Part shown: one piece after another, positions 1 to 64,000 of the stretch
Layout: the number at the start of each line of letters is the position of its first letter
Position numbering within the stretch: the stretch's first letter is position 1
NCBI GenBank assembly: GCA_951406725.2
Contig: OX597819.1
Location: forward strand, 60,574,001-60,638,000
Length of the DNA: 64,000 nt
Origin: Octopus vulgaris
Lineage: Eukaryota
Direction: 5' to 3'
The notes under the pieces: generated by a model
Database searches by the model: none
What the model saw: only the letters and a program-made list of their open reading frames with translations
Told to the model about the DNA's origin: nothing
Program-made: the position numbers and the translations under genes

Positions 1-218
1 TTTCAGTCATTTGACAGTGGCCATGCTGGAGCACGGCCTTTAGTCGAGCAAATCGACCCCAAGACTTATTCTTTGTAAGCCTAGTACTTATTCTATCAGA
101 CTCTTTTGCTGAACCGCTAAGTTACGGGGACGTAAACACGCCAGCATCAGTTGTCAAGTGATGTGGGGGGGGGGGGGGGGCGACAAACACAGACACACAA
201 ACATATACACACACGTAC

Positions 219-249
<31 letters not shown>

Positions 250-415
250 TACGACGGGCTTCTTTCAGTTTCCGTCTACCAAATCCACTCACAAGGCTTT
301 GGTTGGCCCGAGGCTTTTGTAGAAGACACTTGCCCAAGGTGCCACACAGTGGGACTGAACCCGGAACCATGTGGTTGGTAAGCAAGCTACTTACCACACA
401 GCCACTCCTATGCCT
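1..415 (-). mobile_element. tRNA-derived SINE family S1, near-complete copy (tail truncated by window edge)
   Basis: Head ggcataggagtggctgtgtggtaag...ggttcagtccc (A/B-box-like), internal microsatellite, tail gtgctccagcatggccac...gactgaaa. Many copies in this window. Confidence 0.9.
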
Positions 416-781
416 ATAGGTTAGTGACTGGAGTGTGATACTGATGAGTAACTGCATTTGAATCAACTGGGTGATCATTGTTTTCAGATATCTATCCTGG
501 TTGTGGGTGCAGTAATCCAGTGAGTAGGGATTATGTCTTGTTGAAGGAGATAATATTAGCATAGTTCCATAGGAGAATGTCTTTGAGGTCTTTGCTCATG
601 AATCCAGTACAGGTTTGACATGAAGGAGGAAAGGAGGAGTTTGCAGAAGACTGGTGGGTTGGGATAGTCCAGTACCTACTTGTGATGGGTGGGGACAAGA
701 GAGTGGTCAGATGTTTTTGCCCAGTAAGGCTCAATAAAGAGCAGATCTTGTTTTAGTAGTAAACTTCAGAGAATTACAGAG

Positions 782-834
<53 letters not shown>

Positions 835-1817
835 GAGATGCAAGAGAGTGAGAGAAGAAGAACAGGACATGTGAGAAGGAGAATGGGGTATGAAGGAGGG
901 AGTATGATATGAAGAAGAGAGAAAAAGAGATAAAACAGGACATGAGAGAGGAAGAACAGGATATGAAAGAAGGAAGTGATATGAGGAAGAGAGAAGTAGA
1001 GAGAGAAAGAGAGAAGAAGAATGAGGGAGATATGTATGTGGAAGGTGAATGTTTGTAAGCAATTACAATAATTACTTGGCTACTAATGTTTCCCTGACTC
1101 TAGTTGAGGAACATTATCAAAACATTTGTATATAAAATAAAATAGGGTATTTAATGATATACAAACAGACATACATACAAGCAGGCTGACATACATACAT
1201 ACATACATACATACATACATACATACACACATACATACATACACACATACATACATACATACACACATACATACATACAAGCAGGCATACATACATACAC
1301 ACATACACACATATGTACAAGCAGGCAGACACATATATACATACATACAAACAGACAGACAGACAGACATACCTACCTACCTACCTACCTACCTACCTAC
1401 CTACCTACCTACCTACCTACATACATACATACATACATACAAGCAGGCAGATATACATACAAGCAGGCAGACATACATACATGCATACACGCATACATCT
1501 TCAATGTTTAATTGAGCTAACACTTGATGATGCACTTAATTTCATCTAAAATGGGTTAACCATGATCACCAGCCCCCTCACTACGCCAAATTAACCCATT
1601 AATATATAGTGTTCCCACTATATATTCAGAATATCATAAAATATAAAGTATTTTAAAAAATTTTAAATACTTGCTCTATTTGATGGCATATAAGTCACAC
1701 TTTCCACCCAACCCACCAAAAAAAAAAAACCTTAAAAAAATCTCTCCCTAGTCCTACGTGTAAAGTAAGGTCGATATTACATCTTCTAATTCAGCAAAAA
1801 CCTTTTCACTGAATATA

Positions 1818-2446
1818 CAGGGTGCGACAGAAGTAACACCCTTTTATATCGAATCATGGTGTTTTGATGAAACAAAACTTAATAAGTTTTATATTTAAGG
1901 GATAAGGAATTATGAACATTATTTACATTATTTACATTTGACAGATATTTATCCTCATCTTGTTTGTTGTTAACACGTTTCCAGAGGTGAATTATTCAAA
2001 CCCCAAAGAATCCCTCTCAACACATGGCTATGATGCTACTCAACTACTTCTGTTCATGATCAGAGATGCACATATCGTCTGCCACTAAGGGACATGCTCA
2101 ACTGATTAAGGTCAAACAACTGACAAGCAAATTTGTGGTATTGAGCAGAATATTTGCTGTAGCCCATCTTTTATACCAAGTTATAATAATAATAATAATA
2201 ATAATATTAATAATAATAATAATAATTATTATTATTCAGGTCACTGCCTGGAATCGAACTCGGAATCTTAGCGTTAGTAGCCCGCGCTCTTAACCACTAC
2301 TCCAGACACGATTTTTTTCATTAGTTTATAATTCGTTTCTTTAAGTAATGCAATAAATTTGTGTTCAATGAAAAATTACTTAATAAACATTTATATACTA
2401 TAAAAGTTATCGAATGCAAAAAGAGCTTTACTTTTGCCACGCCCTG
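1818..2446. mobile_element. Tc1/mariner-type MITE interrupted by a SINE
   Basis: TIRs cagggtgcgacagaagtaa / ttacttttgccacgccctg, with TA on both flanks. Confidence 0.7.
1915..2305 (-). mobile_element. tRNA-headed SINE inserted into a mariner MITE
   Basis: Minus-strand head gtagtggttaagagcgcgggctactaac...gagttcgattccagg at about 2236-2303, then (TAA)n, then a body ending in short atttacatt repeats. Confidence 0.65.
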
Positions 2447-2869
2447 TATATTGCTGAAATTAGGTTGCGCTAAACATTTGTGTACATCATTTATGCCATC
2501 AAATATAGTACTGCCTTCATATTGGATTCAAGTTTTGATACAAGGCTGGCAAGGGAGGGGGTAAATTCATTAGATTGATACCAGTGCTCAACTGGTATTT
2601 ATTTCATTGACCCTGAAACAATAGAAGGCAAAGTCAACCTTGGCAGAATTTGAACTCAGAACACAAAGACATGAAATGCCACTAAGCATTTTGTCCAGTG
2701 TTCTAACGATTCTGCCAGCTTATGACCCTTGTACTGTTCACATAATATTAACTCTTCACAAATCTTAGCAACAGTATTATCATCATTTTAATGGGCTTTT
2801 TTTTTATCTCCATATTGTTTATTTTCCATGCTGTTTCACCCTTTAATGTTCAGATTATTCTGTCAAATG

Positions 2870-3285
2870 TTGCAAGCTGGCAGAATCGTTAGCACGCTGG
2901 GTGAAATTCTTAGCGGTATTTCATCTGCCGTTACTTTCTGAGTTCAAATTCCGCCAAGGTCGACTTTGCCTTTCATCCTTTCAGGGTTGATAAATCATGA
3001 ACCAGTTACTCACTGGGGTCGATGTAATCGACTTAATCCATTTGTCTGTCCTTGTTTGTCCTCTCTGTGTTTAGCCCCTTGTGAGTAGTAAAGAAATAGG
3101 TATTTCGTCTGCTGCTATGTTCTGAGTTCAAATTCCACCGAGGTCAACTTTGCCTTTCATCCTTTTGTGATCGATAAATTAAGTACCAGTTACACACTGG
3201 GATTGATGTAATCGACTCAATCCCTTTGTCTGTCCTTGTTTGTCTCCTCTATGTTTAGCCTCTTGTGGGCAATAAAGAAATAAAA
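2870..3285 (+). mobile_element. SINE family S2 (tRNA-like head; central gcctttcatcctttcggggtcgataaa..aagtaccag domain resembling the MetaSINE core), internally duplicated
   Basis: Two tandem copies of the ctgagttcaaattcc...tttgtctgtccttgtttgtc unit. The Meta-domain assignment is from memory. Confidence 0.8.
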
Positions 3286-3856
3286 CTGTGATATTTGTTT
3301 AGTCACATTGTTTTGAGTTGATCATGCATTATCTCATAGATTCAAGACTTCGATGATGTGATTGTTTATTTTCAGAATGACATTGTAGTGTTGGTGTGAG
3401 AGGCTGGATCTGGCCAGTTTGAGCATATGGATGGATATGGCCAGTTTAAATACTAAAGGATTAAGTGTGTGGAAACACATGGAATTAACATGTGGCTTAG
3501 TTGTCATGGTGTTCAGTTCATGATCAGAGAATTGTGGGTTCAGCTCCTGCACTGGGCAGCAAGGTACTTTGCTACACATTGCTCCAGTCTCCTCAGCTAT
3601 AATGACTATAATGAATATCAGCCGAGTGCTGGTGCAGTCCTTTCTCACTCCAACTGTTACATCCTAGATGTGCCACTGGGTCATAGCAAACTTAGAGAGT
3701 GTCTGTGTCAACTCACATCTACATCAGGACTTAAAACAATAAGTAAAGGCATGGTACATGTTGCTAAGACATACTTGCTTGTTAGTGATAGCTGGCTGCA
3801 CCCTATTTAACTGTAATTAATTGCAGAATGGCAATTAAGTTTTGTTTGTTCATAAG

Positions 3857-3907
<51 letters not shown>

Positions 3908-3919
3908 CATACATATAAA

Positions 3920-4275
3920 AGCACCCTTCAATCACCAGGCAATATGTCATGCTTGTGAAGACCAGTTGAACTGATTGAAATCATAGTCGTGGCCGATGCC
4001 AGTGCCACCTGACTGGTACCTGAGCTGGTGGCACATAAATAGCACCATTCAAGCATGACCAGTGCCAGTGCTGCCTGACTGGCACCTATACTGGTGGCAC
4101 GTAAAAAGCACCCACAACACTCTCAGAGTGGTTGGTGTTAGGAAGGGCATCCAGCTGTAGAATAAGATTAGAGCCCAGTGCAGCCTCCTGGCTTGCCAGT
4201 CCTCAGTCAAACCGTCCAACCCATGCCAGCATGGAAAGCAGACGTTACACAATGACAATGATGATGATGATGATG
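3920..4275 (+). mobile_element. RTE-3'UTR-derived repeat/SINE module
   Basis: ggcacgtaaaaagcacc...aggaagggcatccagctgtagaa...aacccatgccagcatggaaa followed by (gat)n. Similar sequence at about 18780-19000 and 8050-8120. Confidence 0.7.
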
Positions 4276-5047
4276 ATATATATATATATATATCATGGAA
4301 TCTCCTGTCATTAAACGACGTATGAGGGTTTAGCAATTTCTTACCGAACAACCTCACAGATTATTTGTTTATAATGATCAAATGTTTGTGTTCGCATAAG
4401 TTCACTCCCTCCATCTAATCAACATTACCTGTACAGGTGCACCATGTATCACATGTCAGATGACAAAATGATTGCAGAGCAATGTGAAATGAAGTACTTT
4501 GCTCAAGAACACAATGCAATGCCCAGTTTGGGAATCGTCTAGTCTGGGAATCGCCCAGTCTGTGCCTATTGCCTTTCCAGATTCCCCTCATCTCTTAGAC
4601 TCAGGACATTTAGATGAATGGGTGTGGCTACTAAAGTTAGCCCTTAGTTTAATACAATTAATCCTTAGTTGAACTCAGGCAGTAGGGTGGGGGAATGAGA
4701 GATAGTGATTATGTTGTTTCTTAACCTGCTAGTAACAGTAGTCAAATCTTCATCAAATCACTCTACCATCTTAGCTAAAAGAAAGATACATTGGATAATA
4801 TATTCCCTGACAGATTATGCTTGATAAAAGATACACCGTTTCTTGATCAAGGTTTACCCAAGGCTAAACAACAACAGCAGCAGCAGCAGCAACAGCAGCA
4901 ACAACAACAACAACAACAACAACAAAAAATCAACAGCTGCAGCAGCAAAGGTACATTCCTGATAAAGAATAATCAAACTGTTTTTAGTACAGGATCTGGG
5001 ACAGAGAGTTTTGAGTTACTGTTAGCTTGTAGTCACTCCAGACATAC

Positions 5048-5074
5048 AATGAGGAGTCATTCCACCGACATTCA
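5048..5074 (-). CDS. Candidate 27-nt microexon of an unidentified minus-strand gene
   Basis: Minus strand reads ...ttattaaatttcag|TGAATGTCGGTGGAATGACTCCTCATT|gtatgt; length 3n. Confidence 0.3.
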
Positions 5075-5689
5075 CTGAAATTTAATAACTCTTCTATCCG
5101 TCACATCACTTCCTCCTTTTAATAATATTGATTTCTAACAAAGCCATATTGATTTCTTTTATTTAATATTGATTTCTAATTTAGTGGGAGGGTACAGTTG
5201 ATTGTATCAACTCCAGTAGTACTTGACTGTTGCTATTTTTGATGGCACTTTTTTTCTCCAGAAATGGTCTCAAAACATTACCCCAAGTATTAAATAGCAA
5301 ATTGGGCCTCTATTAAATTAGTTTTTCCCTGGCATTCACTTTGTCCTGAATATGCACTACCGAAATTTGGGTGAGTTTTATATGCTTGTATGTTTTTTAT
5401 ACTATCAAATACATTTCTATATTTTATCAACCTGGAAGGCAAGCAAAGGTCACCTTGGTTGCAGTTGAACACAGATTACAAAAGATTGTAAATAAATACA
5501 ATGAAGTATTTTGTTTGACATGTCACTTTATAGAAGAGCAGAGGTGACAGATTTTTGTTATAGCATGTGACTGCAGTGGGTACATGCTGCTGACAAAGCC
5601 CAAAAACTCAGAAATGCGCACGTAACATTCCCACCTTAAGACAAAGGTAATATCACTTATGGACAAATACTGGAGTTAATTTGGATTTC

Positions 5690-5924
5690 TTATTTCTTTA
5701 TTGCCCACAAGGGGCTAAACATAGAGGGGACAAACAAGGACAGACAAAGGGATTAAGTCGATTACATCGACCCCAGTGAGTAACTGGTACTTAATTTATT
5801 GACCCCGAAAGGATGAAAGGCAAAGTTGACCTCGGCAGAATTTGAACTCAGAACGTAACGGCAGATGAAATACTGCTAAGCATTTTGCCTAGCATGCTAA
5901 TGTTTCTGCCAGCTCACCGCCTTA
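5690..5924 (-). mobile_element. SINE S2 with a 22-bp TSD
   Basis: Flanked by actggagttaatttggatttct / actggaattaatttggatttct. Confidence 0.85.
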
Positions 5925-5959
5925 ACTGGAATTAATTTGGATTTCTGTGATTTATGACA

Positions 5960-6670
5960 CTGGCAGAGGTGCCATTTGCATGACACCAGTATCTTCCATG
6001 ACTGTGATTTTGCTCAGCTTGATGGGTCTTCTCAAGCATAACAATGCCAAAGGTCTCGATCATTGCTTCCATGAGACCCAACACTCAAAAGGAACTCAGC
6101 CACTTTGCCTCTGTGAGTTCCAATATTCAAAAGGTGTTCTTTACATGCCACCAGGACGGGTACCAGTTACGTGAGACCAGCATTAGCCATGACTATGATT
6201 TCACTCAGCTTGAGGGTCTTCTCAAGCACAGCATATCGCTAAATGTCTTGGTCACTAGTCATTGCCTCTGTGAAGCTCAAAGTTTGAAGATCATGCTTCA
6301 GTACCTTGTCCCATGTCTTCCTGGGTCTACCTCTACCACAGGTTCCCTCCCCAGTCAGAGATTGGCACTTCTTTACACAGCTGTCCTCATCCATATGCAT
6401 CATATGACCATACCAGCACAGTCATCTCTCTTGCACACCACATCTGATGCCTCTTATGCCTAACTTTTCTCTCAAGGTGCTTACACTTTGTCGAACATGA
6501 ATACTGACATTGCACATCCAGTGAAGCATACTGGTTTCATTTTTGTCAAGCCTACACATGTCTTCAGCTGTCACAGTCCATGTTTCACTGCCATGTAGCA
6601 TAGCTGTTTGCACACAGGTATCATACAATCTGTCTTTCACTCTGAGAGAGAGGCCCTTTATTGCCAGCAG
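5960..6670 (-). mobile_element. RTE-clade LINE 3' fragment (RT C-terminus plus partly duplicated 3' end)
   Basis: RLYDTCVQTAMLHGSETW...LREKLGIRGIRCGVQER...WYGH...GRGRPRKTW is typical of the RTE ORF C-terminus. Confidence 0.85.
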
Positions 6671-6675
6671 AGGTG

Positions 6676-6874
6676 GTGCACCACCTTAAAGGGTTTTAGT
6701 AAAAAGAAGTCAACGCCAAGACTTATGATTTGTAAGCCAAGCACTTATTCTATTGGTGTCTTTTGCCAAACTGCTAAATTATGGGGACATAAACACACCA
6801 ACATCAGTTGTCAAGTGATAGTGGAAGGACAAACACAGATAAAAAGATACACAAATACATACATACATACATAT

Positions 6875-6905
<31 letters not shown>

Positions 6906-7067
6906 ACCGGCTTCATTCAGTTTCCATCTACCAAATCCACTCACAAGGCTTTGGTCGGCCTGAGGCTATAGTAGAAGATATTTGCTCAAGGTGTTACACA
7001 GCGGGACTGAACCCAGAGCCATGTGGTTGGGAAGCAAGCTTCTTGCCACACAGCCACTCCTGTACCT
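6676..7067 (-). mobile_element. SINE S1 copy
   Basis: Similar to 1-415. Confidence 0.85.
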
Positions 7068-7272
7068 ATGTTGATATAAATATATACATTTAGAGATGGA
7101 TTCAGCCAATCACATTTCAACATTTACAAAAAGCAAAAAAATTAAAAAAGGAAACTGGCTTTTTGCCTGAGCAAGCAAGAAGTGAATAGGATCTGTTTAT
7201 GGTGTGAGCGAGATGTATCAGAGGAGAAGGAGAAAGATATGAATTTATGAATGAATATTGTGTATGTATGTA

Positions 7273-7305
<33 letters not shown>

Positions 7306-7595
7306 AGAATTGACTCTAGTGCAGTACTGTACTGGTATTTTATTTATCAATCTATAAAGGATGAAAGGCTAAGTTGATCTTGGGAGAATTTGAACTCAGA
7401 GTGCAGTGAGGTAGAATGAATACTACAACACATCCTGTTCAATGTTCTCACAACTTTACCAATTCTCCACCAATTTTAGATGCCAAATTTACAGCAATTA
7501 GCATAGTATCAAGTTGAGGAATCCTTTATCTTTTATACAAACAGACACACATGCACACACATACATGTATGTATGTATTTATATGATATATAAAT

Positions 7596-7640
<45 letters not shown>

Positions 7641-8190
7641 TACATACATACATATATGTACATAGCTACTTATATATGTATATTTACATGCATATATAGG
7701 TACAGGACATAAAAAAAAACGTCCTTACCTTCGAAACGCAGAGTAGATCAAACAGGGACAACTGAAGAAGGGGAATATTCTTAATGTTGCATGTCTCGTT
7801 TCTCTGTTTGCTTTTTTTGTTGTTCAAAAGAAGTTTGTTTCTATGTTTTTGTTTTTATGTTTTCGTTTTTGATTGTGTTCAACGTTTTTTTTTTGATGAC
7901 CTGTGCCCATATATGCATGTATATATACATATATATGTAGGTATGTACATATATGTATGTATATATGCATATATTTATATTATTATATGATCGAATGCCA
8001 CACATCCTTTTCCAAGTATATATATATGTATGTATGTATGTATATATAGAGCTTGAGACAGCCTTCTGACTTTCCAGCTTTTGTCAAACAGTCCAACCCA
8101 TGCCAGCAGAGAGAACATGATGATGATAGTGATGACGACAATGATGACGATGATGATGATAGTGACGACAACAACAACAATGATGATATG

Positions 8191-8237
<47 letters not shown>

Positions 8238-8522
8238 AATAGGTTTCTGCATAGCTACTGCCTACCAAATTCACTCACAAGGCATTGCTTGGCCCAAGAA
8301 GATACTTACCCAAGGTGCTAGCAGGGGAATGAACCTGAAACTACATGATTGTAAAGTGAGCTTCTTAAGTACACAGCCATGTTTTTCATAACAATGAGAA
8401 GAAAAGAAAAAAAAACGATAAAAATCACCAGAGTATTTCTATGTAAAATTCTAAAATGAAAACATGAATAATAGTAGAAAAGTCTGTTTGAAATCAGTCA
8501 ACATGAATTCTTTTGTATGTAC

Positions 8523-8546
8523 CTGTCTAGAAGAACCATTCCGTGT
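8523..8546 (-). CDS. Candidate 24-nt microexon of an unidentified minus-strand gene
   Basis: Minus strand reads ...tatctcctttcttttatag|ACACGGAATGGTTCTTCTAGACAG|gtacat: strong pyrimidine tract, length 3n, unique sequence. Confidence 0.35.
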
Positions 8547-9087
8547 CTATAAAAGAAAGGAGATACAAACAATGTTTGGATAGATCAAAAGAGACTTGCT
8601 GTGATAATTAATTAACCAGTTCTTCTAATATTCTAACTACTGTGAATTTGGTACAAGAATAAAAGAAAATGTTAGAAATGGTAAATAAAGCTGAATAGAG
8701 ATGGAAAAAATAATAAAAGAAGAACTCTCTACAACTGTTTCCCTTCCCATGTCTTCCATTTAAATAGTAGTTTCTTTTGACTGGAAACAAAACCAATTCT
8801 GTAGGAGTTTGTGTAAAATCAATTAATATTGGTTCAAAATACCCAAAGGATGAAAAATAAAGTTGAACTTAACAGAATATAAATACCAAATAGCTTTGTT
8901 AATCTACTACTCCTGACAACTTATGCAAATCATAACAAGTTATACTAACTGTAACTAACTATATAAACACTTTTGATATGAATCCACCTGAGACTGCCCA
9001 TGCTTCTGTGATACAAGCTTCCTGTATAAAAATGATCTGAATTAAAAACACCTGCATCAAAATTTCCAGTTAATTTATATTCTAGAT

Positions 9088-9463
9088 AGGTGTAAGAGTG
9101 GCTGTGTGGTGAGTAGCTTGTTTACAAACCACAGGGTTCTGGGTGCAGTTGCACTGCGTGGCACCTTGGGCAAGTGTCTTCTACAATAGCCTCGGGCTGA
9201 CCAAAGCCTTGTGAGTGGATTTGGTAGATGGAAACTGAAAGAAGGCGTGTGTGTATATGTTTGTGTGTCTGTGTTTGTCCCCCCAACATCGCTTGACAAC
9301 CGATGCTGGTGTGTTTAGGTCCCTGTAACTTAGCAGTTTGGCAAAAGTGACCAATAGAATAAGTACTAGGCTTACAAAGAATAAGTCCCGGGGTTGATTT
9401 GCTTGACTAAAGGCGGTGCTCCAGCATGGCCACAGTCAAATGACTGAAACAAGTAAAAGAGTA
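9088..9463 (+). mobile_element. SINE S1 copy
   Basis: Complete from head to the gtaaaagag tail. Confidence 0.9.
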
Positions 9464-9479
9464 GATGCTAGTTTAATAA

Positions 9480-9890
9480 TGATTTCAGATTTTGGCACAA
9501 GGCCAGTAATTTCAGGGGTTGGGGTAAGTGAATTACATCAACCTCGCTGCTCAACTGGTACTTATTTTATTAACCCTGAAAGGATGAAAGGTAAAGTCAA
9601 CCTCAGCATAATTTGAACTCAGATTGTTAAGACAAATGAAATACTGCTAAGCATTTCCCCTGGCGTGCTAACAATTCTTTTCTGCTCTAGGCTTAAGGCC
9701 CAAAATTTTTGGGGAGGGAGCCAATCGATTAGATTTCCCCCAGTATGCAACTGGTACTTAATTTATTGACCCCGAAAAGATGAAAGGCAAAGTTGACCTC
9801 TGCGTAATTTGAACTCAGAACGTAAAGACAGACGAAATACCGCTAAGCATTTCACCCAGTGTGCTAACAATTCTGCCAGCTTGGTACCTT
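9480..9890 (-). mobile_element. SINE S2 dimer
   Basis: Two S2 bodies in tandem. Confidence 0.8.
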
Positions 9891-10516
9891 TATGGTAGCT
9901 TAATAATGACAAAAGATATTTTAATTTTTTTTTACCATTTTCATAAATAATTGAAACAAATGCAGATATTCAACAGAATTCTGATAATAAAATGGTTAAT
10001 TCTTTACTAAGTCTGCTTAAAAAGGTTCAATTAATCCATTTGTGCATAAATTCTTAGCAACTGTAGGCTTAAATCATTTCACTTGGATCTACACACACGT
10101 AAATGGTATAAGGTATGGCTATGTGGGTTAAGAATTTTGCTTTGTAACCATGTACATCCAGTTTCAATTCCTCACAGTGCAGCTTAGCCATTGCAATACT
10201 AATAATCTGGTGTAGAACTCAATATACATATGCTCTTCAACAGAGTGTTAGTTGAGTAGAGAGCAGTTATAAGAAAAAGAGATGACAAAGGAATAACTGA
10301 TTATCTTATGATCTTGATTAGCTTACAGCTGTTTCTGGTGGACTCATGGTTGAGTGCTCATCACTCAAGTCCATAAGATAATTTTTTATTCCTTTGTCAT
10401 CTCTTTTGCTTAAATGAAGTCAGTTCAGGGCTCGCAGGACGGCCTGCTGTGCTTACCTTGGATCGTAGGGTGACCTCCTGTGTATGTGTGTGTAAGTGTT
10501 TGTGTGTGTGTATGCA

Positions 10517-10547
<31 letters not shown>

Positions 10548-10554
10548 CTCTCTG

Positions 10555-10585
<31 letters not shown>

Positions 10586-12018
10586 GTATGTATATGTATA
10601 TATGTATATATAAATGTGTGTGTTATATAGTCATGTCTGTGTTATTCTTTTATTCTTTTTTTAATTTCAGTCATTTGACTGTGGCCATGCTGGAGTACCG
10701 CCTTTAGTCAAACAAATTGACCCCAGGACTTATTCTTTGTAAGCCTACTACTTATTCTATCAATCTCTTTTGCTGAGCTCCTATGTTATGGGGACGTAAA
10801 CACACCAACATTAGTTGTCAAGCAATGGCGGAGTGGGGGGGGGGCACAAACACAGGCACACAAACATATATTGTTTACATTTGTCTAAAAAAAAACTGGG
10901 TTTGCTTACATCGTGTCCCTTTATGACCTTTGATATAACAGTTCAACAAATGGAGATTCATGAAATAAGTACCAAACAAAAATAAGCACATGCTTATTTA
11001 AATATAAATGTTGAAGCTCTTCAACATGGTGTTCCAGCATGGCCACAGGCAAATGACTGAAACTAGTCAAAAAAAGAATTAATATAATTACCGTTGCTTC
11101 TACAATCATCATCATTGTCGTGGTGAAATCCTGACACCCTTGTGGGATAGCAAGTGAACTGTCCTAAACCTTATAAAGGCACATGTGTACTGAGAGTGTG
11201 AGGTACAGTGTGGTGTGTGCAGTCGCATTTGCGAAGGCAGTCGTAGAAGTCATTGAGAAGAGATATAAGTTTGTTACTGATTTAGTTATTGTAGTGTTAT
11301 AACACTGCTGCAGTGTAGTCTGTATCCAAACTCAAGGATATAAGAATCATCATCATCATCATCATCAACAACAACAACAACTACAACTGGCTATTACTGT
11401 CTTGAGTCCTTGGACTCATAGGGTCAGTTATCTGGTTTCTGTAGTATTTGAGTGGCCAAGATCACAATATTTATTTTTCTTTTATTGCCCACACAGGGCT
11501 AAACATAGAGGGGACAAACATGGACAGACAAAGGGATTAAGTCGATTACATCAACCCCAGTGCATAACTGGTACTTATTTAATTTACGCCGAAAGAATGA
11601 AAGGCAAAATTGATCTTGGTGGAATTTGAGCTCAGAATGTAACAGTAGATGAAATACCACTAACGATTCTGCCACCTCGCCGTCCTAAGATCACAACATT
11701 CCCTCCGAATGGGATGCCACTCCATTACAGAGTTTAACTCACTTACAGCTGAGTAAACTAAAGCAGCATCAAATAAAGTATTTTGCTTAAGGAGACAATG
11801 CACCATTTGGCCTGGGAATTGAAACCATGTTCTTGCAACAGTGAGTGCAACACCCCAACCTAGTGTTTCTCAATATTTTTTATCCTTGCATAACCTTTAA
11901 AATAAATTACATGTCTCAAGGAGCCCCTGCATGGAAAAAAAAATATATATATATACCATATCTTCCTCATATTTTTTTCATTGTAGTTAATGTGGTAAAC
12001 TCATTTATGATTTTATCC

Positions 12019-12060
<42 letters not shown>

Positions 12061-12793
12061 CTCACAGACACATACACACACATGGTTGGTATATATTTTT
12101 TGATAATATAAAAGGTTAGATAGGATGATGTCTATATTACAATATTACAATAACCAATAATATGTTGGTGCATGTATAGTAATATTACGATAATGAAATT
12201 AGCTTTAGCTTATCTCACTCTTTCTCGCAGAACCCTAGGGTTCCAGCAAACCCTGGTTGAGAAATGCTGCCCTAACCACGAAGCCATGCACTTTCATTTT
12301 TTGCTTCTACATTGAAACATTAGTGTTTACAATTCTTCATACACTTGGAACCAAATCAACCAGCTACTTTGATTGCATTGCTGCTGCAACAGGGAGCCTG
12401 ACCTAGTTTCAAAAAACACTTTACCTTAAACATTCCTTTCAAACTGTACGCAGCTTCAAATTATATAGATGTTAATAATATAGACTCTTGGCTCATTCTC
12501 AAATAACAAAGAAATACAATACAAGGTATTCTTTGCTATTGCTGAGTACGCAAACAAGTAAAGGGATTTCAAACAGCCTAGTGGTAAATTTTCATTTGTT
12601 ATGCTTTGTCTTTGCATGTGTCGACAGGCATGGCTGTGTGGTTAAGAAGTTACCTTCCCGACCATGCGGTCTCGGGTTCAGTTCCACTGTGTGGTATCTT
12701 GAGCAATTGTATTCTTTTCAATAGTCCTAGTAGTCCTGGGCCAATCAAAATTTTGTAAATGGATTTGCTTCATAGAAATTGAAAGAAGCTCAC

Positions 12794-13290
12794 TACACAC
12801 ACACGCACACACACACACACACACACATGCACACACACACGCACACACACACACACATGGTAGTGTTGATTATGGTTACAATGATGATGATGATGATGAT
12901 AATGTAATGTTGATTGTGATGGCTATGTGGGTGGTGATGAAAGTGAAGGTGGTGGTGGTGGTGGTGGTGATGATGATGACACTGATGATGGCGATGACAA
13001 CGACGATGACGGTGATGATGATGGTGATGATGATGACTGTAATGGCTATGTGGGTGATGATAAAAGTGGCGGTGGTGATGATGACAATGATGATGATGAC
13101 CACAACAACAACAATGACCATGACATTGATGACGAAAGGACTCTCCCAAGTAAACTCCAATTTACAAAGGATATTATTTCAGTTGCTCCAATTTAAGATA
13201 ACCACCTCACCACCACCACACCACCACCACCACCACCACAAACACCAACATCACCATCACCACCAACATCACCAACACCATCAACCCTCT
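12794..13290. repeat. (CA)n followed by degenerate GAT/GGT and CAC trinucleotide tracts
   Basis: Direct inspection. Confidence 0.85.
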
Positions 13291-13729
13291 CAATGAATAA
13301 AAAGGAAATTTTAAATACAATTCAATTTTTCCAGACAATGAAATGAAGGCTCAAAATTAAATATTTACGAAACAAAAGACCAATTCATTTATGCATCCTG
13401 TATTTACCATCCCATCATAAGATGAAGAACAAAAACAGGACATAGTTATCATTTAATTCTGACATCCACTTGACATAAAAATATTGTTAAAGTAAAATTA
13501 AAGGGATTGGTTTTTACACAGCTTCTTGTATGAAAATAAGGCCTAACAGATCTATGTAAATAAGAAGCATGTTTGCTTTATGTTAATATGACATAGAGAC
13601 ATTAGTTTTATTTGTCTAGTTTTATTCTATGGTTTCTGTTCAAAGAACTTGCACTCTTCCATATCATCGCTTTTTAAACACTCTTTTGTTTCAATGATAC
13701 TTTTGTAACTTAATTCATTGATTTTTTTT

Positions 13730-13931
13730 ATTCTTTCACCTGTTTCAGTCATTTGACTGCGACCATGCTGGAGCACCGCCTTTAGTCAAGAAAATCGATC
13801 CCAAGACTTATTCTTTGTAAGCCTAGTGCTTATTCTGTTGGTCTATTTTGCTGAATTGCTAAGTTACGGGGATGTTAACAAACCAGCATCGGTTGTCAAG
13901 CAATGTTTTGGGGGGACAAACACATACACAT

Positions 13932-13980
<49 letters not shown>

Positions 13981-14140
13981 GAGTTTCTTTCAGTTTCCAT
14001 CTACCAAATCCACTCACAAGGCTTTGGTTAGCCTGAGGTTATAGTAAAAGGCACTTGCCCAAGGTGTCACACAGTAGGACTGAACACAGAACCATGTGGT
14101 TGGTAAGCAAGCTACTTACCACACAGCCACTCCTACGCCT
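13730..14140 (-). mobile_element. SINE S1 copy
   Basis: Similar to 1-415. Confidence 0.9.
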
Positions 14141-14232
14141 ATTTGTAATGACTAAAAAGTTTTGAATGGTACAACAATGCACTATAACACAGACAATGGG
14201 CTATATACTTGTTGTAATTTAGTCATCCATCG

Positions 14233-14272
14233 TCTGATATGATATTTCGGAATAATATTCCTTCTTCAGATA
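14233..14272 (-). ncRNA. Minimal hammerhead-like motif
   Basis: Minus strand tat-CTGAAGA-a-ggaat att attcc-GAAA-tatcata-TC-aga. Stems II and III pair; stem I is weak. Confidence 0.4.
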
Positions 14273-15193
14273 TTCTTAGATGGATTCGCTGCTATAATTG
14301 GTTTTCCAATGGCTTTTCTTTATTATTATTTTTTTTTTAATGATAAGTTATTTTACTAAATTCTTTGTTATATTTAAAATAATTGAAAGAAACACAGAGC
14401 ATCTCAAAATAAATACAATAACGAAAGGGGTAAAGTGGGACTTGTCTCGCATAACCAGGTGGGTTGGCAGTGAAAGGGTTGCAGTAAACAGAACTAAAAC
14501 AAAGCTTTTAGGGGCAACAGTTGCTTCTTGCATCAACAAACCAACATAACAAAGCTAGGTTTCTTGTGGGTTGGCAGAAATTTAATATGACATAGCTTAT
14601 GTGATACATACATACAAACATAGACACACATACATACATACATATATGTATGTTTGTATACACACACACAAATGAACATATGTGTATAGCAGATGTCTTA
14701 TATACATAAATTGTGATGTACTCAGAGATATAACGTCTTGTGTGACCTGATAGGGAACTGACTTTTTCTGTAAGCAATGCATGTAATTCAATCCAAATTT
14801 CTATGAATTTTAGTAGAAAATTATTTCTAGCCATAACCAAGAAAGCATTTCATGTTGATGTTGTTTAACCCTAAGTCTGCTCTAATCAAGTAGATTTATG
14901 TTCAAAGGCAGCCCATCTACCCTTCTTTTTTTCAATCTTCATATATCTCAAACTACATTATTCAATGCACGTCTCTATTTTCTAACCCTTTATTCAAAGC
15001 ACCCTGAAACCACCCCTGGTTCTATGAGACAAACTTCTTGCTTTAATTATTGGTTTCAAATTTTGGCACAAGGCCAGAAATTTTGAGGGAAGGGGCTAAG
15101 TCACTTATATCAACCCCAGTACTCAATTGGGACTTATTTTCTTGACCCCAAAAGAACAGAGCAGACAAAAGGCAGCTAAACATTTTGCGTGGT

Positions 15194-15583
15194 ATTCTTT
15201 TACATATTTCAGTCATTTGACTGTGGCCATGCTGGAGCACTGCCTTTTGTCGAACAAATCAACTTCAGGACTTATTCTTTGTAAGCCTAGTACTTATTCT
15301 ATCGGTCTCTTTTGCCGAAGTGCTAAGTTACGGGGGACGTAAACACACCAACATTGGTTGTCAAGCGATGGTGGTGGGGACAAACACAGATACATAAACA
15401 CACACACACATACACACATGATGGGCTTCTTTTCAGTTTCTGTCTACCAAATCCACTCACAAGGCTTTGGTCGGCCCGAGGCTATAGTAGAAGACACTTG
15501 CCCAAGATGCCACACAGTGGGACTGAACCCAGAACCCTGTGGTTGGTAAGCAAGCTACTTACCACACAGCCACTCCTGCACCT
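15194..15583 (-). mobile_element. SINE S1 copy
   Basis: Similar to 1-415. Partial tail copies also occur at about 15830-16015 and 10645-10870. Confidence 0.9.
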
Positions 15584-16124
15584 GCTACTGATTCTGCCAG
15601 TTTATTGCCTACTTCTTGCTTTAATTCTTGAAAACCATTCTTGTAAACTGTGTGGTCTGGGTCTGAGAGATTAAAATTCATTGGTTAAAATAGAACCCAA
15701 TGCAATGAACTAAACACCCTTTTGCTAATATTCTGTGGGTATTCTTTTGACTTAATCTACCAGCATTTCTGGAAAGTTCTAGTTAGTTTTCTAAGATGGC
15801 TTGGTTAAGATGAATAGCTATTTCTTAAATTCTTTTATTCGTTTTTTTTTTTGTTTCAGTCATTTGACTGTGGCCATGCTGGAGCACCACCTCTAGCCAA
15901 ACAAATCGACCCCAGGACTTATTCTTTGTAAGCCTAATACTTATTCTATCGGTCTCTTTTGTTGAGCTGCTAGGTTACAGAGATGGAAACACACCAGCAT
16001 CGGTTGTCAAGCAATGGAACAAAGAAGTGATACATGTCTGGAAGGGCAATAATACCAAATAAAAATGGTTCAAACTGTGGCAAATCCCTCCACTCTATAC
16101 CAGAATGGAAAGTAGCTGAGAAAA

Positions 16125-16590
16125 CTATGATGATGGTGATGGTGGTGGTTTTGGTGGTGGTGGTGAAGATGATGAAGAGGAAAATGATTGTGGTGATGGT
16201 GCAGTGGTAGTGGTGGGGTGGTGGTGGAGCTGTGGGGGTGGTGATAAGGAGGGTGATGAAAATGATGATGCTGTTGTTGGTGGTGATGGTGGGGTGATGG
16301 TTGAGCGGTGGTGGTGGTGGTGGTGGTGGTGATAAAGAAAGTGATGAAAATGATGATGTTGTTGTTATTGGTGGTGATGGTGATGATAGTGATGTTGTTG
16401 CTGTCGGTTGTAGTGGTGGTGGTGAAGATAATGAGTATAAAGATGATGATGGCAATGGTAGTTGTGGTGGAGTGGTAGTGGTGGTGGTGATAATGATGGT
16501 GATGGTGATGATGATGATGTTGTTGTTGTTGGTGGTGGTGCTGGTAGTGAAGTCCAATAAAGATGACAACGACGACGCCGACTACGATGA
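16125..16590. repeat. Degenerate GGT/GAT/GTT trinucleotide low-complexity tract
   Basis: Direct inspection. Confidence 0.85.
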
Positions 16591-17076
16591 TTTTGCATCT
16601 GCTTCAGTGATAACATTAACATTAATTCTGGAAAGAAGGGGGGGTGGAGAAAAATAAAATAAAAAACACAAACCAGAATAAAATAAAAAAAAAACGCAAA
16701 GCAGAAAAACAAAAAGAAAATAACAAACTTTAAAAAAAAAAAGAAGTGCGTGGTAATGGTTCAGGTCAGTTTAGAAGTAAATTATTTTTGCTAACAGCTG
16801 AGAAATATGTCATCAAGCCAAGCCAACACAGACTAAAACAGACTAAAACATCAAACTGAAGTGGCAAAAAATATGACACAAATTTCATAAATAGCAGCAG
16901 TTAATACAGGGTTTTGGTGATATTACTGAGGAAAAGTTTGAACTAATACATCGACGAGGTACTTTTAATGTTTTGATGTTTAAAATGTTGTAAAATTATT
17001 TTTATTTGGTTTGTGTAATGTAATGTTAAGCTGAGAAATGGTGTTGTTTCTAAAACATTTTAATATGCTCTGTGTT

Positions 17077-18005
17077 AAGGCAGTGAGCTGGTAGAAATGT
17101 TAACATGCCAGGCGAAATGCTTAGTGGTATTTTGTCTGTCTTTGTGTTCTGAGTTCAAATTCCACTGAGGTCGACTCTGCTTTTCATCCTTTCGGGGTCG
17201 ATTAAATAAGTACCAGTTACGCACTGGGCTCGATATAATCGACTTCATCTGTCTGTCCTTGTTTGTCTCCTCTGTGTTTAGCCCCATGTGGGTAGTAAAC
17301 AAATAGGTATTTTGTCTGTCTTTACGTTCTGAGTTCAAATTCCACTGAGGTCAACTTTGCCTGTCATCTTTTGGGATCAATAAATTAAGTACCAATCTAA
17401 TTGACTGGCCCCCGCCCCCAAAATTTCGGGCCTTGCGTCTAGAGTAGAAAAGAATCGTTAACATTCCAGGCGAAATGCTTAGCAGCATTTCGTCTGTCTT
17501 TACGTTCTGAGTTCAAATTCCACTGAGGGCAACTTTGCCTTTCATCATTTTGGGAGTCGATAAATTAAGTACAAGTTGCATACTGGGGTCGATCTAATCC
17601 ACTGACCACTTGCACCCTAAATTTCGGGCTTTGTGCCAAGAGTAGAAAAGAATCGTTAGCACACCAGACAAAGTACCTAGTATCATATCATCTATCTTTA
17701 TGTTGTGAGTTCAAATTCCACTGAGGTCAGCTCTACATTTCACCCTTTCAGGGTTGATAAAAATACATACCAGTTAAATATGGGGGTTGATGTGATATGT
17801 GTTAAGGCAGCAAGTTGGCAGATTTGCCGGTATGCTTAGTAGCATTTTGCTCATCTTCATGTTCTGAGTTCAAATTCCACTGAAGTCGACTTTGCCTTTC
17901 ATTCTTCCAGGGTTGATAAAATAAATATCACATAAGCAAGGGGGTTGATGTAATTGACTAAGCCCTCTTGCTCCAAATTTCAAGCCTTGTGTCTACAATA
18001 GAAAG
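17077..18005 (+). mobile_element. Head-to-tail array of about 5 S2 SINE units
   Basis: tgagttcaaattccactga recurs at about 17150, 17330, 17508, 17706 and 17864. Confidence 0.85.
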
Positions 18006-18253
18006 GGATTTTAACCCATTCACGCCAATCGTCCGTTTAAACTGATACTTAATTTATAAGGGTATAAAACAAATACTTGATACAAATAGTGATTTGTGTA
18101 TGATCTGTATCAAAGAATGAAACATGTTCTTAATGTGTATGCAGTTTGTATCAAACGAATTTCAATGAAATATTTTTCAGTTGTTTTTTTTTTTTTTTTT
18201 TTTTGTACTTGTTTCAGTCATTTGACTGTGGCGATGCTGGAGCACCGCCTTTA

Positions 18254-18421
18254 GAGTGGTGAAAGAGTACAGCAGGGATCACCACCTCCTGCCGGAGCCT
18301 CGTGGAGCTTTTAGGTGTTTTTTTCGCTCAATAAACACACACAACGCCCGGTCTGGGAATCGAAACCGCGATCCTCCGACCGCAAGTCCGCTGCCCTAAC
18401 CACTAGGCCATTGCGCCTCCA
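18254..18421 (-). mobile_element. tRNA-derived SINE (third family), young-looking head
   Basis: Minus strand tggaggcgcaatggcctagtggttagggcagcggac...ggtttcgattccc has intact A/B boxes followed by non-tRNA sequence. Diverged relatives lie at about 28619-28860(+), 60455-60600(+), 11690-11860(-) and 4400-4540(-). Confidence 0.75.
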
Positions 18422-18518
18422 CGTTATATAGATCTAAATAATAGTGTCTGTGAATTTTCTGGCAATTTCATTCACTAGAAAAATTTCAGCAAAAATGGGT
18501 TAGTATACTCTATCTTCA

Positions 18519-18735
18519 AAGGCAGTGAGTTAGCAGAATCATTACTGTGCCAGGTAGAATGCTTAGCAGCATTTTGTCTGTCTTTACATTCTGAGTTCAA
18601 ATCCCACCGAGGTCAATTTTGCCTTTCATCCATTTGGGGTCAATAAAATAAGCACCAGTTGAGCACTGGGGTCAAAGTAATTCACTTGCATCCTCCCCCC
18701 AAATTGCTGGCCTTGTGCTAAAATTTGAAACCAAT
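18519..18735 (+). mobile_element. SINE S2 with a TSD of about 15 bp
   Basis: Flanked by tatactctatcttca on both sides. Confidence 0.85.
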
Positions 18736-19050
18736 ATACTCTATCTTCACAGATATTTCCAATTGTAAATGCTTAGCATACTGCTGGTGCCACTTAAAAA
18801 TCGGTGGTCCTGGTGCCACCAAAAAAAAACACCCAGTACACTCTGTAAAGTGGTTGGCATCTCAGCCATAGAAACCATGCCAAAGCAGACAAGTTGGAAC
18901 CTGGTGCGGCTCTCTAGCTCACCAGCTCTCCTGTCAAACCGTCCAACCAATGTTATCATGGAAAATGAACCTTAAATGATGAAGGTGACGATGATGATGA
19001 TGGTTGTAAACGAGCATCATTGTCATACAAGCAATATTGTTTGCTTCAAT

Positions 19051-19219
19051 AAGGTAGCAAGCTGGCAGAAACTTTAGCATGTCAGGCGAAATGCTTAGCA
19101 GTATTTTGTCTGTCTTTACATTCTGAGTTCAAATTCTGCTGAGGTCAACTTTGCCTTTCATCCTTTTGGGGTCAATAAATTAAGCACCAGTTTCGGGCCT
19201 TGTGCCTAGAGTAGAAAAG
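19051..19219 (+). mobile_element. SINE S2 with an 18-bp TSD
   Basis: aatattgtttgcttcaat at 19033-19050 and 19220-19237. Confidence 0.85.
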
Positions 19220-19385
19220 AATATTGTTTGCTTCAATCTTCTGTGAAAAATATCTCTGGCAATAGGGAATATTACCTTGGTTTGAAATGGGTAAAGACAG
19301 GCAACAGGAAGGGCATTGGCTGTAGAAAAAAATCTGTCTCAACAAATTCTATTTGTCCCATGCAAGCAAGAGAAAGTGAACATTA

Positions 19386-19417
<32 letters not shown>

Positions 19418-19439
19418 GTCACTGCTTCTATCATCAGCC

Positions 19440-19670
19440 AGGTGTCCTCCTTGAGTTCAGGGATCAGCTTGATAAGACACTCCACTTCCCTTTGTGTTGT
19501 ACTGTTTGCATATAATCAGCCAGGTTCCTGTTTCCAGCCTTTTGTTTGATGTCATCAGTTTGCAAACGTCTTTGATGGCCTCTTGCTCTCTTCCCCTCCT
19601 CACTTCCTGGCAGGATAGTCTTAAGCTGTGACTTGTGGTGTGCTATATGTCCAAAATATGATGGCTTTAT
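19440..19670 (-). mobile_element. RTE-clade LINE C-terminal fragment
   Basis: SYFGHIAH...LKTILPG.EEGKRARGHQRR..DDIK motif. Confidence 0.75.
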
Positions 19671-19762
19671 AGCAGCATTTCTCAACCGGGGTTCCACAAA
19701 AGTTCCTAGGGGTTCCATGAAAAAGAGTGAGATAAACTAATGCTAATTTCATGATATATATA

Positions 19763-19829
<67 letters not shown>

Positions 19830-19904
19830 GTCTCTCTGTCTGCCTGTCTGTCTGTCAGTCTGTCCATCTGTCCGTCCGTCCTTCTGTCTATCTATCTATC
19901 TATC

Positions 19905-20010
19905 CATCCTGTTCGCGCCAGCTGGCACATAAGGCCTCCATGCTCGTTTTCCATTTATCCCTCTGTTTTGCAAGCTTTCTTGCCACATTCCCTGATGACC
20001 ATCCAGGAAA
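19905..20010 (-). mobile_element. RTE-clade LINE extreme 3' end
   Basis: ...[26 protein letters not shown], followed on the minus strand by a (GATA)n tract. Confidence 0.6.
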
Positions 20011-20916
20011 ATAATAATAAAGAATTTAATAGCTTCATCATTATTAAAATGGCATTTGGAGCATAAATTAACATGAAAATTTGATGAAAGATTTTAATTT
20101 AGATCAATTTAAAATAGGAATTTTGTATCAAAGAATCTGGGGAAGTTTTGGGTGGATGGGTTGGTATGGGTTGGTATTGAAAGGAGTTTCAACAACCCCT
20201 ATATTTGATGCTTTACTTTATCAACCCTGAAAAGATAGAAAACAAAAGTTGTCCTCGTCAGGATTTGATCTCAGAATGTAAGAACTCTCTAGTATTTTGT
20301 TAAGCATTCTAACCATTTCGCCACTACATTACACTTGTCTGCATCATCGTGATCCTCATCATTATAATGTCCTCTTTTGCATTTTTGCATGAATTAAATG
20401 GAATTTATTGAGACATTTTATATAGCAGATGCCCTTCCTGTCACCAGCCCTCCCTTGTTTGTGATATTTCTCCATGGCTAGACATGTTCTCACAGAAGAT
20501 TGGAAATGAGTGACACTGCTTGTATGACAGTGATGCTCATTTACAACTATCACAGGATGTTAAGACAAGGAGATAGTAACACCCCCTCACACACACAAAT
20601 ATAAATATATGATAGGATTCTTTCAGTTTCTGTCTACCATGCTAAATTCACTTACAAGACATTGGTTGGCTTGGTGATATATGTAGAAGGCACTTGCCCA
20701 AGGTGCCACTCAGTGGGACTGAACCTCAGATCATGTGGTTGCGAGATTTCTTATTTTAGTACAAGACCACAGGTCCATCAGAAAGGAGTATAAATGATTT
20801 AATTTATCCCAGTGTAATTAACAGAAAGATAAAAAGGATAAGCTAATCCCAATGGGATTTCCATTCAGGATGTAGAAGGATGGAACTAAATGTGATGAAA
20901 AATGTCATCTGTTTCC

Positions 20917-20968
20917 TTGTGTCTTCAGGTTGTGTCTTCAGGTTGTGTCTTCAGGTTGTGTCTTCAGG
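20917..20968 (+). repeat. 13-bp minisatellite, 4 copies
   Basis: (ttgtgtcttcagg)4. Confidence 0.9.
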
Positions 20969-21069
20969 TTTGTCTCATGGAACTATTGTAGCTGAATACA
21001 ACATAGGCTTCCTGCTTCCTTCCTTTGGGCTTTCCACAAGACTCCATTTTCCTCAGCTATGGTTAAATC

Positions 21070-21405
21070 TGAGAGAAGGGGAGAGGGAGATAGAGGGAGA
21101 GGGAGGGAGAGATAGAGAGAGGGAGAGAGAGAGGAGATAGAAGGAGGGTGAGAGAGGGAAAGAGAGGGGAGGGAGAGGTAGAGAGGAGAGGTAGAGGTAG
21201 AGAGGGGATAGAGAGGGAGAGAAGGAGAGAGCAGGAGAGGAGAAAAGGAGAGGGGTAGAGAGGTAGAAAGAGGAGAGACAGGGGCAGAAAGAAGGGGGAT
21301 AGAGAGGGTGAGAGAAGGTGAGAGAGGGAAAGAGGGAGAGAGAGTGAGAGAGGGAGAAAGAGGGAGAGAGAGAGGGAGGGAGAGAGAGAGAGAAGGGGGG
21401 GATAA
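21070..21405. repeat. Polypurine (GA-rich) tract
   Basis: Direct inspection. Similar tracts at about 783-1030 and 30775-30892. Confidence 0.85.
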
Positions 21406-22079
21406 ATAAAGAAGAATCAATCATCTTAGTTCTTATCTGATATTTCATTCACTGATTCTGATCAATAGGATGAAAGGTAAAGTTGACTTTGGCAAGGTTT
21501 GAACCTAGAACACAGAGGACCACAACAAATAGCAGAAGGGATCTTATTCAATGCTTTAATGACTCCGTCATTCCTCCACCTTCATGGTAATGGCATTCCT
21601 TTTTCATGGTGAATCTACAATATAGCAGTGCTCCAGCATGACCTTGGGCATGATGATTAAAACACTGAAAGAACAAATGAAAGGATTGCTGTATTTCCCT
21701 GCAGGTTGGCCCCAATACATCTCCAATACCATCTATTTATCTTTCTCTTTATCTCTCTCTCTCTCACAGTCTCTCTATCTTTGTCTCACTCTCTTTCACT
21801 CTCTTTCTCCTTCTTTGTCCTACTGGGGTAACCAAACATCTCCTCTATGGTAAGACAACTATCTTTGTCCTGCTATCATACTCTATTTATGCAGTGTATG
21901 TAGACAACCAGACCCAGCTGAGTCAAGAAATCTGCTTTTGAGCTATTCAGACAGTTACATTATATTAAATATACAGTCCATAATATTTATGAAGGGCAGA
22001 TTCTGAGACAGGTGAATAAAATATAAATGACAAACAGTAGAGGTACAGGTGTTAAGAGTACCCTTGAACTTGAAATATA

Positions 22080-22920
22080 AACTAATACTATGGAGAGCAT
22101 CCAGCAAACAGCTAACTCCATCCACCAGAGTATTATGGTCACAATAGATTACCTACAAAAAACCCTAGCCATAGACTACCAATACCAGATACAGAACTGG
22201 CTGGAAACAGTGAATAATAAAACCCAAATCCTCCATTCACACTATTCCAAAACTATGGCCTCTAAATACCTGATTCACTGGAACTCAGCTATCACGGACA
22301 ATACAAAATTCAATATATTGATAGCAGACCTCATCAGAATAATGAGAAATGTGTCCTGCTTGTGTGACCCTACAGAGTTAAAGAGATACATACAACACTT
22401 CATCCACCACATGCAGTTCTCAGGATACAAGCATAGAGAAAGAATCAGAGTATATAAAGGAGCCATGAAGAAATTTGAAACTATCATACATAATGATAAG
22501 AATGGGATTTGCCCACCCTATAGGAGCAAGTCATGGAATACCATTGAAAGGACTAAGAAGAAAATAAGGAAGGCCAACTCATGGTATGATAGCCACAAAT
22601 ACCAGTGTCATGTTCGTCGACAACCACCCCTACAGGTGAACTGGCATACTGCTTTAGAAGGGCCCTAGACAAGCTTAAGCTAAGAATTAAGGTTGTAGAA
22701 AGGCCAGGTAACCTTTTTCAAAACCCTAATCGGTAGAACCTACCCTTTTAATAGAACCCACTGTACCGATAGGAACTGTATTGTATGTAGAGTTAGCCGA
22801 CAAACAAACTGTAAAGCTAGGAATGTAGTCTATAGAATAAAATGTACAGAGAGACAGTGCAGTAACCAGACAACTTACAGAGGGAAGACAGATTACAGAA
22901 GCTACACACATAATAGAAGA
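22080..22920 (+). mobile_element. Penelope-like element remnant (RT thumb + GIY-YIG endonuclease, frameshifted)
   Basis: HYSKTMASKYLIHWNSA...LIRIMRN...MQFSGY. Then, in shifted frames, KLRIKVVERPG...YPFNRTHCTDRNCIVC...CKARNVVYRIKC...TYRGKT (Cys motifs plus GIY-YIG signature). Confidence 0.85.
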
Positions 22921-23543
22921 TAAAGCTAACCTAAATAGAAAACAAGAATGGAACATTAGCACACACACACCACACCACAACCTGATGACAGAATAAGATC
23001 CCCATAAACTAATAATAATATGAAATTAATACTAGATAAATAATAGATAAATAAATGGAATTAAGTAATTAAATACATAAATAAAATATAATAAATTAAT
23101 ACAAAAAAAAGGAAGTATATAAATACAAATAAATAAAATAAAATAAAATGAACGTTAATAAACAGAGGATACTGATAATGCAGGTACCATACACATTCCC
23201 CCCCACACACACACAGTTAAGAAACATAGACACACACAGGGATATATGCATGCACAAATAAAGACACATACAACAGGAACACAAAATGGCAGATCGTTAG
23301 GAAGGAGAGACACAAAGAAAGAAAAATGCAAAGGACCACTGATGAGGTCACAGAGGTGTAATGAAAGGACTCTGGCTGAAATATAATTAATATGAAATAA
23401 AGCTGAAGCAAGCGAACACCAAATAAATAGTGCGTGTGTTTTCATAGGCTAAACTGGCAACATGACCATCCCCAAATGCAATAATATCTGTTTCAACACA
23501 CGAGTTCACATCAAGAATCTTACAAAATGAATACGTAAATTTA

Positions 23544-23602
<59 letters not shown>

Positions 23603-23693
23603 GTATGCATGTATGTATGTATGCATGCATGCATGTATGTATGTATGTATGTATGTATGTATGTATGTGTGTATGTATGTGTGTATGTATGTA

Positions 23694-23911
23694 TACAAGA
23701 GGATGCTTAAAAGTTCCTGGCTTTGGGTAAAAGAAAATAGAGGAGAATCAGTTAATTATGATTTTATGCAACATATTCCCCTCTCAGATTCACACACTTA
23801 TTGCAGTGGCCTTTCCATTTTTATAAGTCCTGTAAAATAACTTGGAAAGTTGGGCCTCCAGCCAAGCCTTTCATGATACCCTTAAAGCCAGGAACTTTTC
23901 AGCCCTCCCTA

Positions 23912-23915
<4 letters not shown>
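23694..23915. mobile_element. Mariner-type MITE
   Basis: TIRs containing aaaagttcctggcttt / aaagccaggaactttt. Second copy at 27648-27879. Confidence 0.75.
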
Positions 23916-23954
<39 letters not shown>

Positions 23955-24074
23955 AGGTGTATTCCATTAGGAACATGGTGGAGTACAAAATAGAGCTCAT
24001 TCACCTTTATTTAAATAGCTGTCTAACTATACTCCTTCTTGACTCTATTTTATTCAATTTTTCCTGATGCGTCA

Positions 24075-24529
24075 GGCGATATGATATGCTCGAGAAGACC
24101 TATTGAGTCGAATAAAACCAATATTGTAGCTGGTACCCGTGCCCCCTGGCTGGCTCCCATGCCGATGGCATGTAAAAGTCACCATCTGAATGTGGTCAAT
24201 GCCAGGTCTGCTTGACTGGCCCCTGTGCCGGTGGCATGTAAAAAGCATCGACCGATCATGACAGATGCTAGTACCCCTTGACTGGCTCCTGTGCCAGTGG
24301 CTCTTGAGAAGCACCATCTGAATGTGTTCATTGCCACACCCGCCTTACTGGCTCCGGTGCTGGTGGCACATGAAAAGCACCCACTACACTCTTGGAGTGG
24401 TTGGCATTAAGAAGGGCATCAAGCTGTAGAAACTCTGCCAGACCAGATTGGAGCCCGGTGCAGACGGTGCCTCTCCAGACCTCAGTCAAACCATCCAACC
24501 CATGCCAGCATGGAAAACAGACGTTAGTC

Positions 24530-24560
<31 letters not shown>
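24075..24560 (+). mobile_element. RTE-3'UTR-derived repeat with internal ~60-bp tandem subrepeats
   Basis: Repeated gactggc(t)cc.gtgcc.gtggca.gtaaaa.gcacc units, then the same tail as 3920-4275. Confidence 0.7.
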
Positions 24561-24561
<1 letters not shown>

Positions 24562-25114
24562 CAGGGTTATTCAAAAAGAAAGAGCAGATTTCAAATTTAT
24601 TTTTAAAACAAAAGGTAAGAGACACAAACACATTCTGCATATTTCTTGATAGGGAAAGGTTTAAAGCTTATAACTGAACATGATCAATTAAATTAAGCCT
24701 TAAATAAAATAATATTCTAATTTTGTTTCAATCTTTCATTTTCTTCATTTTATTTAAAGTTGCATTATTTTCATTTATGTAATCCCTTAGAAAATGGCGA
24801 CGCCACAAAAAAAGTATTTTTGTGTGCTGCAGTTTGAGACATGTGAATCAGTTGTGCAAGTGCAAAGTGAATTTGTCTGCCAATTCAATAAAAATCCACC
24901 ACAACACAAGCAAATTTACGAATGGCATAAAAATTTCACAGAAAAAGGTTTCAATGTTTGTTGAGCAACATGTGGTGCTCATGTTGAGTGCATACTGCCT
25001 TAAAATAAACTTTAAACCTTCCCCTGTCAAGAAATATGTAGAATGCGTTTGTGTCTCTTACTGTTTGTTTTAAAAGTAAATTTAAAATCTGCTCTTTCTT
25101 TTTGAATAACCCTG
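24562..25114 (+). mobile_element. Tc1/mariner internal-deletion derivative
   Basis: Perfect ~30-bp TIRs cagggttattcaaaaagaaagagcagattt. Retains the transposase N-terminus (MATPQKKYFCVLQF...VQ; KNPPQHKQIYEWHKNF) and C-terminus (ATCGAHVE). Confidence 0.85.
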
Positions 25115-25124
25115 TACACACACA

Positions 25125-25164
<40 letters not shown>

Positions 25165-25889
25165 TATACATTTATATATATATTAACTTAGTTCATATGG
25201 TGAGCGACACAGTTTTTGAGAAAATCAAAGTAAGGTGTGCAGCAAATACAGTTGAGAAACACTGCTGTATGTAGGCTCTCAATCCACTAGAAATAGCAGC
25301 AAAGCGTCTCTCACCCTTCGAATTACATACCACTAGTGTCTCCAATATAAAGTAGTCATAGACGCTTTATACCTAAAACAAAGACAATTGATTATGGTTT
25401 GATTGAATTTGAACAAAAGTCTGCTGAATCAAAGTTGTCCTTGGATTGCTTTGGAATGAAAAAAACTTTCACTGCTTCCCACATTTGATAGAAAATAGAT
25501 CTTCAAAATTTGTGTGAAAACAAAGTATTTGTGTTTTTTTAAACAAATAGATTTATGGGGAATAGATGTTATACAGGTATTCAAAGTGTTGAAACACGTT
25601 CTGACCCACATTATATTGAAAAGACTGCTTTTCTAAAAGATTTTATTATTTCATAATAGATTTTATAATATGTCTTTGTTGTATATGAAGCAGATGATCT
25701 AAATTCTATCTTACAGCGGCAAGGTGTAAAGTGACATTATAATGGGTATTTACTGACATTACCTAGGAATAGTTAAAAATAATCAATGCTTTAGTTGTTA
25801 GTGAATAATAAAAGAAAAAAGAAAAAACCCAGATCAGGCAACTAAGAATGTAGCTGTTAAATAGAGGAATATATATTTAAAATCCATTC

Positions 25890-26300
25890 ATCCAACAATT
25901 TTATCTGCCCACTATTCCTGGAGGGGTTGTTAAGGGTAGAGTCCTATCAAAAGCAACCATCATTACACTTTCAGGCTGGCTTCCCAAGGGTGATTAACTA
26001 ACTAAGACTGTGGATATTATCCAACCGTCTTGGTTTTGGTCTCCTGCTGAGTTGGCTCAGCTTGAATGAATCTGTTTTGCAATCCTTTCCTGTGACATTC
26101 TAATTGCATGTCTGTAGTACTGGGAGCTGTAACCTTTCAATGTGGAGAAGTAGTGGCTCAAGCAGGAGAGACTACCTATCTCCAAGCTACGCATCCTACT
26201 GAGTAATGTTACTCCAGAGATCCTTTAGGGGAACTCTGTTTTGGACATTTGTGTCCACAATCATGCTCTTTCAGTCATTAACCAACATTTATGACCATAA
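25890..26300 (-). mobile_element. Degenerate RTE-clade LINE fragment
   Basis: YGH..W.MTER...RISGVTLL...EPLLLHIER...RMSQERIAKQ, with stops and frameshifts. Same family as 38430-38820. Confidence 0.7.
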
Positions 26301-27064
26301 TATTTAAAATACAGAGTATAAAAATAAATCTACATATAAATATCAATTCATTGAGAAGAAGAGAACATTCATTTAATTAATAATGTTATTTTACAAATTT
26401 TGGCAAGACAACTTTTGGGAGACAACTTCAGATATGTTTCAGTGTTATTATAACACCTTAGCTACTCATTTATTTGATATAGCTGATACAGTCTTAGCTA
26501 AACAATGATTTCCTGTGCAAAATGTAAGAACAAAGGAAGCAAGCAGTTACAGTTCTATTTCAAAAATGGTTGAATAGGAGCTGGAATGAAAGTGATATGT
26601 TGAGCAGGCATGAAAAAATGTTGTTTAATCCCAAGTTGATCTGATCAAGTAGACTTGAGATCAAAAGCATCCCATCTGTGATAATCTAGCACATGGTCCA
26701 TTTGGGGGAAGAAATTGCTGTTGTTTAGCTTCCAACTGTGACCATGCCAACTATTTTTAGACATAGAGCATCTAGGATGATTTTATCCAATGTATCCTAC
26801 TTTTATAAAAATGGTCGGATGTGATTTTGAAGGAAATTTGATTTCTAATTCTAGCTTTAGTTGTAGGTGGATGAACCTTCTGCAACTGATGGGAATAAGC
26901 ACAGTGACCTTTCAAACCAATAATGAACAGAGAATAATTCGGTTAACACAGCAAAAAACATTAAAAAACATTAAACTATTAAGTAGCCAAAAAACAAAAC
27001 GAAAAACCAACCAAACAATTTATTTCTGCTACCAGGGATAATTAACATCGGAAGCGAGGGTTAT

Positions 27065-27078
27065 GTTACCAAGGAAAC
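27065..27078. promoter_or_regulatory. RFX X-box-like motif in a local CpG-retaining patch
   Basis: GTTACCAAGGAAAC matches the consensus GTYNCC-AT-RGNAAC with one spacer mismatch. The surrounding 27040-27520 has visibly more CpG than its flanks. Confidence 0.4.
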
Positions 27079-27562
27079 GGTAGATTTTTTTCTCGCCCCT
27101 TATAATACATCCAATATTCTTTAAATAGTCAGAACTTTATTCTCGGTCACAAAGAACATCTACACACCCTCACCCACAGGAATGACTGCTGCCTGACCCG
27201 CTAAAATCTTCAACCACCGGTTCTCAACATACAAATAGAGAAACAGAGAGAGAGAGAGCTCTTAGGAGCCTAGAGAGTTTTGCTCCGCCTCTGTTCTGTT
27301 TTTTTTTTCCAACGGAGGAGAGAGAGAGATGGAGAGAGAGGGAGAGAAAACATAGAATTGAATGAAAAGGCACAGAGATAGCTGTGTGGTTTGAGAAATT
27401 TGCTCCCCAACGATGTGGCTTTGGGTTTATCCGCACCAACGCACGGTTGCAACACCATATGGTTGTACCTCCAACCGTGCTGTCTTCTGCTGTGATTTTT
27501 GCTACCAAGGTATCGGTTAAACTTTTGATTAATCTGCTACAAGATTATTCATCTTTCTATTT

Positions 27563-27647
<85 letters not shown>

Positions 27648-27650
<3 letters not shown>

Positions 27651-27879
27651 AGGGTGGGGTGCTGAAAAGTTTCTGATTTTGGTAAAAGAAAATACTTGGA
27701 GGATCAATTAATTATGATTTTATTCAACATACTCTTCTCTAAGATTCACACACTTTTTGCAGCAGTCCTTCAGTTTTCCTAAGCCTTGAAAAAGAACTTA
27801 AAAGGTTGGGCCTGGGCCTCCAACCAGGCCTCTTGTGATATCCTTAAAGCCAGGAACTTTTCAGCTCCCCCTCATGTAT
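27648..27879. mobile_element. Mariner-type MITE (same family as 23694-23915)
   Basis: Direct similarity plus TIRs; inserted into a (TA)n tract. Confidence 0.75.
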
Positions 27880-27940
27880 ACATGCATACATACATACATA
27901 CATATATATATATATGTATATATATGTATATATATGTATA

Positions 27941-27986
<46 letters not shown>

Positions 27987-28019
27987 TGTGTGTGTGTGTT
28001 TTGTGTGTGTGTGTGTGTG

Positions 28020-28066
<47 letters not shown>

Positions 28067-29344
28067 AAAGACGAAGACAGGCAGTGTACAAAACAAACAG
28101 ATGTATTAGTATAACGCTCAGGAATAGTAAAAGTCTTTTATGTTTTGAGCCTACGCTCTTCTACAGAAAGGGACACAGAAAAAAACAAGGAGGGAAACAA
28201 GGAGAGAAAAAAAAGGAGAGAAAAAAGAGAGAAAAAAGGAGAGAAAAAAGGAAAGAAAAAAGAGAGAAAAAAAATATTTGTGCATGTGTGTGTGTGTGCA
28301 TGTTTGTAAAGGAACTTAGAGACAACATCTTGTTAGCCCAGTTATGAGAAGTAAGCTTTGGCATATCAGGCAACTTGCCCTGAATTCTAACCAATTATAT
28401 TTCAGCTGTGATCATTTGCTTGTACATTGTCATTGGAATTTTCCATGGTTTTCCCACCATGCCTATAAATATAGAAGCACAGGACAATCAGAGAGAGAGA
28501 GAGAGAGGCACCTATGTTCCATGAGAAAACAGGTTTCTTGGTTGCTGCTCAACTCTGGGTCAAAAGGAATAATTCGTTCGCCATGAACATATAAGTTTCC
28601 CATCTCTTACAACATGGGTGGAGGCATGTGGCTTAGTGGTTAGAGTGGTGGACTCATGATTGTAAGATTGTGGTTTCGATTCCTGGATTGGGCGATGCAT
28701 TGTGTTCTTGAGCAAGACACTTCATTTCACCTTGCTGCAGTCCACTGAGATGACAAAAATGAGTAATCTTGTGATGGACCAGCATCCCATTCAGGTAGAG
28801 AATATATATCCATGGAAACCAGGAAATTAGCCCTATGGCCCAGGAAGGACTTTTACTTTATTACACAACAAGAATATATAGCTGTAAAATTCTTAGCTCA
28901 AAACAAAACACTTATTCATGTCTCTCGACTGGTAAACGATGATATATTGATCCCACTGATCAACTGGTACTTATTTTATCAACTCTGAAAGGCAAAGCTG
29001 ACCTCGGCAGAATTTGAACCCAGAATGTAAAGACAGATGAAATGCTACAAAGCATTTTGTCCAACATGCTAATGATTCTGCCATCTCACTGCCTTAACTA
29101 TTGTAGATATTGTAAAGCTTCTGTACTCATCAAAAATCTAAAATGAGCTTGGTTTTAATGTGGGTCACCCATCATCCCACTTATCCAAGCCTACACATTT
29201 ATGCCTCCTCATCTCCGTATCACGTAATAGCTGTAAATGAGTGTCACCTTCATACAAGTGGTCGTATATGTTTCCAATCTTTCATGAAAGCAAATCTGGT
29301 CATGGGGAAATATGAACTCGCTTGGAAACAGGTAAGGTTGGTGT

Positions 29345-29763
29345 CAGGGCTAGATTAAAACCCATAGAGGCCCTAAACACTTAAAAAATGTTGGTGCTCC
29401 CATTTATATATGTAATTCTAAATATAAATAATAATAAGTCATCAAATAAATTATTTTTCAAAATGAAACTAAACTAACAGTAAGATGGAAATAATGTTTA
29501 TTTTTGTATAGTTCCAATTTATATTTGAAAAGTTTTCTCCCAATGTTTTTTTAATAGCAAAGTCTTTGATCAAATCCTCAAAATTAATCTTACATAGCAT
29601 ACCTATAACTTCTATACTTAGTAGAGGTAAGGCATCCCGAATATTGTTTTAGCAAATTTAAAGTAATTTCTTTTGTGCTATAAGTCATTTACCATTTCTG
29701 TGGTGGTGCATCCCCTTACTGTGATGCCCTAAGTTCAAGCTTATTTTGTTTAATCCAGTACTG
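29345..29763 (-). mobile_element. hAT non-autonomous element with a perfect 8-bp TSD
   Basis: TSD gttggtgt at 29337-29344 and 29764-29771; cag...ctg ends. The internal minus-strand LLSIE....KINFEDLIKDFAIKK resembles the hAT C-terminal dimerisation region. Confidence 0.85.
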
Positions 29764-29781
29764 GTTGGTGTCAGAAAGGGC

Positions 29782-30203
29782 TCTTTACTCTTTTTATTCT
29801 CTTTTACTTGTTTCAGTCATGTGACTGTGGCCATGTTGGAGCACTGCCTTTAGTCGCGCAAATTGACCCTAGGACTTATCCTTTGTAAGCCTAGTACTTA
29901 TTCTATCGGTCTCTTTTGCTGAACCGCTAAGTTATGGGGACGTAAATGCACCACCATTGGTTGTCAAGCGATGTTGGGGAGACAAACACAGACACACAAA
30001 GATATACACACATGTACATATATATATATATACATATATAGGACGGGATTCTTTCAGTTTCCATCTACCAAATCCATTCACAAGGCTTTGGTCGGCCCAA
30101 GGCTATAGTAGAAGACACTTGGCCAAGGTGCCACGCAGTGGGACTGAACCCGGAACCATGTGGTTGGTAAGCAAGCTACTTACCACACAGCTACTCCTAG
30201 GCC
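29782..30203 (-). mobile_element. SINE S1 copy
   Basis: Similar to 1-415. Confidence 0.9.
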
Positions 30204-30807
30204 TATTAAACTTTTATGGGTTAATACTCTCACAATGTTCAAATGGTTTTACGATTTAGTTCTCTCCAAAAACCGAAGAGAATCTGTCAAACAGTTCTAC
30301 TTTTCTTTTTTCTTTTACATTTGCACTCCAAATAAAGTTTATTTTTAAAAAGATTAAAGTTTATTACATCAAGTGGTGCTAAAACCTGATAAAGATAAAG
30401 TCCAGAATCAGAAAAAATTTGATCTAATTGCAAAGTACTGTGACCTAAACGTCAGCTTAACATTTTTTTTTACTCCTATATAACGAAAGTTATTGACAGC
30501 TATAAGTTAAATTTAAAAGAAACTGGAAATTTTTTTAGAGAATGATAAACCTAGTAACTCGCTCGTTTCTATTACATAATATATAAGAAGAGATTGCTTG
30601 CTTTGTTGTCTGAAGTAAGGTTAGTTATGAAATCAGGAGTAAAATTATGTTTTTGTTATTAGATCACTTCGTAAAATATTACTAATATGTCATTTGTCTA
30701 ATTCAGAATATTACGATCAGAAATGTCCCTGTATGGTGCGTGCATGTGTGACAGACAACGTCAAAGAGAGCGCAAGAGGCAGAGACAGAGATAGAAAGAG
30801 AAGAGTG

Positions 30808-30893
<86 letters not shown>

Positions 30894-31592
30894 ATTTTCA
30901 TCGATAATTTTAGTATTTTCAGGGTCAGCAAAAACAAAAAACAAAGAACTTAAAAAACACAAGGACTCTCTGTTCAACTTAAACCTATTTTGCAGAGGCG
31001 TTCACATTAACGGGACGGTGTCGTCACATATATGAGACAGTGTTTCTCATATAAATGGGACAGATTCAGCTGCTACATATAAACATAAATTTAACAACGG
31101 TAGCTTACAATTTCTAGCTTGTAGAGGCGCTAGTTCTTTTCTTTGTCCCTTGTCCCGCTACTACAATAACCTCTGCTCACTTCGACTAGCTTGGAAACTC
31201 TGTATCTAGGACCAGCCGACAGTCCCGTTTTCCCCTTCTCTTTGATTGTTTTAAAACATGGAATACAGTATATGGGGGAGTGGAACCATCAGAAAGATTG
31301 AAAGTATAAAGAAAAAAGGGGTGAGGAAAAAGAGGAGAAAAAGCAGACAGATAGTATAGGCTAAGAGATAGGGAGAGAGAGAGAGCGGACGGGCCAAGAG
31401 AGGAAGAGAACATAATGGGAGATATTCCCAAAAGTTTATCTATATGCAGAAAACAGAGAGAGAAAGAGAAAGAGAGAGTGTGTATGTGTGTGTGAGATAG
31501 ATACATAAAAGTAAGGAATAGATAGAGACGTGCAGATAGAGAGAGAGAGGTGAGAGTGAGATGGGAGTGAGAAACTCAATGAATATGCTACA

Positions 31593-31734
31593 GGCAAGGA
31601 GTTGCCTCTATGACGACAATTGTGTTTAATATTAAGTAGGTGACAGTAACACAGAGGTCAGAAGTAATTCGCTTTCCGACACAGAAAAAGTTTCTCCCAT
31701 AAACATTCTAACTTTTAAGTTCTATTTAATAATC
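31593..31734 (+). promoter_or_regulatory. Conserved core-promoter/5'UTR block upstream of EFHD2 exon 1A
   Basis: The sequence aggagttgcctctatgacgacaat...ttaatattaagtag-gtgaca...acacaga...aagtaattcgctttccgac aligns with the block at about 53124-53216, upstream of copy B. Confidence 0.7.
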
Positions 31735-31901
31735 ATGGCTACAGATGAGCTGTCCAACCTGTTGACTCGTCGCAACAATATCAACGATGCTATCGACGCT
31801 GGTGACACCGTAGAGACGACGTCTAAAATTTTCAACCCTTATACGGAATTTAAAGAATTTACAAGACAAGAAATAAAGGAGCGGGAAAAATTATTTAATA
31901 A
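31735..31901 (+). CDS. EFHD2: First coding exon (copy A) of an EF-hand domain protein D2 / Swiprosin-1 homologue
   Basis: Translates to MATDELSNLLTRRNNINDAIDAGDTVETTSKIFNPYTEFKEFTRQEIKEREKLFN(K). MATDEL..L.RR and FNPYTEFKEF.R..IK..EK.F are hallmark EFHD1/EFHD2 motifs. Start context is aatcATGg, and the exon ends in phase 2 at a consensus AA|GTAAGT donor. Confidence 0.92.
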
Positions 31902-32151
31902 GTAAGTTTCGTTTTCTTTCGTTACAATCGTCGGTGCTTCATGTTTTTCAAAGTGTATATTAATCTTCTTAACCTTTTTGCCTGTTGACGATACGGTCCA
32001 CTATTGATTCATTATCGATATTGATTTCTGTTTCTCTCTCTCTCTCTTAATATATCTGTCTATGTAGGTGTATGTATGTATGTATGTATGTATGTATGTA
32101 TGTATGTATGTATGTATGTATGTATGTATGTATGTATGTATGTATGTATAG

Positions 32152-32184
<33 letters not shown>

Positions 32185-32854
32185 TTCGTATGAACCTGCA
32201 CAGTACAGTTTTAGGTAATCTAAGTGAGAGAAAGTCGGGGCTATAATTTAATGTCTATGTGAATTAAACAAACGGGAAGAATAGATCACAAATGTACATA
32301 AAGAAAAAGATGCCCCGACAAAACACCATGTTATGGCATTCCAGCTGTGACCACCCCGTCTTTTTGAGAGTACATCGTCATGATTCCTTTTTTTTTGTGT
32401 GTGTGTTTTCTTTTGCCTTTTAAAAGAGACAACAGGATTGTGACGAGAAGGCGATTTGTTGATATTTCCGAGAGACAGAGCAGCCGTATAGTATTTTTTA
32501 TTCAGGGAGGAGATGGTTAGTTTAACACTAACACATGGCTTTTGCATGTCTTGTTGCAGAATCAATTTTCTGCGAATTTTGGGACTGAGTACCAGTTTAA
32601 GGAATAAAACGATCTTCTGGTTTTGAGAGGGGAAAATTGTAAATGATTCCATTAAGGGAGCAGGCCACTTGCCCAGATGCATTCACGATGACCCCCTCGC
32701 AAAAGCTTCTATGTGGCCATATGGCTTGTTAGAAATAGCAGCCAAATCTCCATCAAATCAGATAGTCTTAGTTGGAATGCTTTTAATCATAAAGCTACTC
32801 GATCAGAGTTGATGTGGAGCTAAACAGCAGTTAAATTACATACCCCTTTTGCTC

Positions 32855-33150
32855 CCAGTTCATGACTGATGGATGCACCGACAAGCACAAGATTGCACGA
32901 GGGTCCATTTACGGACACTGACTTCCAGCTAGATTGTTTATAGACAAAACTTGCCAAAGGAATAATTATCAGGAAGTGCAAAGTTTCTTTTGATATCCTT
33001 ATCCCTTCTGTAAATGCTGGTCTTCGATACATGCAAACTTTTCTTGAGCTCCTAAGTACATTCCCTTCTTATTGGCCCTGCTTACAGGGATCAGATTGGT
33101 AGTTAATAACAAACCAAGAGTTACGAATTCCTCTTCCTTAATCCACGATC
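32855..33150 (-). mobile_element. Possible very degenerate Penelope-like fragment
   Basis: Weak motifs FVINYQS and IYRRDKDI resemble the PLE linker (PFVxTYHP ... AYRRxKNL). Confidence 0.3.
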
Positions 33151-34199
33151 AAAACCAACTACAGACATAAAAAATGTTACATTAGAATCCAGTTAAGGTC
33201 ACCAGACCAATGGTTCTTGACTTGGCGTGTAACGTCCCCTTGGGGCTACTCTGAACTCTCAAATATGCGGCCAATGTCAAGAGGGGCATTGTGGAGGGTA
33301 CTAGGTGTTTAGAGGGATCGTGATTTTTCTTTGGAAATATTTGAACTCGATATTTTATCTTTATCGGGATTAGAATATGAGTTGGATATTGTGTTAGCGG
33401 ATATATGACTTATGACGCACTGAGATCCGTTATAATTTTATTCTCTAAGTCACCGCTCTCTTTAGTAATTTATATAAAAAAATTTACATATGGGACAGCA
33501 GTCCATGCAAATATCCAGGAGGCGCATGCTGAATTGTATAGTATGTTAATAAACATTAATATGCTAAATAAACATTAACATGCTATCCAGTTGGATCGTG
33601 GTTAATAGATCACTGCACAAAATTAGCTTCTGTTCGATTAAATTTCCCCTCGCCCCCAAAATACAAACGAAGGTTACTGTAAAACAACATTTGGTTAAAA
33701 AGAGGTTCAGAGCTCTAAGAGGTTGTTGAATATTGTGTTAGAAATTCACTTTCTTTGCAAACATCTGTGGACTGCGGCCTAATCTAGAACTATCCACCCA
33801 TCATTTTCGACGTGCTAGAAATTGTAGCCTAGTCCCTTTCAAATACTATTCTATCTTCAAAAATGGTTATATGTATAACATAAACAACACCTCATGTTCC
33901 GTTCTAAACAGACTCTCTCGTGATCCATCTCATCCCTTCAGGTCACACAGCATACTATGAAAGAGAATGCCTGTGTGTTTATAGAAGCCACTCTCTTTAC
34001 CATTTACCCTTTCATCTGAATATCAACAAAAGTGACTTCCAGTTACTCTTAGCCCTGAGTGTCTTTTACTTATTGTTCATTAGTTTGACTTCTCCCTCCA
34101 CCGTATTCCAAAGTCCACCAGTCATCACCAAACTATTTGAACGAGTAATTCTTCAGTTTAATGTTTTTATCTCACGTTCTGTATTGAAAACATTTATCT

Positions 34200-34470
34200 A
34201 ATCTCATTAAATTCCTTGTTCGTAGTGAATTCAACTTAGGTATCTTCTAGCTCACGCAATAGTTCCCTGCCGGCGTTGCTGGTCCCGAGGCCGAATTGTT
34301 TATACTAGTCATCCACCCACGTCTATTGTATCCTTGACAAGCACAAATATTCTTGGTTTCATTCACACCGTAATGCTCAGTCTATCAAACCATCATTACC
34401 CCTGCGCCTAAATAAATCGTCCCATCATTATCTAATCAGGGCAACCTGCTTCACATCTTATCGCACAACA
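34200..34470 (-). mobile_element. Possible LINE APE-endonuclease remnant
   Basis: IMMG(DF-like) followed by FGLGTSNAGRELL, resembling the APE motif FGxGxxNxxGxxLL. Confidence 0.35.
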
Positions 34471-34780
34471 CACATGCACTTAACTGATGCTGAAGTTTCT
34501 CGACTGGCGTTCTGATTTTCACATTTCAGGTCTTCCCAGTTAGCGAAGGATGGAATTCAGAGTAGAAATTGTGAATTTTCAGCTGCAATTAAATATACCA
34601 TTCAACATTTTGTATAAAGTACTTTTGTTTTTCTCGCGTTTGAATGTATTAACTTGCGTCCATTCTGTCATCATACACAAACACACACATGCATACACTC
34701 TCAAGTACGTAGACAGGTATGTATAAATGTATGTATCAATGTGTATATGTGTGTGTGTGTATTAGAAGGAAATTTGTCTA

Positions 34781-36720
34781 GTTAATGTTTACAATATTAT
34801 CCGGAAGCTAAAACGAAAAAAGAAAAAAAAATTGTGCAACGTGTGTAAAAAATGTGTGTGAAACGAATATGAAAACAAAAACCAGCGCAAAGCAACGGAG
34901 TGAAGTGGGGAGAGGATTTTCGGAAAATTCACAAGATCCGAGTTTTTCCCCCGTAACTTTGAGGAAAACGGATATCTTTCAATGAAATCTTATATAAATA
35001 CCTTTCAAACGGCATACATTACGGTTATAAAGAAATTTGGGGGGAAAATCTTTTCCGATTGGGGTGAGGAGCGGACTTTCAAAGAGAAAGAAATTCATGA
35101 ATTATGTTTTTGCTTGAGTGTTATACAAAAAAGTTTGAAAAAAAAAAACTTAGATATATATAAACTTAAATATCCTGCCCGCAGCAATTATTTTTTCCAT
35201 GGTAGTGCTCCAGCATGACCACAGCCGCATGGCTGAAACGAGTAAAAGGGTAAAAAAAAAGAGTGTATATATATATATATATATATTGTTCGAGTCATAG
35301 AAAAAGGTTTTAAAAAAGATCCCATGTAACATGGTGAGAGAAACAAATTCATAAATATAGTGTTGAATATAGTTTTACAATAGAAAAAAGTTAAGGGCGA
35401 TTTAGCTGTTGTTTTTAGCATATCTCACGACCGTCTGATGCCTTCCTTATTTGTTTAATATTTTCGGTTAATTATTGCAAGTTCTCTCAGTCACCAATAA
35501 GCAAGTTAACAGGCCTAATGGGTGTAGGAAGATCTGTATTGAATATTTTAAAGTATAAGCCTTGCTGGGGTAAGAAGATTGTTTTACAGTATAAAAGCTG
35601 CGCCAAGGAGTTATTTGGTGAACGACATCGAGAACCGGTATACATACTTCGGTGTCATCAGGAACATGTGCATAGCCTTGCAGCCTCCAAAAGAAACTTA
35701 TGAAGTCGCTGGGTTGGCGGTGAGATGGTCCAAATGAAAAGTAGCTAGGTTTCATTCCAGGTCGCGAATTTTTTTCCCACGAGAGTTCCGGATTTCAGTT
35801 ATGAACTCATTTGCATACAGCCAATCAGACCTCAAATATCATTTATGAACGCATAACAAGTGATGGGCGATAAGATGAATTCACTTGGGTAAGGAATGAC
35901 CATGCTTCTTTTCTCTTTTAATAACGCTTGTTGTTCTTGTTCTTGTTTCAACCATGGCTGCCCCTGCGTAGTTGTGTTGTTGTTTACTTTGTAAAACAGT
36001 AAGGGGAGAGGGTTGCTAGCACATCACCCTCTACCCACATTTCTCCCATCCACATCTTTACCAAATGGAGTCCTAACAAAATCCGATAATAGGTATAGAT
36101 GCAAATCTATCTAATTACTTGTCTCCTTCTAAAATCAGGCATAACTTGGCGATCGGTTGATTTACAACACCACTCTTCGTCTAGAATTTACTTGGTAGAA
36201 TGTTTAACTTGGCAAGGTCAAGGGGAGCTCTGATTGGCTGTATGCAAATGAATTCATTACTAGAGTCCGGAACTCGCGTGGGAAAAAAAACTTCTCTTCT
36301 GGGTCGAACAATATATTTATTCAGGCTTCCTCATAAACGCTCAGTACTTAGAGTGTGAATAGAAAGGTATGCCGTTTGAAAGATATTTATATAAAATTTC
36401 ATTAAAAGTTATCCATTTTCCTCAAAGTTATGGGGGAAAAAATCGGATCTTGTGAATTTTCCGAAAGTCCTCCCCCATCCCTTTCAGAAAAGATTTCCCC
36501 CACAAATTTCTTTATAACCATAATGTATGCCGTTTGAAAGGTATTTACATACAATTTCACCAAAAATAAAACCCATTTTCCTGAAAGTTATGCTGGAAAA
36601 ACTCCATCCCGTTGCTTTGCGCGCATTTTTGTTTTCATCTTCATTTCGTACACATTTTTTTTACACCTGTTGCACTATTTTTTTAAATTTTCGTTTCCGA
36701 GTGATATTGTAAACATTAAC
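34781..36720. mobile_element. Long-TIR / foldback-like element with a nested inner inverted repeat
   Basis: Arms 34781-35080 and 36362-36720 are inverted and contain a ~158-bp subrepeat. Inner IR at 35769-35829 / 36229-36290. No TSD found. Confidence 0.75.
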
Positions 36721-37160
36721 CAAAGTTGGTTATTTATGGCTTTGTTACGTAATAAATGCGTTTCAAAATGTTAATAAGCGGGGGTGTTAAAACAAGCATT
36801 ATAATTATGTAGATTTTTGAGCTTGAGTCTACGCAGTAGAAGTATCAAATCTTTTTATATTTTTGCATTTAAATTGGGCAACAAGAGACTATTAAACTTG
36901 ATTAATTACATTAAGAAACATGTTCACCTACAGCAATGATATATATAAAAAAAGCGATTAGCTAGTTTGACACGATAGAGTTTTATCTTTCACAATCCAA
37001 ATCCCTACTTCTTAAGAACAGTAAAACTGAAAGTAACGATTTCGAGATTATAATGCATGCTAGGAAAAAACTACATTTGACACGGATTCTATCTAGATTC
37101 GACGTCACGTCCCAACTGGTTGAAGTGATGTGATAATGGTATCATGTAACAGCACAGAAG

Positions 37161-37931
37161 AGGTCCTACTAAAACGCGTCGTAGCACGCCGGATGGTTGA
37201 TCTTGATATATTAATATATTTCTAATAATCAGTTAAGACTTGTTTAAATTTCAGCACGCCATCGACTTGTCATAAGTCGGAAAATGTTTTCTGCACGCCA
37301 TAGACTTGTCATCAAGGCAGCGATGTTTCACCGAGAGAAAAACACAATAATTTGAGAATAATACAATTGTTTTTTTCTTGATAACGATTACAGAAGGTAC
37401 ACATGGCACACTTCTCACGCGCAGCCTGCAACACCACAAACGACAATCTTTTTAGCTACGAAGTTATGAAGATGACCGATCTCAAGGTTGTTCCGTTTCT
37501 GTCATAAACGGCCTAAAAGCGTACCCTTTATGAAAGTTTTTGGGAAATAAATCTCATCCATCCACCGACAACAATAGAAATTCGAAGCGGACACTTCGGT
37601 GCACGCTTGAGCATTTTCGGATGAAGATACGATGACGCGGAAACCGACGGAATAAAGAAACATATTGAAGATACCCGACAAGAACAACTGAGACGCCAAG
37701 CAGAGTGTGCAATACAACCACAGATGACCTGTTTTATTGTCGCGAACGCAAAAACAAAACAATTAAGCATTATCTACGGCGTTCACAAGTCTTAACTGAT
37801 TAGTAAAAATATATTAATATGTCAAGATCAACTCTCCGGCATGCTACGATGTACTTCGGCGTGCTACAACGGGCTCCGGCATGCTACGGCGTACTACGAC
37901 GTGCTCCGGGGTGTTTTCGTAGGTAGGACCC
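37161..37931. mobile_element. Mutator-like (MULE) non-autonomous element
   Basis: TIRs of about 80-150 bp (ggtcctac...gttgatcttga.atattaatatatt...aatcagttaagacttgt) and a 9-bp TSD gcacagaag / gcgcagaag. The right TIR has expanded 10-bp subrepeats. Confidence 0.85.
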
Positions 37932-38141
37932 GCGCAGAAGTATGCAATCTCGAATAATTATACATTTCAAATATACTTTGCAAGTAATTTACTCAACGTT
38001 CATAGAGATGTCAAATTAATTGTAAGCAACAAGCATAAATTAGACACATTAAGGAAATATTTTAAACCAAAAATATAACTGTAGTTACTACATTGTGTGT
38101 ACTTTAGATTTAACAACATACTTATATTAACCTATAAGAAA

Positions 38142-38296
38142 TACTAGCATAGCTAGAGTGTGTGTCGCTCGGGGCGGCCCTTCCGTTTGACGCCCCAGGA
38201 CCCCACAAAAAGCGCATATTACTTACAGCAATAGCCTACAACAGGATGAAAAGTGCCGCCCGGGCGGACTGCCCCTCTTCCCTGGCTACGCTAGTG
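38142..38296. mobile_element. hAT-type MITE
   Basis: TIR actagcatagctag / ctggctacgctagt; 8-bp TSD ataagaaa / atcagaaa. Confidence 0.7.
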
Positions 38297-38429
38297 ATCA
38301 GAAAGTCCAACGAAAACTCATGTCAATATAGGATCATGCTACTCATCCATAGGTCATAGGAATCTCAATAATATTCGTAGAATGATTTTCCTATTTTTTT
38401 CTCATCTTATCTCATTTCATTTCAGCTCA

Positions 38430-38820
38430 TCTTCTTCGTTCACCTAATCCTGAGAAGGTGGAAGTATCGTGAAGGCAGAGTCCTCAAGCACGTCTTCCAA
38501 CGTTTCCTGTCGGAAGCAACCATCTCAAGTTGATCCAACTGGATCCCCAAGCGAGACCAACAAAGCTCATGGATGTTATCTAACCATTTTGCTCGTGGTT
38601 TATCCCTGGGTCTCCTGCCAGTTGGTTTTGCCCGAAAAACCTGTCCAGCAATTCTTTCCCAATATATTCTTCCACATGCCCATAATATCGGAGCTGTGAT
38701 CTCTCATCTTAGAGAAGTAGCGGCTCTACCTGGAGTGCCTCTCTGGTCTCCGACTTACGCACTCAGTCGAGTAGCATCACTCGAAAGACCCGTCGGCGGA
38801 ACCACATCTTGGATGCTGGT
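38430..38820 (-). mobile_element. Degenerate RTE-clade LINE 3' fragment
   Basis: REALQVEPLLL...ERSQLRYYGHV...KPTGRRPRDKPRAKWLDNIHELCWSRLGI...DRKRWK. Confidence 0.8.
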
Positions 38821-39530
38821 AATAATTCCTCACCAGCTAAAGAATTCAAAAACAAAATTGCTTAGTCAGCTATCTGCGTCCAAACTAAGAAAAGGTACCA
38901 TTATATATGGTTCAAAACACACCTTTTCCCTTAATGCTGAATCTCATATTGTTAAAGTCTTTCTAAACATGCTAGATAAACATTTCCCAACTAATCATAA
39001 AAATAGAAAGATATTTAACAGATATAATTTTAAATTAAACTACAATTGTACTACATACACGAAGAGCATATCATACACACTCCTCCCCAATAACATCGAG
39101 GTCATACATATGCAAAAACTCCAAAGCATGTCCATTAGATTTATCTTGCAACCCAAAAGTAATCATATATGAAGCTTATGCTACTTCTATGAAACCAAAC
39201 CTTAACATGTCATGTAAACGATATATGAGCATAGCTGAGGGGTGCTCAAATAATGATATCACAATACTTTCTATTATAGATATCAATAATAAAAATCAAT
39301 AAAATTGGCTGACTGCCTGGCAACTAAAAGGAAAGTTTTCTGTTATGAAACTAGTGGAAATATTACTGAAAGATCAAAGTCTCACAAGAATGGAAATAGA
39401 TGTCATTTTTGCATTGCAAAGAAATACCTCATCCATAGAAATCTATATAGCTGATCTCTATTTGATCACTGTGTCAAAATTTTTCAAGAAGTGTAGACAC
39501 TCTGGGAAGTATCTATTATGTAATTATGTT
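38820..39530 (+). mobile_element. Penelope-like element remnant (linker + GIY-YIG)
   Basis: FSLN..SHIVKVFLNMLDKHFPTNHKNRKIFNR..KLNY.C, CPL..C..VIIYEA, C..C..KK and KCRH..KYLL motifs across frameshifts. Confidence 0.85.
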
Positions 39531-39856
39531 ATCTACCTTCACCAGACAACGTGCAAACACACACGCACGCGCGCGCACAATACATATATTGTAAATATAT
39601 GCATATGCATTCAACTTATTCTTCAATTTAATTTTTTTCTCCCTTTCTGTTTCACATGTATTTCTTTCCTCTATTTTTGTTCTATTAATTTCTCTTTTTC
39701 TTTTCTAGTTTTGATTTATTTTTCACAATATCTCTTAATCTTTCATTGCAATACTAAGGGGAAATAATTCATGTCTGACGGAAACTGAAATGGTTTACTT
39801 TTCCCAACTATCCATCCTAGAAAAGTTGAGAACAAGCGCGCACGCACACACGCACG

Positions 39857-39952
<96 letters not shown>

Positions 39953-40156
39953 GCGAAAGAGCGTGAGAAAGAAAGGAATGCATATATATATATATATATA
40001 TTCTCTCTAGTTTCAGCTCAGAGCTGCGGCCATACTGATGCACCACCGTTATATATATATATATATATATAATTGTTTATATATATTATGTTCATCAATG
40101 TGTGTGCGTGTGTACTTTCATTTAGATTATCTATCTAAATGAAAATACACATACAC

Positions 40157-40192
<36 letters not shown>

Positions 40193-41787
40193 TGAAGATT
40201 GGCAGTCAAACTGAAAAGATCGCATATTTGTATAGTGCCTTACCAAATTATACAATGTTATATAAAAAAAAATTATTCCATTTCCCATCTTCAATTTTGG
40301 TTACTAATCTAGTATCTCCCCACCACTTTGTCCTTACTCTATTCTCCTAATGTATATAACTTTCACTACGACATTCACTATCCCTCCACCGACTCCATCC
40401 CACTACTCTTAAAAACACACACATTGGACTTCAACGCTGTCCTTTGACTTCTACATACAAGTCAATGTGAATATATTCCTTTGTTTTGAACGCCTCTACT
40501 TTGTCGAAACTTGATCTGTGTCACCTCTCATTGAAAGCCATAAACAATTCTTCGAGCATTATCTTATATCCTTTTTCGTCTGTCTTTATGTTCTGAGTTC
40601 AAACTCCGCCGAGGTCGACTGTGCCTTTCATCCTTCCCGGGTCGATAAATTTAGTACCGGTTGCGTACTGAAGACGATCTAATCAACTGGCCCCCTCCCC
40701 CAAAATTTCGAGCTTTGTGCCTAGAGTAGAAAAGATTATTTTACATCTTTTGTGATTGATTTAAACTGATTGTTACCCACTTCTAAATTTCTGGCCTTGA
40801 ACCTATGTTAACAAACATCATTACTGTTCTGTTGTATGTGGGGAGAGTCATTTTCTTTTTATTTATAATTTAACACACTCACTGGGTAAAATTTCCACTT
40901 GTTTCTTATTTTTATTTTCCTAATATTTTCGTTGCGTCTTGCAACCTTTTCAATTGTCTTTTAAGGCACAAAAAGAAAATGACTCTCCCCAGACACAACA
41001 GAATATGCTTCAACACACGAACTCACATAAAGAATCTTGCAAACCAAATCCCAAAACGAAATATCATAGCATTTCGTCCGTCTTTACGTTATGAGTTCAT
41101 ATTCTATCGAGATCGACTCTACCTTTCATCCTTTCTGGGTCGATGAAATAAATACCAGTTGAGCACTGGAGTCGATCGACTAGCTCCCTCCACTAAAATT
41201 TCAGTCCGTTGCTTAAAAAAAAAAAAAGATCTTTCTAATTTTGGCACAAGGCCAACAACTTCGAAAGTAAGGAAGTCGATTACATTGACCCTTAATGTTC
41301 AACTGGTCCTATTTTTTTTTCTTATCAACCTCGAAAGAATGAGAGGTGAAGTTGATCTCAGTGGATTTTGGACCCAGTGAATGTAGAACTTGGGACAAAT
41401 AACGCAATATATATATATTTAAAAAAAACTTTCTTGTAATTCTGACATCTCGTCACTTTAAAGCAATAATAATAATAGATAAACACTAGTGTTAGAGCAT
41501 CTAAATTTAATGGTAAGGAAGAAATAAAAAAAATCAATTTTGGTTGTAATGTGTGCAGCAATCACATTGCACCTTTCCAAAAATAAAGATGTAGCAACGC
41601 AGGCCAACGTCACTTCAATCGACACACGATGCACTGAAGATCTAGAAATGTTAATGATGGCTATTCTCTTTATCTTTTAGGTGTTTCAGTCATTAGACTG
41701 CGGCCATGGTGGGGCACCGCATTGAACAGTTTTAGTGAAACAAATCAACCCCAGTACCTATGCATTCTCCTTAAAGTCTAGTATAAA

Positions 41788-42010
41788 TTTCTTTATTGCC
41801 CACAAGGGGCTAAACTTAGAGGGGACAAACAAGGACAGACAAAGGGATTAAGTCGATTACATCGACCCCAGTGCAAAACTGGTACTTTATTTATCGATCC
41901 CGAAAGGATGAAAGGCAAAGTCGACCTAGGCGGAATTTGAACTCAGGACGTAACGACAGACGAAATACCGCTAAGCATTTCGCCCGGCGCGCTAACGTGT
42001 CTGCCAGCTA
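41788..42010 (-). mobile_element. SINE S2 copy
   Basis: S2 motifs. Further copies at about 11475-11690(-), 28960-29097(-), 40574-40740(+), 41068-41220(+), 49844-50052(+) and 60814-61010(+). Confidence 0.85.
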
Positions 42011-42141
42011 TAGTATTTTTGGCCAAACCGTTAAGTTACAGGAACGTAAACAATACGAGCGGTGGAGATGGTGACATAGACACAAACGCGCGCACAAGCA
42101 CACAAGAAACCCCCCCCACACACACACACACAACGTAAGTA

Positions 42142-42341
42142 TATAGGTCCATTTCAGCTGGTCTAATCAATCGGTTTCGCATTGAGTATTAGATAATGGT
42201 GTATTATGGTGTCTGCCATATACCCTCCACTTCCACCTCTGATGAGCACGTGGTGTTATTTAACTGCGTTGTTATCTAATGTCCAGTTATCTAATACCCA
42301 GTGCGAAACAGATTGGTAAGATCGGGCGGAAATGGATCTAT
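42142..42341 (+). ncRNA. Hammerhead-ribozyme-like motif in an inverted-repeat (PLE pLTR-like) cassette
   Basis: CTGATGA-gcac...gtgc-GAAAC-agattg-GTA at about 42239-42318. Arms 42142-42200 and 42282-42341 are inverted. Stem I pairs poorly. Confidence 0.45.
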
Positions 42342-42464
42342 AATACTTTATTAACAAATATACGAGTGCATATTTCTGGCTTACCGATTCTCAGATGATT
42401 GATTATATAACACCTTTGTGCAAACTTCTCACACTTGTGTTTTTCTTGTTTTTGCTCATTCATC

Positions 42465-42519
42465 ATAGATAGATAGACAGATAGGCAGATACACAGGCAG
42501 ATAGACAAACAGACAGACT

Positions 42520-42574
<55 letters not shown>

Positions 42575-42575
42575 T

Positions 42576-42666
<91 letters not shown>

Positions 42667-42848
42667 GGATGGATAGATAGATAGATAGATTGGCAGACAG
42701 ACAGACTGATAGATAGATAGATACATACATACATGCACACATACATACATACATACATACATGCACACATACATACATACATGCACACATACATGCACAC
42801 ATACATACATACATACATACATACATACATACATACATACATACATAC
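42465..42848. repeat. Compound microsatellite (AGAT)n/(AGAA)n/(ACAT)n
   Basis: Direct inspection. Confidence 0.95.
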
Positions 42849-43271
42849 AACGGGCTTCTACGCAGTTTTCGTCTCCCAACTCACACTCACAAGGTATTGG
42901 TTGGCCAAGGATGTTGGTAGAAGGCACTTGTCCATGATGCCTCGTAGGAGGACTGAACCTCAAACCACGTAGTCGCAAAACGAACTTCTTAACGATGCTG
43001 CCATGCCTGTGCCTGTTTTAGGGTCTGTTCCAAACAAACTACAAGGGACTAATTCGAAGATAAGAAAATATGTAACAGATAAAATTAGAACACAGTCTGG
43101 TTTTCAATGCAACTTGTTTAAAAGAAACCCTACTGTTGTGACCTACTTCGGTGGTTGACTTTATCTGCCTCGCTTTTGACATCACCACCTGGCTCTGTGG
43201 TTGCCGTTAGTGGAGTCTGCTCTGTCAAGCATTCGGGCTGACGTTTAGGCAGACGATATTGGCTTCACGCA

Positions 43272-43312
<41 letters not shown>

Positions 43313-43737
43313 ATGTCCACACACACACACGAATGTCCACACACACGCACGCATACACACATATGCACACAAACACATGCACGCGCGCGCGCGCACACAC
43401 ACACACGACTATCCACATACTCTTAAATACATGCATGAATGCATATATGCATACATACCTACCTACTTGCAAGCATATATCCACACACGCACGCATACAC
43501 ACATATGCACACACACATGCACACGCATGCACACACACACACACGAATGTTCACATACTCATAAATACATGCATGAATGCATATATGTATACCTACCTTC
43601 CTACTTGCAAGCATACATACACATGTACACACACACACACACACACGCACGCACATACACATCACATCACATTCATACATTTATTTCTCACCAGATGGAG
43701 TACATTGTTGATCCTACTTAAAACGGATCTGTAAATT

Positions 43738-44440
43738 CTGTATGTGTGCGTGTGTGCTTTCTGACTCGGTCCCACTGTACGGCGCCTTAGGCAAGTCTCT
43801 CTTATTATAGGGCCGGGCCGACGAATGACTTGAGTGAGTAAATTTGTTTGGTGGAAACTGTGTGGAAGCTTGCCATATATATATATATGTGTGCGTGTGT
43901 GTGTATGTATATTTGTTCACACACGCGCACACGATTTAACAACCGGTGTTGGTTCGTTTACGTCCCCTTAACTTAGCGGTTCGACAAAAAAGGCAGATAG
44001 AATAAAGTACCAGACTCGAAAAAAAATCGAAATAGTTGGGTTGATTTGTTCGACTAAACCCTTCAAGGCGGTGCTCCAGCATGGCCACAATCCAATGAAT
44101 GAAACAAGACCGAAGACAGACGCACATACACATATTGTAGTGCTGAGTTTACTTTCTTTGATTACTCAAAGTTTCACGAATACCGCTAATCACGTAACTG
44201 AATTTTAAAACCTAAAACATGATATTTTATAACGAAATAATGTTTGTCCCCAACCCCTCACCATTGCTTGACAACCGATGTTGTTGTGTTTATGTCCCCG
44301 TAACTTAGAAATTCAGCAAAAGAGATCGATAGAATAAGTACCAGGCTTACAAAGAATAAGTCCTGGGGGTCGATTTGTTCGACTAAAGGCGGTGCTCCAG
44401 CATGGCCGCAGTAAACCAACTGAAACAAGTAAAAGAATAG
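43738..44440 (+). mobile_element. Diverged S1 SINE plus a second S1 tail fragment
   Basis: Head and tail motifs at 43738-44110; a further tail at 44242-44440. Confidence 0.75.
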
Positions 44441-44751
44441 AATACACACGTGCACGCATGTACACACACAGATAATGTATTATTGAAGATGAAAAGACTT
44501 CACCAGCTGTTACTCGGAGTTTCACACAACCGATTATCAGGCAGTCGTGAGTATTCAGAACTATAATATGGTTTCTGGAGTCTTTACAGTTTCAGATAAA
44601 ACGTTACATTTTATGGATGTATACCATCTCTGTCATAAATTCGACAAATTTAACACGAAATAACTTCTAAAATACGAAAATTTGTCAAAAACGTTCAGAG
44701 TAAACCGTGTTCTACGTGAGAAATTCTACCAGTATTCGAAGTTTCAAACTG

Positions 44752-45139
44752 TTTACTCTTTTACTTGTTTCTGTCATTTTGACTGCGGCCATGCTGGAGC
44801 ACCGCCTTTAGTCGAGCAAATCGACCCCAGGACTTAATCTTTGTAAGCCTAGTACTTATTCTATCAATCTCTTTTTGCTGAATCGCTAAGTTACGAGGAC
44901 GTAAACATACCAGCATCGGTTGTCAAGCGATGTTGGGGACACAAACACAAACATAAACACACACACACACACATATATATATATATGACGGGCTTCTTTC
45001 AGTTTCCGTCTACCAAATCTACTCACAAGGCTTTGGTCGGCCCGAGGCTATAGTGCCCAAGGTGCAACGCAGTGGGACTGAACCCGGAACCATGTTGTTG
45101 GTAATCAAGCTACTTACCACACAGCCACTCCTACGCCTG
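44752..45139 (-). mobile_element. SINE S1 copy, CpGs largely intact
   Basis: Similar to 1-415. Confidence 0.9.
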
Positions 45140-45703
45140 TTTAGTTAAAAAAAAAAAAATAATAATTAAAAAATCTGTGATTGTGATGGAATAGATCCCT
45201 TTTTACTCTGCCTTTGGTATACGAGTTCCCTTTTCTCCCAACTTGTTTTGCACCTCCGTGCTCGCATGTGTGTGCGTGTGCGTGTGTATATACGTGCATA
45301 TGTGCGTGCGTGTGTGTATGTGTGTTCGTGCGCGCGCGTCCCTATCCATGGCATTTCCTGCTTGAATGCAAAGCAAGCAATGTAGACCCAAAATTTCTAA
45401 ACAAATTCAAACAAATTAGAATGTAATGAAACACTGATTTTTGTGATAGACTCATTTATGTAACTTGATTTTCTAAACTAAGTTGTGTGTTCTAAGAATC
45501 GAGATTAGCTCTTCGCAGATATTTTATTTTTGTATTATTTCTGCTTGTTTCAGTTTCTTGATGTTTGCGGCCATGCTGTAGCTCCATATACGGCATTCCT
45601 TCATTACCGTTTATACATAGCTACAGAATGAAAGATGGACAGAGCTGTCTGTCTTTCTGTCCGTCATCTTGTCAGTAAATATGAATGTATTTATACGCAT
45701 ACA

Positions 45704-45744
<41 letters not shown>

Positions 45745-45776
45745 ACACTCACTCACTCACTCACTCACTCACTCAC

Positions 45777-45837
<61 letters not shown>

Positions 45838-45943
45838 ATATAGATATAAGCTTATGCATTTGCGCGCGTATACATATATTTAATGTTCGTACACACACGG
45901 TATACCTACACAAATGTGCCCCCTATTAGACTCAGCTTTCTCA

Positions 45944-46320
45944 TACCTTTCAGATTGTATTGATTCCAATTATATCGGAATTTACATAAGAGCAAAATAA
46001 AAAAATAAAAAATTGATTGTGCGCGCACAGAGACAAAAAAAAACAAAAAAAACAACAAAACAAGCAAACAGTAATTGGGCGCTCATATATGCATACTGAC
46101 ACACATCTCTCACACACTCACATGCACACACAAAATTGCAAACTGAAACCAGAAATTTTGAAAAAAAATTATGCAATGCGTTTTAGTATGCATGTGTGAG
46201 TGCCCACCAGTTTTATTTTTGCATATTAAATTCCGATATAATTGGAATCTGTGCTATGTGAAAGGTATTTGTAGAAAATTTCATTAAAAAAAATATCCAT
46301 TTCTATGAAAGTTATGAAGA
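45944..46320. mobile_element. MITE-like inverted-repeat element related to the subrepeat of 34781-36720
   Basis: IR tacctttca...gattccaattatatcggaattta / taaattccgatataattggaatc...tgaaaggta. The adjacent gaaaggtattt...aatttca...ccattt...tgaaagttatg is shared with 36537-36591. Confidence 0.6.
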
Positions 46321-46641
46321 AACAAATTCGAGTGAGAGAGGGGGTGGGACACATTTATGTAGGTACGACTCCACCCCCACTCAAATGCATACGCTCACGT
46401 GCCTCTATACTCACGCGCACACGCTCACACATATCCGTTCCGTATATGTATACATACACACGCATGCCCGAATGCATGCATATCTACATTTACATGCTCT
46501 CATACACACGTACATCTCCCACGCATACACCTCCCACACATTTAACACACCCGCATATCGATATGCCTCTGTGTCTGTGTGTGCGCGCTTGTATGTATCC
46601 TACCTATCCAGAACTATGCACACACATAAATATACATAGAC

Positions 46642-46677
<36 letters not shown>

Positions 46678-46679
<2 letters not shown>

Positions 46680-46955
46680 TCTTATATGTTTCAGTCCAAT
46701 GACTGTGGCCATGCTGGAGCACCGCCATTGTAATCATCTTTCCACTTTCCACCTTTGTCGGAGCGGTTTCTGGTGAAGGATGGAGTTCGATGCTTCTGCC
46801 CTCTTTTGGGTTTCTTTCTTAGATATTGGCTCATCCGGGATCTCGGCGAGCCAGAGGTCAAGTTCACGTTTGAAAACGTCTACATTCACTCCATGGAGGC
46901 TCCTCAGATGCTTCGGCATACAGTTAAACAGCTGTGGGCCCTTGAAACCCAAGCA
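46678..46955 (-). mobile_element. CR1-like LINE 3' end whose UTR matches the S1 SINE tail
   Basis: GFKGPQLFNCMPKHLRSL...VDVFKRELDLWL..IPDEP...SNSILHQ, immediately followed by ggcggtgctccagcatggccacagtc...actgaaac. Confidence 0.8.
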
Positions 46956-47052
46956 TATATATATATATATATATTTATACACACACACACACACATATAT
47001 ATATACCCAAATTTATATTCACATTCATACGTACATATTTATACACATGCAT

Positions 47053-47112
<60 letters not shown>

Positions 47113-47901
47113 CAGCACACATACACATCTCCAATCGCCCTCACAAATACGCGCGTATTTATCCATTCATCCATCTGTCAATCTGTTTTATGCAGCTGTC
47201 AGTCCGTCGATGTGTTTGTCCACCACTCACTATATCTGTTTATCCTTCCATCGTTCCGCCCACATATCCATGTGACCATGCATTTATTCACCACGCTTCC
47301 ATCTGCCTATCCATTACATTTATGTATATATCTATTTGCTTACTTATGCCTGCGTCTATTCATCCATCTGCATCTCTCTGTCTGTTATATGTTTGGGATC
47401 GTGGCGCTTGAGCGAACTAGGATAACGATTATTGCAAAGGTCAATAAAAAAAATAGGGAAATTTTTTTTTTAAATTAAAGAAAAATAACGAAATAAAATA
47501 GGGTAAAAAAATGAAAAGAAAACTGCAACAGAAAATGAAAAGAATAAAATTAAAAGGGCAATCCTTCGACGTTAGTACATAATGTCATTCACCCGCTCAA
47601 CCTTCCTTCGTGACACAAAGAGGCTAGGCTGAAAAAGAGGGTGAATGACGTTGTCTCCTCATACATTTTCTAGACCAATACCGAAGGAATACCATTAAAA
47701 GTAAATAGAAAATATACGAGCAAGAGTAAGAATGAGAATAAAGTAGAACTACAGCTACTCTCTGTCCGACGGACTTCCAAACATTTCTCTTCCAAATCCC
47801 GAATGTAGAATTTCTGGCAAAAGGCAGTCGTCCAAGTTGTCATATTGGACGGATCGAACTCGTGATCTTATAATCGTGAAGCCTTTAACATTTAATATGC
47901 A

Positions 47902-47952
<51 letters not shown>

Positions 47953-47989
47953 GTGTGCGCGTATAGCACGTGGGTTGTGTTGAAAATAA

Positions 47990-49183
47990 TGCAAAAATGG
48001 GCCTTTTTTTTTATTAACTATGATAGCGGTCGTTCATATTGCGCTTGTTGGTAGAGTAACTCTTCCTTTATACAATGGAACTATTCAACAGTCTCCATCA
48101 CAAGCGATTCATTTGCGCCAAAGTTGAAACCAGCCGGCGAATCTTCTTCGGAGTATTTCTGGTTTGCGTTGTTGTATCCGCTTTTTTCACAGCCACTTTC
48201 ACCTCGTCTGAGCCATCAAATTGCTGTCTCCGAAAACTGTTGTACATTGAACTGGACAGGTGGAAGTCAGAGGACCATAGATCCAGGCTTTTATAGTGGA
48301 TGGTAAGATCACTGACTAGACAATTTGCATATTGCCCGATTTGCTACAAAAGAATGTGTATGGTCGCGCCTTATGGTGAATTTGAATTGTTTTCAGATTC
48401 TTGTTCGATCTATTCTTACAGCGTCTCTCTCTAAGCTTTTTGACTGTCTCAATGTACGGCTCGCTATTTACGGTGCAGTAACATATCAGAACATCGAAGA
48501 GAATGACGCCCATGTCATTTCAAAACAGTTATTATGATCGCTGGTTCTTGAACATCTTAGACTTTGGAGAAGAGACGTGACGCTATCCCATGGACTGAGT
48601 TTTTGTTTCCGGATCTTAGAGATACGACCATGTTTTAACTCATTACCAGATCGGAGTGCGGTCGCGTTTTCATTGATTTCAAACGCTCCCAGTAGATCAG
48701 CAGACTTCCATCCTTCCCGCTGTCAAATTGGGTGTCAGTTGCAGAGGTACCGACTTTGCACACACTTTCCGATAACCAAAGTCTTCTACCATCTTCTGTA
48801 ATGCATTGTGACCACTGTCCAATTGTGCAGCAAGGTCACGGATTGCGGTTCGTCAACTCACTAGCGATTTGTGTCAGTGGTCGCAGCTGATCGTTTCTCA
48901 CAGCTCGTTATATATTCAGTGTTGTACTTCTTTCCTTAAACTTCTTCATTCATCTGTACACATTATTGTATTTCCGTAAACAACCGCCCGTGTCTTTCAT
49001 TGCTTTCTTTGGATATCAGACGGTCTGCAGCCTTTTCTTCGTAAAGAAATCAATTGCAATGAAGAATAGGAAAAGTAGTTACTATAGAAGAAGAGTTAGT
49101 CTACCAATATGTATAATTTGAACGACCTATCTCGGTTAATAAAAAAAATTAACTTTTACATTACTTTTGCTAGGGCCCTCGTA
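47990..49183 (-). pseudogene. Decayed mariner (DD34D-type) transposon with one TIR
   Basis: Broken motifs GVILFD...TVNSEPYIETVKKL...HHKARPY (HDNARPH-like), SDFHL and LGYRKVCA. TIR tacgagggccctagcaaaagtaatg at 49159-49183. Confidence 0.85.
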
Positions 49184-50984
49184 AAAATGAAAAATAATTT
49201 TGGTGAATAAAACGATGCAACAATAGGATCATAAATGTTTTGTAACGGGTTTTAGTTGATTTTTTTTTTGTAGTGTTAGAGTAAAACGTTTTGACGTTGA
49301 TGATTGATTCGCACAGATCCAGCGATTTTTCTGTCTCTAGATGGAATTATCTCAAGCGGTATTGAACTTCATGTCGGCACTTTGAGATGAGCTGAGATTC
49401 TTTATTCAATAGTTTATTATATCCTTTATTAGGATATTAAAGATCAAGATGACAACTTTGGGATACATTGATGTATGAGGTGGAATTTTTAATGACTGAC
49501 TAATATACTGCAATGTCTTTTTCATTTTGTCTTTAAAACCCAATTGTATTTAGCCAGTGACCCTGTGTTTCAGTATTTTGGGACAAAAGGAGAACGAATG
49601 ATGCGTTTTGTTGCTTTTAAATGAATTGGTTGTAAGACCCGGTATAATTTCTGTTTAGTCCACATGAACAAACTTTGGTGAAGGGTTCAGGCCTTTATAT
49701 TTTTATTCGTGATTTTGCTTGTGTGTTTGTACGATTTCTTTTATTAATCTTTGATGCTGAAATGGCGAGATTTTCAGTGTAACTACAGCCGTTTCTGTAC
49801 TTTTGTTTAAGCCTGTGTGTGTTAGGAAAGTGGCTATGTATTAGGCTGGCAGAATCGTTAGCACTCCGGGGAAAATGCTTAACAGTATTTCGTCCGTCCT
49901 TACGTTCTGAGTTAAAATCCCGCCGAGATCGACCTTACGTTTCATCTTTTCGGGATCGATAAAAAAAAAATACCAGTTGAGGATTGGGATCGATGTAGTC
50001 GACTAAATCCTTCCCCGAAATTGCTGGCCTTGTGCCATCATTTGAAATCATTATTGGTACTTTGCATGTATTGTATTTTGTTTTTGAAACCACTCTCTGT
50101 TAAGGCGTTGTAACAATAAAAGGCAGCATTGAAGGACTCTTCATTGAACAAGATGAACATCTACTAATGTTGCTTACTAGTTTGTTTGTTTTTTATAAGA
50201 CTAAAGGGTAGTGATTAGATAGTTTATTTAAATATGGGATCTTTTCATTGCTTTTATGAAAGGAAGATATTTTACTTGTATTTTGAGTTTAAAGTCATAT
50301 CCAGGAAATTGATACTCTTCATATTAGAATTTACTGTGAGTTTTGGAATTATCTAAGCGTGCCTACAACTCGTTTATGGACCTTATTAGGGTAGGTCTAA
50401 TAAAGAGCCGATCATGATCAGACCACCGTCTCTGTGCAGACCTATTTTCTAAATGGACAATAGATTGACTTATGTAAAGATATAAAGATAGACAAATAAG
50501 TATAATGATTCCTGATAGAGTAGATAGATAGATAGAGGGAGAGAGAGAGAGAGAGAGTGAGAGTGAGAGAGAGAGAGAAGACAAATATGATCAATTACAG
50601 ATAAATACTTGTGTTCATGTGAATATGATACGCACACCACAACATACTTGAGGTAGGAAAATGAAAGTAATCTAGTTTAATCCACTACACACCCGAAGAG
50701 ACAACACTAACATGCATACCTGCATTTGAGCTTTGACTCTTGCTACTTAAACCAAGCCATGCAACTTTAAATCTCTAAAGCATATAATTGAAATATATTA
50801 TGTATAGCATGTTATATACCTTTTTTTAAGTAGGTAGTCTCGTAAAACGAATGATTTACACTAAAACCAGATTTGTCATCTGGGTTCGTATGTATGTATG
50901 TATGTATGTATGTATGTATGTATGTATGTATGTATGTATGTATGTATGTATGTATGTATGTATGTATGTATGTATGTATGTATG

Positions 50985-51025
<41 letters not shown>

Positions 51026-51068
51026 GAAATATGTTACAGAAAGAAAATAGAAACTACACATGAAAATG

Positions 51069-51190
51069 TAAGGGGAAGTTAAAAAGAAAAATAAGCGAAA
51101 ATGCACATTGGAAAAAAAAAAAAGTAAAGCCTTTACATTTTTTTATATTTCCAATGTGCATTTTCGCTTATTTTTCTCCTTACTTCCCCC

Positions 51191-51195
<5 letters not shown>
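51069..51195. repeat. Near-perfect ~125-bp palindrome
   Basis: ggggaagt...gaaaaataagcgaaaatgcacattggaaa...gtaaag c ctttac...tttccaatgtgcattttcgcttatttttc...acttcccc. Confidence 0.85.
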
Positions 51196-51262
<67 letters not shown>

Positions 51263-51292
51263 ATATATATATACATACATATATATGTATAT

Positions 51293-51363
<71 letters not shown>

Positions 51364-52592
51364 CAAGATAAGAAAATGGAGAAATACATCTAAATCAAAT
51401 ATCAATTACCAGATAATACTCAATCACATACTTTATTAAACCACCACATAAGAGACTGTAGGCTTAAACATAAAAAAGCAGAACAAATCAGTGTACATAA
51501 AGGAATGTACATAAAAAAGTGTAACCCCTATCTCAATTTGTATATATATATATATATATATATTACAAATATATATATATATATATATATATGCACAAAC
51601 ATGCATACACTGTGCCTATCTGGTATTTTGTTGAATATATTTTAGCTGACATATTTAAAATGTATCACCTTTCCATTAATTGTCTGAATATCTTAATGTA
51701 CAATATTTAGTTCTCATTTCATTCGTTTTAATTCACATTGGTTTATTCTACATCTTGTAGAAATAAACAAATAAAAAGTCGTTCTGAGATTCACTAAAGA
51801 TGTAAAATCAGGCTGTTATTACATCTATTATTGATTTTTCTTTTGGCCTGAATCTTAAAGGTGAATGTCCTTTTGACGGTGATTACTATGCCATGGAATA
51901 AGAACAAGTAGCTATATTTGCTAAGATTTTCAAAGTCTGTCTTCTTAGAACCAGGCCCTTAATTAGCATTATATTTACGAGCTGTTAACTTTGGAGCTAT
52001 TTCCCCTCGTTTATCGACCATGCACTTAGCACTTCATCCACACCTGTACAAACACATCCAGTACCATTCCGTACTGTATGGAATCCCGCTTTACTTACGT
52101 TTCTCTTTCCCTTTAACCACTTACCTAATTGAACATTAACCGTTTTAATCATTCGTCCTTTACTCGAACCTAACAAGGCCCGAGAAAGCTGCGGGGTTTC
52201 ACATCTCTGATGAATGTTAAATCATAAAAATGATGCAGATAAATACAAGAAAAAACGAAGAATTTTCTGTTTGCTAAAAACACAAATGTATTAAAATATC
52301 AACATAATACTCTATAGATATCTAAGAATTTATCTTAATTCCAGGACATTTATGGTCTGCAATTTGGAGAATTTTTTTCAAAAAAAGTGAAGAAAAAGAA
52401 AACTTTATTTTGAAACTTTGAGGTGTATTTTTTGCCACACTGTTATATACTATATCCTTATCTCCCAAACTACGACTCTTCAATCCTCTTAACAAAAGAA
52501 AACTGTAAAAAGCCCATCTATTTCTATAACACATGATGCCTACTGTAAAGAGATGTAACACTGGCACGAAGTAGTAGATATGCGTTATTGGA

Positions 52593-52610
52593 GGTGATGA
52601 CGTCATCACC
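52593..52610. promoter_or_regulatory. Perfect 18-bp palindrome containing a full CRE/ATF site (TGACGTCA)
   Basis: ggtgaTGACGTCAtcacc, about 740 bp upstream of the exon 1B ATG. Confidence 0.5.
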
Positions 52611-53123
52611 ATCAAAATTCTTCCTTTTCTTCGCCCACAGCTTCATGATGAAGACAATTGAATAGTTATCGAACATACATACGTTTATAATGAATGAATA
52701 AAGACAAACATCTCGGATCGACTTTAGCTAGCTGTATTTAGTTTTGTTCGTTCTTGTCATTTTATCTGCACAGTGAATCTATCGTTACAAAAGTGGCTGC
52801 GACTACAGACTGAATAGAGTTGCACGCTCGTGCTAGATAGAAATATGGTATATATAGTATATTGGTGGAAGAGGGGAGGGGTGTAAACAAAGAAGTAAAG
52901 TGAAACATAGAGAGGGTGGGAGGGATAGAGAGAGAAAGTGAGAAAGAGTGAGAGAAGAAGGGAGAAAGAAAACGCGCGGGCGAGCGAAATAGAAAGAGAA
53001 ACAACCTTGTGTAATAGACCAGTGTGGAACAGAGACTAGAAAGGCTGTAAGAAAGAGAGAGAGAAAGATTTAATTGGTAACGTTAATTCTTGCTATAATA
53101 GAGAAAGATTTATTGGTTCTTTT

Positions 53124-53335
53124 AGCAACGAGGAGTTGCCTCTCTGACAACAATAATGTTAATATCAAGTAGCGTGACAACACACAGAAGGAATAAGTAA
53201 CTCGCTTTCAGACGCTGCGGGTTTCTTTCTCCTTTACGTTCTGGGATATACGACGAATACAACCAAACCACTTGGGTATTTCACATAAGTTCAATTTGAT
53301 TTTAATTTGTCTGTCTAACATCATCATTCATAATC
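53124..53335 (+). promoter_or_regulatory. Conserved core-promoter/5'UTR block upstream of EFHD2 exon 1B
   Basis: The sequence aggagttgcctctctgacaacaat...ttaatatcaagtagcgtgaca...acacaga...aagtaactcgctttcagac is paralogous to about 31593-31682. Both blocks are preceded by GA-rich tracts. Confidence 0.7.
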
Positions 53336-53502
53336 ATGGCTACAGACGAGTTGGCCACTCTGCTAACTCGCCGCATCAATATTAGTGATGCTATTGAGGC
53401 TGGTGAGACTGTACAGGCGACGGCCAAAGTTTTCAATCCTTACACGGAATTTAAAGAATTTTCCAGGAAAGAAATCAAGGATTTGGAAAAAACATTTAAG
53501 AA
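53336..53502 (+). CDS. EFHD2: First coding exon (copy B) of an EF-hand domain protein D2 / Swiprosin-1 homologue
   Basis: Translates to MATDELATLLTRRINISDAIEAGETVQATAKVFNPYTEFKEFSRKEIKDLEKTFK(K), closer to the vertebrate KVFNPYTEFKEFSRKQIKDMEKMFK. Same length (167 nt), same aatcATGg context and same phase-2 AA|GTAAGT donor as copy A. Confidence 0.95.
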
Positions 53503-54455
53503 GTAAGTCTTGCTTCATTCCATTTATACAGTTCGATCATCGATATTATTTTTTCTCTTGTCTTTCTCCACCCTTTATCTCTCTCTGTCTCTAGCTCTTC
53601 CTCTATCTAGTGTTTTAATTGAATTTAATTTTATGTCAATGTATGAAAAAGGAAAATCATCAAAATCCTTTTTGCTTCAAACAATAACGAAAACAATATT
53701 CAATTTTCTTTTCTTTTTTTTACACGTGTTAGCAGTATTGATTTTTTTTGTTCCCTCTCTGCTCTGTTGTTAGGCAATTTGCGGAGATGTCATCTCCTTC
53801 ACAGCTGCTGCTTGACATCTCGTCAATGGTCCTTTCTCCGATAGATTGTATTGCCTTTATTAGTTATACGTTGCATACATCTATCTCTAGCACCATTCTC
53901 ACGACACCACTTATCTCCTGCATTTGTCTTTTACTCGGAGACGCGGAAGATTCTTTCCTCTAGACATTTAAAAACACTGTAGAAGGAAATATAATTATTG
54001 TCTCAGAAGAATATATTTAGATCCATTGATAAAGCGAATATATCTATCTATCTAGATATAAAATAATCGAAATGCATTTGTGTTGGTTCGCAAACAAAGA
54101 CAAGCAGAATAAACAACTCGTTGGGAAGCGAATCTGATGTAGTTTCATCGTTGTCATTGTCTTGGCCGTGGCACCAACAGCTCAGACAGTAGCAGGACTT
54201 CGACGCTCTGATTTCGATGTTGGTTGCAATTTAACTTTCACATACTAACTCAGTTCCTTCTGTTATGTACTAATTTGGCGGTATAACTAAAATGCCAACA
54301 GAAATTGCATGCTATTATATTTAACATAAACTTGGTATACAGTTACATATAACTAATTTTGTTCATTCATGAGTAAATAAACGAAAAAAAAGGGGGAAAT
54401 GCTACTTTCTGTGTTACATAAGACTAGAAAAGGGCACAACATGCATGCATGCATA

Positions 54456-54515
<60 letters not shown>

Positions 54516-54662
54516 ACCCATTCTTTTGCCTTAATATACGAGTGCCTATTTCTTCTTAATGATAACTTATAAGCCAACTACATACATACATGCATACATA
54601 CATGCATAGATACATGCATACATACATACATATATACATACATACATACATACATACATACA

Positions 54663-54693
<31 letters not shown>

Positions 54694-55109
54694 CTCCACC
54701 ACTAGATGGTGTAGTTTTGATCCCATTAATAACGAAACAACCCACTATACACAAACACACACTCGCGCGCGCGTACATAATATTTTTAATATTTATTAAA
54801 ACTGCCTCAAAATGTTTAGTTAGGTTACAGTATCACTTTTCCTACAAAAACAAAGCTTATGTCAAAAATAAGAAGCTTAAAAGCTTCCTTCTATCTCTTA
54901 CAACAGATATAGTAGCACGATACACACACCTCCCTTGGCTTTTTCCTTCACTGACACTTGCTTAACGTTATCTTTTTAAAGTGTAAACTAATCTTCTTAG
55001 CCGTTCTCTGCCTATTGACCAACATTTGATGTAATGTCTTTAGCTAGCTTAGACTACCTTCCCCCAATAACTGCACATCATGGATCCATCTATTACTAGC
55101 TTCCGTGTA

Positions 55110-55770
<661 letters not shown>

Positions 55771-57528
55771 GCTTGCTATATGTATGTGGGCGTACGTTTA
55801 GCCTTCTGGGAATTACACAACTCCTTTTGTTATCATCTGCTTGGTCTTCATTTATTTTATTCTATATTTTCTACTTTTCTATTTAAGAAAAGTTGAAATG
55901 AAGAAAACGAATTTCACTGCTGCTTCACATGCACGACTAATTCTGCTTCTAACTTAAATTTAATCTTATGTCACCTACTTTACGCAATTAGATCTCACTC
56001 CACGTGTCTTGGTACTTGGTTGTTTTCAAGCAAAACATAATCCATAACAAAAATTTAATTGAAACTTGTCATGTTATTTTACTTCACTTCTGCTGCTGAC
56101 TTATATTTAAAAGTCTATTCTGAGATCTAACACATGCTTTTAAACATCGTTGACTTCTCGTTATGGTTATTTATAAGAGTCTTTTTTTCTTTTTTCAAAT
56201 ACATCGTTCTGACATCACGAAACTAGACATTTTTAGATCATACTTAACTGAACTCTCGACCTTATTCATATTTAGTGTAGAGACACGTGAATAGATTTAG
56301 CGTATATTTATTTCCGCCATTCAGTGATTAATCAATTAATTATTATTTACTAAACGTTCAACTCAAGAACGACATCAAGCAACCCACCAACAGACACCAA
56401 CCAGCTAAACTTATTGTCATTTAATAAATTTCCCAAACATTTCATCTAATGGAAATCAGATATCACCTTCCACCCACCTCGAATAATTTTAAATTACCAA
56501 AATATAATTTTAATTTAAGTATAAGCAGAGCCGTCTTATAGCAAGCAGCACTATAAATCCCAAGGGTAAAACAAGGCACTGGGAGCTACAGTACACATTT
56601 AGTAACAACGTCTGTACATACAATGATAATAGCCTTAAACACCCAGACCACTAACCTCAGGCAGCTGTCCAGTGAGTCGATGTTAAATCTAGACGTTTGT
56701 TAATATTTTATCAGTTCAAAAAAATATTTTTTAAAATTCTATAAAAGAAAGAAATCCATGTTATTGAAGTTCAGGATTAAATACGTTCTTTTATTAATCA
56801 TTCAAGTGTCATCAATGTTATAGGGTTTATTTTTTCCTGTTGTCTTTCACCCCACCACCACAAATTGAGATCAAATACATTTAACATTAAGCTAAAATTG
56901 TGACCAAAACCACTTCCATGTGATTAGCGTTGATTACTTCGTTCGGGGGTTTTCCTCTTCCTGGCGGATGCACTCGTACCATGTTTTTCTTCTTTTTTTT
57001 ACCAAATTTCCTTCCACGTGTTTCTGCATTTTATTCTCGCAACCGTAACCTCTCAAGTTAATTGCTAGTTAACTGCTTAAATGATCTGAACTTGCCTTTT
57101 TACTGTAGCTTTAGGGAAATATCACAAAATGTTTCCAGAAGGTGCAAACTCACACCACTACGTCGAAACTATATTTTGTTATTACGTTGTTTGTTTTTTG
57201 TACTTTATGGAAATCACTTTGAATGTGTAGAAGTTTGGTCCGTATAATCATTACATTGTTTAATGTCCACTTTTTCCGTACTTGCATGAGTCAGACGGGA
57301 TTTGTTGAGGCAGTTTTCCTACGGCCAGATCTCTTTCCTGTCGCCAGCCCCCACCTGTTTTCAAGCAATCTAATATCCCTCCCCACCCCTGGTCAGACAG
57401 ATTTTACATGGAAGACTGGAAACGAACAGCGTCGCTTGTATGACGGTGATACTCATTTTCAGTCATCACATGATGTCAAGACAAGAGTACACGCAAACCC
57501 CCCCCACACACACATATATACATACATA

Positions 57529-57694
57529 CAGGGCCGGCTGAAGATACCGGCAACTCGGGCTGTTGCCCGGGGCGCCATGTACCAGAGAGCGCCAAGCAGG
57601 ACGTGACAAAGACAAGGAAATTTCCACGACTGTCAGCTTGTACACGCCGAAGTTCAGCTTGCCTGGTGCGTCAGCAACCCTAGGGCCGGCCCTG
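57529..57694. mobile_element. hAT-type MITE
   Basis: TIR cagggccggc / gccggccctg; imperfect 8-bp TSD catacata / catgcatg. Confidence 0.7.
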
Positions 57695-58214
57695 CATGCA
57701 TGCATGCATTCATTCATTCATACATACATACATACATACATACATCTACACACACACACACATACATACATACATACATCATACATACATACATACATAC
57801 ATACATACATACATCTACACAAACACACATACACATGTATGTACATATGTAATTAGCTTTCAGTTTCCGTCTGCCAACTTCTAAAATTATTTTGTCAGCA
57901 ACATTTAATGGCATTTTTCAGTAGTTCCCAAACTTCTTAGAGTTTCTCCAATGTTCTACAAGCTCTTCTCAAGTGCCTCTATCTGACCTTATTGAACTGC
58001 ATAACTGACAGTAGTTTAATCAACATGTTGGGAAATAATAATATTTAAAATTAATAATTATTTGTGAATTTAATAATTAATTAAGTGAAAATGTATCAGA
58101 GAAAAATATTACAATTGAAATAGGGTAATTCTTCCACTTCTGCCCACTCACTGAACTGTTGTCTTTGACAATATATTCCCTCTTTGTCCAGAATATCCTT
58201 GAAGATGTCAACAT

Positions 58215-58652
58215 TCCTTTCCACTCTAGGCACAAGGCCTGAAATTTTGGAGGAGAGGGCCAGTTGATTAGATCGGCCCCTGTACACAATTGGTACTTAA
58301 TTTATCGACCCCAAAAGAATGAAAGGTGAAGTCGATCTCAGCAGAGTTTGAACTCAGAACGTAAAGACAGACAAAATACCGCTAGGCATTTCACCTGGCA
58401 TGCTAACGTTTCTGCTAGTTTGCCACCTTAATAATATTTTTTCTACTCTAGGCACAAGGCCCAAAATTTTGGGGGAGAGGATTAGTTGATTAAATCGACC
58501 CCAGTACACAATTGGTACTTAATTTATCGACCCCAAAAGAATGAAAGGTGAAGTCAACTTCGGCAGAATTTGAACTCAGAACATAAAGACAAACGAAATA
58601 CCGCTTAGCATTTCACCCAGCATGCTAATGTTTCTGCCAGCTCACTGCCTTA
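58215..58652 (-). mobile_element. S2 SINE dimer within one TSD
   Basis: Two bodies, flanked by ttgaagatgtcaacatt / ttgaagatgttaatatt. Confidence 0.8.
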
Positions 58653-58890
58653 TTGAAGATGTTAATATTAAGCTATTCATAGGGCAGCGAGCTCATTGAC
58701 AACTTGCCTCCACTGTAAGTAACTTCAAAATATGCTCAAAGATATCCTTATTAAAATATTCTAGGGATTGGCAGATTTATTAGTGTTGGATGAAATGCCT
58801 TGTGGTATTTGTTCTGGCCCTTCACATTCTGAGTTCAAATTCTGGTGAGGTTAAATTTGCTTGAATTCTTTTGGTGTCAATAAAATAAAT

Positions 58891-59235
58891 AGGTGCAGGA
58901 GTGGCTGTGTAGTAAGTAGCTTGCTTACCAACCACATGGTTCCGAGTTCAGTCCCACTAAATGCCATCTTGGGCAAGTGTCTTCTACTATAACCTTGGGC
59001 CGACCAAAGCCTTGTAAGTGGATTTGGTAGTTGGAAACTGAAAGAAGCCTGTCATATATGCATGCATACATACATACATACATACATATATATATATATG
59101 GCATTAGGAAGGGCATCCAGCCGTAGAAACATTGCCAGATCAGACTGGGCCTGGTGCAGCCTTCTGGCTTCCCAGACCCCAGTTGAACCGTCCAACCCAT
59201 GCCAGCATGGAAAGCGGACACTAAACGACGATGAT
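58891..59235 (+). mobile_element. S1 SINE head followed by an RTE-type tail module
   Basis: Head at 58891-59055, then microsatellite, then ggcattaggaagggcatccagc...aacccatgccagcatggaaagcggac...gatgat. Confidence 0.75.
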
Positions 59236-59319
59236 ATATATATACATACATACATACACATACATACATACATACATATACATACATACATAAATACATA
59301 CATATATATGTATGTATGT

Positions 59320-59873
59320 CAGGTCACTTTTGAGTGCTACTGGTAACATGTAACCCAGTACTACCTGTTGCATGGTCAGGTCGTCGGCGACTAAACCGGC
59401 AACCCCACCAAGCTCACTTGGTGAGGAGGGTGTTTATTGGTCACCCTGCGGGATGAAAAACAAAACCCGTCAAAGGGCGGAGGAACTCTTGAGAGTCAAC
59501 GGCCATCCAATAAATGTCTTAAAGCTGTATCATGCGTGGGGACATAGAAATAATCGGATTGAATACCCGATCGCGCAGTTAAACCATTGGGAGTGAAGGA
59601 CTCCTAGCCTTTGTCAAGGCATCCCTTTAGGAGAAGGCAACTCAGGTAACTGGGATAACTCCGACATAAAACCTGCGGCTCAGTGGTTACCGATGATGTT
59701 GACTTGTTCTTCTTTTCGGATTATGGCTGCTGTTGCTTAGTGAGTGGGATTGACTCAGTGCACAGCCTTTCCTCACTTAAAAAAATATCTTCTTGCACAG
59801 GCATTGCACGATAACAACATTGATTAAGCTCCGTGCAATGGCCATACTCGATAACGATGGGGCAGCCACCATG
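59320..59873 (+). mobile_element. Unclassified GC/CpG-rich repeat, resembling an RTE-LINE 5'UTR
   Basis: Sharp compositional contrast, embedded between the microsatellite and tail of an S1 SINE. Contains ggcatccc.ttaggagaaggcaactc, a motif I associate with RTE 5'UTRs. Confidence 0.4.
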
Positions 59874-61593
59874 TATGAATGTATGTATGTATATGTATGT
59901 GTGTGTATTTGTTTCTGTCTGTGTTTGTCCCCCCAACATTGCTTGACAACCGATACTGGTGTGTTTACATCCCCATAACTTAAGTGACCAATAGAATAAG
60001 TACTAGGCTTACAAAGAATAAGTCCTGGGGTCATTTTGCTCGACTAAAAGTGGTGCTCCAGCATGACCACAGTCAAATAACTGAAACAAGTAAAAGAATA
60101 AAAGAATATAATAAAGTACCAGTCAAGTGCCGGAGTTAATGGTATTGACTAAGCATTCCCCTCAAAATTGCTGGCCTTGTGCCTAAATCAGAAATTGTTA
60201 TAAAGGGTGGCAACCTGGCAGAGGCTTTAGAGCACTGGAAAGAAGGCCTTGCAGCAACTTCTCCTGGTTCTTTGCTTTCTGTGTGCAAATCCTCCCAAGG
60301 TCAACTTTATCTTTCATTCCTCCAAGGTCGATAAAATAATGTAATTGCTAGGGGTGGGGGGCAGTGAGGTGCTTTAAATGTGAGGCTTTGTACCTATATA
60401 TATAAAAAAAAAACAAGCAAAAAAACTTATTGTTATTGTTATCATTTATTTGTGAAGGTGCACAGCCTAGTGGTTTGGGTGTTTGGCTCATGGTCATAAT
60501 GCCATGGTTTCAATTCCTGGACTGGGTAGTATATTGTAACCTTGAGTAGAACACTTCATTTTATATTGCTTGAGTCTATTTAGCTGAAAATGAGTACCAG
60601 CTGAGCACTGGTGCAGTCTTCTCTCTCTCTCTCTTCAGCTGTCACATTTTGGATGTGCCATTGAGTCAAGGAGTGGGAATCTCAAGAGGTTCTCCATGTC
60701 TACTTATGATTACAAAGGACACATAAAACCATTTTTGAGAGCAGGATTTATGTTACTAAGCCATACTTGTTCATTGGTCGTCATAGCTGGTTCTTTTGTT
60801 ATTTATATAGAATAAGGTGGTGAGCTGGCAGAATCATTAGCATGCCGAGCGAAATGCTTAGCGGTATTTCATTTGCCTTTACGTTCTGAGTTCAAATTCC
60901 ACCGAGGTCAACTTTTCCTTCATCCTTTCGGGGTTGATAAATTAAATACCAGTTGCGTACTGAGGTTGATCTACCAAATTTCAGGCCTTGTGTCTATAGT
61001 AGAAAGGATTATAGAGAATGATGCAGTAGCAGAAATGGTTCAGCTACTCTGCATTCTAAGTTCAAAATCCATTGTGGTCAATACTGTTTTCCATCTATGG
61101 GAGTATAAATTTACCAGTCTGAGAAACAATTATTATACATCCAGGGTTTACTTAACCCTTTACCTGTCCCATGTATCACATGCGATACACAGGGCATATT
61201 ACCCAGGCATCCATGCATCATGTATGATATACTTTCTCAATTTCTTTCAACCACCAGACCTATTTGAAACTTATGAAAGGAAAGTTTTATACTAACTTAG
61301 AACACATGAAACAAAAGTGGACTACAAGTCTGTAAACAAGCATGGATGTGTAGGACAAATTTATGAAAATGCTTTGGACATTAAAAGGGTTAAAACACAG
61401 AAATATACTATTAAACTGGCACTTGAATATTTAAAAGTTTACTCTCAGTATGACAGAGCAATAAACCTTACTACACAACACTGTTTATGCATTGTATCCT
61501 GAGAATCAATTTTAGGTACTGTTTAATCATCCAGGTTATGTTACTCTGACATTTGTAGACTAAACTAATTCTTTGATAATTTTGGTAATTGTA

Positions 61594-62038
61594 AAGGCGG
61601 TGAGTTGGCAGAAACATTAGCATGCTGGGCAAAATGCTTAGCATATTTCATCTGTCTTTACGTTCTGAGTTCAAATTCTGCCAAGGTCGACTTTGCCTTT
61701 CATCCTTTCAGGGTTGATAAATTAAGTACCAGTTGGGTACTGGTGTTGATCTAATCAACTGGCTGCCTCCCCAGAAATTCTGGGCCTTGTGCCTAGAGTA
61801 GAAAATAATTTTTTTATCCAAAGTAAGGCAGTGAGCTGGCAGAAATGTTAGCATGCTGGGCAAAATGCTTACCAGTATTTCATTTGTCTTTACATTCTGA
61901 GTTCAAATTCTGCCGAGGTCGACTTTGCCTTTCATCCTTTCGGGGTTGATAAATTTAGTACCAGTTGCGTACTGGGGTTGATCTAATTGACTGGCCCCTC
62001 CCCCAAAATTTCAGGCCTGGTGCCTAGAGTAGAAAAGA
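61594..62038 (+). mobile_element. S2 SINE dimer within one TSD
   Basis: Two bodies, flanked by aattttggtaattg / aattttggtaactg. Confidence 0.8.
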
Positions 62039-62079
62039 ATTTTGGTAACTGCATCTTCACTGTAAAATCTTATGATATA

Positions 62080-62632
62080 GGCAGAGGCATGACTGTGTGA
62101 TTAAGAAGTCTACTTCCTAACCATGTGGTTTCAGTTTCAGTCCAACAGCACGACACCTTGCCTGGTAGTGTAGCCCCAGGCTGACCAATACTGTGCAAGT
62201 GAATTTAGTTGGTGAAAATTGTGTGGAAGCTTGTTGCACATGTGTGTGTGTATTGCATATGTTCCCCTCTGCTTGACAACTGGTGTTGGTCTGCTTATGT
62301 AACTTAGTGGTTTGGCAAAAGAGACTTATGGAATAAGTGCCAAACTTTAAAAAAAGTACTGGGGGTGATTTGTTTTAACTAGATCCTTCAAGGTGATGCC
62401 CCAGCATGGCCACAGTGCAATAACTGAAACAAGTAAAAAATATAGAATACATACAGGAGTGGCTGTGTGGTAAGTAACTTGCTTCCCAACCACATGGTTC
62501 CAGGTTCAGTCCCACTGCATGGCACTTTGGGCAAGTGTCTTCTAATATAGCCTCAGGCCAACCAAAGCCTTGTGAGTGGATTTGGTAGATGGAAACTGAA
62601 AAAAGCCTGTCATATATATGTGTGTGTGTATG

Positions 62633-62681
<49 letters not shown>

Positions 62682-62915
62682 GTGTGTATGTATGTATGTA
62701 TATGTTTGTGTGTCTGTTTTTGTCCCCCCAACATTGCTTGACAACTGATGCTGGTGTGTACGTCAAAAGAGATCGATAGAATAAGTTCTGCAAAAGAGAC
62801 CAATAGAATAAGTACTAGGTTTACAAAGACTAAGTCCTGGGGTCGATTTGCTCAACTAAAGGTGGTGCTCCAGCATGGCTACAGTCAAATGGCTGAAACA
62901 AATTAAAAAAAAGAA
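62080..62915 (+). mobile_element. Two adjacent S1 SINEs (an older and a younger copy)
   Basis: Heads at about 62080 and 62452; tails ending at about 62440 and 62915. Confidence 0.8.
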
Positions 62916-63169
62916 TACATACATACACACATTTATTGGATACAGTGCTCTTTTTTATTGTGGGAAAGTAGGTATAATCAGTCAACCTCCAAAGTATTAC
63001 AGGTACTTCAAGATGAAAGGTAAAGTTATTCCAGCTACTTCTAGTAACTCTAGAACAGTGATTCTCAACCATTTTTTACCTATGGACCCCTTAAATTCCT
63101 ATTTTATTCAGGTGGACCCTCATAGCTATTTGATGTTTTAAAAAAATCCTATGACATTTTTATAATTAA

Positions 63170-63561
63170 CCCTTCAGCATTCAGATTATTCTGTGAAATG
63201 TAATGTTTATTTATTTATTAATAAATTAATAATGCAATATCTCATAGCTTCATGATGTGATTGTATAATTTTTGAATGACTTTTTAGGGTAGGTGTGAGA
63301 GGTCAGCTCTGGCCAATTTGAATATTAAACAGATGAAATATTTCGGCCAGATATTACTCTTTTACTCTTTTACTTGTTTCAGTCATTTGACTGCAGCCAT
63401 GCTGGAGCACCGCCTTTAGTCGAGCAAATCGATCCCAGGACTTATTCTTTGTAAGCCTAGTATTTATTCTATCGGTCTCTTTTGCCGAACTGCTAAGTTA
63501 CAGGGATGTAAACACACCAGCATCGGTTGTCAAGCGATGTTGAGGGGACAAACACAGACAC

Positions 63562-63620
<59 letters not shown>

Positions 63621-63823
63621 TACACACACACACACATATATATATATACATATATATGATGGGCTTCTTTCAGTTTCCGTCTACCAAATCCATTCACAAG
63701 GCTTTGGTCGGCCTGAGGCTATAGTATAAGACACTTGCCCAAGGTGCCACGCAGTGGGAATGATTTGAATATCAAACAGATAAAATATTTCGGCTGGATA
63801 TGGCTGGTTTAAATGCTAAAGGG
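63170..63823. mobile_element. piggyBac-type (TTAA) MITE interrupted by an S1 SINE
   Basis: ttaa|cccttcagcatt ... aatgctaaaggg|ttaa. A decayed relative lies at about 2838-3464, and another TTAA-ccc element at about 18015-18499. Confidence 0.7.
63355..63762 (-). mobile_element. 5'-truncated S1 SINE flanked by a 39-bp direct duplication
   Basis: S1 body with flanks 63316-63354 and 63763-63801. Confidence 0.85.
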
Positions 63824-64000
63824 TTAAATATTATTAGGAATTGTATAAAAAAAAAACTGTCAAAATATTTTAGAGCACGGTGGTGCTCCAGCATGACCAC
63901 AGCCACATGACTGAAATGAGTAAAAGAGTATATTGTGGCAGTATAACCAATTTATTGCCGATAAGTTTAAACAACAAAATCTTATATGACACCCACCACT

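Follow-up and report, generated by a model that had tools for sequence, protein, structure and literature searches.

A single EFHD2/Swiprosin gene of Octopus vulgaris with two, probably alternative, N-terminal coding first exons

In the human catalogue of tandem exon duplication substitutions, 39 of 236 are N-terminal and over 90% of events are of teleost age or older; the protocadherin and UGT clusters are treated there as the same mechanism (PMC8373072). EFHD gives no match in the main text or supplement of this catalogue. Drosophila silver has two initial exons (PMC3228551). Cephalopod protocadherins do not have the layout of a variable first exon plus constant exons (PMC9068888). EFHD2 has four exons with a long first intron, and EFHD1 and EFHD2 differ most at residues 20–80 (PMC3036668). 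Human EFHD2, whose domain roles are described in PMC5156911 and PMC3744483, bundles F-actin in a Ca2+-dependent manner and dimerises.

Layout of the gene and splicing of the first exons

The window is the whole stretch of 64,000 nucleotides that was analysed. Positions below refer to it, except for those with the prefix G000:C6, which refer to the genome contig. All features are on the + strand.

31511..31901, +: first exon A (distal), transcribed extent seen in spliced contigs
31597..31680, +: copy A of the conserved non-coding block, within the 5' leader of the A transcript
31735..31901, +: coding part of exon A, 167 nt with ATG start, residues 1–55 plus 2 nt
31902..31907, +: GTAAGT donor of exon A, which is in use and splices to exon 2 at G000:C6:60666712
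53131..53213, +: conserved non-coding block, copy B, by sequence match to copy A
53336..53502, +: coding part of the proximal first exon, B, 167 nt with ATG start, phase-2 end AA before GTAAGT
53503..53508, +: GTAAGT donor of exon B, its use suggested by the contig fork and RefSeq models
53503 to past the window end at 64000, +: intron from B to exon 2, 39,209 nt, by exon mapping
G000:C6 60666712-60666859, +: common exon 2, 148 nt
G000:C6 60670693-60670830, +: common exon 3, 138 nt
G000:C6 60673449-60673580, +: coding part of common exon 4, 132 nt including the stop

The two same-strand 167-nt exons of an earlier note on this DNA, each with an ATG and a phase-2 GTAAGT donor, were confirmed at 31735–31901 and 53336–53502. 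Its statement that the next part of the protein has no exon between the copies or in the 10.5 kb after B also holds. Exons 2–4 are absent between the copies and from the rest of the window; the set is outside the window, 39 kb past B. When the full Argonauta protein was searched against the genome, five strong matches were obtained, all on C6 and in the order A, B, exon 2, 3, 4, and the remaining 10 of the 15 matches were weak EF-hand matches of 30–38% identity. Exons 2–4 thus occur as one set genome-wide in this search. The genome-wide exon-1 protein search gave two matches among three candidates. The suggestion that more cassettes might exist was not borne out by the genome protein search, the DNA search, a 24-nt motif or an exon-1 profile built from 80 sequences and run over the window plus 16 further stretches (221.5 kb in all around the gene); the genome searches score the best candidates only, so that very decayed copies elsewhere could escape them.

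In-silico splicing gave open 194-aa products from both A and B. The A product is exactly XP_029637332.1 of O. sinensis, and the B product is XP_029637331.1. They differ in 16 of the first 55 residues, and the differences are confined to about residues 1–56. Both isoforms have Pfam EF-hand_7 and EF-hand_1 above the cut-off, and the protein matches the EFHD2 core structure 5i2l (E 1e-43) and EFHD1 7clt (E 6e-49). The FNPYTEF (PxxP/ABS1) motif before EF-hand 1 is encoded in both first exons, and exon 4 encodes an aligned, E/K-rich C-terminus that would be the counterpart of the EFHD coiled coil. The mapped exons give the four-exon layout with a long intron 1. By analogy with the human protein, Ca2+-dependent F-actin bundling and dimerisation may be expected of the octopus protein.

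Exon A is transcribed and spliced. In 4/4 runs from 4 studies, which are presumed to be RNA, the junction from A to exon 2 skips B and spans an intron of 60,810 nt. The spliced contigs begin at 31582, 31582, 31558 and 31511, and all reach 31901 continuously. Therefore, the 5' end of exon A is at or upstream of 31582, and the 167 nt are its coding part only. Start sites, strand, level and tissue are beyond what such contigs can fix. Among the listed runs that contain the sequence, none is recorded as RNA. The words sought were absent from runs X21-X24, to which no evidential weight was given.

Every contig with exon A ends 28 nt into exon 2 (4/4 runs). This is the position predicted for a fork with exon B at k=31, since B shares its two terminal letters with A; a fork with the intron would give 30 nt, and one with a repeat exon 27 nt. 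The argument presumes k=31 assembly, with the assembler presumably stopping at such forks in these run contigs. The fork and the RefSeq models P0214 and P0215 make it likely that B is also spliced to the common exon 2. The earlier proposal of one gene with two alternative N-termini is supported: the exons, the single set of exons 2–4 and the A junction were found, and the B junction and separate promoters are probable. None of the three outcomes that the earlier note named as contrary was seen, since exons 2–4 are absent between the copies, A is transcribed and spliced, and two other Octopus annotations contain both exons. We consider it very likely that the leader and the coding first exon were duplicated in tandem, with A joined to the common exon 2, B probably joined to it too, and each copy probably having its own promoter.

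Divergence of exon A and its possible meaning

Recomputation gave the same identity between the coding parts as noted before, 39/55 aa (133/167 nt), with no indel and no stop. Synonymous changes had been described as many. They are present in 11 of the 39 same-residue codons, and 12 of the 14 fourfold sites are unchanged, which makes dS noisy. The NG86 dN/dS between A and B is 0.21 (codon bootstrap 0.08–0.51; 1993/2000 replicates usable).

The exon A coding part covers the N-terminal segment, the FNPYTEF motif and the entering helix of EF-hand 1. It has T43, Q45, E49, R50, L53 and N55 where exon B has S43, K45, D49, L50, T53 and K55. The description of the replacements as mostly conservative misses L50R and K45Q, which are non-conservative changes of A at near-invariant sites. 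Position 50 belongs to the helix that enters EF-hand 1. Arg50 is seen in 0/166 other homologues, all 166 of which have a hydrophobic residue there, and Gln45 in 1/166. Compared with the conserved pattern, exon A has an Arg at a hydrophobic helix position, has lost a conserved Lys, and has a Leu one turn later. A single-sequence AlphaFold model of A was set aside (mean pLDDT 53).

O. bimaculoides also has both exon types, with 51/55 and 54/55 aa identical, and a further A-type exon was found in another assembly (P0230). Residues T43, Q45, E49, R50 and N55 are identical across all three A-type lineages found. In a tree from 55 columns, the A clade was recovered with support of 100/99 and a stem of 0.32. 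A, B and Argonauta were separated from Sepia with 83/84, and the 55 columns did not settle the placement of Argonauta within this group. Judged from these sequences, B appears ancestral-like and A derived, and the exon duplication is apparently limited to octopods. The duplication would then postdate the octopod-decapod split; B would have retained the ancestral sequence, and A would have changed fast and then been held. Among the 25 pairs lowest in N-terminal identity, swapped N-termini within a species were seen in Octopus only; this survey (167 full-length proteins, 419 pairs with a core at least 95% identical) is weak because mostly cluster representatives were included.

Because actin-binding site 1 and the helix entering EF-hand 1 both fall within the exchanged segment, A is predicted to differ from B. 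Residues R50, L53 and Q45 might lead to different packing of EF-hand 1, a different Ca2+ response or different F-actin binding. Wherever both isoforms are expressed, A/B heterodimers could form through the common coiled coil. The fullest form of this proposal is that the A isoform has a rewired EF-hand 1, is made from its own promoter, dimerises with B and tunes Ca2+-dependent actin bundling by cell type. We put it forward tentatively and regard it as rather unlikely to hold in full.

The same architecture might have a more modest meaning, with functionally minor protein differences: the duplicate would be retained solely because the two promoters split expression, and the changes in A would be tolerated drift, later frozen. 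The chance of this falls just short of even. In human EFHD2, residues 1–69 bind actin hardly or not at all, and in vitro bundling by the fragment 97–240, which lacks residues 1–96, is normal (PMC3744483); for bundling, then, much the greater part of the exchanged region may be of small importance. A and B have the same FNPYTEF.EF, the same K48 (human Lys95) and the same Ca2+ ligands throughout, and the T53L change in A could offset L50R. However, the rarity of R50 and Q45 among the homologues and the identity of the five residues across the three A-type lineages do not fit well with minor differences.

If the functional proposal is true, exon duplication has reached what vertebrates got by duplicating EFHD1/EFHD2. 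The locus offers a young case of N-terminal exon duplication in which divergence is clearly asymmetric, and for work on Swiprosin biochemistry A and B form a pair of natural variants.

Leader block, promoters and origin of the copies

The paralogous non-coding block of the earlier note was found again, with 69/85 columns identical between A and B (E 9e-18). The 24-nt motif taken from it has exactly two occurrences in the 2.8-Gb genome, and the control has none. The block had been regarded as an upstream promoter; copy A sits in the transcribed leader. Comparison of the 3 kb upstream of each block gave no homology, and a duplicated upstream promoter is therefore not seen. Comparison of the introns gave weak matches only, the best one within simple repeats. 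CpG values at the starts (0.80 and 0.86; 90th percentile of the window, 0.97) are uninformative. A structured RNA in the leader block was considered and rejected (z 0.09 for A and −1.76 for B, with differing folds), and Rfam at gathering thresholds gave zero matches in the window.

A separate promoter for each copy is probable. Promoter choice, not splice choice, would then select the first exon, and the donor nearest the cap would be joined to exon 2. The alternative is one promoter, with A and B as internal alternatives behind a common upstream exon, or with A internal. The latter arrangement is that of P0213, a GenBank model for O. vulgaris in which two upstream exons, L024:4668-4802 and window 16895-16957, precede A. 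A TAAG/TTC stretch, a possible acceptor, is in both leaders. However, in the 4 runs the contigs with A start at 31582 or upstream of it, continue unjointed as far as 31901 and show no upstream exon. No 5' loose end was among those listed, one row having been dropped at a repeat in X13. Splicing from A to B would break the contig at the donor, where it is unbroken. Each copy also comes with an ATG and a leader block of its own. One promoter is thus improbable, and the 5' end of P0213 is likely to be wrong.

Still less probable is a pair of ordinary tandem paralogues, or a partial duplication that left an orphan pseudo-exon. This reading is favoured by the general frequency of tandem duplicates only. 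Against it stand a single genome-wide set of exons 2–4 with none between the copies, and both exons being intact in the annotations of two more species; for A it is refuted by the splicing to exon 2. An assembly artefact with two haplotypes in tandem can be dismissed, since identity between the copies is 80% and their flanks do not align, the window and the 16 further stretches are free of N, and both types are present in O. sinensis and O. bimaculoides.

Comparison with known systems

A single octopus gene with two alternative N-terminal first exons and one constant exon set, the reading preferred here, adds a new case to a class already known, in which tandem duplication of an exon substitutes the N-terminus. 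The earlier note knew of no such architecture in Swiprosin. RefSeq isoforms X1/X2 already carry both products in O. sinensis (XP_029637331.1/332.1) and O. bimaculoides (XP_014778636.1/637.1); these are automatic models, and no published discussion of the Octopus pair was found. Given the known class and these models, the architecture itself is unsurprising.

The closest parallels are human KCNAB1 and ARRDC2 and Drosophila silver, which like the octopus gene have homologous 5' coding exons with their own starts and common downstream exons. In contrast to the human catalogue, the octopus case concerns a new gene and lineage and is apparently limited to octopods. Clustered protocadherins, UGT1A/UGT2A and chelicerate sDscam share the combination of a variable first exon with constant exons. 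The protocadherin-like array that had been suggested is replaced by two homologous cassettes only, in place of 9–21; UGT2A also has two. The octopus cassette encodes 55 residues of a cytosolic protein, whereas a whole ectodomain or substrate domain is encoded in the arrays. Stochastic or cell-specific promoter choice is a mark of the protocadherin/UGT1A type of array. In its PxxP motif, two EF-hands and coiled coil, the octopus gene is like EFHD2/Swiprosin-1 and EFHD1/Swiprosin-2. Vertebrates varied the EFHD N-terminus by whole-gene duplication, whereas the octopus did so within one gene, and, unlike those between vertebrate EFHD1 and EFHD2, the octopus changes extend into helix 1 of EF-hand 1.

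Two first exons ahead of one set of later exons

Two duplicated coding first exons of the octopus EFHD2/Swiprosin gene, the distal A and the proximal B, lie in the window at the positions the earlier note had assigned to them. A genome search with exon B gave two matches among three candidates. With the full Argonauta protein as the query, 15 matches among 41 candidates were obtained; five were strong, all on contig C6 (OX597819.1), in the order A, B, exon 2, exon 3, and exon 4. The other ten were elsewhere, weak, and to EF-hand sequence (30-38% identity).

Coding exons of the locus (A and B in window coordinates; exons 2-4 on C6, beyond the window, which is C6:60574001-60638000)
31735-31901, + strand: coding part of exon A, ATG to phase-2 donor AA/GTAAGT
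53336-53502, + strand: coding part of exon B, ATG to phase-2 donor AA/GTAAGT
C6:60666712-60666859: exon 2
C6:60670693-60670830: exon 3
C6:60673449-60673580: coding part of exon 4

The start of exon 2 is 39,209 nt from the B donor and 60,810 nt from the A donor. The absence of exons 2-4 between the copies, as read earlier, held in a tBLASTn search of 221.5 kb free of N, made up of the window and 16 fetched stretches, which gave no second set. Neither tBLASTn nor a profile built from 80 exon-1 sequences gave a further exon 1 there. Splicing A and B in silico to exons 2-4 produced proteins of 194 aa each, identical to O. sinensis XP_029637332.1 and XP_029637331.1, respectively; this identity places the animal in the O. 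vulgaris/O. sinensis group. The exon pair is real and is conserved across Octopus; A is expressed, and B probably is too.

The window is filled, on both strands, with copies of a roughly 400-nt dispersed repeat, likely an octopus SINE; they are about 75-87% identical to one another (examples: 1-417, 9088-9463, 13725-14143, 29791-30207, and 44756-45141). Downstream, the stretch L018:1920-2026 (G000:C6:60639920-60640026) is repeat-derived, with 34 BLAST matches in the fetched DNA, itself included. It contains an ATG in frame, with 33 codons that end in WESIWLI, and a phase-2 GTAAGT donor, and the O. bimaculoides X3 model (P0216) begins with a shorter version of it. It is possibly an exonised third first exon, and its product would then have neither the PxxP motif nor helix 1.

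Transcription and the conserved leader block

All sampled words of the A leader and exon were present in 20 of the 24 listed runs, none of which is recorded as RNA. Contigs over window 30900-32030 were examined in four of these 24 runs, from four studies. In all four, one contig spans A to 31901 and runs straight on into the first 28 letters of exon 2. This 60.8-kb skip points to spliced RNA, because no processed copy emerged from the genome search.

All four contigs end at this point, 28 letters into exon 2. The word size is 31 letters according to the tool description, and a contig should then end 30 letters past a merge, minus the letters already common to the merging branches. The predicted end is 28 if B merges (its two terminal letters are as in A), 30 if the intron merges, and 27 if the repeat-derived exon merges. 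By this indirect argument, these samples likely also contain a second 5' sequence, with a B-like end, joined to exon 2; the fork at 28, not 27, gave no sign of use of the repeat-derived exon in the four runs.

The A contigs start at 31582, 31582, 31558, and 31511, and neither joints nor 5' loose ends were listed in the four runs (one row of sequencing run X13 was dropped at a repeat). This means that exon A measures 320 nt or more, with no upstream exon seen, and that, in A, the non-coding block common to both copies (31597-31680 in A, 53131-53213 in B) is within the transcribed leader. The block had been regarded as an upstream promoter; the spliced contigs place it inside the leader of A instead, which makes it a candidate for a downstream promoter element or for a role in translation. 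Its copies are identical in 69 of 85 columns. The block is not a dispersed repeat, because one of its 24-nt motifs has two occurrences genome-wide (control, 0) and a DNA search with A returned only A itself and two parts of B. RNA folding gave no fold in common between the copies, and an Rfam search gave no match.

Short upstream ORFs were seen by eye in both leaders, at window 31579-31639 and about 53157-53200, with starts at non-matching positions (ATGs at 31579, 31585, and 31610 in A; one near 53157 in B). GA-rich low-complexity tracts (31350-31575 and 52865-53065) flank both blocks upstream and may mark the promoters; on alignment, the two tracts were alike in composition only. Run X13 also contained a 176-nt unspliced low-depth contig upstream of A (30994-31169), which could stem from carried-over DNA or from transcription upstream of the exon. 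The GenBank O. vulgaris model P0213 (257 aa) places window 16895-16957 and L024:4668-4802, from a fetched flanking stretch, before A and lacks the first residues of exon A. These 5' pieces look like a gene-prediction error, because the four contigs run straight through the A leader.

Divergence of A and the entering helix of EF-hand 1

A and B are identical at 39 of 55 residues and at 133 of 167 nt, with no indels. The dN/dS (NG86) is 0.21 (bootstrap 0.08-0.51), a guide only, since synonymous changes are few: among the 39 codons for shared residues, 11 differ, and 12 of 14 fourfold sites are unchanged. Beyond block and exon, the copies have no alignable sequence save weak intron matches, best in simple repeats.

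By alignment, the swapped exon runs from the N-terminal segment through the PxxP motif to the entering helix of EF-hand 1. The PxxP motif corresponds to actin-binding site 1 at human residues 80-90, and the shared exons encode the Ca2+ ligands and the coiled coil (PMC5156911). Residues were compared with 166 non-Octopus homologues from listed matches and cluster look-ups, a redundant set rich in vertebrates and molluscs. At position 50 of exon 1, which corresponds to human Met97, all 166 have M, F, Y, or L; the residue is L in B and R in A. Position 45 is K in 158 of the 166 and Q in A, a residue present once among them. At S43, D49, and V32, the B-like residue is the majority. In B, the match to the Pfam EF-hand model begins at residue 49, residue 50 being its second position, but in A only at 51; we take this second position to pack in the EF-hand core. 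T53L in A may compensate. T43, Q45, E49, R50, and N55 are kept in all three A lineages. From these substitutions, A is predicted to have altered EF-hand 1 packing, Ca2+ response, or actin binding. Against an altered function, a human fragment without residues 1-96 bundled actin normally (PMC3744483). An AlphaFold model from the single sequence was too poor in quality for use. The derived helix of A is the part of the locus worth bench attention.

The N-terminus of vertebrate EFHD2 (P0084, P0208) has an 'EL..KL.RR' motif two times in a single protein; the motif occurs once in molluscs, and twice in octopus as alternatives.

Origin of the pair and comparison with known systems

RefSeq models of both types exist in O. 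sinensis and O. bimaculoides; in O. bimaculoides, the A exon is identical to that of the window at 51 of 55 residues and the B exon at 54 of 55. P0230 is a third A-type protein. One protein type each was found in Argonauta hians and in a cuttlefish-type cluster (P0003/P0123, CAE1256079.1), presumably Sepia pharaonis. In a tree of 16 rows and 55 columns, the A types form one clade (support 100/99, stem 0.32), and B is near the base; these columns do not fix the place of Argonauta. A, B, and Argonauta are set apart from the cuttlefish-type sequence (83/84). Probably, the octopod-decapod split (about 275 Mya; PMC9068888) came first and the duplication followed within octopods; A would then have changed fast and later been retained. 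The scallop Argopecten irradians has at least three models, as P0225 is labelled isoform X3.

Literature searches, in which subscription journals were poorly covered, found no discussion of the octopus Swiprosin/EFHD2 locus among the results listed; both isoforms are already automatic RefSeq models, but are apparently not discussed in papers. EFHD genes are absent from the human tandem-exon catalogue (PMC8373072; no match in main text or supplement). Genes that combine duplicated 5' coding exons and alternative promoters form a class already described, N-terminal cases making up 39 of 236 human tandem-exon substitutions; the catalogue counts the protocadherin and UGT clusters under this mechanism too (PMC8373072). 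A two-exon example is Drosophila silver (PMC3228551). The octopus locus works like the protocadherin and UGT clusters on a miniature scale but, with two first exons found, is not an array.
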